NCBI GenBank assembly: GCA_965655095.1
Contig: OZ296659.1
Location: forward strand, 33,294,001-33,358,000
Source of the DNA: Haplodiscus bocki
Lineage: Eukaryota
Direction of reading: 5' to 3'
DNA: 64,000 nucleotides
Under the pieces are notes generated by a model, which was not told the origin of the DNA, ran no database searches, and saw only the letters and a list, made by a program, of their open reading frames with translations. A program made the position numbers and the translations under genes. Shown here piece by piece: positions 1-64,000 of this stretch (position 1 is its first letter; each line of letters opens with the position of its first letter).

Positions 1-2944
1 GAAAAAGCCAAGCCGATATTACGGAAGTTTCCAAAAGTGACAAGATTGCCGAAAGTGCCAAAGGTGGCGGAAAATCCGACATTGCTAGTATTGCAGAACT
101 TTTCCTGACTGCTGAAAATTCCAAAATTGCTGAGATTGCCAGTATTGCCGGAAATGTCAGAATTGCTGAATTTTCCGAAAAAGGTGAGTTTGCCGTTTTT
201 GCCAAGATTAACCAAAATGCTTTGATTTTCGAGATTACGGAACTTGCTGAAGTTTGCGAAATTTCCAAGATTGTCGCAAATTGTCATTTTGCCGCAACTG
301 CTAGTTTTGCCGAAGTTGTCGAGATTGCCGACATAGCCAAAAATGCCAAAGTTGCCTGAAGAGCCGAGAGTGCCAAGATTGGCCAAAATGCCGAAATTAA
401 CAAAAATGCCGACTTTGGCGACATTGTCAAGATTTTCGAAAGTGACGAAATTACCCAAAAATGACAGAGTTGCCGATTTTGCCGATAGAACCAATTTTGC
501 CGAGATTGCCGACCATGTTGATAATGCCGACATATACAGAATGTCCGAGGTTGCCGAGATTACCAAGATTGCCCATAATGGGGAAAATGCCGATGTTGCC
601 GAAACTGCCGAGGTTGCTGAAACTGCCGAAAATGCCGAAACTGCAGAGATTGCCAAGATGTCTGATATTGACGAAATTGCACATATTGGCTAAATTAACC
701 AGGTTGAACTTTTTGCCGAGATTGTCATAACTGCAGATATTGACGAAAAGGCCGAGATTGACGAAATTGCCAAGGTTGGCATCATTGCCGAAGTTTACGA
801 TATTGCCGAAATTAAGGTGACTGCCGAACTTGCCGAAATGGTCGATTTTGCCTATAGTACCATTTTTGCTGAGATTGCCGACAGTGTCGATAATACCGAC
901 ATTTCCAGAATGGCCGAGGTTGCCGAGATTGCCGAGATTGCCCTTATTTTCGAATTTGCCGATGTTGCCGAAACTGCCGAGAATGCTGAATCTGCCGAAA
1001 TTGCCGAAACTGCCGAGATTGCCAAATGTCCGCAAATGACGAAGTTGCATAAAATGACTAGACTGCCAGAAATGCCGAGATTGCCGTTCTTGCTGAGGCT
1101 GACTAAAATGCTGATATTGCCGAGTTTACGGAAATTTCCTGAAGCGCCAAGATTGCCAAAAATTCTGAAAATGGCGGAATTGCCGATATTGCTGGTTTTG
1201 CTGGAAGTTTCGAAATTGCCGAACTTTGCGAATTTGACGAGATTGCCTGTATTGCCGAAAAGGCCAGAAATGCTGAAACTTCCAAAAAAGGCGAGTAGGC
1301 CGTTTTTGCCTACATTGCACAAAATGGTCAGATTTTTGAGATTGCGAAACTTGCTGAGATTGCCAAAAATGACAAGATTCTCACAACTTGCTATGTTGCC
1401 CAATGTGCTGATTCTGCCGAAGTTGTCGAGATTGCCGACAATGCCAAAATGCCAAGATTGCCGAAAGTGCCGAGAGTGTCAAGATTGCTCAGAATGCCAA
1501 ATTTTAACAATAATGCCGACTTCGGCAACATTGTCAAAATTTCCGATGGTGCCGAAATTATCGAGAATGCCAGAGTTGCCAATATTGCAGAGATTGGGCA
1601 AGTTGCCGATTTTGGCTAAATTGCCAAACTTGCAGAGGTTGCCCAACAGGCCGAGATTGCCGATTCTGCCGAGATTGTCAATAAGTCCGGAAATGACGAA
1701 GTTGCCTATATTGCCGAGATTGCCAAAAATGCCCAGATAGCCGTTTTTGCCGAGACTGCCGATATTACCGAAGTTTCAAAAAGTGACAAGAATGCCGAAA
1801 TTGCCAAAAGTGGCGAATTTGTCGAGATTGCAAGTATTGCCGAGAACGTCCAGACTGCCAAACTTGCCGAAATTACCAAGATTGCCAGTATTGCCGAAAT
1901 TGTCAGAGTTGCCAAAAATTCCAAAATTGTCGAAGTTGCCGTTTTTGCCGAGACTGCCGAAACTGCCGAGAAAACCTGGCTACCGAGATTTTTGAGATTG
2001 CCGAACTTGTTGAGATTGCGAAAAAACCAAGATTGTCGCAACTTGTCATATTTGTGAAATTGATGTTTTTTCCGAAGTTGCCGAGATTGCCGAAAGAGCC
2101 AAAGATACCAAGATTGCCGAAAGTGCGGAGGGTGTCAAGGTTGCCCACAAGGCCGATTATATAAATAATGCCGATTTTGGCAAAATTGTCAAGATTTCCG
2201 ATGTTGCCGAATTTACCGAGAATGGCAGAGTTGCCGATTTTGCAGAGATTAAGAAGTTTCGCGATTTTGCCGAAATTGCCAAATTTGCAGAAGTTGCCCA
2301 ACAGGCCGAGATTGCCGAAACTGCCGAGATTGTCAAAATGTCCGGAAATGACGAAGTTGCCTACGTTGCCGAGATTGCCAAAATGCCCAGACTGCCGATA
2401 TTACCCAAGTTTCAAAAAGTTGCAAGATTGCCAAAATTACCAAAATTGTTGAAAGTGCCGAGATTGCAAGTATTGCCGAAATTTCCAAAATTGTCGAAAT
2501 CACCGAGATTGCCAGTATTGCCGGAATTGTCACACTTGCCGAAATTTCCGAAATTGTCGAGGTTGCCGTTTTTGCCGAGACTGCCGAAAATGTCGAGAAA
2601 GCCCTGGCTACCGAGATTTTCGAGATTGCCGAACTTGCTGAGATTGCGAAACTGCCAAGATTGTCGCAACTTGCCATGATCTCCAATCTGCTGATTCTGC
2701 CGAAGTTGTCGAGATTGCCGATATTGCCAAAAACACCAAGATTGCCCAAAGTGCCGAGAGTGTCAAGATTGCTCACAATGCCAAATATAACAATCATGCC
2801 GACTTTGGCAACATTGTCAAGATTCCGATAGTGCCGAATAAACCGAGAATGCCACAGTTGCCGATATTGCAGAGATTGTCAATATGTCCGGAAATGACGT
2901 AGTTGCCTACATTGCTGAGATTGCCAAAAAGCCGAGATTGCCGT

Positions 2945-5400
2945 TTTTGCCGAGACTGCCGACTGTACCGAAGTATCCAAAAGTGACAAGATTACTGAAA
3001 CTGCCAAAATTGGCGAAACTGCCGAGGTTGCAAGTATTGTCGAAAATGTTCAGACTGCCAAACTTGCCGAATTTAACGAGATTGCCAGTAGTGCCGAAAT
3101 TGTCAGAATTGCCGAAATTGTCAGAACTGCCGTAACTTCCGAAATTGTCGAGGTTGCCGTTTTTGCCGAGACTGCCGAAAATGCCGAGAAAACCTGGCTA
3201 CCGAGATTTTTGAGATTGCCGAACTTGTTGAGATTGCGAAAAAACCAAGATTGTCGCAACTTGTCATATTTGTGAAATTGATGTTTTTTCCGAAGTTGCC
3301 GAGATTGCCGAAAGAGCCAAAAAGCCTAGAATGTCAAGTTTGACAAAAAGGCTGAATATTACAAAAAAGCGGATTGTGGCTAGGTTGTCGAGATTGCTAG
3401 TAGTGCCGACTTTGCCGACATTGCCAGAACGGCCGATAATGCCGAGATTACCAAGATTGTCCATATCGGCGAACTTGCCGATATTGTCAAAACTGCCGAG
3501 ATTGCCAAAACTTCCGAATATGACAAGGTTGCCTAAGTTGCTGAGTTTGCCGAAAAAGCCAAAAGGCCGCTCTTGCCGAATTTGCCGATATTACGGAAGT
3601 TTCCAATAGTGCCCAGGTTGCCGAAAATGACAAAATTGGCGGAAATGCTGACGTTGCTAGTAGGCTAGTATTGCTGATAGTTTCCAGATTGCCCAATTTT
3701 CCGAAACTGCCGAGATTGCCAGTATTGCCAAAAACGTCAAAAATGCTGGAAGTGCCGAAAAAGGCTCGTTTGCCGTTCTTGCCGAGATTGCGAAACTCGC
3801 TGAGACTGCCAAAAATGCCAAAGATTGTCGCAACTTGCCATGTTGCCGAATGTGCTGTATCTGTCGAAATTGTCGAGAATGCCGATATAGCCTAAAATAC
3901 CAAGGTTTCCGAAAATGCCGAGAGTGTCAAGATTGCCCACGATGCCAAAAATAAAAATAATGACAACTTTCGCGACTTTGTCAAGGTTTCCGATAGTGCC
4001 GACATCACCGAGAATCCCAAAGTTGCCGATATTGCAGAGATTGCCAAAAAGACCGAGACTGTCGAAATTGCCAATGTTGTCATCTTTGTCGAAATTTACG
4101 AGATTGGCGAATTTCCGTGACTGCCGAACTTGCCGAGATTGTCGATAATTCCGATGATGACAATTTTGCCGAGACTGCCGACTGTACCAAAAGTATCTAA
4201 AAGTGACAAGATTGTCGAAATTGCCAAAATTGGCGAAACTGCCGAGGTTGCAAGTATTGTCGAAAATGTTCAGACTGCCAAACTTGCCGAATTTAACGAG
4301 ATTGCCAGTATTGCCGAAATTGTCAGAATTGCCGAAATTGTCAGAATTGCCGAAACTTCCGAAATTGTCGAAGTTGCCGTTTTTGCCGAGACTGCCGAAA
4401 ATGCCGAGAAAACCTGGCTACCGAGATTTTTGAGATTGCTGAACTTGTTGAGATTGCGAAAAAGGCAAGATTGTAGCAACTTGTCATATTTGTGAAATTG
4501 ATTTTTCCGAAGTTGCCGAGATTGCCGAAAGAGCCAAAAAGCCTAGAATGTCAAGTTTGACAAAAAGGCTGAATATTACAAAAAAGCGGATTGTGGCTAG
4601 GTTGTCGAGATTGCTAGTAGTGCCGACTTTGCCGACATTGCCAGAACGGCCGATAATGCCGAGATTACCAAGATTGTCCATATCGGCGAACTTGCCGATA
4701 TTGTCAAAACTGCCGAGATTGCCAAAACTTCCGAATATGACAAGGTTGCCTAAGTTGCTGAGTTTGCCGAAAAAGCCAAAAGGCCGCTCTTGCCGAATTT
4801 GCCGATATTACGGAAGTTTCCAATAGTGCCCAGGTTGCCGAAAATGACAAAATTGGCGGAAATGCTGACGTTGCTAGTAGGCTAGTATTGCTGATAGTTT
4901 CCAGATTGCCCAATTTTCCGAAACTGCCGAGATTGCCAGTATTGCCAAAAACGTCAAAAATGCTGGAAGTGCCGAAAAAGGCTCGTTTGCCGTTCTTGCC
5001 GAGATTGCGAAACTCGCTGAGACTGCCAAAAATGCCAAAGATTGTCGCAACTTGCCATGTTGCCGAATGTGCTGTATCTATCGAAATTGTCGAGAATGCC
5101 GATATAGCCTAAAATACCAACGTTTCCGAAAATGCCGAGAGTGTCAAGATTGCCCACGATGCCAAAAATAAAAATAATGACAACTTTCGCGACTTTTTCA
5201 AGATTTCCGATAGTGCCGACAATACGGAGAATCCCAAAGTTGCCGATATTGCAGAGATTAACCACATTGCCCGTATTGCCGAAGTTGCCAAAAAGGCCGA
5301 GATTGTCGAAATTGCCAATGTTGTCATCTTTGTCGAACTTGCCGAGATTGTCGATAATTCCGATGGTGACAATTTTGCCGAGATTGCCGACGATGTCGAA
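2945..5400 (+). repeat. Tandem duplication, period ~1217-1220 bp, 2 copies
   Basis: Identical or near-identical ORFs at 3331/4548, 3487/4704 and 3671/4888 (offset 1217) and 3050/4270 (offset 1220, before a 3-bp deletion). Confidence 0.9.
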
Positions 5401-5463
5401 ATTGCCGTCATTTCCAGAATGGCCGATATTACCGAGGTTACCAAGATTGCCCAAATTGGAGAA

Positions 5464-5586
5464 GCTGCCGAGATTGCCGGAACTGCCGAGATTGCCGGAA
5501 CTGCCGAGATTGCCGAAACTGCCGAGATTGGCGAAACTGCCGAGGTTGCTGAAACTGCCGAGATTTCCGGAACTGCCGAGATTGCC
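5464..5586 (+). repeat. Low-divergence 18-bp dimer tract (CTGCCGAGA-TTGCCG(G/A)AA)n; similar tracts at ~8150-8253, 9650-9753, 26115-26220, 28242-28347 and 29388-29493
   Basis: Directly visible: ctgccgagattgccggaactgccgagattgccggaactgccgagattgccgaaactgccgagattggcgaaactgccgagg... Confidence 0.9.
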
Positions 5587-8500
5587 AATATTTCCGAAGT
5601 TGACGAAATGGCTTAAAATGCCGAGATTGCCCAAATGTCGGGATTGCCTTTCTTGCCGAGATTGCCGATATCACAGAAGTTTCTAAAAGTGACAAGATTG
5701 CCGAAATTGCCAAAATTGGCGAAACTGCCGAGGTTGCAAGTATTGTCGAAAATGTGCAGACTGCCAAGCTTGCCGAAATTACCGAGATTGCCAGTATTGC
5801 CAAAATTTCTGAAACTGTCGAGGTTGCCGTTTTTTCCGAGACTGCCGAAAATGCCGAGAAACCCTGGCTTCCGAGATTTTCGAGATTGCCGAACTTCTTG
5901 AGATTGCGAAAGAGCCAACATTGTCGCAACTTGCCATGTTTCCGAAATTGATGATTTTTCCGAAATTGCCATGAATGTCGAGTTTGACAAAAAGGCTGAA
6001 TATTACAATATTGCTGAATGTGGCTAGGTTGTCGAGAGTGCTGATAGTGCCGACTTTGACGACATTGCCAGAACGGCCGATAATGCCGAGATTACCAAGA
6101 TTGCCCATATCGGCGAACTTACCGATTTTGTCAAAACTGCCGAGATTGCCAAGATGTCCGAAATTGACGAAATTGCATATCTTGGCTAGATTGCCAGAAA
6201 TGCCGAGATTGCCGTTCCTGCCGTGTTTGACGAAACTGCTGAGATTGCCGATATTACGGAGTTTTCCTAAAGTGCCACGATTGCCGAAAATTCTGAAATT
6301 GGCGGAATTTCCGATAATGCTAGTATTGCTGAAAGTTTCGAGATTGTCGAACTTTGCGGAATTGCCGAGATTGCCAGTTTTGCTGAAAAATCCAGAAAGG
6401 CTGAATATTCCGAAAGAGGCGAGTTTGCCGTTTTTGCCAAGATTGCACGAAATGCTGAGATTTTCGAGATTACGGAACTTGATGAGGTTTGCGAAAATGC
6501 CAAGATTGTCGCAAATTGCCATTTTGCCGAAACAGCTAATTTTGCCGAAGTTGTCGAGATTGACATTATAGCCAAAAATGTCAAGGTTGCCGAAAGTGCC
6601 GGGAGTGCTAAGGTTGCCCACAATGCCGAATATAACAATAATGCCGACTTTGGCATCAATGTCAAGATTTCCGATGAAGCCGAAATTACCGAGAATGCAG
6701 CAGTTGCCGATATTGCAGAGATTGTCAATATGTCCGGAAATGACGAAGTTGCCTACATTGCTGAGATTGCCAAAAAGCCTAGATTGCCGTTTTTGCCGAG
6801 ACTGCCGACTGTACCGAAGTATCCAAAAGTGACAAGATTACTGAAACTGCCAAAATTGGCGAAACTGCCGAGGTTGCAAGTATTGTCGAAAATGTCGAGA
6901 CTGCCAAACTTGCCGAAATTATCGAGATTGCCAGTAGTGCCGAAATTGTCAGAATTGCCGAAATTGTCAGAACTGCCGTAACTTCCGAAATTGTCGAGGT
7001 TGCCGTTTTTGCCGAGACTGCCGAAAATGCCGAGAAAACCTGGCTACCGAGATTTTTGAGATTGCCGAACTTGTTGAGATTGCGAAAAAACCAAGATTGT
7101 CGCAACTTGTCATATTTGTGAAATTGATGTTTTTTCCGAAGTTGCCGAGATTGCCGATATAGCCAAAAAAAGCCGAGATTGTCAAGTTTGACAAAAAGGC
7201 TGAATAATACAATAATGCGGAATGTGGCTAGGTTATCGAGATTGTTGATAGTGCCGACTTTGCCGACATTGACAGAACAGCCGATAATGCCAAGAATACC
7301 AAGATTGTCCATTTCGGCGAACTTGCCGATATATGTCGAACCTGCCGAGGATGCCAAAATGTCCGAAATTGACAAGATTGACTGAGTTGCTGATTTTGCC
7401 GAAAATGCCAAGAAGGCCGCTCTTGCCGAATTTGCCGATATTACGGAAGTTTCCAATAGTGCCCAGGTTGCCGAAAATGACAAAATTGGCGGAAATGCTG
7501 ACGTTGCTAGTAGGCTAGTATTGCTGATAGTTTCCAGATTGCCCAATTTTCCGAAACTGCCGAGATTGCCAGTATTGCCAAAAACGTCAAAAATGCTGGA
7601 AGTGCCGAAAAAGGCTCGTTTGCCGTTCTTGCCGAGATTGCGAAACTCGCTGAGACTGCCAAAAATGCCAAAGATTGTCGCAACTTGCCATGTTGCCGAA
7701 TGTGCTGTATCTATCGAAATTGTCGAGATTGCCGATATAGCCTAAGATACCAAGGTTTCCGAAATTGCCGAGAGTGTCAAGATTGCCAACGATGCCAAAT
7801 ATAACAATATTGCCGACTTTCGCGATTTGTCAAGGTTTCCGATAGTGCCGACATCACCGAGAAACCCAGAGTTGCCGAAATTGCAGAGATTAACCTAGTT
7901 GCCGGTTTTGCCGGAGTTGCCAAAATTGCAGAGGTTGCCAAAAAGGCCGAGATTGTCGAAATTGCCAATGTTGTCATCTTATTCGAAAGTTACGAGATTG
8001 GCGATTTTCCGTGACTGCCGAACTTGCCGAGATTGTCGATAATTCCGATGGTGATAATTTTGCCGAGATTGCCGACGGTGTCGAAATTGCCGACATTTCC
8101 AGAATGGCCGATATTACCGAGGTTACCAAGATTGCCCAAATTGGAGAAAATGCCGAGATTGCCGGAACTGCCGAGATTAACGAAACTGCCGAAAATGCCG
8201 AAACTGCCGATATTGGCGAAATTGCCGAGATTGCCGGAACTGCCGAGATTGCCAATATGTCCGAAGTTGACGAAATGGCTTAAAATGCCGAGATTGCCAA
8301 AATGCCCAGATTGCCGTTTTTGCCGAAACTGCCGACATTACCAAACTACCTAAAAGTGAAAAGATTGCCGAAATTGCCAAAATTGGCGAAACTGCCGAGG
8401 TTGCAAGTATTGTCGAAAATGTCCAGACTGCCAAGCTTGCCGAAATTACCGAGACTGCCAATATTGCCGAAAGTGTCAGAAATGCCGAAATTGTCAGAAT

Positions 8501-9064
8501 TGCCGAAACTTCCGAAATTGTCGAGGTTGCCGTTTTTGCCGAGCCTGCCGAAATAGCCGAGAAACCCTGGCTGCCGAGATTTTCGAGATTGCCGAAATTG
8601 TTGAGGTTGCGAAAAAACCAAGATTGTCGCAATTTGCCATCTTTCCGGAAATGATGATTTTTCCGAAGTTGCCGAGATTGCCGAAACAGCCAAAAAGGCC
8701 TATAATGTCAAGTTTGACAATAAGGCTGAATAATACAATAATGCGGAATGTGGCTAGGTTATCGAGATTGTTGATAGTGCCGACTTTGCCGACATTGACA
8801 GAACGGCCGATAATGCCGAGAATACCAAGATTGTCCATTTCGGCGAACTTGCCGATATATGTCGAACCTGCCGAGGATGCCAAAATGTCCGAAATTGACA
8901 AGATTGACTGAGTTGCTGATTTTGCCGAAAATGCCAAGAAGGCCGCTCTTGCCGAATTTGCCGATATTACGGAAGTTTCCAATAGTGCCCAGGTTGCCGA
9001 AAAAGACAAAATTGGAGGAAATGCCGACATTGCTAGTATTGCTGAAAGTTTCCAGATTCCCCAA

Positions 9065-11690
9065 TTTTCCGAAAATGCCGAGATTGCCAGTAATGGCAAA
9101 AAGGTCAAAAATGTTGAAAATTCCAAAAAAAGCTAGCTTGCCGTTTTTGCCGAGATTGCGAAACTTGCTTAGTTTGCCAAAATTGCCAAGATTGTCGCAA
9201 TTTGCCATGTTGCCGAATGTGCTATATCTGCCGAATTTGCCGAGATTGCCGATATAGCCTAAAATACCAAAATTTCTGAAAATGCCGAGAGTGTCCAGAT
9301 TGCCCACAATGCCAAATACAACATTAATGCCAACTTTCGCGACTTTGTCAAGATTTCCGATAGTGCCAACCTTACCGAGAATCCCAGAGTTGCCGATATT
9401 GCAGAGATTAACCTAGTTGCCGGTTTTGCCGGAGTTGCCAAAAAGGCCGAGATTGTCGAAATTGCCAATGTTGGCATCTTTGTCGAATTTTACGAGATTG
9501 GCGAAAATCCGTGACTGCTGAATTTGCCGAGATTGTTGATAATTCCGATGGTGACAAATTTGCCGAGATTGCCGACGGTGTCGAATTTGCCGAAATTTCC
9601 AGAATGGTCGATTTTACCGAGGTTACCAAGATTGCCCAAATTGGAGAAAATGCCGAGATTGCCGGAACTGCCGAGATTGCCGAAACTGCCGAGACTGCCA
9701 AAACTGCCGAGATTGCCGAAACTGCCGAGATTGCTGAAACTGCCGAGATTGCCAAAATGGCCGAAACTGAAGAAATAGCTTAAATTGTCGAGATTGCCAA
9801 AAAGACGAGATTGCCGTTGTTGCCGAGATTGCCGACATCAGCGAAGTTCCTAAAAGTGACAAGAGTGCCGAATTTGACTTAATTGGCGAAGATGCTGAGT
9901 TTTTCGAAACTGCCGAGATTGCCAAAGATGCCGAGATTGTCGTTCTTGCCGAGATTGCCAAAATTCAGAGGTTGCTAAAACAACCGAGATTGTCGGAAGT
10001 GCCAAGGTTGGCATCTTTGCCGAATTTTACGAGATTGCCGAAACTGCCGAGATTGCCGTTCTTGCCGAGATTTCTGATATTAGCGAAGTTTCCAAAAATT
10101 CCGAGATTGCCGAAATTGCCATACTTGCCAAAATTGCCGACATTTCCAGCATTGCCGAAACTGTCAGAGTTGCCGCAATTGTCGGTGTTGCCGAAGTTTC
10201 TGAAATTGTCAAGATTTCCCTTTTTGCCGAGGTTGCCGAAAAGGCTCAGAAAGCCCTGGCTACCGAGACTTCCGAGGTTGCCGAAATTGTTGAGATTGCG
10301 GAAATGCCAAGATTGTCGCAACTTGCCATATTTCCGAAATTGCTGGTTTTTCCGAAGTTGCCGAGATTGCAAGTTTTGCCGAAAATGTCCAGACTGCCAA
10401 ACGTGCCGAAATTGCCGAGATTGCCAGTATTGCCGAAATTGTTAGAAATGCCGAAAATGCCGAGATTGCCAGTGTTGCCGAAATTGTCCAGTTGGTGAAC
10501 TTGCCAAATTTTCCCAGATTGCCAGTATTGTCAAAAATGTCAGAATTGCCGAAATTTTCGAATATGTGGAGGTTGCCGTTTTTTCCCAGACTGCCGAACG
10601 AGCCGTGGAAGCCCTGGATACCGAGATTTTCGAGATTGCCGAACTTGTTGAGATTCGGCAAATGCCAAGATTGTCGCAACTTGCCATATTTCCGATAATA
10701 ATGATTTTTCCGAAGTTGCCGAGATTGCCGATAAAGGCAAAAAAAGCCGAGATTGCCAAGTTTGACAAAAAGGCTGAAAATTACAATATTGCGGGAAGTG
10801 GCTAGATTGTCGAGGTTGCTGATGGTGCCGAATTTGCCGACATTGACAGAACGGCCGATAATGCCGAGATTACCAAGGTTGTCCATGTCGGCGAACTTGC
10901 CGATATTGTCGAAACTGCCGAGATTGCCAAAAGGTCCAAATTGACAAGGTTGCCTAAGTTGTTGAGTTTGCCGAAAGTGGCAAGAAGGCCACTCTTGCCG
11001 AAATTGCCGTTATTACGGAAGTTTCCAATGCTAATAATGCTGAATGTTTCCAGATTGCACACTTTTCCGAAAATGCCGAGATTGCCAGTAATGGCAAAAA
11101 GGTCAAAAATGTTGAAAATTCCAAAAAAAGCTAGCTTGCCGTTTTTGCCGAGATTGCGAAACTTGCTTAGTTTGCCAAAATTGCCAAGATTGTCGCAATT
11201 TGCCATGTTGCCGAATGTGCTATATCTGCCGAATTTGCCGAGATTGCCGATATAGCCTAAAATACCAAAATTTCTGAAAATGCCGAGAGTGTCCAGATTG
11301 CCCACAATGCCAAATACAACATTAATGCCAACTTTCGCGACTTTGTCAAGATTTCCGATAGTGCCAACCTTACCGAGAATCCCAGAGTTGCCGATATTGC
11401 AGAGATTAACCTAGTTGCCGGTTTTGCCGGAGTTGCCAAAAAGGCCGAGATTGTCGAAATTGCCAATGTTGGCATCTTTGTCGAATTTTACGAGATTGGC
11501 GAAAATCCGTGACTGCTGAATTTGCCGAGATTGCTGATAATTCCGATGGTGACAAATTTGCCGAGGTTGCCGACGGTGTCGAATTTGCCGAAATTTCCAG
11601 ACTGGTTGATATTACCGAGGTTACCAAGATTTCCCAAATTGGAGAAACTGCCGAGATTGCCGGAACTGCCGAGATTGCCGAAACTGCTGA
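9065..11690 (+). repeat. Direct repeat of ~0.6 kb at offset 1998 bp (~9065-9690 and ~11063-11690), with a third partial copy near 11840-12000
   Basis: Identical ORFs 9259..9477 and 11257..11475; related ORFs 9511/11509; shared string aaaattccaaaaaaagctagcttgccg. Confidence 0.85.
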
Positions 11691-12340
11691 GATTGCCGAA
11701 TTTGTCGAGATTGCCAGTATTGCCGAAAGTTTCAGAATTGCCGAAATTGTCAGAATTGCTGAAACTTCCGAAATTGTCGAGGTTGCCGTTTTTGCCGAGA
11801 CTGCCGAAAATGCCGAGAAAACCTGGCTACCGAGATTTTTGAGATTGCGAAACTTGCTTAGTTTGCCAAAATTGCCAAGATTGTCGCAATTTGCCATGTT
11901 GCCGAATGTGCTATATCTGCCGAATTTGCCGAGATTGCCGATATAGCCTAAAATACCAAAATTTCTGAAAATGCCGAGAGTGTCAAGATTGCCCACAATG
12001 CCAATTATAACAATAACGCCGACTTTCGCGACTTTGCCAAGATTTCCGATAGTGCCGACATTACCGAGACTCCCAGAGTTGCCGATATTGCAGAGATTAA
12101 CCATGTTGCCGGTTTTGTCGAAGTTGCCAAAAAGGCCGAGATTGTCGAAATTGCCAATGTTGTCATCTTTGTCGAATTTTACGAGATTGGCGAATTTCCG
12201 TGACTGCCGAACTTGCCGAGATTGTCGATAATTCCGATGGTGACAATTTTGCCGAGATTGCCGACGATGTCGAAATTGCCGTCATTTCCAGAATGGCCGA
12301 TATTACCGAGGTTACCAAGATTGCCCAAATTGGAGAAGCT

Positions 12341-13990
12341 GCCGAGATTGCCCATAAAGCGAGGAATTTCCAGGTTCACGAGATTTTCGAAACTGCCGAA
12401 CCTGATGAGATTGGGAAACGCCAATTTTGTTGCAATTTGCCATTTTGCCCAATCTGCTGATTCTGCCAAAGTTGTCGAGATTGCTGAAAAAGCCAAAATT
12501 TCCAAACTTGCCGGAAGTGCCGATAGTGTCAAGATTGGCTAAAAAGTCGAATATAACAAAAATGCCGACTTTGGCGACTTTGTCAAGATTTCCGACAGTG
12601 CCGACATTATCGAGAATGCCAGAGTTGCCGATATTGCAGAGATTAACCAGGTTGCCGGTTTTGCCGAAGTTGTCAAAATTGCAGAGATTGCCGAAAATGG
12701 CGTGACTGCCGAACTTGCCGAGATTGTCGATTTTGCCGATATTACCCAATTTGACGAGATTGCCGAAACTGCCGATATTGCCGACATTGCTAGAATGGCC
12801 GATAGTTCCGAGTTTACCAAGTTTGCCCATACTGGCGAAACTGTCGAAAAGGCCGAAACTGCCAGTTTTTCCGACTTTACCGTATTTGTCGAGATTGCCG
12901 AAACTTCCGAGATTGCCAGGATGTCCAAAATTGACGAGGTAGTCTAAGTTCCTGAGTTTGCTGAAAATGCCGAGGTTGCTAAAAATGTCAACATTTCCGA
13001 TGTTGCCATGATTGCCGTTATTACCGAAGTTTCTGAAAGTGCCAAGATTGCCAAAAGTTTCAGAATTGCCGAAATCTCCGAAAATGTCGAGGTTGCCAAT
13101 TTTGCCGAATTTGCCCAAAATGCGAAGAAATCCCAGGTTACCGAGATTTTCGAAACTGCCGAACTTGTTGAGATTGAGAAAGTGGCAATTTTGTCGAAAT
13201 TTGCCATTTTGCCCAACCTGCTCATTCTGCCGAAGTTGTCGAGAATGCTGATAAAGCCAAGATTTCCGACCTTGCCGAAAGTGCCGAGGGTGTCAAGTTT
13301 GCCCACAATGCAAAATACAACAAAAATGCCGACTTTGGAAACGATGTCAGGATTTCCGATAGTGCCGAAATTACCGAGAATGCCAGAGTTGCCAAAAAAG
13401 TAGAGATTAACCAGGTTGCCGGTTTTGCTGAAGTTGCTAAAATTGCAGAGATTGCCAAAACGGCCGAGATTGTTGCAAATGCCAATGTTAGCATCTTTAT
13501 CGAAGTTTACGAGGTTGGCGAAATTCCGTGACTGCCGAACTTGCCAAGATTGTCGATTTTGCCGATATTATCGAATTTGATGAGACTTTCGAAACTGCCG
13601 ATATTGCCGATATTGCCAGAATGGCCGATAGTGCCGAGTTTACCAAGATTGCCCAAATTGGCGAATCTGCCGAAAATGCCGAAAGTGCCAATTTTTCCGA
13701 CTTCACCCTATTTGCCGAGATTGCCGAAACTTCCGAGATTGCCAACATATCCAAAATTGACGAGGTAGCCTAAGTTCGTGAGTTTGCTGAAAATGCCGAG
13801 ATTGCTAAAAAAGCCGATATTTCCGATGTAGCCATGATTGCCGTTATTACCGAAGTTTCTAAAAGTGCCAAGATTGCTGAAATTGTCAGAATTGCCGAAA
13901 TCTCCGAAATTGCCGAGGTTGCCGTTTTTGCCGAGAATGCCAAAAATGCCGAGAAAGCCCTGGTTACCGAGATTTTCGAGATTGCCGAAT
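12341..13990 (+). repeat. Subfamily-B island embedded in the A domain
   Basis: ORFs 12702, 13008 and 12944 match 48420, 48726 (offset 35718) and 52392, 52698, 52634 (offset 39690). It contains two B landmarks 826 bp apart (12947, 13773). Confidence 0.9.
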
Positions 13991-14259
13991 TTGTTGAGTT
14001 TGCAAAAACGCGAAATTTGTAGCAACTTGCTATTTTTCCGAAACTGCTGATTTTTCTGAAGTTGCCGAGATTGCCGATATAGCCAAAAAAGCCGAGATTG
14101 TCAAGTTTGACAGAAAGGATGAACATTAGAATAATGCCGAATGTGGCAAGGTAGTCGAGATTGTTGATAGTGCCGAATTTGCCGACATTGACAGAACGGC
14201 CGATAATGCCGAGATTACCAAGGTTGTCCATATCGGCGAACTTGCCGATGTTGTCGAAC

Positions 14260-17200
14260 CTGCCGAGGATGCCAAAATGTCCGAAATTGACAAGGTTGCC
14301 TAAGTTGCTGAGTTTGCCGAAAATGCCAAGAAGGCCGCTGTTGTCGAATTTTCCGATATTACGGAAGTTTCCAATAGTGCCCAGGTTGCCGAAAATGACA
14401 AAATTGGCGGAAATGCTGACGTTGCTAGTATTGCTGGAAGTTTCCAGATTGGGCTTTTTTACGAAATTGCCGAGGTTGCCAGTATTGCCAAAGAGGTCAA
14501 AAAAGCTGAAATTTCAGAAAAAGGCGAGTTTGCCGTTTTTGCCGCTATTGACTGAAATGCTGATTTGTTTGAAATTGCGAAAATTGCTGAGATTGCCAAA
14601 AAACCAAGATTGTCGCAACTTGCCATGTTGCCGAATCTGCTGATTCTGCCGAAGTTGTCGAGATTACTGATATAGCCAAAAATACCAAGATTGCCGAAAG
14701 TTCCGAGGTTGCCAAGACTCGCCAAAATGCCGAATGTAACAATATTGCCGCCTTTAGCAACATTGTCAAGTTTTCCGATAGTGCCGAAATTACCGAGAGA
14801 GCCAGAGTTGCCGAAATTGCATAGTCAAACCAGGTGGCCGTTTTTGCCGAAATTGACAAAATCGCAGAGGTTGCTAGAACAACCGAGATTGTCGGAAATG
14901 CCAAAGTTCGCATCTTTGCCGAACTTTACGAGAGTGCCGAAACTGCCGAGATTGCCGTTCTTGCCGAGATTGCCGATATTAGCGAAGTTTCCAAAAATTT
15001 CGAGATTGCCGAAATTGCCAAACTTGCCGAAATTGCCGACATTTCCAGCATTGCCGAAACTGTCAGAGTTGCCGCAATTGTCGGTGTTGCCGAAGTTTCA
15101 GAAATTGTCAAGATTTCCGTTTTTGCCGAGGTTGCTCAGAAAGCCCTGGCTACCGAGACTTCCGAGATTGCCTAAATTGTTGAGGTTGCGGAATGCCAAG
15201 ATTGTCGCAACTTGCCATATTTCCGAAATTGCTGTTTTTTCCGAAGTTGCCGAGACTCCAAGTTTTGCCGAAAATGCCCAGACTGCCAAATGTGCCGAAA
15301 TTACCGAGATTGCCAGTTTTGCCGAAATTGTCAGAAATGCCTAAAATGCCGAGTTTGCCAGTGTTGCCGAAAATGTCCAGTTGGTGAACTTGCCAAAATT
15401 TCCGAGATTGCCAGTATTGCCGAAATTGTCAGAATTGCCGAAATTTCCGAAACTGTGGAGGTTGCCGTTTTTGCCCAGACTGCCGAACGAGCCGAGAAAG
15501 CCCTGGATACCGAGATTTTCGAGATTGCCGAACTTGTTGAGATTGGGAAAATGCCAAGATTGTCGCAACTTGCCTACTTCCGGAAATGCTGATTTTGCCG
15601 AAGATGCCGAGATTGCCGATATAGCCAAAAAAGCAGAGATTGTCAAGTTTGACAAAAAGGCTGAATGTTACAATAATGCGGAATGTGGCTAGGTTGTCGA
15701 GATTGCTGGTGGTGCCGAATTTGCCGACATTGACAGAACGGCCAATAATGCCGAGATTACCAACGTTGTCTACATCGGCGAACTTGCCGATGTTGTCGAA
15801 ACTGCCGAGATTGCCAAAAATGCCGAGATTGTCGTTCTTGCCGAGATTGCCGATATCACCGAAGTTTGTAGGCGTGACAAGATTGCTGAAGTTGCCAAAA
15901 TTTGCGAAATTGCCGAGATTGCAGGTATGGCCGAAATTGTCCAGATTGCCGAATTTGCCGATAATACCGAGATTGCCAGAATTGCCGAAACTATCAGAAA
16001 GGCCGAAGTTTCCGGAGTTATCGAGATTGCCGTTTTTGCCGAGACTGCCGAAAATGCCGAGAAAGCCTTGGTTACCGAGTTTTTTGGGATTGCCGAACTC
16101 GTTGAAATTGCGAAAATGCCAATATTGTCGCAACTTAGCATCTTTCCAAAATTGTTGATTTTTCCGAAGTTGCCGAGACTGCCGATATGGCCAAAAAAGC
16201 TGAGAGTGTCAAGTTTGACAAAAGGGCTGAATAAAACAATAATGCGGAATGTGGCTAGGTTGTCGAGATTGCTGATAGTGCCGACTTTGCCGACTTTGAC
16301 AGAACGACCGATAATGCCGAGTTTATCAAGGTTGTCCATATCGTCGAACTTGCCGAAACTGTCGAAACTGCCGAGGATGCCAAAATGTCCGAAATTGACA
16401 AGGTTGCCTAAGTTGCTGAGTTTGTCGAAAATGCCAAGAAGGCCGCTGTTGTCGAATTTTCCGATATTACGGAAGTTTCCAATAGTGCCCAGGTTGCCGA
16501 AAATGACAAAATTGGCGGAAATGCTGACGTTGCTAGTATTGCTGGAAGTTTCCAGATTGGGCTTTTTTACGAAATTGCCGAGGTTGCCAGTATTGCCAAA
16601 GAGGTCAAAAAAGCTGAAATTTCAGAAAAAGGCGAGTTTGCCGTTTTTGCCGCTATTGACTGAAATGCTGATTTGTTTGAAATTGCGAAAATTGCTGAGA
16701 TTGCCAAAAAACCAAGATTGTCGCAACTTGCCATGTTGCCGAATCTGCTGATTCTGCCGAAGTTGTCGAGATTACTGATATAGCCAAAAATACCAAGATT
16801 GCCGAAAGTTCCGAGGTTGCCAAGACTCGCCAAAATGCCGAATGTAACAATATTGCCGCCTTTAGCAACATTGTCAAGTTTTCCGATAGTGCCGAAATTA
16901 CCGAGAGAGCCAGAGTTGCCGAAATTGCATAGTCAAACCAGGTGGCCGTTTTTGCCGAAATTGACAAAATCGCAGAGGTTGCTAGAACAACCGAGATTGT
17001 CGGAAATGCCAAAGTTCGCATCTTTGCCGAACTTTACGAGAGTGCCGAAACTGCCGAGATTGCCGTTCTTGCCGAGATTGCCGATATTAGCGAAGTTTCC
17101 AAAAATTTCGAGATTGCCGAAATTGCCAAACTTGCCGAAATTGCCGACATTTCCAGCATTGCCGAAACTGTCAGAGTTGCCGCAATTGTCGGTGTTGCCG

Positions 17201-18484
17201 AAGTTTCAGAAATTGTCAAGATTTCCGTTTTTGCCGAGGTTGCTCAGAAAGCCCTGGCTACCGAGACTTCCGAGATTGCCTAAATTGTTGAGGTTGCGGA
17301 ATGCCAAGATTGTCGCAACTTGCCATATTTCCGAAATTGCTGTTTTTTCCGAAGTTGCCGAGACTCCAAGTTTTGCCGAAAATGCCCAGACTGCCAAATG
17401 TGCCGAAATTACCGAGATTGCCAGTTTTGCCGAAATTGTCAGAAATGCCTAAAATGCCGAGTTTGCCAGTGTTGCCGAAAATGTCCAGTTGGTGAACTTG
17501 CCAAAATTTCCGAGATTGCCAGTATTGCCGAAATTGTCAGAATTGCCGAAATTTCCGAAACTGTGGAGGTTGCCGTTTTTGCCCAGACTGCCGAACGAGC
17601 CGAGAAAGCCCTGGATACCGAGATTTTCGAGATTGCCGAACTTGTTGAGATTGGGAAAATGCCAAGATTGTCGCAACTTGCCTACTTCCGGAAATGCTGA
17701 TTTTGCCGAAGATGCCGAGATTGCCGATATAGCCAAAAAAGCAGAGATTGTCAAGTTTGACAAAAAGGCTGAATGTTACAATAATGCGGAATGTGGCTAG
17801 GTTGTCGAGATTGCTGGTGGTGCCGAATTTGCCGACATTGACAGAACGGCCAATAATGCCGAGATTACCAACGTTGTCTACATCGGCGAACTTGCCGATG
17901 TTGTCGAAACTGCCGAGATTGCCAAAAATGCCGAGATTGTCGTTCTTGCCGAGATTGCCGATATCACCGAAGTTTGTAGGCGTGACAAGATTGCTGAAGT
18001 TGCCAAAATTTGCGAAATTGCCGAGATTGCAGGTATGGCCGAAATTGTCCAGATTGCCGAATTTGCCGATAATACCGAGATTGCCAGAATTGCCGAAACT
18101 ATCAGAAAGGCCGAAGTTTCCGGAGTTATCGAGATTGCCGTTTTTGCCGAGACTGCCGAAAATGCCGAGAAAGCCTTGGTTACCGAGTTTTTTGGGATTG
18201 CCGAACTCGTTGAAATTGCGAAAATGCCAATATTGTCGCAACTTAGCATCTTTCCAAAATTGTTGATTTTTCCGAAGTTGCCGAGACTGCCGATATGGCC
18301 AAAAAAGCTGAGAGTGTCAAGTTTGACAAAAGGGCTGAATAAAACAATAATGCGGAATGTGGCTAGGTTGTCGAGATTGCTGATAGTGCCGACTTTGCCG
18401 ACTTTGACAGAACGACCGATAATGCCGAGTTTATCAAGGTTGTCCATATCGTCGAACTTGCCGAAACTGTCGAAACTGCCGAGG
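14260..18484 (+). repeat. Near-perfect tandem duplication, period 2108 bp, 2 copies
   Basis: More than ten ORF pairs are identical at offset 2108 (14459/16567, 14691/16799, 15429/17537, 15640/17748, 15770/17878). Confidence 0.95.
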
Positions 18485-21400
18485 CTGCCAAACTGTCCGA
18501 AAATTACAAGGTTGCCTAAGTTGCTGAATTTGCCGAAAATGCCAAGTAGGCAGCTGTTGCCGAAATCGCCGATTTTACGGATTTTTCCAATAGTGCCAAA
18601 ATTGTCGAAAACGACAAAATTGGCGGAAATGAAGACATTGCTACTATTGCTGAAAGTTTCGAGATTTCCTTAATTTCCGAATTTGCCGAGATTACCAATA
18701 TTGCCGAAAATGTCAAAGATGCTGAAAGATCCGAAAAAGGCTCGTTTGCCGTTCTTGCAGAGATTGCGAAACTTGCTGAGGCTGCCAAAAACGCCAAGAT
18801 TGTCGCAACTTGCCATGTTGCCGAATGTGCTATATCTGTCGAGTTTGTCGAGATTGCCGATATAGCCTAAAATACCAAAGTTTCCGAAATTGCCGAGAGT
18901 GTCAAGATTGCCCACGATGCCAAATATAACAATAATGCCAACTTTCGCGACTTTGTCAAGATTTCCGATAGTGCCGACATTACCGAGAACCCCAGAGTTG
19001 CCGATATTGCAGAAATTAACCATGTTGACGGTTTTGCCGTTGTTGCCAAAAGTGCAGATGTTGCCAAAAAGGCCGAGATTGTCGAAATTGCCAATTTTGT
19101 CATATTTGTCGAAGTTTTTGAGATTGGCGAAATTCCGTGACTGCCGAACTTGCCGAGAATGTCGATACCTCCTATTGTGACAATTTTGCCGAGATTGCCG
19201 ACGGTGTCGAAATTGCCGACACTTCCAGAATGGCCAAAATTACCGAGATTGCCAAAATTGCCGAAATTGTCAGAATTGCCGAAAATGCCGAGATTGTGGA
19301 GGTTGCCGTTTTTGCCCGGACTGCCGAACGAGCCGAGAAAGCCCTGGATACCGAGATTTTCGAGATTGCCGAACTTGTTGAGATTGGGAAAATGCCAAGA
19401 TTGTCGCAACTTGCCATATTTCCAAAATTGCTGATTTTTCCGAAGTTGCCGAGACTGCCGATATAGCCAAAAAAAGCCGTGATTGTCAAGTTTGACAAAA
19501 AGGCTGATTAATACAATAATGCTTAATGTGGCTAGGTTGTCGAGATTGCTGATGGTGCCAAATTTGCCAGCATTGACAGAGCGGCCGATAATGCCGAGAT
19601 TACCAAGATTGCCCATATCGGCGAACTTGCCGATATTGTCGAAACTGCCGAGACTGCCAAAATGTCCGAAAAATACAAGGTTGCCTAAGTTGCTGAGTTT
19701 GTTGAAAATGCCAAGAAGGTCGCTCTTGCCGAAATTGCCGAAATTACGGAAGTTTCCAATAGTGCCCAGATTGACGAAATTGACAAAAATGGCGGAAATG
19801 CCGACATTGCTAGTATTGGTGAAAGTTTCCAGATTGGGCATTTTTCCGAAGTTGCCGAGATTGCCAGTTTTGCCAGAAAGGTCAAAAAAGGTGAAATTCC
19901 ACGAAAAATGCTAGTTTGCCATTTTTGCCGATTTTGCCTAAAATGCTGATTTGTTTGAGATTGCGAAACTTGCTGAGATTGCCAAAAAAGCCAAGATTGT
20001 CGCAACTTGTCATGTTGCCGAATCTGCTGATTCTGCCGAAGTTGTCGAGATTGCTGATATAGCAAAAAGTACCAAGATTGCCGAAAGTGCCGAGTTTGTC
20101 AAGACTTGCCAAAATGTGGAATATAACAATATTGCCGCCTTTAGCAACATTGTCAAGGTTTCCGATAGTGCCGAAATTACCGAAAGAGCCAGAGTTGCCG
20201 AAGTTGCAGAATCAAACCAAGTTGCCGTTTTTGCCGTAATTGACAAAATTGCAGAGGTTGCTAAAACAGCTGAGATTGTCGGAAATGCCACGGTTTGCAT
20301 CTTTGCCGAATTTTACGAGATTGCCGAAACTGCCGAGATTGCCCTTCTTGCAGAGATTGCCGATTTTAGCGAAGTTTTTCCGAAAAATCCGAGATTGCCA
20401 AAAGTGCCACACTTGCCAAAATTGCCGACATTTCCAGCACTGCCGAAACTGTCAGAGTTGCCGCAATTGTCGGTGTTGCCGATGTTTCCGGAATTATCGA
20501 GGTTGCCGTTTTTGCCGAGACTGCCGAAAATGCCGAGAAAGCCCTGGTTACCGAGATTTTTGAGATTGCCGAAATTGTTGAGATTGCGGATTTGCCAAGG
20601 TTGTCGAAACTTGCCATAATTCCGAAATTGCTGATTTTTCCCAAGTTGCCGAGATTGCCGATATAGCCAAAAAAAGCCGAGATTGTCAAGTTTTACAAAA
20701 AGGCTGAATGTTACAATAATGCGGAATGTGTCTAGGTTGTCGAGATTGCTGATGGTGCCGAATTTGCCGACATTGACAGAGCGGCCGATAATGCCGAGAT
20801 TACCAAGATTGCCCATATCGGCGAACTTGCCGATATTGTCGAACCTGCAGAGACTGCCAAAATATCCGAAAAATATAAGGTTGCCTAAGTTGCTGAGTTT
20901 GTCGAAAATGCCAAGAAGGCCACTGTTGCCGAAATCGCCGATATTACGGAAGTTTCCATTAGTGCCAAGATTGCCGTGAATGACAGAATTGGGGAAAATG
21001 CCGACATTGCTAGTATTGCTGAAAGTTTCCAGATTGGGCTATTTTCCGAAATTGCCGAGATTGCCAGTATTGCCAAAAAGGTCAAAATTGCTCAAAGTTC
21101 CGAAAAAGGATCGTTTGCCGTTCTTGCTGAGATTTCGAAACTTGCTGAGACTGCCAAAAATGCCAAGATTGTCGCAACTTGCCATGTTGCCGATTGTGCT
21201 ATATCTGTCGAGTTTGTCGAGACTGCCGATATAGCCTAAAATACCAAAAATTCCGAAAATGCCGAGAGTGTCAAGATTGCCCACGTTGCCAAATATAACA
21301 ATAGAGCCGACTTTCGCGACTTTGTCAAGATTTCCGATAATGCCAACATTACCGAGAATCCCAGAGTTGCCGATATTGCAGAGATTAACCACGTTGCCGT

Positions 21401-21486
21401 TTTTGCCGAATTTGACAAAACTGCAGATGTTGCCGAAAAGGCCGATATTGTCGAAACTGCCGAGCTTGCCAAAATGTCCGAAGTTG

Positions 21487-23927
21487 ACAAGGTTGCCTAA
21501 GTTGCTGAGTTTGTCGAAAATGCCAAGAAGGTCGCTCTTGCCGAAATTGCCGAAATTACGGAAGTTTCCAATAGTGCCCAGATTGACGAAATTGACAAAA
21601 ATGGCGGAAATGCCGACATTGCTTATATTGCAGAAAGTTTCCAGATTGGGTTTTTTTCCGAAATTGCCGGGATTGCCAGTTTTGCCAGAAAGGACAAAAA
21701 AGGTGAAATTTCACGAAAAATGCTAGTTTGCCATTTTTGCCGATTTTGCCTAAAATTCTGATTTGTTTGAGATTGCGAAACTTGCTGAGATTGCCAAAAA
21801 AGCCAAAATTATCGCAACTTGCCACGTTGCCGAATCTGCTGATTCTGCCGAAGTTGTCGAGATTACTGATATAGCAAAAAGTACCAAGATTGCCGAAAGT
21901 GCCGAGATTGTCAAGACTCGCCAAAATGCCGAATATAACAATGTTGCCGCCTTTAGCAACATTGTCAAAGTTTCCGATAGTGCCGAAATTACCGAAAGAG
22001 CCAGAGTTCCCGAAAGTGCAGAGTCAAACCAAGTTGCCGTTTTTGCCGTAATTGACAAAATTGCAGAGGTTGCTAAAACAGCTGAGATTGTCGGAAATGC
22101 CACGGTTTGCATCTTTGCCGAATATTACGAGATTGCCGAAACTGCCGAGATTGCCGTTCTTGCCGAGATTGCCGATATTAGCGAAGTTTCCAAAAATTCC
22201 GAGATTGCCGAAAATGCCATACTTGCCAAAATTGCCGACATTTCCAGCATTGCCGAAACTGTCAGAGTTGCCGCAATTGTCGGTGTTGCCGATGTTTCCG
22301 GAATTTTCGAGGTTGCCGTTTTTGCCGAGACAGCCGATCGAGCCGAGGAAGCCCTGGATACCGAGATTTTCGAGATTGCCGAACTTGTTGAGATTGGGAA
22401 AATGCCAAGATTGTCGCAACTTGCCAAATTTTCGAAAATGCTGATTTTTCTGAGGTTGCCGAGATTGCCGATAAAGCCAAAAAAAGCCGAGATTGTCAAG
22501 TTTGACAAAAAGGCTGAGTGTTACAATAATGCGGAATGTGTCTAGGTTGTCGAGATTGCTGATGGTGCCGAATTTGCCGACATTGACAGAGCGGCCGATA
22601 ATGCCGAGATTACCAAGATTGCCCATATCGGCGAAATTGCCGATATTGTCGAACCTGCAGAGACTGCCAAAATATCCGAAAAATACAAGGTTGCCTAAGT
22701 TGCTGAGTTTGTTGAAAATGCCAAGAAGGTCGCTCTTGCCGAAATTGCCGAAATTACGGAAGTTTCCAATAGTGCCCAGATTGACGAAATTGACAAAAAT
22801 GGCGGAAATGCCGACATTGCTTATATTGCAGAAAGTTTCCAGATTGGGTTTTTTTCCGAAATTGCCGGGATTGCCAGTTTTGCCAGAAAGGACAAAAAAG
22901 GTGAAATTTCACGAAAAATGCTAGTTTGCCATTTTTGCCGATTTTGCCTAAAATTCTGATTTGTTTGAGATTGCGAAACTTGCTGAGATTGCCAAAAAAG
23001 CCAAAATTATCGCAACTTGCCACGTTGCCGAATCTGCTGATTCTGCCGAAGTTGTCGAGATTACTGATATAGCAAAAAGTACCAAGATTGCCGAAAGTGC
23101 CGAGATTGTCAAGACTCGCCAAAATGCCGAATATAACAATGTTGCCGCCTTTAGCAACATTGTCAAAGTTTCCGATAGTGCCGAAATTACCGAAAGAGCC
23201 AGAGTTCCCGAAAGTGCAGAGTCAAACCAAGTTGCCGTTTTTGCCGTAATTGACAAAATTGCAGAGGTTGCTAAAACAGCTGAGATTGTCGGAAATGCCA
23301 CGGTTTGCATCTTTGCCGAATATTACGAGATTGCCGAAACTGCCGAGATTGCCGTTCTTGCCGAGATTGCCGATATTAGCGAAGTTTCCAAAAATTCCGA
23401 GATTGCCGAAAATGCCATACTTGCCAAAATTGCCGACATTTCCAGCATTGCCGAAACTGTCAGAGTTGCCGCAATTGTCGGTGTTGCCGATGTTTCCGGA
23501 ATTTTCGAGGTTGCCGTTTTTGCCGAGACAGCCGATCGAGCCGAGGAAGCCCTGGATACCGAGATTTTCGAGATTGCCGAACTTGTTGAGATTGGGAAAA
23601 TGCCAAGATTGTCGCAACTTGCCAAATTTTCGAAAATGCTGATTTTTCTGAGGTTGCCGAGATTGCCGATAAAGCCAAAAAAAGCCGAGATTGTCAAGTT
23701 TGACAAAAAGGCTGAGTGTTACAATAATGCGGAATGTGTCTAGGTTGTCGAGATTGCTGATGGTGCCGAATTTGCCGACATTGACAGAGCGGCCGATAAT
23801 GCCGAGATTACCAAGATTGCCCATATCGGCGAAATTGCCGATATTGTCGAACCTGCAGAGACTGCCAAAATATCCGAAAAATACAAGGTTGCCTAAGTTG
23901 CTGAGTTTGTTGAAAATGCCAAGAAGG
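21487..23927 (+). repeat. Near-perfect tandem duplication, period 1198 bp, 2 copies; older related copy at ~19680-20900
   Basis: Identical ORFs 21556/22754, 21763/22961, 22024/23222 and 22125/23323. A diverged paralog begins at ORF 19951. Confidence 0.95.
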
Positions 23928-24149
23928 CCGCTGTGGCCGAAATTGCCGATATTACGGAAGTTTCCATTAGTGCCAAGATTGCCGTGAATGACAGAATTGG
24001 GGAAAATGCCGACATTGCTAGTATTGCTGAAAGTTTCCAGATTGGGCTATTTTCCGAAATTGCCGAGATTGCCAGTTTTGACAAAAATGTCAAAGATGCT
24101 GAAAGTTCCGAAAAAGGCTCGTTTGCCGTTCTTGCCGAGATTGCGAAAC

Positions 24150-27100
24150 TTGCTGAGACTGCCAAAAATGCCAAGGTTGTCGCAACTTGCCATGTGCTAT
24201 ATCTGCCGAATTTGCCGAGGTTGCCCATATAGCCTAAAATACCAAAGTTTTTTAAAATGCCGAGAGTTTCAAGATTGCCCACAATGCCAAATATAACAAT
24301 AATGCCATGTTTCGCGACTTTGTCAAGAATTCCGATAGTGCCGACATTACCGAGAATCCCAGAGTTGCCGATATTGCAGAGATTAACCATGTTGACGGTT
24401 TTGCCGAAGTTGCCAAAAGTGCAGATGTTGCCAAAAAGGCCGAGATTGTGGAAATTGCCAGTGTTGTCATCTTTGTCGAAGTTTACGAGATTGGCGAAAT
24501 TCCGTGACTTCTGAACTTGCCGGGATTAACGATAATTCCGATGGTGACAACTTTGTCGAGATTGCCGACGGTGTCGAAAGTGCCGACATTTCCAGACTGG
24601 CCGAAATTACCGAAATTGCCAAAATTGCCGAAATTGTCAGAATTGCCGAAAAAGCCGAGATTGCCAGTGTTGCCGAATTTGTCCAGTTGGTGAACTTGCC
24701 AAAATTTCCGAGATTGCCAGTATTGCCGAAATTGTCAGAATTGCCGAAATCTCCGAAATTGTGGAGGTTGCCGTTTTTGCCCAGACAGCCGAACGAGCCG
24801 AGGAAGCCCTGGATACCGAGATTTTCGAGATTGCCGAACTTGTTGAGATTGGGAAAATGCCAAGATTGTCGCAACTTGCCAAATTTTCGAAAATGCTGAT
24901 TTTTCCGAGGTTGCCGAGATTGCCGATAAAACCAAAAAATGCGGAGAATGTCAAGTTTGACAAAGAGGCTGAATGTTACAAAAATGCGGAATGTGGCTAG
25001 ATTGTCGAGATTGCTGATAGTGCCGACTTTGCCGACATTAACAGAACGGCCGTTAATGCCGAGATTACCAAGGTTGTCCAATTCGGCGAAGTTGCCGGGG
25101 TTGTCGAAACTGCCGAGATTGCCAAAAATGCCGAGATTGCCATTCTTGCCGCGATTGCCGATATCACCGAAGTTTCTAAAGGTGACAAGAGTGCCGAAGT
25201 TGCCAAAAATGACGAAACTGCCGAGAATGCAAGTATTGCCGAAAATGTCCAGACTGCCAAGCTTGCCGAAATTACCGAGATAGCCAGTATTGCCGAAATT
25301 GTCAGAATTGCCAAAATTCTTGAAATGTCGAGGTTGCCGTTTTTGCCGAGACTGCCGAAAATGCCGAGAAACCCTGGCTATCGAGATTTTCGAGATAGCC
25401 GAACTTGTTGAGACTGCGAAATAGCCAAGATTGTCGCAACTTGCCATATTTCCGAAATTGATGATTTTTCCGAAGTTGCCGATATTGCCGATATTACGGA
25501 AGTTTCCAACGCTATCGATGAATGTTTCCAGATTGCACACTTTTCCAAAATTGCCGAGATTGGCATTATTGCCAAAAAGGTCAAAAATGTTAAAATTTCC
25601 GAAAAAAGCTAGTTTGCCGTTTTTGCCGAGATTGCGAAACTTGCTTAGACTGCCAAAAATGCCAAGGTTGTCGCAACTTGCCATGTGCTATATCTGCCGA
25701 ATTTGCCGAGGTTGCCCATATAGCCTAAAATACCAAAGTTTTTAAAAATGCCGAGAGTTTCAAGATTGCCCACAATGCCAAATATAACAATAATGCCAAC
25801 TTTCGCGACTTTGTCAAGAATTCCGATAGTGTTGACATTACTGAGAATCCCAGAGTTGCCGATATTGCAGAGATTAACCACGTTGCCGGTTTTGCCGAAG
25901 TTGTCAAAAAGGCCGAGATCGTCGAAATTGCCATTGTTGGCATCTTTGTCGAAGTTTACGAGATTGGCGAAATTCGGTGACTGCCGATTTTGCCGAGATT
26001 GTTGATAATTTCGATGGTGCCAATATTGCCGAGGTTGCCGCCGGTTCCGAAATTGCCGAAATTTCCAGACTGGTTGATATTACCGAGGTTACCAATATTT
26101 CCCAAATTGGAGAAACTGCCGAGATTGCCGGAACTGCCGAGATTGCCGAAACTGCCGAGATTGCCAAAACTGCTGAGATTGCCGAATTTGCCGAGATTGC
26201 TGAAACTGCCGAGATTACCAATATGGCCGAAAATGAAGAAATGGCTTAAATTGCCGAGATTGCCAAAATGCCGAGATTGCCGTTGCTGCCGAGATTGCCA
26301 ACATCACCGAAGTTTCTAAAGTGACACGATTGCCGAAGTTGCCATAATTGGCGAAGTTGCCGAGATTGCAGGTATTGCCGAAAATGTCCAGACTGCCAAG
26401 CTTGCCGAAATTACCGAGATAGCCAGTATTGCCGAAATTGTCAGAATTGCCAAAATTCCTGAAATGTCGAGGTTGCCGTTTTTGCCGAGACTGCCGAAAA
26501 TGCCGAGAAACCCTGGCTATCGAGATTTTCGAGATTGCCGAACTTGTAGAGACTGCGAAATAGCCAAGATTGTCGCAACTTGCCATATTTCCGAAGTTGA
26601 TGGTTTTTCCGAAGTTGCCGATATTGCCGATATTACGGAAGTTTCCAACGCTATCGATGAATGTTTCCAGATTGCACACTTTTCCAAAATTGCCGAGATT
26701 GGCATTATTGCCAAAAAGGTCAAAAATGTTAAAATTTCCGAAAAAAGCTAGTTTGCCGTTTTTGCCGAGATTGCGAAACTTGCTTAGACTGCCAAAAATG
26801 CCAAGGTTGTCGCAACTTGCCATGTGCTATATCTGCCGAATTTGCCGAGGTTGCCCATATAGCCTAAAATACCAAAGTTTTTAAAAATGCCGAGAGTTTC
26901 AAGATTGCCCACAATGCCAAATATAACAATAATGCCATATTTCGCGACTTTGTCAAGAATTCCGATAGTGCCGACATTACCGAGAATCCCAGAGTTGCCA
27001 ATATTGCAGAGATTAACCATGTTGACGGTTTTGCCGAAGTTGCCAAAAGTGCAGATGTTGCCAAAGAGGCCGAGATTGTCGAAATTGCCAGTGTTGTCAT

Positions 27101-29822
27101 CTTTGTCGAAGTTTACGAGATTGGCGAAATTCCGTGACTTCTGAACTTGCCGGGATTAACGATAATTCCGATGGTGACAACTTTGTCGAGATTGCCGACG
27201 GTGTCGAAAGTGCCGACATTTCCAGACTGGCCGAAATTACCGAGATTGCCAAAAATGCCGAGATTGCCACTCTTGCCGCGATTGCCGATATCACCGAAGT
27301 TTCTAAAGGTGACAAGAGTGCCGAAGTTGCCAAAAATGACGAAACTGCCGAGAATGCAAGTATTGCCGAAAATGTCCAGACTGGCAAGCTTGCCGAAATT
27401 ACCGAGATAGCCAGTATTGCCGAAATTGTCAGAATTGCCAAAATTCCTGAAATGTCGAGGTTGCCGTTTTTGCCGAGACTGCCGAAAATGCCGAGAAACC
27501 CTGGCTACCGAGATTTTCGAGATTGCCGAACTTGTTGAGACTGCGAAATAGCCAAGATTGTCGCAACTTGCCATATTTCCGAAATTGATGATTTTTCCGA
27601 AGTTGCCGATATTGCCGATATTACGGAAGTTTCCAACGCTATCGATGAATGTTTCCAGATTGCACACTTTTCCAAAATTGCCGAGATTGGCATTATTGCC
27701 AAAAAGGTCAAAAATGTTGAAATTTCCGAAAAAAGCTAGTTTGCCGTTTTTGCCGAGATTGCGAAACTTGCTTAGACTGCCAAAAATGCCAAGGTTGTCG
27801 CAACTTGCCATGTGCTATATCTGCCGAATTTGCCGAGGTTGCCCATATAGCCTAAAATACCAAAGTTTTTAAAAATGCCGAGAGTTTCAAGATTGCCCAC
27901 AATGCCAAATATAACAATAATGCCAACTTTCGCGACTTTGTCAAGAATTCCGATAGTGTTGACATTACTGAGAATCCCAGAGTTGCCGATATTGCAGAGA
28001 TTAACCACGTTGCCGGTTTTGCCGAAGTTGTCAAAAAGGCCGAGATCGTCGAAATTGCCATTGTTGGCATCTTTGTCGAAGTTTACGAGATTGGCGAAAT
28101 TCGGTGACTGCCGATTTTGCCGAGATTGTTGATAATTTCGATGGTGCCAATATTGCCGAGGTTGCCGCCGGTTCCGAAATTGCCGAAATTTCCAGACTGG
28201 TTGATATTACCGAGGTTACCAAGATTTCCCAAATTGGAGAAACTGCCGAGATTGCCGGAACTGCCGAGATTGCCGAAACTGCCGAGATTGCCAAAACTGC
28301 TGAGATTGCCGAATTTGCCGAGATTGCTGAAACTGCCGAGATTACCAATATGGCCGAAAATGAAGAAATTGCTTAAATTGCCGAGATTGCCAAAATGCCG
28401 AGATTGCCGTTGCTGCCGAGATTGCCAACATCACCGAAGTTTCTAAAGTGACACGATTGCCGAAGTTGCCATAATTGGCGAAGTTGCCGAGATTGCAGGT
28501 ATTGCCGAAATTGTCCAGATTGCCGAAATTGCCGAAATTACCGAGACTGTCAGTATTGCTGAACGTGTCAGAATTGCCGAGTTTTCCGGAATTGTCGAGG
28601 AGGAATTGCCAATTTTACCGAGACTGCCGAATATGCCGAGAAAGCCCTAGTTACCGAGATTTTCGAGATTGCCGAACTTGTTGAGACTGCGAAATAGCCA
28701 AGATTGTCGCAACTTGCCATATTTCCGAAATTGATGATTTTTCCGAAGTTGCCGATATTGCCGATATTACGGAAGTTTCCAACGCTATCGATGGATGTTT
28801 CCAGATTGCACACTTTTCCAAAATTGCCGAGATTGGCATTATTGCCAAAAAGGTCAAAAATGTTGAAATTTCCGAAAAAAGCTAGTTTGCCGTTTTTGCC
28901 GAGATTGCGAAACTTGCTTAGACTGCCAAAAATGCCAAGGTTGTCGCAACTTGCCATGTGCTATATCTGCCGAATTTGCCGAGGTTGCCCATATAGCCTA
29001 AAATACCAAAGTTTTTTAAAATGCCGAGAGTTTCAAGATTGCCCATAATGCCAAATATAACAATAATGCCATACTTCGCGACATTGTCAAGAATTCCGAT
29101 AGTGCCGACATTACCGAGAATCCCAGAGTTGCCGATATTGCAGAGATTAACCACGTTGCCGGTTTTGCCGAAGTTGTCAAAAAGGCCGAGATCGTCGAAA
29201 TTGCCATTGTTGGCATCTTTGTCGAAGTTTACGAGATTGGCGAAATTCGGTGACTGCCGATTTTGCCGAGATTGTTGATAATTTCGATGGTGCCTATATT
29301 GCCGAGGTTGCCGCCGGTTCCGAAATTGCCGAAATTTCCAGACTGGTTGATATTACCGAGGTTACCAATATTTCCCAAATTGGAGAAACTGCCGAGATTG
29401 CCGGAACTGCCGAGATTGCCGAAACTGCCGAGATTGCCAAAACTGCTGAGATTGCCGAATTTGCCGAGATTGCTGAAACTGCCGAGATTACCAATATGGC
29501 CGAAAATGAAGAAATTGCTTAAATTGCCGAGATTGCCAAAATGCCGAGATTGCCGTTGCTGCCGAGATTGCCAACATCACCGAAGTTTCTAAAGTGACAC
29601 GATTGCCGAAGTTGCCATAATTGGCGAAGTTGCCGAGATTGCAGGTATTGCCGAAATTGTCCAGATTGCCGAAATTGCCGAAATTACCGAGACTGTCAGT
29701 ATTGCTGAACGTGTCAGAATTGCCGAGTTTTCCGGAATTGTCGAGGAGGAATTGCCAATTTTACCGAGACTGCCGAATATGCCGAGAAAGCCCTAGTTAC
29801 CGAGATTTTCGAGATTGCCGAA
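24150..29822 (+). repeat. Mosaic higher-order cluster with periods 1139, 988 and 1146 bp
   Basis: Diagnostic gtttccaacgctatcgatg near 25502, 26641, 27629 and 28775. ORF offsets 25431/26570/27558/28704, 25748/27875 (2127), 28475/29621 (1146) and 24257/26887 (2630). Confidence 0.9.
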
Positions 29823-32800
29823 ATTGTTGAGTTTGTAAAAACTCAAAAATTGTCGCAACTTGCCATATTTCCGAAACTGCTGACTTTTCTGAAGTTGCCG
29901 AGAATGCCGATATAGCCAAAAAAGCCAAGATTGTTGCAACTTGCCATGTTTCCGAATCTGCTGATTCTGCCGAAGGTGTCGAGATTATTGATATAGCCAA
30001 AAACACCAAGATTGCCGAAAGTGACGAGATTGCCAAGACTCGCAAAATGCCGAATATAACAACAATGCCGCCTTTGGCAACATTGTCAAGGTTTCCGATA
30101 GTGACTAAATCACCGAGAGAGCCAGAGTTGCCGATATTGCAGAGACTAACCAGGTTGCCGTTTTTGCCGAAATTGCCAAAATTCAGAGGTTGCTAAAACA
30201 ACCGAGATTGTCGGAAGTGCCAAGGTTGGCATCTTTGCCGAATTTTACGAGATTGCCGAAACTGCCGAGATTGCCGTTCTTGCCGAGATTTCTGATATTA
30301 GCGAAGTTTCCAAAAATTCCAAGATTGCCGAAATTGCCACAGTTGCCAAAATTGCCGACATTTCCAGCGTTGCCGAGACTGTCAGAGTTGAAGCAATTGT
30401 CGGTGTTGCCGAAACTTCTGAAACTGTCAAAATTTCCGTTTTTGCCGAGGTAGCCGAAAATTCTGAAAAGCCCTGGCTACCGAGATTTCCGACATTGCGG
30501 GACTTGTTGAGATTGCGAAAATGCCAAGATTGTCGCAACTTGCCATGTTTCCGAAATTGCTGATTTTTCCGAAGTTGCCGAGATTGCCGATATTGCTAAA
30601 AAAGCTGAGATTGTCAAGTTTGACAAAAGGGCTGAATATTACAAAAACGCGGAATGTGGCTAGGTTGTCGAGATTGCTGATAGTGCCGACTTTGCCGACA
30701 TTGACAGAACGGCCAACAATGCCGAGATTATCAAGGTTGTCCATATCGGCGATTTTGCCGATATTGTCGAAACTGCCGAGGTTGCCAAACTGTCCGAAAA
30801 TTACAAGGTTGCCTAAGTTGCTGAGTTTGCCGAAAATGCCAAGTAGGCAGCTGTTGCCGAAATCGCCGATTTTACGGATTTTTCCAATAGTGCCAAGATT
30901 GCCGAAAGTGACAAAATTGGCGGAAATGCCGACATTGCTAGTATTGCTGAAAGATTCCAGATTGGGCTATTTTCCGAAATTGCCGAGATTGCCAGTATTG
31001 CCCAAAAGGTCAAAGATGCTGAAAGTTCCAAAAAAGGCTCGTTTGCCGTTCTTGCCGAGATTGCGAAACTTGCTGAGACTGCCAAAAATGCCAAGATTGT
31101 CGCAACTTGCCAAGTTACCGAAAGTGCACATTCTGCGAAGTTGTCGAGATTGCCGATATTACCGAAAAAACCAAGATCGCCGAAAGTGCCGGGAGTTTCA
31201 AGATTGCCCACAATGCCGAACATAACAATAATGCCGCCTTTGGCAACATTGTCAAGGTTTCTGCTAGTGCCGAAAATACCGAGAGAGCCAGAGTTGCCGA
31301 TATTGCAGAGACTAACCAGGGTGCCGTTTTTGACGAAATTGCCAAATTTGCAGAGGTTGCTAAAACAGCCGAGATTGTCGGAAGTGCCAACGTTGGCATC
31401 TTTGCCGAATTTTGCGAGATTGCCAAAACAGCCGAGATTGCCGTTCTTGCCGACATTGCCGATATTAGCGAAGTTTCCAAAACTTCCGAGATTGCCGAAA
31501 TTGCCAAATTTGCAAAAATTAACGACATTTCCAGCATTGCCGAGACTGTCAGAGTTGAAGCAATTGTCGGTGTTGCCGAAATTTCTGAAATTGCCAAAAT
31601 TTTCGTTTTTGCCGAGGTAGCCGAAATGGCTGAGAAAGCCCTGGCTACCGAGATTTCCGACATTGCGGAACTTGTTGAGATTGCAAAAATGCCAAGATTG
31701 TCGCAACTTGTCATATTTCCGAAATTGCTGATTTTTCCGAAGTTGCCGAGATTGCAAGTATTGCCGAAATTGTCCAGACTGCCAAACTTGCCGAAATTAC
31801 CGAGATTGCCAGTACTGCCGAAACTGTCAGAATTGCCGAAGTTTCTGGATTTATCGGGGTTGCCGTTTTTGCCGAGACGGCCGAAAAACCGAGAAAGCCT
31901 TGGTTACCGAGATTTTTGAGATTGCCGAACTCGTTGAGGTTGCGAAAATGCCAAGATTGTCGCAACTTGCCATTTTCCCGAAAAAAAAAGATTTTTCCGA
32001 AGTTGCCGAGATTGCCCATTTAACCAAAAAAAAGCCGAGATTGTCAAGTTTGACAAAAAGGCTGAATATTACAATAATGCGGAATTTGGCTAGGCTGTCG
32101 AGATTGCTGATGGTGCCGAAGTTGCCGACATTGACAGAACGGCCGCTAATGCCGAGATTACCAAGGTTGTTCTTATCGGTGAAATTGCCGATGTTGTCGA
32201 AACTGCCGAGATTGACAAATATGTTGAGATTGCCGTTCTTGTCGAGATTGCCGACATCACCGAAGTTTGTAAACGTGACAAGATTGCCAAAGTTGCAAAA
32301 TTGATGAAATTGCCCAGATTGCAGGTATGGCCGAAATTGTCCAGACTGCCGAACTTGCCGAAATTACCGAGATTGTCAGTATTGCCGAAACTGTCAGATA
32401 TGCCGAAGTTTCCGGAATTATCGAGCTGGCCAATTTGACCGAGACTGCCGAAAATGCCGAGAAAGCCCTAGTTACCGAGATTTTTGAGATTGCCGAACTT
32501 GTTGAGACTGCGAAATAGCCAAGATTGTCGCAACTTGCCATATTTCCGAAATTGATGATTTTTCCGAAGTTGCCGAGATTGCCGATATAGTCAAAAAAGC
32601 CGAGATTGTCAAGTTTGACAAAAAGGCTGAATATTACAATAATGCGGATTGTGGCTAGGTTGTCGAGATTGTTGATAGTGCCGACTTCGCCGACATTGAC
32701 AGAACGGCCGATAATGCCGATTTTATCCAAGATTGTCCATATCTGCGAACTTGGCGATATTGTCAAAACTGCCGAGGTTGCCAAAATGTTCGAAAAATAC

Positions 32801-35800
32801 AAGGTTGCCTAAGTTGCTGAGTTTGTCGAAAATGCCAGGTAGGCCGCTGTTGCCGAAATTGCCGATATTACGGAAGTTTCCAAAAGTGCCAAGATTGCCG
32901 GAAATGCCAAAATTGGCGGAATTGCTGACGTTGCTAGTAGGCTAGTATTGCTGAAAGTTTCCAGATTGCCCAATTTTCCGAAACTGCCGAGATTGCCAGT
33001 ATTGCCAAAAACGTCAAAAATGCTGGAAGTGCCGAAAAAGGCTCGTTTGCCGTTCTTGCCGAGATTGCGAAACTCGCTGAGACTGCCAAAAATGCCAAAG
33101 ATTGTCGCAACTTGCCATGTTGCCGAATGTGCTGTATCTGTCGAAATTGTCGAGAATGCCGATATAGCCTAAAATACCAAGAATTCCGGAAATGCCGAGA
33201 GTGTCAAGATTGCCCACCATGCCAGATAAAACAATATTGCCGACTTTCGCGACTTTGTCAAGGTTTCCGATAGTGCCGACATCACCGAGAATCCCAAAGT
33301 TGCCGAAATTGCAGAGATTAACCTAGTTGCCGGTTTTGCCGGAGTTGCCAAAATTGCAGAGGTTGCCAAAAGTGCCAAGAGTGTCAAGATTGCCCACAAT
33401 GCCAAATATAACAAAAATACCGACTTGGCAACATTGTCAAGATTTCCGATAGTGCCGAATATACCGAGAATGCCAGAGTTGCCGATATTGCAGAGATTGT
33501 CAATATTTCCGGAAATGACGAAGTTGTCTACATTGACGAGATTGTCAAAAAGCCCAGATTGCCGTTTTTGCCGAGACTGCCGACTGTACCGAAGTATCCA
33601 AATGTGACAAGATTACTGAAACTGCCAAAATTGGCGAAACTGCCGAGGTTGCAAGTATTGTCGAAAATGTCGAGACTGCCAAACTTGCCGAAATTAACGA
33701 GATTGCCAGTAGTGCCGAAATTGTCAGAATTGCCGAAATTCTCAGAATTGCCGAACTTTCCGAAATTGTCGAGGTTGTCGTTTTTTGCCGAGACTGCCGA
33801 AAATGCCGAGAAAGCCTTGGCTACCGAGACTTTCGAGGTTGCCGAACTTGTTGAGATTGCGAAAGTCCCAATTTTGTCGCAATTTGCCATATTGCCTAAT
33901 CTGCTGATTCCGCCGAAGTTGTCGAGTTTGCTGATAAAGCCAAATAAACCAAGATTGCCGAAAGTGCCGAGAGTATCAAGATTGCCCACAATGCCACATA
34001 TAACAATAATGCCGACTTTGGCAACAATGTCAGGATTTCCGATAGTGCCGAAATTACCGAGAATGCCAGAGTTGCCGATAATGCAGAGATTAACCAGGTT
34101 GCCGGTTTTGCTGAACTTGCCAAAGAGGCAGAGATTGCCAAAACGGACGAGATAACCGTTCTTGCAAAGATTGCCGATATTAGGGAAGTTTCCAAAATCT
34201 CCGAGATTGCCGAAATTGCCGAACTTGCTGAAATTGACGACATTTCCAGTATTGCCGAAATCGTGCGAGTTGCTGACATTTTTGAAATTGTCAAGCTTTC
34301 CCTTTTTGTCGTGACTACCGAAAATGCCGAGAAAGCCCTGGCTACCGAGCTTTTCGAGATTGCCGAACTTGTTGAGATTGCGAAAATGCCAAGCTTGTCG
34401 CAACTTGCCATATTGCCCAATTTGCTGATTCTGCCGAAGTTAACAAGACTGCCGATATTGCTAATTATACCAAGATTGCCGAAAGTGCAGAGAATGTCAA
34501 GTTTGCCCTCAATGCCGAATATAAAAACAATGCCGACTTTGGCAACATTGTCAGGATTTCCAATGGTGCCGACATTACCGAGAAAGCCAGAGTTGCCGAT
34601 TTTGCAGACATTGCCAAAGATGCCGAGATTTTCAGAACTGCCAAGATTGGCATCTTTGCCGAAGTTTACCAGGTTGTCGAAAATGCCGTGACTGCCGAAC
34701 TTGTCGAGATTGTCGATTTTGCCGATATTACCGAATTTGACGAGGTTGCCGAAATTGCCGATATTGCCGATATTGCCGACATTGCTAGAATGGCCGATAG
34801 TACCGAGTTTACCAAGTTTGCCCATACTGGCGAAACTGTCGAAAACGCCGAAACTGCCAAGATTTCCGACTCCACCGTATTTTCCGAGATTTCCGAAACT
34901 TCCGAGATTGCCAACATGTCCAAAATTGACGAGGTAGTCTAAGTTCCTGAGTTTGCTGAAAATGCCGAGGTTGCTAAAAATGTCGACATTTCCGATGTTG
35001 CTATGATTGCCGTTATTACCGAAGTTTCTGAAAGTGCCAAGATTGCCAAAAATTTCAGAATTGCCGAAATCTCCGAAAATGTCGAGGTTGCCAATTTTGC
35101 CGAATTTGCCCAAAATGCGAAGAAATCCCAGGTTACCGAGATTTTCGAAACTGCCGAATTTGTTGAGATTCAGGAAGTGGAAATTTTATCGCAGTTTGCC
35201 ATTTTGCGCAACCTGCTCATTCTGCCGAAGTTGTCGAGATTGCTGATAAAGCCAAAATTTCCGACCTTGCCGAAAGTGCCTAGAGTGTCAAGATTGCCCA
35301 CAATGCCAAATATAACAAAAATGCCGACTTTGGCAACATTGTCAGGATTTCCGATAGTGCCGAAATAACCGAGAATGCCAGAGTTGCCGAAAATGCAGAG
35401 ATTAACCTGGTTGCCGGTTTTGCTGAAGTTGCCAAAATTGCAGAGATTGCCAAAACGGTCAAGATTGTCGGAACTGCCAAGGGTGGCATCTTTGCCGAAG
35501 TTTACGAGATTGCCGAAACTGCCGAGATTGCCGTTCTCTCAGAAATTGCCGATTTTAGGGAAGTTTTCAAAATCTCGGAGATTGCCGAAATTGCCGAACT
35601 TGCCAAAATTGACGACATTTCCAGTATTGCCGAAATTGTCAAAGTTGCCGAAATTATCAGAATTGCCGAAATTTCCGAAATTGTCAGGGTTGCCGTTTTT
35701 GCCGAGACTGCCGAAAATGCCGAGAAAGCCCTCGCTACCGAGATTTTCGAGATTGCCGAAATTCTTGATATTGCGAAATTGCCAAGGTTGTCGCAACTTC

Positions 35801-37019
35801 CCATGCTGCCCAATGTGCTGATTCTGCCGAAATTGTCGAGATTGCTGACAAAGCCAAAATTTCCAACCTTGCCGAAGGTGCCGAAAATGCCAATATCGGC
35901 GGAAATGCTGACATAGCTAGTGTAGTTGAATTTTTTGAGATTGCTGAACTTTCGAAATTTACGAGAATGCCAGTATTGCCGAAATTGTCAGATTTGCCGA
36001 AATTTTCGAAATTGTCGAGGTTGCCGTTTTTGCTGAGAATTGCCAGGTTACCGAGAAAGCCCTGGCTACCGACATTTTCGAGATTGCCGAACTTGTTGAG
36101 AATGCGAAAACGCCAAGATTGTCGCAGCTTGTCATGTTGCCCAATTTGCTGATTCTGCCGAATTTGTCGAGATTGCTGATAGTGCCAAATATACCAAGAT
36201 TGCCGAAAGTGCCGAGAGTGTCAAGTTTGCCCACGATGCCGAATATGAAAATGATGCCGACTTTGGCAACATTGTCAGGATTTACGACGGTGCCGAAATT
36301 ACCGAGAATGCCAGAGTTGCCGAAAATGCAGAAATTAACCAGGTTGCCGGTTTTGCTGAAGTTGCCAAAAATGCAGAGATTGCCAAAACGGCCGAGATTG
36401 TCGGAAATGCCAAGGTTGGCATCTTTGCCGAAGTTTACGAGATTGCCGAAACTGCCAAGACTGCCGTTCTTGCAGAAATTGCCGATATTAGGGAAGTTTG
36501 CAAAATCTCCGAGATTGCCGAAATTGCCAACCTTGCCAAAATTACCGACATTTGCAGCATTGCCGAAACTGTCAAATTTGCCGAAATTTTCAGAATTGCC
36601 GAAATTTTCGAAATTGTCAAGGTTGCCGTTTTTGCCGAGACTGCCGAAAATGCCGAGAAAGCCCTGGCTACCGAGATTTTCGAGATTGCCGAACTTCTTG
36701 AGATTGCGAAAATTCCAAGTTTGTCGCAACTTCCCATGTTGCCCAATGTGCTGATTCTGCCGAAGTTGTCGAGATTGCTGACAAAGCCAAAATTTCCAAC
36801 CTTGCCGAAAGTGCCGAGAGTGTCAAGATTGGCCAAAAAGCCGAATTTAACAAAAATGTCATTTTTGGCGACTTTGTCAAGATTTCCGATAGTGCCGACA
36901 TTATCGAGAATGCCAGAGTTGCCGATATTGCAGAGATTAACCAGGTTGCCGGTTTTTCCGAAGTTGCCAAAAACGCAGAGATTGCCAGAACGGCCGAGAT
37001 TGTCGGAAATGCCAAGGTT

Positions 37020-40000
37020 GGCATCTTTGCCGAAGTTTACCAGATTGCCGAAAATGCCGTGACTGCCCAACTTGCCGAGATTGTCGATTTTGCCATTATT
37101 ACCGAAATTGACGAGATTGTTGATAGTGCCGGTATCGCCGACATTGCCAGAATGGCCGATAGTGCCGAGTTTACCAAGATGGCGCATATTAGCGAAACTG
37201 TCGAAAACGCCGAAACTGCCAAGATTTCCGACTTCACCGTTTTTGCCGAGATTTCCGAAACTTCCAAGATTGCCAGTATGTCCAAAATTGACGAGGTAGC
37301 CTAAGTTCCTGAGATTGCCGAGAAGGCCGAAATTTTCAGAACTGCCAAGGTTGGCATCTTTGCTGAAGTTTAGCAGATTGTCGAAAAAGCCGTGACTGCC
37401 GAACTTGTCGAGATTGTCGATTTTGCCAATATTACTGAATTTGACGAGATTTTCGAAACTGCCGATATTGCCGATATTGCCAGAATGGCCGATAGTGCCG
37501 AGTTTACCAAGATTGCCCAAATTGGCGAAACTGCCGAAAATGCCGAAAGTGCCAATTTTTCCGACTTCACCCTATTTGCCGAGATTGGCGAAACTTCCGA
37601 GTTTGCCAACATTTCCAAAATTGACGAGGTAGCCTAAGTTCGTGAGTTTGTCGAAAATGCCGAGATTGCTAAAAAAGCCGATATTTCCGATGTAGCCATG
37701 ATTGCCGTTATTACCGAAGTTTCTAAAACTGCCAAGATTGCTGAAATTGTCAGAATTGCCGAAATCTCCGAAATTGTCGAGGTTGCCGTGTTTGCCGAAA
37801 ACGCCAAAAGGCCGAAAAAGCCCTGGTTACAGAGACTTTTGAGATTGCCGAACTCGTTGATAATGCGAAAATGCCAAGTTGTCGCAACTTGCCATAATTC
37901 CGTAATTGCTGATTTTTCCGAAGTTGCCGAGGTTGCCGACATAGCCAAAACTGCCAAAATTGTCAAGTTTGGCCGAAAGGCCGATTATTAGAATAATTCC
38001 GAATTTGGCTAGGTTGTCGAGATTGTCGATAGTGTCGATATGGCTGGCATTGCCAGAATGGCCAAAAATTGAGAGTTTATCAAGATTGCCCATATGACGA
38101 ACTTGCCGATACTGCCCAAACTGCCGAGATTGCTAAAAATGCCGATATTTCCAATGTTGCCCTGGTTGTTGGTTTTACCGAAGTTTCTAAAAGTGCCAAG
38201 ATTGCCGAAAAGGCCAAATTTGGCGGAAATGCTGACATAGCTAGTGTAGCCGAAATTTCCGAGAATGCCGAACTTTCCAAATTTCCGAGAATGCCAGTTT
38301 TGCCGAAATTGTCAGAATTGCCGAAATTTCCCAAATTGTCGAGGTTGTCCATCCTGCCAAGAATGCGAAAATTGCCGAGAAAGCCCTGGCTACCAAGATT
38401 TTCGAGTTTGCCAAAATTGTTGAGATTGCGAAAATGCCAAGGTTGTCGCAACTTGCCATTTTGACCAATGTGCTGATTCTACCGAAGTTGTCGAGATTGC
38501 CGATTTTGTCAAATATACCAAGATTGCCGAAAGTGCCGAGAGTGTCAAATTTGTCCACAATGCCGAATATGAAAATAATGCCAACTTTGGCAACATTGTC
38601 AAGATTTCCCCTTGTGCCGAAATTACTGACAGTGGCGGAGTTGGCGATATTGCAGAGATTAACCAGGTTGCCGGTTTTTCCGAAGTTGCCAAAAATGTAG
38701 GGATTGCCAAAAATCCCGAAATTTTCGGAACTGCTAAAGTTGGCATCTTTGCCGAAGTTTACCAGATTGCCGAAAATGCCGTGACTGCCCAACTGGCAAG
38801 ATTGTCGATTTTGCCATTATTACCGAAATTGACGAGATTGTTGATAGTGCCGGTATCGCCGACATTGCCAGAATGGCCGATAGTGCCGAGTTTACCAAGA
38901 TGGCGCATATTAGCGAAACTGTCGAAAACGCCGAAACTGCCAAGATTTCCCACTTCACCGTTTTTGCCGAGATTTCCGAAACTTCCAAGATTGCCAGTAT
39001 GTCCAAAATTGACGAGGTAGCCTAAGTTCCTGAGATTGCCGAGAAGGCCGAAATTTTCAGAACTGCCAAGGTTGGCATCTTTGCTGAAGTTTAGCAGATT
39101 GTCGAAAAAGCCGTGACTGCCGAACTTGTCGAGATTGTCGATTTTGCCAATATTACTGAATTTGACGAGATTTTCGAAACTGCCGATATTGCCGATATTG
39201 CCAGAATGGCCGATAGTGCCGAGTTTACCAAGATTGCCCAAATTGGCGAAACTGCCGAAAATGCCGAAAGTGCCAATTTTTCCGACTTCACCCTATTTGC
39301 CGAGATTGGCGAAACTTCCGAGATTGCCAACATTTCCAAATTTGACGAGGTAGCCTAAGTTCGTGAGTTTGCCGAAAATGCCGAGATTGCTAAAAAAGCT
39401 GATATTTCCGATGTAGCCATGATTGCCGTTATTACCGAAGTTTCTAAAACTGCCAAGATTGCTGAAATTGTCAGAATTGCCGAAATCTCCGAAATTGTCG
39501 AGGTTGCCGTGTTTGTCGAGAACGCCAAAAGGCCGAAAAAGCCCTGGTTACCGAGACTTTTGAGATTGCCGAACTCGTTGATAATGCGAGAATGCCAAGT
39601 TGTCGCAACTTGCCATAATTCCGAAAATGCTGATTTTTCCGAAGTTGCCGATTTTGCCGACATAGCCAAAACTGCCAAAATTGTCAAGTTTGGCCAAAAG
39701 GCCGATTATTAGAATAATTCCGAATTTGGCTAGGTTGTCGAGATTGTCGATAGTGTCGATATGGCTGGCATTGCCAGAATGGCCAAAAATGGAGAGTTTA
39801 TCAAGATTGCCCATATGACGAACTTGCCGATACTGCCCAAACTGCCGAGATTGCTAAAAATGCCGATATTTCTAATGTTGCCCTGGTTGCTGGTTTTACC
39901 GAAGTTTCTAAAAGTGCCAAGATTGCCGAAAAGGCCAAATTTGGCGGAAATGCTGACATAGCTAGTGTAGCCGAAATTTCCGAGAATGCCGAACTTTCCA

Positions 40001-42097
40001 AACTTCCGAGAATGCCAGTTTTGCCGAAATTGTCAGAATTGCCGAAATTTCCCAAATTGTCGAGGTTGTCCTTTCTGCCAAGAATGCGAAAATTGCCGAG
40101 AAAGCCCTGGCTACCAAGATTTTCGAGTTTGCCAAAATTGTTGAGATTGCGAAAATGCCAAGGTTGTCACAACTTGCCATTTTGACCAATGTGCTGATTC
40201 TACCGAAGTTGTCGAGATTGCCGATTTTGCCAAATATACCAAGATTGCCGAAAGTGCCGAGAGTGTCAAATTTGCCCACAATGCCGAATATGAAAATAAT
40301 GCCAACTTTGGCAACATTGTCAATATTTCCCATTGTGCCGAAATTACTGACAGTGGCGGAGTTGGCGATATTGCAGAGATTAACCAGGTTGCCGGTTTTT
40401 CCGAAGTTGCCAAAAATGTAGGGATTGCCAAAAATCCCGAAATTTTCGGAACTGCTAAAGTTGGCATCTTTGCCGAAGTTTACCAGATTGCCGAAAATGC
40501 CGTGACTGCCCAACTGGCAAGATTGTCGATTTTGCCATTATTACCGAAATTGACGAGATTGTTGATAGTGCCGGTATCGCCGACATTGCCAGAATGGCCG
40601 ATAGTGCCGAGTTTACCAAGATGGCGCATATTAGCGAAACTGTCGAAAACGCCGAAACTGCCAAGATTTCCCACTTCACCGTTTTTGCCGAGATTTCCGA
40701 AACTTCCAAGATTGCCAGTATGTCCAAAATTGACGAGGTAGCCTAAGTTCCTGAGATTGCCGAGAAGGCCGAAATTTTCAGAACTGCCAAGGTTGGCATC
40801 TTTGCTGAAGTTTAGCAGATTGTCGAAAAAGCCGTGACTGCCGAACTTGTCGAGATTGTCGATTTTGCCAATATTACTGAATTTGACGAGATTTTCGAAA
40901 CTGCCGATATTGCCGATATTGCCAGAATGGCCGATAGTGCCGAGTTTACCAAGATTGCCCAAATTGGCGAAACTGCCGAAAATGCCGAAAGTGCCAATTT
41001 TTCCGACTTCACCCTATTTGCCGAGATTGGCGAAACTTCCGAGATTGCCAACATTTCCAAATTTGACGAGGTAGCCTAAGTTCGTGAGTTTGCCGAAAAT
41101 GCCGAGATTGCTAAAAAAGCTGATATTTCCGATGTAGCCATGATTGCCGTTATTACCGAAGTTTCTAAAACTGCCAAGATTGCTGAAATTGTCAGAATTG
41201 CCGAAATCTCCGAAATTGTCGAGGTTGCCGTGTTTGTCGAGAACGCCAAAAGGCCGAAAAAGCCCTGGTTACCGAGACTTTTGAGATTGCCGAACTCGTT
41301 GATAATGCGAGAATGCCAAGTTGTCGCAACTTGCCATAATTCCGAAAATGCTGATTTTTCCGAAGTTGCCGATTTTGCCGACATAGCCAAAACTGCCAAA
41401 ATTGTCAAGTTTGGCCAAAAGGCCGATTATTAGAATAATTCCGAATTTGGCTAGGTTGTCGAGATTGTCGATAGTGTCGATATGGCTGGCATTGCCAGAA
41501 TGGCCAAAAATGGAGAGTTTATCAAGATTGCCCATATGACGAACTTGCCGATACTGCCCAAACTGCCGAGATTGCTAAAAATGCCGATATTTCTAATGTT
41601 GCCCTGGTTGCTGGTTTTACCGAAGTTTCTAAAAGTGCCAAGATTGCCGAAAAGGCCAAATTTGGCGGAAATGCTGACATAGCTAGTGTAGCCGAAATTT
41701 CCGAGAATGCCGAACTTTCCAAACTTCCGAGAATGCCAGTTTTGCCGAAATTGTCAGAATTGCCGAAATTTCCCAAATTGTCGAGGTTGTCCTTTCTGCC
41801 AAGAATGCGAAAATTGCCGAGAAAGCCCTGGCTACCAAGATTTTCGAGTTTGCCAAAATTGTTGAGATTGCGAAAATGCCAAGGTTGTCACAACTTGCCA
41901 TTTTGACCAATGTGCTGATTCTACCGAAGTTGTCGAGATTGCCGATTTTGCCAAATATACCAAGATTGCCGAAAGTGCCGAGAGTGTCAAATTTGCCCAC
42001 AATGCCGAATATGAAAATAATGCCAACTTTGGCAACATTGTCAATATTTCCCATTGTGCCGAAATTACTGACAGTGGCGGAGTTGGCGATATTGCAG
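37020..42097 (+). repeat. Tandem triplication, period 1721 bp
   Basis: ORFs 37392/39113/40834, 37698/39419/41140 and 38759/40480 recur at offset 1721. The later copies are essentially identical and the first is slightly diverged. Confidence 0.95.
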
Positions 42098-45083
42098 ATA
42101 TTGCCAAAATCACCGAGATTTTCGGAACTGCGAAGGTTGGCAACTTTGCTGAAGTTTACCAGATTCTCAAACACGCCGTGACTGCCGATTTTGTCGAGAT
42201 TGTCGATTTTGCCGACCTTACCGATTTTGACGGGTTTGCCGAAACTGCCGATTTTGCCGACATTGCCAGAATGGCCGATAGTGCAGAGTTTACCAAGTTG
42301 CCCATAAAGGCTAAACTGCCGAAAACGCCGAAACTGCCAAGATTTCCGAATTTACCGTATTTGCTGAGACTGCCGAAACTTCCGAGAATGCCAATATGCC
42401 CAAAATTGACGAGGTAGCCTAAGTTCCTGAGATTGCAGAAAATGCCGAGATTTTCAGAACTGCCATTGTTGGCATCTTTGCCGAAGTTTACCAGATTGTC
42501 GAATATGCCGTGACTGCCGAACTTGTCGAGATTGTCGATTTTGACGATACTACCGAGTTTACGAGATTGTTGAAACCGCCGATATTGCCGACATTGCCAG
42601 AATGGCCGATAGTGCCGAGTTTACCAAAATTGCCCATTTTGGCGAAAGTGTCGAAAATGCCGTAACTGCCACTTTTTCCGACTTCACCTTATTTGCCGAG
42701 ATTGCCGAAACTTCCGAGAATGCCAACATGTACAAAATTGACGAGGTAGCCTAAGTTCGTGAGTTTGCCGAAAATGCCGAGATTGCTAAAAATGCCGATT
42801 TTTTCGATGTTGCCATGATTGCCGTTTTTACCGAAGTTTCTGAAAGTGCCAAGATTGCCGAAATTGTCAGAATTGCCGAATTCTCCGAAATTGTTCAGTT
42901 TGCCGTTTTGCCGAGATTGCACAAAATTCGAAAAATTCCCAGGTTACCAAAATTTTCGAAACTGCCGAACATGTTGAAATTGCGAAAATGCCAATTTTGT
43001 CGCAATTTGCCAATTTGCCCAATCGGCTGATTCTGCCAAAGTTGTCGAGATTGCTGATGAAGCCAAAATTTCGAATATTGCTGAAAGTGCCGAGAGTGTC
43101 AAGATTGGCTAAAAAGCCGGTTATAACAAAAATGCCGACTTTGGCGACTTTGTCAAGATTTCCGATAGTGCGGACATTATCGAGAATGCTAGAGTTGCCG
43201 ATTTTGCAGAGTTTAACCAGGTTGCCGGTTTTGTCGAAGTTGCCAAAATTGCAGAGGTTGCCAAAAATGCCGAGATTTTCGGAACTGCCAAGGTTGGTTT
43301 CTTTGCCGAAGTTTACCAAGTTGTCGAGAATGCCGTGACTGCCGAACTTGCCGAAATTGTCGATATTGACGACATTACCGAAATTGACGGGATTGCCGAA
43401 ACAGCCGATATTGCCGATATTGCCAGAATGGCCGATAGTGCTGAGTTTACCAAGATTGCCCAAATTGGCGAATCTGCCGAAAATGCCGAAAGTGCCAATT
43501 TTTCCGACTTCACCCTATTTGCCGAGATTTCCGAAACTTCCGAGATTGCCAACATGTCCAAAATTGACGAGGTAGCCTAAGTTCGTGAGTTTGCTGAAAA
43601 TGCCGTGATTGCTAAAAAAGCCGATATTTCCGATGTAGCCATGATTGCCGTTATTACCGAAGTTTCTAAAAGTGCCAAGATTGCTGAAATTGTCAGAATT
43701 GCCGAAATCTCCGAAATTGCCGAGGTTGCCGTTTTTGCCGAGAATGCCAAAAATGCCGTGAAAGCCCTGGCTACCGAGATTTTTGAGATTGCCGAACTCG
43801 TTGATAATGCGAAAATGCCAAGTTGTCGCAACTTGCCATAATTCCGTAATTGCTGATTTTTCCGAATTTGCCGAGGTTGCCGACATAGCCAAAACTGCCA
43901 AAATTGTCAAGTTTGGCCAAAAGGCCGCTTATTAGAAGAATAATTCCGAATTCGGCTAGGTTGTCGAGATTGTCGATAGTGCCGATATGGCTGACATTGC
44001 CAGAATGGCCAAAAATGGAGAGATTATCAAGTTTGCCCATATCGCGAACTTGCCGATATTGCCGAAACTGCCAAGATTGCTAAAAATGCCGATATTTCCG
44101 ATGTTGCCATGACTGTTGTTATTACCGAAGTTTCTAAAAGTGCCAGGATTGCCAAAAATGGCAAATTTGGCGGAAAGACTGACATAGCTAGTGTAGCCAA
44201 AACTTTCGAAAATGCCGAACTTTCGAAATTTCCGAGAAAACCAGTTTTGCCGAAATTGTCAGAATTGCCGAAATTTCCCAAATTGTCGAGGTTGTCCTTT
44301 TTGCCGAGAATGCCAAAAATGCCGAGAAAGCCCTGGCTACCGAGATTTTTGATATTGCCGAACTCGTTGATATTGCGAAAACACCAAGTTGTCGCAACTT
44401 GCCATAATTCCGAAATTGCTGATTTTTCCGAAGTTGCCGAGGTTCCCAATATTGCCAATTATACCAAAATTGCCGAAAGTGCCGAGAGTGTCAAATTTGC
44501 CCACAATGCCGAATATGAAAATAATGCCAACTTTGGCAGCATTGTCAAGATTTCCGATGGTGCCGAAATTACCGACAGTGGCGGAGTTGCCGATATTGCA
44601 GATATTGCCAAAAATACAGAGATTTTCAGAACTGCGAAGGGCGGCATCTTTGCCGAAGTTTACCAGATTGTCAAAAACGCCGTGACTGCCGAACTTGTCG
44701 AGATTGTCGATATTGCCGACATTAGCGAATTTGACGGGGTTGCCGAAACTGCCGATTTTGCCAACATTGCCAGAATCGCCGCTAGTGCAGAGTTTACCAA
44801 GATTGCCCATTTGGGCGAAACTGTCGAAAATGCCGAAACTGCCAAGATTTCCGACTTTACCGTATTTGCTGAGATTGCCGAAACTTCACAGATTGCCAAT
44901 ATGTCCAAAATTGACGAGGTAGCCTAAGTTCCTGAGATTGCAGAAAAAGCCGAGATTTTCAGAACTGCCAAGGTCGGCATTTTTGCCGAAGTTTACCAAA
45001 TTGCCGAAAACGCCGTGACTGCCGAAATTGTCGAGATTGTCGATATTGCCGACATTACCGAAATTGACGGGATTGCCGAAACT

Positions 45084-45137
45084 GCCGATATTGCCGACAT
45101 TGCCGATATTGCCGACATTGCCGATATTGCCGACATT
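45084..45137 (+). repeat. Perfect (GCCGATATTGCCGACATT)x3 expansion inside a 333-bp unit
   Basis: Three exact 18-mers where sister units have one. The unit length becomes 369 bp (45015 to 45384), i.e. 333+36. Confidence 0.95.
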
Positions 45138-47280
45138 GCCAGAATGGCCGATAGTGCCGAGTTTACCAAGAATGCCCAAAATGGCGAAACTGCAGAAAAA
45201 CCCGAAACTGCCAAGATTTCCGACTTTACCGTATTTGCTGAGATTGCCGAAACTTCCCAGATTGCCAATATGTCCAAAATTGACGAGGTAGCCTAAGTTC
45301 CTGAGATTGCAGAAAAAGCCGAGATTTTCAGAACTGCCAAGGTTGGCATTTTTGCCGAAGTTTACCAAAGTGCCGAAAACGCCGTGACTGCCGAAATTGT
45401 CGAGATTGTCGATATTGCCGACATTACCGAAATTGACGGGATTGCCGAAACTGCCGATATTGCCGATATTGCCAGAATGGCCGATAGTGCCGAGTTTACC
45501 AAGGTTGCCCATTTTGGCGAAACTGTCGAAAATGCCGAAACTGCCAATTTTTCCGACTTCACCTTATTTGCCGAGATTGCCGAAACTTCCGAGATTGCTA
45601 ACACGTACATAATTGACGAGGTAGCCTAAGTTCGTGAGTTTGCCGAAAATGCCGAGATTGCTAAAAATGACGATAGTTTCGATGTTGCCATGATTTCCGT
45701 TATTACCGAAGTTTCTGAAAGTGCCAAGATTGCCGAAATTGTCAGAATTGCCGAATTCTCCGAAATTGTTGAGGTTGCCGTTTTTGCCGAGATTGCACAA
45801 AATGCGAAAAATTCCCAGGTTACCAAAATTTTCGAACCTGCCGAACCTGTTGAAATTACGAAAATGCCAATTTTGTCGCAATTTCCCATTTTGCCCAATC
45901 GGCTGATTCTGCCAAAGTTGTCGAGATTGCTGATGAAGCCAAAATTTCGAATATTGCCGAAAGTGCCGAGAGTGTCAAGATTGGCTAAAAAGCCGAATTT
46001 AACAAAAATGTCGACTTTAGCGACTTTGTCAAGATTTCCGAGAGTGCGGACATTATCGAAAATGATCGTGTTGCCGATATTGCAGAGTTTAACCAGGTTG
46101 CCGGTTTTGTCGGAGTTGCCAAATATGAAAGAGGTTGCCAAAAATGCCGAGATTTTCAGAACTGCGAAGGTTGGCATCTTTGCCGAAGTTTACCAGATTG
46201 TCAAAAACGCCGTGACTGCCGAACTTGTCGAGATTGTCGATATTGCCGACATTACCGATTTTGACGGGATTGCCGAAACTGCCGATTTTGCCAACATTGC
46301 CAGAATGGCCGCTAGTGCAGAGTTTACCAAGTTGCCCATAATGGCTAAATTGCCGGAAACGCCGATACTGCCAAGATTTCCGACTTTACCGTATTTGCTG
46401 AGATTTCCGAAACTTCCCAGATTGCCAATATGTCCAAAATTGACGAGGTAGCCTAAGTTCCTGAGATTGCAAAATTGCCTAGATTTTCAGAACTGCCAAC
46501 GTTGGCATCTTTGCCGAAGTTTACCAGATTGTCGAATATGCCGTGACTACCGAACTTGTCGAGATTTTCGATTTTGACGTTATTACCGAGTTTGACGAGA
46601 TTGTCGAAACTGCCGATTTTGCCGACATTGCCAGAATGGCCGATAGTGCCGAGTTTACCAAGATTGCCCATTTTGGCGAAACTATCGAAAATGCCAATTT
46701 TTCCGACTTCACCTTATTTGCCGAGATTGCCGAAACTTCCGAGATTGCCAACATGTACAAAGCTGACGAGGTAGCCTAAGTTCGTGAGTTTGCCGAAAAT
46801 GCCGAGATTGCTAAAAATGCCGATATTTTCGATGTTGCCATGATTGCCGTTATTACCGAAGTTTCTGAAAGTGCCAAGGTTGCCGAAAATGTCAGAATTG
46901 CCGAATTCTCCGAAATTGTTGAGGTTGCCGTTTTTGCCGAGATTGCACAAAATGCGAAAAATTCCCAGGTTACCAAATTTTTCGAAACTGCCGAACCTGT
47001 TGAAATTGCGAAATTGCCAATTTTGTCGCAATTTGCCATTTTGCCCAATCGGCTGATTCTGCCAAAGTTGTCGAGATTGCTGAGAGTGCCCAGAGTGTCA
47101 AGCGTGGCCAAAAAGCCGAATTTAACAAAAATGTCGACTTTGGCGACTTTGTCAAGAATTCCGAGGGTGCGGATATTATCGAAAAGGCTAGAGTTGTCGA
47201 TATTGCAGAGTTTAACCAGATTGCCGGTTTTGTCGAAGTTGCCAAAATTGCAGAGGTTTCAAAAATGCCGAGATTTTCGG

Positions 47281-50200
47281 AACTGCCAAGTTTGGCATTT
47301 TTGCTGAAGTTTACCAGATTGTCGAAAAAGCTGTGACTGCCGAACTTGCCGAAATTGTCGATAATGCCGACATTACCGAAATTAACGGGATTGCCGAAAC
47401 TGCCGATAATGCTGATTTTGCTAGAATGGCCGATAGTGCCGAGTTTGCCGAGATTGCCCATATTGGCGAAACTGCCGAAACTGCGAAGATTTTCGACTTT
47501 ACCGTATTTGTCGAGACTGTCGAAACTTCCGAGGTTGCCAATATGTCCAAAATTGACGAGGAAGCCTAAGTTCCTGAGTTTGTCGAAACTGCCGAGATTT
47601 TCAGAACTGCCAAGGTTGGCATTTTTGCCGGAGTTTACCAAATTGCCGAAAACGCCGTGACTGTCGAACTTGTCGAGGTTGTCGATATTGCCGACATAAC
47701 CGAAATTTTTGGGATTGCCGAAACTGCCGATATTGCCGATATTGCCAGAATGGCCGATAGTGCCGAGTTTACCAAGATTGCCCAAAATGGCGAAACTGCA
47801 GAAAAACCCGAAAATGCCAATTTTTCCGACTTTACCTTATTTGCCGAGATTGCCGACACTTCCCAGATTGCCAACATGACAAAAATTGACGAGGTAGCCT
47901 AAGTCTGTGAGTTTGCCGAACATGCCGAGGTTGCTAAAAATGTCGATATTTCAGATGATGTCATGATTGCCGATTTTACCGAAGTTTCCAAAAGTGCCAA
48001 GATTGCCGAAATTGTTAGAATTGCCGAAATCTCCGAAAGTGTCGAGGTTGCCGTTTTTGCCGAGATTGCCCATAATGCGAGGAATTTCCAGGTTCACGAG
48101 ATTTTCGAAACTGCCGAACCTGATGAGATTGGGAAATGCCAATTTTGTTGCAATTTGCCTTTTTGCCCAATCTGCTGATTCTGCCAAAGTTGTCGAGATT
48201 GCTGAAAAAACCAAAATTTCCAAACTTGCCGGAAGTGCCGATAGTGTCAAGATTAGCTAAAAAGTCGAATATAACAAAAATGCCGACTTTGGCGACTTTG
48301 TCAAGATTTCCGATAGTGCCGACATTATCGAGAATGCCAGAGTTGCCGATATTGCAGAGATTAACCAGGTTGCCGGTTTTGCCGAAGTTGTCAAAATTGC
48401 AGAGATTACCGAAAATGGCGTGACTGCCGAACTTGCCGAGATTATCGATTTTGCCGATATTACCCAATTTGACGAGATTGCCGAAACTGCCGATATTACC
48501 GACATTGCTAGAATGGCCGATAGTTCCGAGTTTACCAAGTTTGCCCATACTGGCGAAACTGTCGAAAAGGCCGAAACTGCCAGTTTTTCCGACTTTACCG
48601 TATTTGCCGAGATTGCCGAAACTTCCGAGATTGCCAGGATGTCCAAAATTGACGAGGTAGTCTAAGTTCCTGAGTTTGCTGAAAATGCCGAGTTTGCTAA
48701 AAATGTCAACATTTCCGATGTTGCCATGATTGCCGTTATTACCGAAGTTTCTGAAAGTGCCAAGATTGCCAAAAGTTTCAGAATTGCCGAAATCTCCGAA
48801 AATGTCGAGGTTGCCAATTTTGCCGAATTTGCCCAAAATGCGAAGAAATCCCAGGTTACCGAGATTTTCGAAACTGCCGAACTTGTTGAGATTGAGAAAG
48901 TGGCAATTTTGTCGAAATTTGCCATTTTGCCCAACCTGCTCATTCTGCCGAAGTTGTCGAGAAAGCTGATAAAGTCAAGATTTCCGACCTTGCCGAAAGT
49001 GCCGAGGGTGTCAAGTTTGCCCACAATGCAAAATACAACAAAAATGCCGACTTTGGAAATGATGTCAGGATTTCCGATAGTGCCGAAATTACCGAGAACG
49101 CCAGAGTTGCCAAAAAAGTAGAGATTAACCAGGTTGCCGGTTTTGCTGAAGTTTACCAGATTGTCGAAAAAGCTGTGACTGCCGAACTTGCCGAAAATGT
49201 CGATATTGCCGACATTACCGAAATTAACGGGATTGCCGAAACTGCCGATATTGCTGATTTTGCCAGAATGGCCGATAGTGCCGAGTTTGCCGAGATTGCC
49301 CATATTGGCGAAAATGCCGAAACTGCGAAGATTTCCGACTTGACCGTATTTGTCGAGATTGCCGAAACTTTCGAGGTTGCCAATATGTCCAAAATTGACG
49401 AGGCAGCCTAAGTTCCTGAGTTTGCCGAAACTGCCGAGATTTTCAGAACTGCCAAGTTTGGCATTTTTGCTGAAGTTTACCAGATTGTCGAAAAAGCTGT
49501 GACTGCCGAACTTGCCGAAATTGTCGATAATGCCGACATTACCGAAATTAACGGGATTGCCGAAACTGCCGATAATGCTGATTTTGCTAGAATGGCCGAT
49601 AGTGCCGAGTTTGCCGAGATTGCCCATATTGGCGAAACTGCCGAAACTGCGAAGATTTTCGACTTTACCGTATTTGTCGAGACTGTCGAAACTTCCGAGG
49701 TTGCCAATATGTCCAAAATTGACGAGGAAGCCTAAGTTCCTGAGTTTGTCGAAACTGCCGAGATTTTCAGAACTGCCAAGGTTGGCATTTTTGCCGGAGT
49801 TTACCAAATTGCCGAAAACGCCGTGACTGTCGAACTTGTCGAGGTTGTCGATATTGCCGACATAACCGAAATTTTTGGGATTGCCGAAACTGCCGATATT
49901 GCCGATATTGCCAGAATGGCCGATAGTGCCGAGTTTACCAAGATTGCCCAAAATGGCGAAACTGCAGAAAAACCCGAAAATGCCAATTTTTCCGACTTTA
50001 CCTTATTTGCCGAGATTGCCGACACTTCCCAGATTGCCAACATGACAAAAATTGACGAGGTAGCCTAAGTCTGTGAGTTTGCCGAACATGCCGAGGTTGC
50101 TAAAAATGTCGATATTTCAGATGATGTCATGATTGCCGATTTTACCGAAGTTTCCAAAAGTGCCAAGATTGCCGAAATTGTTAGAATTGCCGAAATCTCC

Positions 50201-51622
50201 GAAAGTGTCGAGGTTGCCGTTTTTGCCGAGATTGCCCATAATGCGAGGAATTTCCAGGTTCACGAGATTTTCGAAACTGCCGAACCTGATGAGATTGGGA
50301 AATGCCAATTTTGTTGCAATTTGCCTTTTTGCCCAATCTGCTGATTCTGCCAAAGTTGTCGAGATTGCTGAAAAAACCAAAATTTCCAAACTTGCCGGAA
50401 GTGCCGATAGTGTCAAGATTAGCTAAAAAGTCGAATATAACAAAAATGCCGACTTTGGCGACTTTGTCAAGATTTCCGATAGTGCCGACATTATCGAGAA
50501 TGCCAGAGTTGCCGATATTGCAGAGATTAACCAGGTTGCCGGTTTTGCCGAAGTTGTCAAAATTGCAGAGATTACCGAAAATGGCGTGACTGCCGAACTT
50601 GCCGAGATTATCGATTTTGCCGATATTACCCAATTTGACGAGATTGCCGAAACTGCCGATATTACCGACATTGCTAGAATGGCCGATAGTTCCGAGTTTA
50701 CCAAGTTTGCCCATACTGGCGAAACTGTCGAAAAGGCCGAAACTGCCAGTTTTTCCGACTTTACCGTATTTGCCGAGATTGCCGAAACTTCCGAGATTGC
50801 CAGGATGTCCAAAATTGACGAGGTAGTCTAAGTTCCTGAGTTTGCTGAAAATGCCGAGTTTGCTAAAAATGTCAACATTTCCGATGTTGCCATGATTGCC
50901 GTTATTACCGAAGTTTCTGAAAGTGCCAAGATTGCCAAAAGTTTCAGAATTGCCGAAATCTCCGAAAATGTCGAGGTTGCCAATTTTGCCGAATTTGCCC
51001 AAAATGCGAAGAAATCCCAGGTTACCGAGATTTTCGAAACTGCCGAACTTGTTGAGATTGAGAAAGTGGCAATTTTGTCGAAATTTGCCATTTTGCCCAA
51101 CCTGCTCATTCTGCCGAAGTTGTCGAGAAAGCTGATAAAGTCAAGATTTCCGACCTTGCCGAAAGTGCCGAGGGTGTCAAGTTTGCCCACAATGCAAAAT
51201 ACAACAAAAATGCCGACTTTGGAAATGATGTCAGGATTTCCGATAGTGCCGAAATTACCGAGAACGCCAGAGTTGCCAAAAAAGTAGAGATTAACCAGGT
51301 TGCCGGTTTTGCTGAAGTTTACCAGATTGTCGAAAAAGCTGTGACTGCCGAACTTGCCGAAAATGTCGATATTGCCGACATTACCGAAATTAACGGGATT
51401 GCCGAAACTGCCGATATTGCTGATTTTGCCAGAATGGCCGATAGTGCCGAGTTTGCCGAGATTGCCCATATTGGCGAAAATGCCGAAACTGCGAAGATTT
51501 CCGACTTGACCGTATTTGTCGAGATTGCCGAAACTTTCGAGGTTGCCAATATGTCCAAAATTGACGAGGCAGCCTAAGTTCCTGAGTTTGCCGAAACTGC
51601 CGAGATTTTCAGAACTGCCAAG
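47281..51622 (+). repeat. Near-perfect tandem duplication, period 2166 bp, 2 copies
   Basis: Identical ORFs 47333/49499, 47657/49823, 48015/50181, 48726/50892 and 49175/51341. Confidence 0.95.
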
Positions 51623-51631
51623 GTTGGAATT

Positions 51632-54600
51632 TTTGCCGGAGTTTACCAAATTGCCGAAAACGCCGTGACTGCCGAACTTGTCGAGATTGTCGATATTGCC
51701 GACATTACCGAAATTGACGGGATTGCCGAAACTGCCGATATTGCCGACATTGCCAGAATGGCCGATAGTGCCGAGTTTACCAAGACTGCCCAAAATGGCG
51801 AAACTGCAGAAAAACCCGAAAATGCCAATTTTTCCGACTTTATCTTATTTGCCGAGATTGCCGAAACTTCCCAGATTGCCAACATGACCAAAATTGACGA
51901 GGTAGCCTAAGTCCGTGAGTTTGCCGAACATGCCGAGGTTGCTAAAAATGTCGATATTTCAGATGTTGTCATGATTGCCGATTTTACCGAAGTTTCCAAA
52001 AGTGCCAAGATTGCCGAAATTGTTAGAATTGCCGAAATCTCCGAAAGTGTCGAGGTTGCCGTTTTTGCCGAGATTGCCCATAATGCGAGGAATTTCCAGG
52101 TTCACGAGATTTTCGAAACTGCCGAACCTGATGAGATTGGGAAATGCCAATTTTGTTGCAATTTGCCTTTTTGCCCAATCTGCTGATTCTGCCAAACTTG
52201 CCGGAAGTGCCGATAGTGTCAAGATTGGCTAAAAAGCCGGTTATAACAAAAATGCCGACCTTGGCGACTTTGTCAATGTTTCCGATAGTGCCGACATTAT
52301 CGAGAATGCCAGAGTTGCCGATATTGCAGAGATTAACCAGTTTGCCGGTTTTGCCGAAGTTGTCAAAATTGCAGAGATTGCCGAAAATGGCGTGACTGCC
52401 GAACTTGCCGAGATTGTCGATTTTGCCGATATTACCCAATTTGACGAGATTGCCGAAACTGCCGATATTGCCGACATTGCTAGAATGGCCGATAGTTCCG
52501 AGTTTACCAAGTTTGCCCATACTGGCGAAACCGTCGAAAAGGCCGAAACTGCCAGTTTTTCCGACTTTACCGTATTTGCCGAGATTGCCGAAACTTCCGA
52601 GATTGCCAGGATGTCCAAAATTGACGAGGTAGTCTAAGTTCCTGAGTTTGCTGAAAAGGCCGAGGTTGCTAAAAATGTCGACATTTCCGATGTTGCCATG
52701 ATTGCCGTTATTACCGAAGTTTCTGAAAGTGCCAAGATTGCCAAAAGTTTCAGAATTGCCGAAATCTCCGAAAATGTCGAGGTTGCCAATTTTGCCGAAT
52801 TTGCCCAAAATGCGAAGAAATCCCAGGTTACCGAGATTTTCGAAACTGCCGAACTTGTTGAGATTGAGAAAGTGGCAATTTTGTCGAAATTTGCCATTTT
52901 GCCCAACCTGCTCATTCTGCCGAAGTTGTCGAGAATGCTGATAAAGCCAAGATTTCCGACCTTGCCGAAAGTGCCGAGGGTGTCAAGTTTGCCCACAATG
53001 CAAAATACAACAAAATGCCGACTTTGGAAATGATGTCAGGATTTCCGATAGTGCCGAAATTACCGAGAACGCCAGAGTTGCCGAAAAAGCAGAGATTAAA
53101 CAGGTTGCCGGTTTTGCTGAAGTTGCTAAAATTGCAGAGATTGCCAAAACGGCCGAGATTGTTGCAAATGCCAAGGTTGGCATCTTTGCCGGAGTTTACC
53201 AAATTGCCGAAAACGCCGTGACTGCCGAACTTGTCGAGATTGTCGATATTGCCGACATTACCGAAATTGACGGGATTGCCGAAACTGCCGATATTGCCGA
53301 CATTGCCAGAATGGCCGATAGTGCCGAGTTTACCAAGACTGCCCAAAATGGCGAAACTGCAGAAAAACCCGAAAATGCCAATTTTTCCGACTTTATCTTA
53401 TTTGCCGAGATTGCCGAAACTTCCCAGATTGCCAACATGACCAAAATTGACGAGGTAGCCTAAGTCCGTGAGTTTGCCGAACATGCCGAGGTTGCTAAAA
53501 ATGTCGATATTTCAGATGTTGTCATGATTGCCGATTTTACCGAAGTTTCCAAAAGTGCCAAGATTGCCGAAATTGTTAGAATTGCCGAAATCTCCGAAAG
53601 TGTCGAGGTTGCCGTTTTTGCCGAGATTGCCCATAATGCGAGGAATTTCCAGGTTCACGAGATTTTCGAAACTGCCGAACCTGATGAGATTGGGAAATGC
53701 CAATTTTGTTGCAATTTGCCTTTTTGCCCAATCTGCTGATTCTGCCAAACTTGCCGGAAGTGCCGATAGTGTCAAGATTGGCTAAAAAGCCGGTTATAAC
53801 AAAAATGCCGACCTTGGCGACTTTGTCAATGTTTCCGATAGTGCCGACATTATCGAGAATGCCAGAGTTGCCGATATTGCAGAGATTAACCAGTTTGCCG
53901 GTTTTGCCGAAGTTGTCAAAATTGCAGAGATTGCCGAAAATGGCGTGACTGCCGAACTTGCCGAGATTGTCGATTTTGCCGATATTACCCAATTTGACGA
54001 GATTGCCGAAACTGCCGATATTGCCGACATTGCTAGAATGGCCGATAGTTCCGAGTTTACCAAGTTTGCCCATACTGGCGAAACCGTCGAAAAGGCCGAA
54101 ACTGCCAGTTTTTCCGACTTTACCGTATTTTCCGAGATTGCCGAAACTTCCGAGATTGCCAGGATGTCCAAAATTGACGAGGTAGTCTAAGTTCCTGAGT
54201 TTGCTGAAAAGGCCGAGGTTGCTAAAAATGTCGACATTTCCGATGTTGCCATGATTGCCGTTATTACCGAAGTTTCTGAAAGTGCCAAGATTGCCAAAAG
54301 TTTCAGAATTGCCGAAATCTCCGAAAATGTCGAGGTTGCCAATTTTGCCGAATTTGCCCAAAATGCGAAGAAATCCCAGGTTACCGAGATTTTCGAAACT
54401 GCCGAACTTGTTGAGATTGAGAAAGTGGCAATTTTGTCGAAATTTGCCATTTTGCCCAACCTGCTCATTCTGCCGAAGTTGTCGAGAATGCTGATAAAGC
54501 CAAGATTTCCGACCTTGCCGAAAGTGCCGAGGGTGTCAAGTTTGCCCACAATGCAAAATACAACAAAATGCCGACTTTGGAAATGATGTCAGGATTTCCG

Positions 54601-54744
54601 ATAGTGCCAAAATTACCGAGAACGCCAGAGTTGCCGAAAAAGCAGAGATTAAACAGGTTGCCGGTTTTGCTGAAGTTGCTAAAATTGCAGAGATTGCCAA
54701 AACGGCCGAGATTGTTGCAAATGCCAAGGTTGGCATCTTTGCCG
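51632..54744 (+). repeat. Near-perfect tandem duplication, period 1553 bp, 2 copies; related to the 2166-bp unit
   Basis: Identical ORFs 51665/53218, 52023/53576, 52634/54187 and 52698/54251. Confidence 0.95.
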
Positions 54745-57469
54745 AAGTTTACCAGGTTGTCGAGAATGCCGTGACTGCCGAACTTGCCGAAATTGTCGAT
54801 ATTGACGACATTACCGAAATTGACGGGATTGCCGAAACTGCCGATATTGCCGATATTGCCAAAATGGCCGACAGTGCTGAGTTTACCAAGATTGCCCAAT
54901 ATGGCGAATCTTCCGAAAATGCCGAAAGTGCCAATTTTTCCGACTTCACCCTATTTGCTGAGATTGCCGAAACTTCCGAGATTGCCAACATGTCCAAAAT
55001 TGACGAGGTAGCCTAAGTTCGTGAGTTTGCTGAAAATTCCGAGATTGCTAAAAAGCCGATATTTCCGATGTAGCCATGATTGCCGTTATTACCGAAGTTT
55101 CTAAAAGTGCCAAGATTGCTGAAATTGTCAGAATTGCCGAAATCTCCGAAAGTGCCGAGATTGTCAAGACTCGCCAAAGTGCCGAAGTCAACAAAATGCC
55201 GTTTTTGGCAACAATGTCAGGATTTCCGATAGTGCCGAAGTTACCGAGAGTGCCAGAGTTGCCGATAATGCAGAGATTAACCAGGTTGCCGGTTTTGCTG
55301 AAGTTGCCAAAAACGCAGAGATTGCCAAAATGGCCGAGATTGTCGGAAATGCCAAGGTGGGCATCTTTGCCGATGTTTACGACATTGCCGAAACTGCCGA
55401 GATTGCCGTTCTTTCAGAAATTGCCGATATTAGGGAAGTTTTCAAAATCTCCGAGATTGCCGAAATTGCGGAACTTGCCAAAATTGACGACATTTCCAGT
55501 ATTGCCGAAATTGTCAGAGTTGCTGACATTTCTGAAATTGTCAAGATTTCCGTTTATGCCGAGGTTGCCGAAAACGCTGAGGTTGCCTATATTACGGAAG
55601 TTTCCAAACGTGCCAAGATTGCCGAAAATGCCAAAATTGGCGGAAATGCTGACATAGCTAGTGTAGCCGAAAATTTTGAGATTGCGGATTTTTCGAAATT
55701 TACGAGAATGCCAGTATTGCCGAAATTGTCAGAATTGCCGAAATGTCCGAAATTGTCGAGGTTGCCGTTTTTGCCAAGAATGACGAAAATGCCGAGAAAT
55801 GCCAGGTTACCGAGAAAGCCCTGGCTACCGACATTTTTGAGATTGCCGAACTTGTTGAGAATGCGAAAATGCCAAGATTGTCGCAACTTGCCATGTTGCC
55901 CAATTTGCTGATTCTGCCGAATTTGTCGTGATTGCTGATATTGCCAAATATACCAAGATTGCCGAAAGTGCCGAGAGTGTCAATTTTGCCCACGATGCCG
56001 AATATAAAAATGATGTCGCCTTTGGCAACATTGTCAGGATTTACGATGGTGCCGAAATTACCGAGAATGCCAGAGTTGCCGATATTGCAGAGATTAACCA
56101 GGTTGCCGGTTTTGCTGGAGTTGCCAAAAACGCAGAGATTGCCAGAACGGCCGAGATTGTCGGAAATGCCAAGGTTGGCATCTTTGCCGAAGTTTACCAG
56201 ATTGCCGAAAATGCCGTGACTGCCCAACTTGCCGAGATTGTCGATTTTGCCGATATTATCGAATTTGACGAGATTGCCGACAGTGCCGGTATCGCCGACT
56301 TTGCCAGAATGGCCGATAGTGCCGAGTTTACCAGGATGGCCCATATTGGCGAAACTGCCGAAAACGCCGAAACTGCCAAGATTTCCGACTCCACCGTATT
56401 TTCCGAGATTTCCGAAACTTCCGAGATTGCCAGTATGTCCAAAATTGACGAGGTAGCCTAAGTTCCTGAGATTGCAGAAAATGCCGAGATTTTCAGAACT
56501 GCCATTGTTGGCATCTTTGCCGAAGTTTACCAGATTGTCGAATATGCCGTGACTGCCGAACTTGTCGAGATTGTCGATTTTGACGATATTACCGAGTTTG
56601 ACGAGATTGTCGAAACTGCCGATATTGCCGACATTGCCAGAATGGCCGATAGTGCCGAGTTTACCAAGGTTGCCCATTTTGGCGAAACTGTCGAAAATGC
56701 CGAAACTGCCAATTTTTCCGACTTCACCTTATTTGCCGAGATTGCCGAAACTTCCGAGATTGCTAACATGTACATAATTGACGAGGTAGCCTAAGTTCGT
56801 GAGTTTGCCGAAAATGCCGAGATTGCTAAAAATGACGATAGTTTCGATGTTGCCATGATTTCCGTTATTACCGAAGTTTCTGAAAATGCCAAGATTGCCG
56901 AAATTGTCAGAATTGCCGAATTCTCCGAAATTGTTGAGGTTGCCGTTTTTGCCGAGATTGCACAAAATGCGAAAAATTCCCAGGTTACCAAAATTTTCGA
57001 ACCTGCCGAACCTGTTGAAATTACGAAAATGCCAATTTTGTCGCAATTTCCCATTTTGCCCAATCGGCTGATTCTGCCAAAGTTGTCGAGATTGCTGATG
57101 AAGCCAAAATTTCGAATATTGCCGAAAGTGCCGAGAGTGTCAAGATTGGCTAAAAAGCCGGTTATAACAAAAATGCCGACTTTGGCGACTTTGTCAAGGT
57201 TTCCGATAGTGCCGACATTATCGAGAATGATAGAGTTGCCGATATTGCAGAGATTAACCAGGTTGACGGTTTTGCCGAAGTTGCCAAAATTGCAGAGATT
57301 GCCAAAAATGCCGAGATTTTCGGAACTGCCAAGTTTGGCATCTTTGCCGAAGTTTACCAAGTTGTCGAGAATGCCGTGACTGCCGAACTTGCCGAAATTG
57401 TCGATATTGACGACATTACCGAAATTGACGGGATTGCCGAAACAGCCGATATTGCCGATATTGCCAGAA

Positions 57470-60384
57470 TGGCCGATAGTGCCGAGTTTACCAAGATTGC
57501 CCATATTGGCGCAACTGCCGAAAATGCCGAAACTGCCATTATTTTCGACTTTACCTTTTTTGCCGAGATTGCCGAAATTTCCGAGAGTGCCAAAATGTCC
57601 AAAATTGACGAGGTAGCCTAAGTTTGTGAGTTTGCTGGAAAAGCCGAAATTGCTAAAACTGCCGAAATTTCCGATGTTGCCATGATTGCCTTTATTCCCG
57701 AAAATTCTGAAAAAGCCAAGATTGCCGAAATTTTCAGAGTTGCCGAAATCTCCGAAAATGTCAAGGTTGCCGTTTTTGCCGACATTGCCCAAAGTGCGAA
57801 AAACTCCAAGGTTACCGAGATTTTCGAAACTGCCGAACCTGTTGAGATTGCGAAAGTCCCACTTTTGTCGCAATTTGTCATTTTGCCCAATCTACTGATT
57901 CTGCCAAAGTTGTCGAGATTGCTGATGAAGCCAAAATTTCGAATATTGCCGAAAGTGCCGAGAATGTCAAGATTAGCTAAAAAGCCGGTCATAATGAAAA
58001 TGCCGACTTTGGCGACTTTGTCAAGATTTCCGATAGTGCCGACATTATCGAGAATGCTAGAGTTGCCGATATTGCAGAGATTAACCAGGTTGCCGGTTTT
58101 GCCGAAGTTGCCAAAATTGCAGAGATTGCCAAAAATGCCAAGGATTTCGGAACTGCCAAGTTTGGCATCTTTGCCGAAGTTTTCCAGATTGCCGAAAAAG
58201 CCGTGACTGCCGAACTTGCCGAGATTGTCGTTATTGCCGATATTACTCAATTTGACAAGATTGCCGAAACTGCCGGTATTGCCGACATTGCCGGAATGGC
58301 CGATAGTGCCGAGTTTACCAAGATTGCCCATATTGGCGCAACTGCCGAAAATGCCGAAACTGCCATTATTTTCGACTTTACCTTTTTTGCCGAGATTGCC
58401 GAAATTTCCGAGAGTGCCAAAATGTCCAAAATTGACGAGGTAGCCTAAGTTTGTGAGTTTGCTGGAAAAGCCGAAATTGCTAAAACTGCCGAAATTTCCG
58501 ATGTTGCCATGATTGCCTTTATTCCCGAAAATTCTGAAAAAGCCAAGATTGCCGAAATTTTCAGAGTTGCCGAAATCTCCGAAAATGTCAAGGTTGCCGT
58601 TTTTGCCGACATTGCCCAAAGTGCGAAAAACTCCAAGGTTACCGAGATTTTCGAAACTGCCGAACCTGTTGAGATTGCGAAAGTCCCACTTTTGTCGCAA
58701 TTTGTCATTTTGCCCAATCTACTGATTCTGCCAAAGTTGTCGAGATTGCTGATGAAGCCAAAATTTCGAATATTGCCGAAAGTGCCGAGAATGTCAAGAT
58801 TAGCTAAAAAGCCGGTCATAATAAAAATGCCGACTTTGGCGACTTTGTCAAGATTTCCGATAGTGCCGACATTATCGAGAATGCTAGAGTTGCCGATATT
58901 GCAGAGATTAACCAGGTTGACGGTTTTGCCGAAGTTGCCAAAATTGCAGAGATTGCCAAAAATGCCGAGATTTTCGGAACTGCCAAGTTTGGCATCTTTG
59001 CCGAAGTTTACCAGATTGCCGAAAAAGCCGTGACTGCCGATCTTGCCGAGATTGTCGTTATTGCCGATATTACTCAATTTGACAAGATTGCCGAAACTGC
59101 CGGTATTGCCGACATTGCCGGAATGGCCGATAGTGCCGAGTTTACCAAGATTGCCCATATTGGCGCAACTGCCGAAAATGCCGAAACTGCCATTATTTTC
59201 GACTTTACCTTTTTTGCCGAGATTGCCGAAATTTCCGAGAGTGCCAAAATGTCCAAAATTGACGAGGTAGCCTAAGTTTGTGAGTTTGCTGGAAAAGCCG
59301 AAATTGCTAAAACTGCCGAAATTTCCGATGTTGCCATGATTGCCTTTATTCCCGAAAATTCTGAAAAAGCCAAGATTGCCGAAATTTTCAGAGTTGCCGA
59401 AATCTCCGAAAATGTCAAGGTTGCCGTTTTTGCCGACATTGCCCAAAGTGCGAAAAACTCCAAGGTTACCGAGATTTTCGAAACTGCCGAACCTGTTGAG
59501 ATTGCGAAAGTCCCACTTTTGTCGCAATTTGTCATTTTGCCCAATCTACTGATTCTGCCAAAGTTGTCGAGATTGCTGATGAAGCCAAAATTTCGAATAT
59601 TGCCGAAAGTGCCGAGAATGTCAAGATTAGCTAAAAAGCCGGTCATAATAAAAATGCCGACTTTGGCGACTTTGTCAAGATTTCCGATAGTGCCGACATT
59701 ATCGAGAATGCTAGAGTTGCCGATATTGCAGAGATTAACCAGGTTGACGGTTTTGCCGAAGTTGCCAAAATTGCAGAGATTGCCAAAAATGCCGAGATTT
59801 TCGGAACTGCCAAGTTTGGCATCTTTGCCGAAGTTTACCAGATTGCCGAAAAAGCCGTGACTGCCGATCTTGCCGAGATTGTCGTTATTGCCGATATTAC
59901 TCAATTTGACAAGATTGCCGAAACTGCCGGTATTGCCGACATTGCCGGAATGGCCGATAGTGCCGAGTTTACCAAGATTGCCCATATTGGCGCAACTGCC
60001 GAAAATGCCGAAACTGCCATTATTTTCGACTTTACCTTTTTTGCCGAGATTGCCGAAATTTCCGAGAGTGCCAAAATGTCCAAAATTGACGAGGTAGCCT
60101 AAGTTTGTGAGTTTGCTGGAAAAGCCGAAATTGCTAAAACTGCCGAAATTTCCGATGTTGCCATGATTGCCTTTATTCCCGAAAATTCTGAAAAAGCCAA
60201 GATTGCCGAAATTTTCAGAGTTGCCGAAATCTCCGAAAATGTCAAGGTTGCCGTTTTTGCCGACATTGCCCAAAGTGCGAAAAACTCCAAGGTTACCGAG
60301 ATTTTCGAAACTGCCGAACCTGTTGAGATTGCGAAAGTCCCACTTTTGTCGCAATTTGTCATTTTGCCCAATCTACTGATTCTG
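57470..60384 (+). repeat. Homogenised tandem array of the 827-bp unit, ~3.5 copies, flanked by diverged 827-bp units
   Basis: ORFs 57682/58509/59336/60163 and 58203/59030/59857 at offset 827. Diverged neighbours start at 56855, 60961 and 61787. Confidence 0.95.
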
Positions 60385-63149
60385 TCGAAATTGTCGAGGT
60401 TGCTATATACCCAAAAACGCAAAGGTTGCCGGAAGTGCCGGGAAGGCCAAGAATGGCCAAAATATCGAATATAACAAAAATGACGACTTTGGCGACTTTG
60501 GCAAGATTTCCGATAGTGCCGACATTATCGACAATGCTAGAGTTTCCGATATTGCAGAGTTTAACCAGGTTGCCGGTTTTGTCGAAGTTGCCAAAATTTC
60601 AGAGGTTGCCAAAAATGCCGAGATTTTCGGAACTGCCGAGGTTGGCACCTTTGCCGAAGTTTACCAGGTTGTCGAAAATGCCGTGACTGCCGAACTTGCC
60701 GAAAGTGACGGTATTGCCGAAACTGTCGATATTGCCGATTTTGCCAGAATGGCCGATAGTGCCGAGTTTACCGAGATTGCCCATATTGGCGAAACTGCCA
60801 AAAATGCCGAAACTGCGAAGATTTCCGACTTTACCGTATTTGTCGAGATTGCCGAAACTTCCGAGATTGCAATATGTCCAAAATTGACGAGGTAGCCTAA
60901 GTTCCTGAGTTTGCCGAAAATGCCGAGATTGCTAAAACTGTCAAAATTTCCGATGTTGCCATGATTGCCTTTATTCCCGAAAATTCTGAAAAAGCCAAGA
61001 TTGCCGAAATTGTCAGAATTACGAAATCTCGGAAATTGTCGAGGTTGCCGTTTTTGCCGACATTGCCCAAAATGCGAAAAACTCCAACGTTACCGAGATT
61101 TTCGAAACTGCCGAACTTGTTGAGATTGCGAAAGTCCCACTTTTGTCGCAATTTGCCATTTTGCCCAATCTACTGATTCTGCCAAAGTTGTCGTGATTGC
61201 TGATGAAGCCAAAATTTCGAATATTGCCGAAAGTGCCGAGAGTGTCAAGATTGGCTAAAAAGCCGGTCATAACAAAAACGCCGATTTTGGCGACTTTGTC
61301 AAGATTTCCGATAGTGCCGACATTATCGAGAATGCTAGACTTGCCGATATTGCAGAGAATAACCAGGTTGCCGGTTTTTTCGAAGTTGCCAAAATTGCAG
61401 AGGTTGCCAAAAATGCCGAGATTTTCGGAACTGCCGAGGTTGGCACCTTTGCCGAAGTTTACCAGATTGTCGAAAATGCCGTGACTGCCGAACTTGCCGA
61501 AATTGTCGATTTTGCCGACATTACCGAAAGTGACGTTATAGCCGAAACTGTCGATTTTGCCGATTTTGCCAGAATGGCCGATAGTGCCGCGTTTACCGAG
61601 ATTGCCCATATTGGTGAAACTGCCAGAAATGCCGAAACTGCGAAGATTTCCGACTTTACCGTATTTGTCGAGATTGCCGAAACTTCCGAGAGTGCCAAAA
61701 TGTCCAAAATTGACGAGGTAGCCTAAGTTTGTGAGTTTGCCGAAAATGCCGAGTTTGCTGAAACTGCCGAAATTTCCGATGTTGCCATGATTGCCTTTAT
61801 TCCCGAAAATTCTGAAAAAGCCAAGATTGCCGAAATTGTCAGAATTGCCGAAGTCTCCGAAATTGTCGAGGTTGCCGTTTTCTCCGACATTGCCCAAAAT
61901 GCGAAAAACTCCAAGGTTACCGAGATTTTCGAAACTGCCGAACCTGTTGAGATTGCGAAAGTCCCAATTTTGTCGCAATTTGCCATTTTGCCCAATCGGC
62001 TGATTCTGCCAAAGTTGTCGAGATTGCTGATGAAGCCAAAATTTCGAATATTGCTGAAAGTGCCGAGAGTGTCAAGATTGGCTAAAAAGCCGGTCATAAT
62101 AAAAATGCCGACTTTGGCGACTTTGTCAAGATTTCCGATAGTGCCGACATTATCGAGAATGCTAGAGTTTCCGATATTGCAGAGTTTAACTAGGTTGCCG
62201 GTTTTGTCGAAGTTGCCAAAAATGCAGAGGTTGTCAAAAATGCCGATATTTTCGGAACTGCCAAGGTTGGCACCTTTGCCGAAGTTTACCAGATTGTCGA
62301 AAATGCCGTGACTGCCGAACTTGCCGAAATTGTCGATTTTGCCAACATTACCGAAAGTGACGGTATTGCCGAAACTGTCGGTATTGCCGATTTTGCCAGA
62401 ATGGCCGATAGTGCCGAGTTTACCGAGATTGCCCATATTGGCGAAACTGCCAAAATTGTCGGAACTGCGAAGATTTCCGATTTTACCGTATTTGTCGAGA
62501 TTGCCGAAACTTCCGAGATTGCCATTATGTCCAAAATTGACGAGGCAGCCCAAGTTCCTGAGTTTGCCGAAATTGCCGAGATTTTCTGAACTGCCAAGGT
62601 TGTCATCTTTGCCGAAGTTTATCAAATTGCCGAAAACGCCGTGAATGCCGAACTTGCCGAGATTGTCGATATTGCCGACATTATCGAAATTGAGGGGATT
62701 GCCGAAACTGCCGATATTGCCGACATTGCCAGAATGGCCGATATTGCCGAGTTTGCCAAGATGGACCTTATTGGCGAAACTGTCGAAAATGCCGAAACTG
62801 CCAATTTTTCCGACTTCACCTTATTTGCCGAGATTGACGAAACTTCCGAGATTGCCAATATGTCCAAAAATGACGAGGTAGCCTAAGTTCGTGAAATTGC
62901 CGAAAATGCCGAGGTTGCTAAAATTGTCGATATTTCAGATGTTGTCATACTTGCCGATTTTACCGAAGTTTCCAAAAGTGCCAAGATTGCCGAAATTGTT
63001 AGAATTGCAGAAGTCTCCGAAATTGTCGAGGTTGCGTTTTTGCCGAGATTGCCCGAAATGCGAAGAATTCCCACTTTACCGACGTTTTCGAAACTGCCGA
63101 ACTTGTTGAGATTGCGAATTCGCCAATTTTGACGAAATTATCGAGATTG

Positions 63150-63830
63150 TCAGTGTTGCCGAAATTGTCCAGTTGGTGAACATGCCAAATTGCCGAGATT
63201 GCCAATATTGCTGAAATTGTCAGAATTACCGAAGTTTCCGAAAAAGTCGATGTTGCCGTTTTTACCGAGACTGTTGAAAATGCCGAGAATTCCCAGGTTA
63301 CCGAAGGTTTCGAGAATGCCGAACTTGCTGAAATTTCGAAAAAGGCAAGATTGTCGCAATTTGCCATTTTTCCGAAATTGATTTTTCCGAAGTTGCCGAG
63401 ATTGCCGATATAGCCAAAAAAAACCGAGATTGTTAAGTTTGACAAAAAAGGCTGAATAATACAATAAAGCGGAATGTGGCTAGGTTGTCGAGATTGCTGA
63501 TAGTGCCGACATTGCCGACAATGACAGAACGGCCGATAATGCCGAGATTACCAAGATTGTCCATATCGGCGAACTTGCCGATATTTTTGAAACTGACCAG
63601 ATTGCCAAAATGTCCGAAAACTACAAGGTTGCCTAAGTCGCTGAACTTGCCGAATATGCCAAGAAGGCCGCTATTGCTGAAATTGCCTATATTACGGAAG
63701 TTTTCAATGGTGCCGAGATTGCCGAAAATGAAAAACTGGCGGAAATGCCGACATTGCTAGTTTTGCTGAAAATTTCGAGATTGCCCTAATTTCCGAAAAT
63801 GCCGAGATTGCCAGTGTTGCTGAAAATGTC
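63150..63830 (+). repeat. Return to subfamily-A-type sequence, followed by B-type sequence again at ~63850-64000
   Basis: A landmarks ttgtccagttggtgaac (~63166), gaatgtggctaggttgtcgag (~63472) and cagaacggccgataatgcc (~63525). B-type aatgcgaagaa..cccaggttaccgag and cccaacctgctcattctgcc follow at the end. Confidence 0.75.
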
Positions 63831-64000
63831 AGAATTGCCGAAATTTCCGAGATTGTCGAGGTTGCCAATTTTGCCGAGTCTGCCCAAAATGCGAAGAATT
63901 CCCAGGTTACCGAGATTTTCGAATTTGCCGAACTTGTTGAGATTGAGAAAGTTTACATTTTGTCGCAGTTTGCCATTTTGCCCAACCTGCTCATTCTGCC

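What the first reader, a model, noticed from the sequence alone, without database searches (positions are those of the whole stretch)
1..64000. Multi-tier satellite: 9-bp monomer, 18-bp dimer, 333/827-bp units, and kb-scale higher-order repeats each with its own period
Seen: a 9-mer array in which specific variant monomers keep a fixed order over hundreds of bases, so the effective repeat is a long string of 9-mers. At least eight recent local duplications each have a different period (about 1217, 2108, 1198, 1146, 1721, 2166, 1553 and 827 bp) and only 2-4 copies. Established: complex satellites can grow from short motifs (mouse major satellite has an internal 9-bp substructure), and higher-order repeats arise by unequal exchange or replication-based duplication. 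Inference: this is an actively turning-over, probably centromeric or pericentromeric eukaryotic satellite that has not settled on one dominant higher-order repeat. I do not recognise it as a named family.
Basis: partly seen in the sequence, partly recalled or inferred. Interest (0 to 1): 0.7.

Follow-up and report, generated by a model that had tools for sequence, protein, structure and literature searches.

The report
Degenerate 9-bp satellite with young duplications
The whole window is non-coding satellite DNA built from a worn-down 9-base motif that keeps growing by copying kilobase-sized pieces of itself; it is a well-preserved new example of a known kind of repeat, and nothing in the sequence shows that it is a centromere.

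Summary
All 64 kb are one uninterrupted, one-stranded 9-bp-periodic array with consensus ATTGCCGAR. Adjacent 9-mers are only about 53% alike.

Under them lies an irregular composite unit of about 1-2 kb. It recurs 20-36 times at 78-95% identity, in two subfamily domains.

The youngest events are simple tandem duplications with 0-2 mismatches. Each identical core equals the period plus 7-45 nt, and most breakpoints lie inside older, diverged paralogs. This points to unequal exchange between imperfect copies. About 32% of the window lies in copies that differ by 0.2% or less, so "actively turning over" is supported, if the assembly is right (no reads could be laid).

It is not coding.

The family amounts to roughly 2 Mb in dozens of loci on at least ten chromosome-scale contigs, often several per contig. 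The largest block is about 0.85 Mb on C11. The centromere reading is therefore untested, and the scatter argues against one shared centromere repeat.

The host is a bilaterian; other agents' notes say an acoel worm. No paper printing this repeat was found, and the scan's earlier notes hold no record of it on other DNA.

It is a new member of a known kind; the closest analogue is human HSat2/3.

The parts
1..64000 (+). Uninterrupted 9-bp-periodic satellite, consensus ATTGCCGAR, all in one orientation. It is part of an array of about 140-150 kb at C12:33.29-33.43 Mb.
   Evidence: array extent.
2000..34000 (+). Subfamily domain A (edges approximate). 2-kb bins are 85-94% alike within the domain and 70-84% alike to domain B.
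34000..64000 (+). Subfamily domain B (edges approximate).
12311..13990 (+). B-type island inside domain A, 93-96% alike to 48.0-55.2 kb.
3285..5196 (+). A 695-bp segment repeated at lag 1217 with 2 mismatches; an A-B-A layout, not a full tandem copy.
9065..11601 (+). A 539-bp segment repeated at lag 1998 with 2 mismatches.
14260..18484 (+). Two-copy tandem duplication, period 2108. Identical core 2117 nt with 1 mismatch and 9-nt junction identity. Flanks are 83-88% alike over 210-230 nt at the same lag.
21516..23927 (+). Two-copy tandem duplication, period 1198. Core 1214 nt with 0 mismatches and 16-nt junction identity. An older copy at lag 1812 (92.7%) lies upstream.
25105..29913 (+). About four copies of a unit of about 1.1 kb with unit lengths 1139, 988 and 1146. 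The last step has a core of 1171 nt with 12 mismatches.
37078..42098 (+). Three copies, period 1721. Copies 2 and 3 are identical over 1766 nt; copies 1 and 2 differ at 25 sites. Each copy holds a 333-bp internal repeat of 2.1 copies at 86%.
47280..51622 (+). Two-copy tandem duplication, period 2166. Core 2177 nt with 0 mismatches and 11-nt junction identity. The right flank is 89% alike over 150 nt.
51632..54744 (+). Two-copy tandem duplication, period 1553. Core 1560 nt with 2 mismatches and 7-nt junction identity. The right flank is 90% alike over 270 nt.
56445..62590 (+). Array of about 7.4 copies of an 827-bp unit. About 3.5 central copies are near-identical (57467-60384); the outer copies are 88-92% alike.

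Best explanation
This is non-coding satellite DNA of a bilaterian animal.

Shown by the sequence:
- A simple 9-bp repeat (18-bp dimer in the younger arrays) has decayed here to about 53% identity between neighbouring units.
- A stretch of about 1-2 kb of that decayed tract became the working unit. It now fills the array in two subfamily domains at 78-94% identity.
- The newest layer is a set of local tandem duplications of 0.8-2.2 kb in the window (up to 2.9 kb elsewhere in the family). Their copies are 99-100% identical, and their identical cores equal one period plus a short junction identity.
- At most junctions the sequence on either side of the breakpoint is an older, 80-90% similar paralog at the same distance.

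Inferred: each new duplication arises by unequal exchange, or by replication template switching, between imperfect paralogs lying one period apart. That explains why every block has its own period and only 2-7 copies. The absence of transposon insertions in pure satellite, inside transposon-rich DNA, fits fast turnover. The DNA most likely has no sequence-specific cellular function and persists as neutral or selfish heterochromatic repeat. A role at a centromere is possible for the big clusters but is not shown.
For: - Periodicity, one-strandedness and degeneracy.
- The periods exist.
- Cores are 100% identical and their length is 1.00-1.02 times the period for 2108, 1198, 1146, 2166 and 1553. 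For the young 1721 event the core is 1766 nt.
- Junction views show diverged paralogous flanks and 7-25 nt of identity at the breakpoints.
- Layered identity classes cover 99.6% of the window.
- Recurring composite unit. Domains.
- The same behaviour appears in every other sampled piece of the family, with periods 1258, 1260, 1345, 2242, 2557, 2739, 2825 and 2871.
- Not coding: no frame shows an excess of third-codon-position change; stops occur every 37-50 codons in all six frames; there are no protein relatives and no Rfam match.
- Flanks hold Gypsy-like and Maverick-like genes.
Against: - No reads could be laid, so the youngest, identical duplications rest on the assembly alone.
- The exchange mechanism is inferred from junction anatomy. 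In three events the older similarity lies almost wholly to the right of the core, which a crossover at a random point would not predict and which I cannot explain.
- Lack of function is a default, not a result. Older paralogs differ 1.4-1.5 times more at the loose motif positions than at the core positions. This leaves a weak hint of constraint.
Confidence: 0.8

Rival explanations
1. The array is the centromeric or pericentromeric satellite of this chromosome. It binds the kinetochore foundation or the flanking heterochromatin.
For: - It lies in the interior of the contig, at 42% of 79.3 Mb.
- C2, C7, C11 and C12 each have one large cluster.
- It is free of transposons in a transposon-rich setting.
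- Its layered young and old copies resemble known centromere arrays.
Against: - Dozens of loci exist, several per contig. Only small ones were seen on C1 and C3-C6, and none was seen in the truncated listings for C8 and C10.
- The total is only about 2 Mb.
- The C12 cluster is about 190 kb and is split into two inverted blocks.
- An HSP70-family gene lies about 31 kb from the C11 block.
- There are no chromatin, Hi-C or cytological data.
Confidence: 0.2
2. The array is, or descends from, a protein-coding tri-peptide repeat. The minus strand reads Gly-Asn-Leu/Phe, a collagen-like Gly-X-Y pattern.
For: - Minus-strand ORFs reach 429 aa.
- One ORF passes the Pfam Collagen cut-off, at 34.4 bits against 27.2.
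Against: - The Pfam hit reflects glycine at every third residue only; there are almost no prolines.
- Frames break about every 330 bp.
- ORFs of the 827-bp array overlap one another in different frames.
- Differences between paralogs show no third-position excess in any frame.
- The protein word search found nothing.
- The arrays are 40-850 kb long.
Confidence: 0.03
3. The identical kilobase duplications are assembly artefacts, or represent one haplotype only, rather than fixed features of the genome.
For: - Copies with 0-2 mismatches cannot be told apart by sequence alone.
- Reads were not available.
- 200-N gaps lie just outside the 308-kb contig that holds both blocks.
Against: - The events are 2.4-5 kb in total, shorter than typical long reads, and lie inside gap-free sequence.
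- Their cores equal the period exactly, with clean junctions in older paralogs. That looks biological.
- Older layers of the same kind, at 88-98%, cannot be artefacts.
Confidence: 0.07
4. The family was seeded at its many loci by a mobile element that carries a short 9-bp minisatellite, and the arrays then grew in place.
For: - Dozens of small loci of a few monomers are scattered over at least ten contigs.
- Other notes report that the genome is rich in rolling-circle and Maverick elements.
Against: - The two array edges I could read border a common old dispersed repeat on one side and near-unique DNA on the other.
- Neither flank recurs beside another array.
- Only two edges were testable.
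Confidence: 0.12

Closest known systems
Human satellites 2 and 3 (HSat2/HSat3)
   Same: - They derive from a short simple repeat, (CATTC)n, now degenerate.
- They have chromosome-specific subfamilies.
- Kilobase-scale units sit on top of the short motif, for example a 1.77-kb HSat2 unit (PMC4022460).
- Here, likewise, each array has its own dimer variant: C11 GAG/AAG, C2 GAG/GAT, and motif position 9 in the window.
   Different: - The motif is 9 bp, not 5 bp, and there is no sequence likeness.
- The host is an invertebrate.
- The total is about 2 Mb, not tens of Mb.
- The long unit here is irregular, and local periods last only 2-7 copies.
- The chromosomal setting is unknown.
Higher-order-repeat satellites such as primate alpha satellite
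   Same: Diverged base units, much more similar multi-unit blocks, growth by unequal exchange, and younger layers inside older ones.
   Different: - The base unit is 9 bp, not about 171 bp.
- No single higher-order unit is homogenised over the array.
- There is no known link to the centromeric histone.
Mouse major satellite
   Same: A longer unit that grew out of diverged 9-bp sub-repeats.
   Different: The mouse unit is a settled 234 bp, homogenised genome-wide and pericentromeric on all chromosomes. Here the long unit is 1-2 kb, irregular and specific to each locus.
Caenorhabditis elegans MSAT1 / MINISAT1
   Same: The published guide RNA against it, cggcaatttcggcaattgc (PMC6446544), is two tandem 9-mers of the same core as this satellite's minus strand. 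17 places in the window match it within 2 mismatches.
   Different: MSAT1 is described as a 226-bp unit at about 207 dispersed loci. I could not see its full sequence. A 19-nt likeness between a nematode and this animal is most likely chance or convergence.

Membership tests
Satellite DNA (long tandem array of non-coding units) | Head-to-tail repeats in one orientation over tens to hundreds of kb | tested here: met
   The 64-kb window is uninterrupted. The array is about 140-150 kb long, and blocks elsewhere reach about 0.85 Mb.
Satellite DNA (long tandem array of non-coding units) | Non-coding | tested here: met
   Stops occur in all frames. There is no third-position signal, no protein relatives and no Rfam family.
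Higher-order-repeat (HOR) satellite | One multi-monomer unit repeated many times at 95-100% identity across the array | tested here: not met
   Each period holds for only 2-7 copies and differs from block to block. The shared unit of about 1-2 kb is irregular and 78-90% alike.
Higher-order-repeat (HOR) satellite | Base monomers far more diverged than the multi-monomer blocks | tested here: met
   53% identity between neighbouring 9-mers against 85-100% between kilobase blocks.
Centromeric satellite | Occupied by the centromeric histone or kinetochore | not testable with these tools
Centromeric satellite | One main site per chromosome, at the primary constriction | tested here: inconclusive
   C2, C7, C11 and C12 have one large cluster each, but contigs carry several loci, and only small loci were seen on C1 and C3-C6. 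The listings were cut at 100 rows.
Minisatellite | Unit of about 9-100 bp in arrays of 0.5-30 kb | tested here: not met
   The unit size fits, but the arrays are 40-850 kb.
Collagen-like coding repeat | Open Gly-X-Y frame kept by selection, rich in proline | tested here: not met
   The frame breaks about every 330 bp. There is no codon-position signal, and the ORFs are almost free of proline.

The most novel reading that the evidence does not exclude
The large interior clusters of this family (C2, C7, C11, C12) are the centromeres of those chromosomes in an acoel. The conserved T-G-C-C-G-A core, spaced every 9 bp on one strand, is a binding box for a centromere or heterochromatin protein. This would be the first centromere sequence known for the group, and the centromere repeat would differ between chromosomes.
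Probability: 0.1. Interest if true: 0.6.

Novelty: new member of a known kind. Interest (0 to 1): 0.3.

Why it matters
The array shows plainly how a complex satellite is built. The short motif, the long composite unit and the newest duplications can all be read in one 64-kb stretch. The breakpoints of five to six very recent events are resolved to the base and lie in older, imperfect copies. That gives direct sequence support for unequal exchange between diverged paralogs as the step that creates new periods.

I found no published description of satellites for this animal group, so the family is also a ready FISH and ChIP probe for finding its centromeres and heterochromatin. Beyond that it is an ordinary satellite, and it opens no long-standing question.

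Tried and rejected
- Constraint on the motif. Differences between kilobase paralogs looked twice as frequent at positions 1, 2, 5 and 9 as at positions 3, 4 and 8. When only isolated mismatches are counted, the effect is 1.06-fold in the youngest class (n = 83) and 1.4-1.5-fold in the older ones. The strong signal came mostly from clustered mismatches, probably patches that are in phase but not homologous. I do not claim constraint.
- CpG decay. The C6-G7 pair is not more changeable than other positions, so there is no sign of germ-line methylation. The numbers are small.
- Coding origin. Rejected; see the rival explanations.
- RNA families. None found.
- Mobile-element carrier. The two readable array edges share no flank with other arrays.
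- A phase-continuity test at the junctions turned out to be circular for tandem copies. I replaced it with direct views of the junctions.
- Literature by sequence. Six 15-mers of the consensus on both strands gave only a C. elegans guide RNA and one unrelated primer. Searches for acoel satellites gave nothing relevant.
- Sequencing runs.
- More genome DNA. I could not read the two edges of the main array (33.284-33.294 and 33.432-33.438 Mb) or the C2 and C7 arrays.
- Species. The exact BiP protein is held only in an unnamed ENA metagenome assembly.
Full report
**What is there.** The window is G000:C12:33,294,001-33,358,000 on a 79.3-Mb contig of a 1.5-Gb genome. G+C is even at 0.44-0.455. Identity is 0.53 at lags 9, 18, 27 ... 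54 and 0.13-0.34 at every other lag. The core TGCCGA occurs 1550 times on the + strand and 3 times on the - strand, with 12.5 expected. 87% of its spacings are multiples of 9, and the phase holds for about 330 bp on average. No 150-bp window falls below 0.38 identity at lag 9, so nothing interrupts the 64 kb.

The position matrix reads A-T-T-G-C-C-G-A-R, with T3, C6 and A8 best kept. Of 5294 in-phase monomers, 951 are distinct, and the consensus makes up 4.4%. The base repeat is therefore real, far beyond chance, and badly worn.

**The tiers.** The 18-bp tier is faint in the window (0.538 against 0.530). It rests on motif position 9 alone, where identity is 0.23 at lag 9 and 0.34 at lag 18. 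TRF finds short runs of 18-, 27-, 36-, 45- and 54-bp units, and a 333-bp unit of 2.1 copies at 86%.

So do further ones: 1998, 1139/988, 1806, 1842 and 1812.

Self-alignment shows that 99.6% of the window has a partner of at least 300 bp elsewhere in the window at 70% identity or more. A bin-by-bin map splits the window into two domains, A (about 2-34 kb) and B (about 34-64 kb). Bins are 85-94% alike within a domain and 70-84% alike between domains. A B-type island sits at 12.3-14.0 kb. 400-bp probes recur 20-36 times at 78-95% identity with spacings of 0.6-2.9 kb. There is thus an irregular composite unit of about 1-2 kb under the young duplications.

**How the young layer arose.** Lag profiles show cores that are 100% identical, with sharp edges. 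For five simple events the core length is 1.00-1.02 times the period:

| Period | Core (nt) | Mismatches |
|---|---|---|
| 2108 | 2117 | 1 |
| 1198 | 1214 | 0 |
| 1146 | 1171 | 12 |
| 2166 | 2177 | 0 |
| 1553 | 1560 | 2 |

In the 1721-bp triplet, copies 2 and 3 are identical over 1766 nt, and copies 1 and 2 differ at 25 sites. A core of one period plus 7-45 nt is what a single duplication leaves behind; a conversion tract would have an arbitrary length.

The three-way junction views show that the sequence to the left of copy 1 resembles the end of the copy, and the sequence to the right of copy 2 resembles its start. That similarity is 80-90% over 70-270 nt in most events, and short or nearly absent in the 1146 event. 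The switch falls in a shared stretch of 7-25 nt. The sequence therefore shows that most breakpoints lie in older paralogs one period apart.

I infer that the events come from unequal exchange or template switching between those imperfect copies. This also explains why each block inherits its own period. About 20.5 kb (32%) of the window lies in copies that differ by 0.2% or less.

**The family in the genome.** Samples taken every 20 kb show the array running from between 33.284 and 33.294 Mb to between 33.432 and 33.438 Mb. A second block of about 40 kb lies at 33.138-33.177 Mb on the opposite strand. Its edges are abrupt. That block, and the far part of the main array, share only motif-level likeness with the window.

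Every sampled piece has its own kilobase period: 1258 (four copies), 1260, 1345, 2242, 2557, 2739, 2825 and 2871.

The largest block is C11:48.78-49.64 Mb on the minus strand. There the 9-mers are 72% alike, and the unit is an 18-bp dimer, ATTGCCGAG ATTGCCAAG.

A three-core pattern has 1535 hits in the genome and none in the reversed control. The window holds 47, which suggests about 2 Mb in all. Hits lie on C1-C7, C9, C11 and C12, and often at several places per contig. Large clusters sit at C2:66.43-66.90, C7:62.69-62.84, C11 and C12. The listings were cut at 100 rows, so later contigs are under-sampled.

**Surroundings.** The flanks carry Gypsy-like reverse transcriptase and integrase genes, and a Maverick-like capsid and integrase. 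The two readable array edges border a common old dispersed repeat and near-unique DNA; neither recurs beside another array. An HSP70-family gene lies about 31 kb from the C11 block.

**Not a gene.** All six frames carry 430-589 stops. Minus-strand ORFs of up to 429 aa read Gly-Asn-Leu/Phe triplets. One passes the Pfam Collagen cut-off, but only because glycine falls at every third residue. Differences between paralogs show no third-position excess in any frame. The protein word search found nothing, and Rfam found nothing.

**Constraint on the motif.** This is not established. The first result, a two-fold difference between positions, fades once only isolated mismatches are counted. The CpG inside the motif is not hypermutable.

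**Host.** The mitochondrial COX1 on the last contig gives the conserved serines only if AGR is read as Ser, with TGA read as Trp. That is a bilaterian invertebrate code, not a cnidarian one. This contradicts the earlier notes that say coral. It fits the many notes that say acoel, which I did not otherwise verify.

**Comparison with known repeats.** The nearest analogue is human HSat2/3. That family is a degenerate pentamer with chromosome-specific subfamilies and kilobase units (PMC4022460). The array fails the test for a settled higher-order repeat.

No paper prints this repeat, and the one acoel genome paper I read describes no satellites (PMC9911081). A C. elegans MSAT1 guide RNA happens to contain two 9-mers of the same core (PMC6446544). 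I treat this as a lead only.

**Verdict.** The turnover reading is supported, and the centromere reading is untested and weakened by the scatter of loci. This is a new member of a known kind, of modest interest.

Noticed in passing
L003-L005 = C12:33,138,458-33,177,225 (minus-strand motif): A second block of the same 9-bp family, about 40 kb long, lies about 110 kb upstream of the main array in the opposite orientation. The DNA between them is rich in transposons. This may be an old inversion with one break inside the array.
   Followed up: partly
L003:1042-1241 and L015:5301-5500: 200-N scaffold gaps lie a few kb outside both satellite blocks. Both blocks and the DNA between them therefore form one contig of about 308 kb, whose placement rests on scaffolding.
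   Followed up: no
L031-L033 = C11:49.28-49.48 Mb; C2:66.78-66.83 Mb (pattern hits only): Each large array has its own 18-bp dimer. On C11, GAG alternates with AAG (motif position 7). On C2, GAG alternates with GAT or GAC. In the window, only position 9 alternates.
   Followed up: partly
window 57618-58700 (-) and other minus-strand ORFs: ORFs of 290-429 aa read Gly-X-Y triplets, and one passes the Pfam Collagen gathering score. Automatic annotation could call false collagen-like genes in this satellite.
   Followed up: yes
window 21516, 47280, 51632 (left edges of three duplications): In three of the five simple duplications, the older similarity at the same lag lies almost wholly to the right of the identical core. 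A crossover at a random point in a homology block would not give this one-sided pattern. It is unexplained.
   Followed up: partly
L021 = C6626:13114-17412: Mitochondrial COX1 is very divergent and needs TGA = Trp and AGR = Ser. ARAGORN with bacterial settings found no tRNA in 4.3 kb.
   Followed up: partly
L035 = C10:34,024,697-34,029,511: An intronless BiP/GRP78-type HSP70 gene ends in HDEF in place of the usual KDEL or HDEL retention signal. The exact protein is on record only in ENA assembly ERZ26859043.
   Followed up: no
L016:2-5581: A Maverick/Polinton-like element about 100 kb to the right of the window carries a double-jelly-roll capsid ORF, an integrase, and a 769-aa ORF with an endonuclease VII motif.
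   Followed up: no
window 997-62911 (17 sites): The published C. elegans MSAT1 guide RNA (PMC6446544) matches the satellite's 9-mer pair within 2 mismatches. Whether this is more than chance was not tested.
   Followed up: partly
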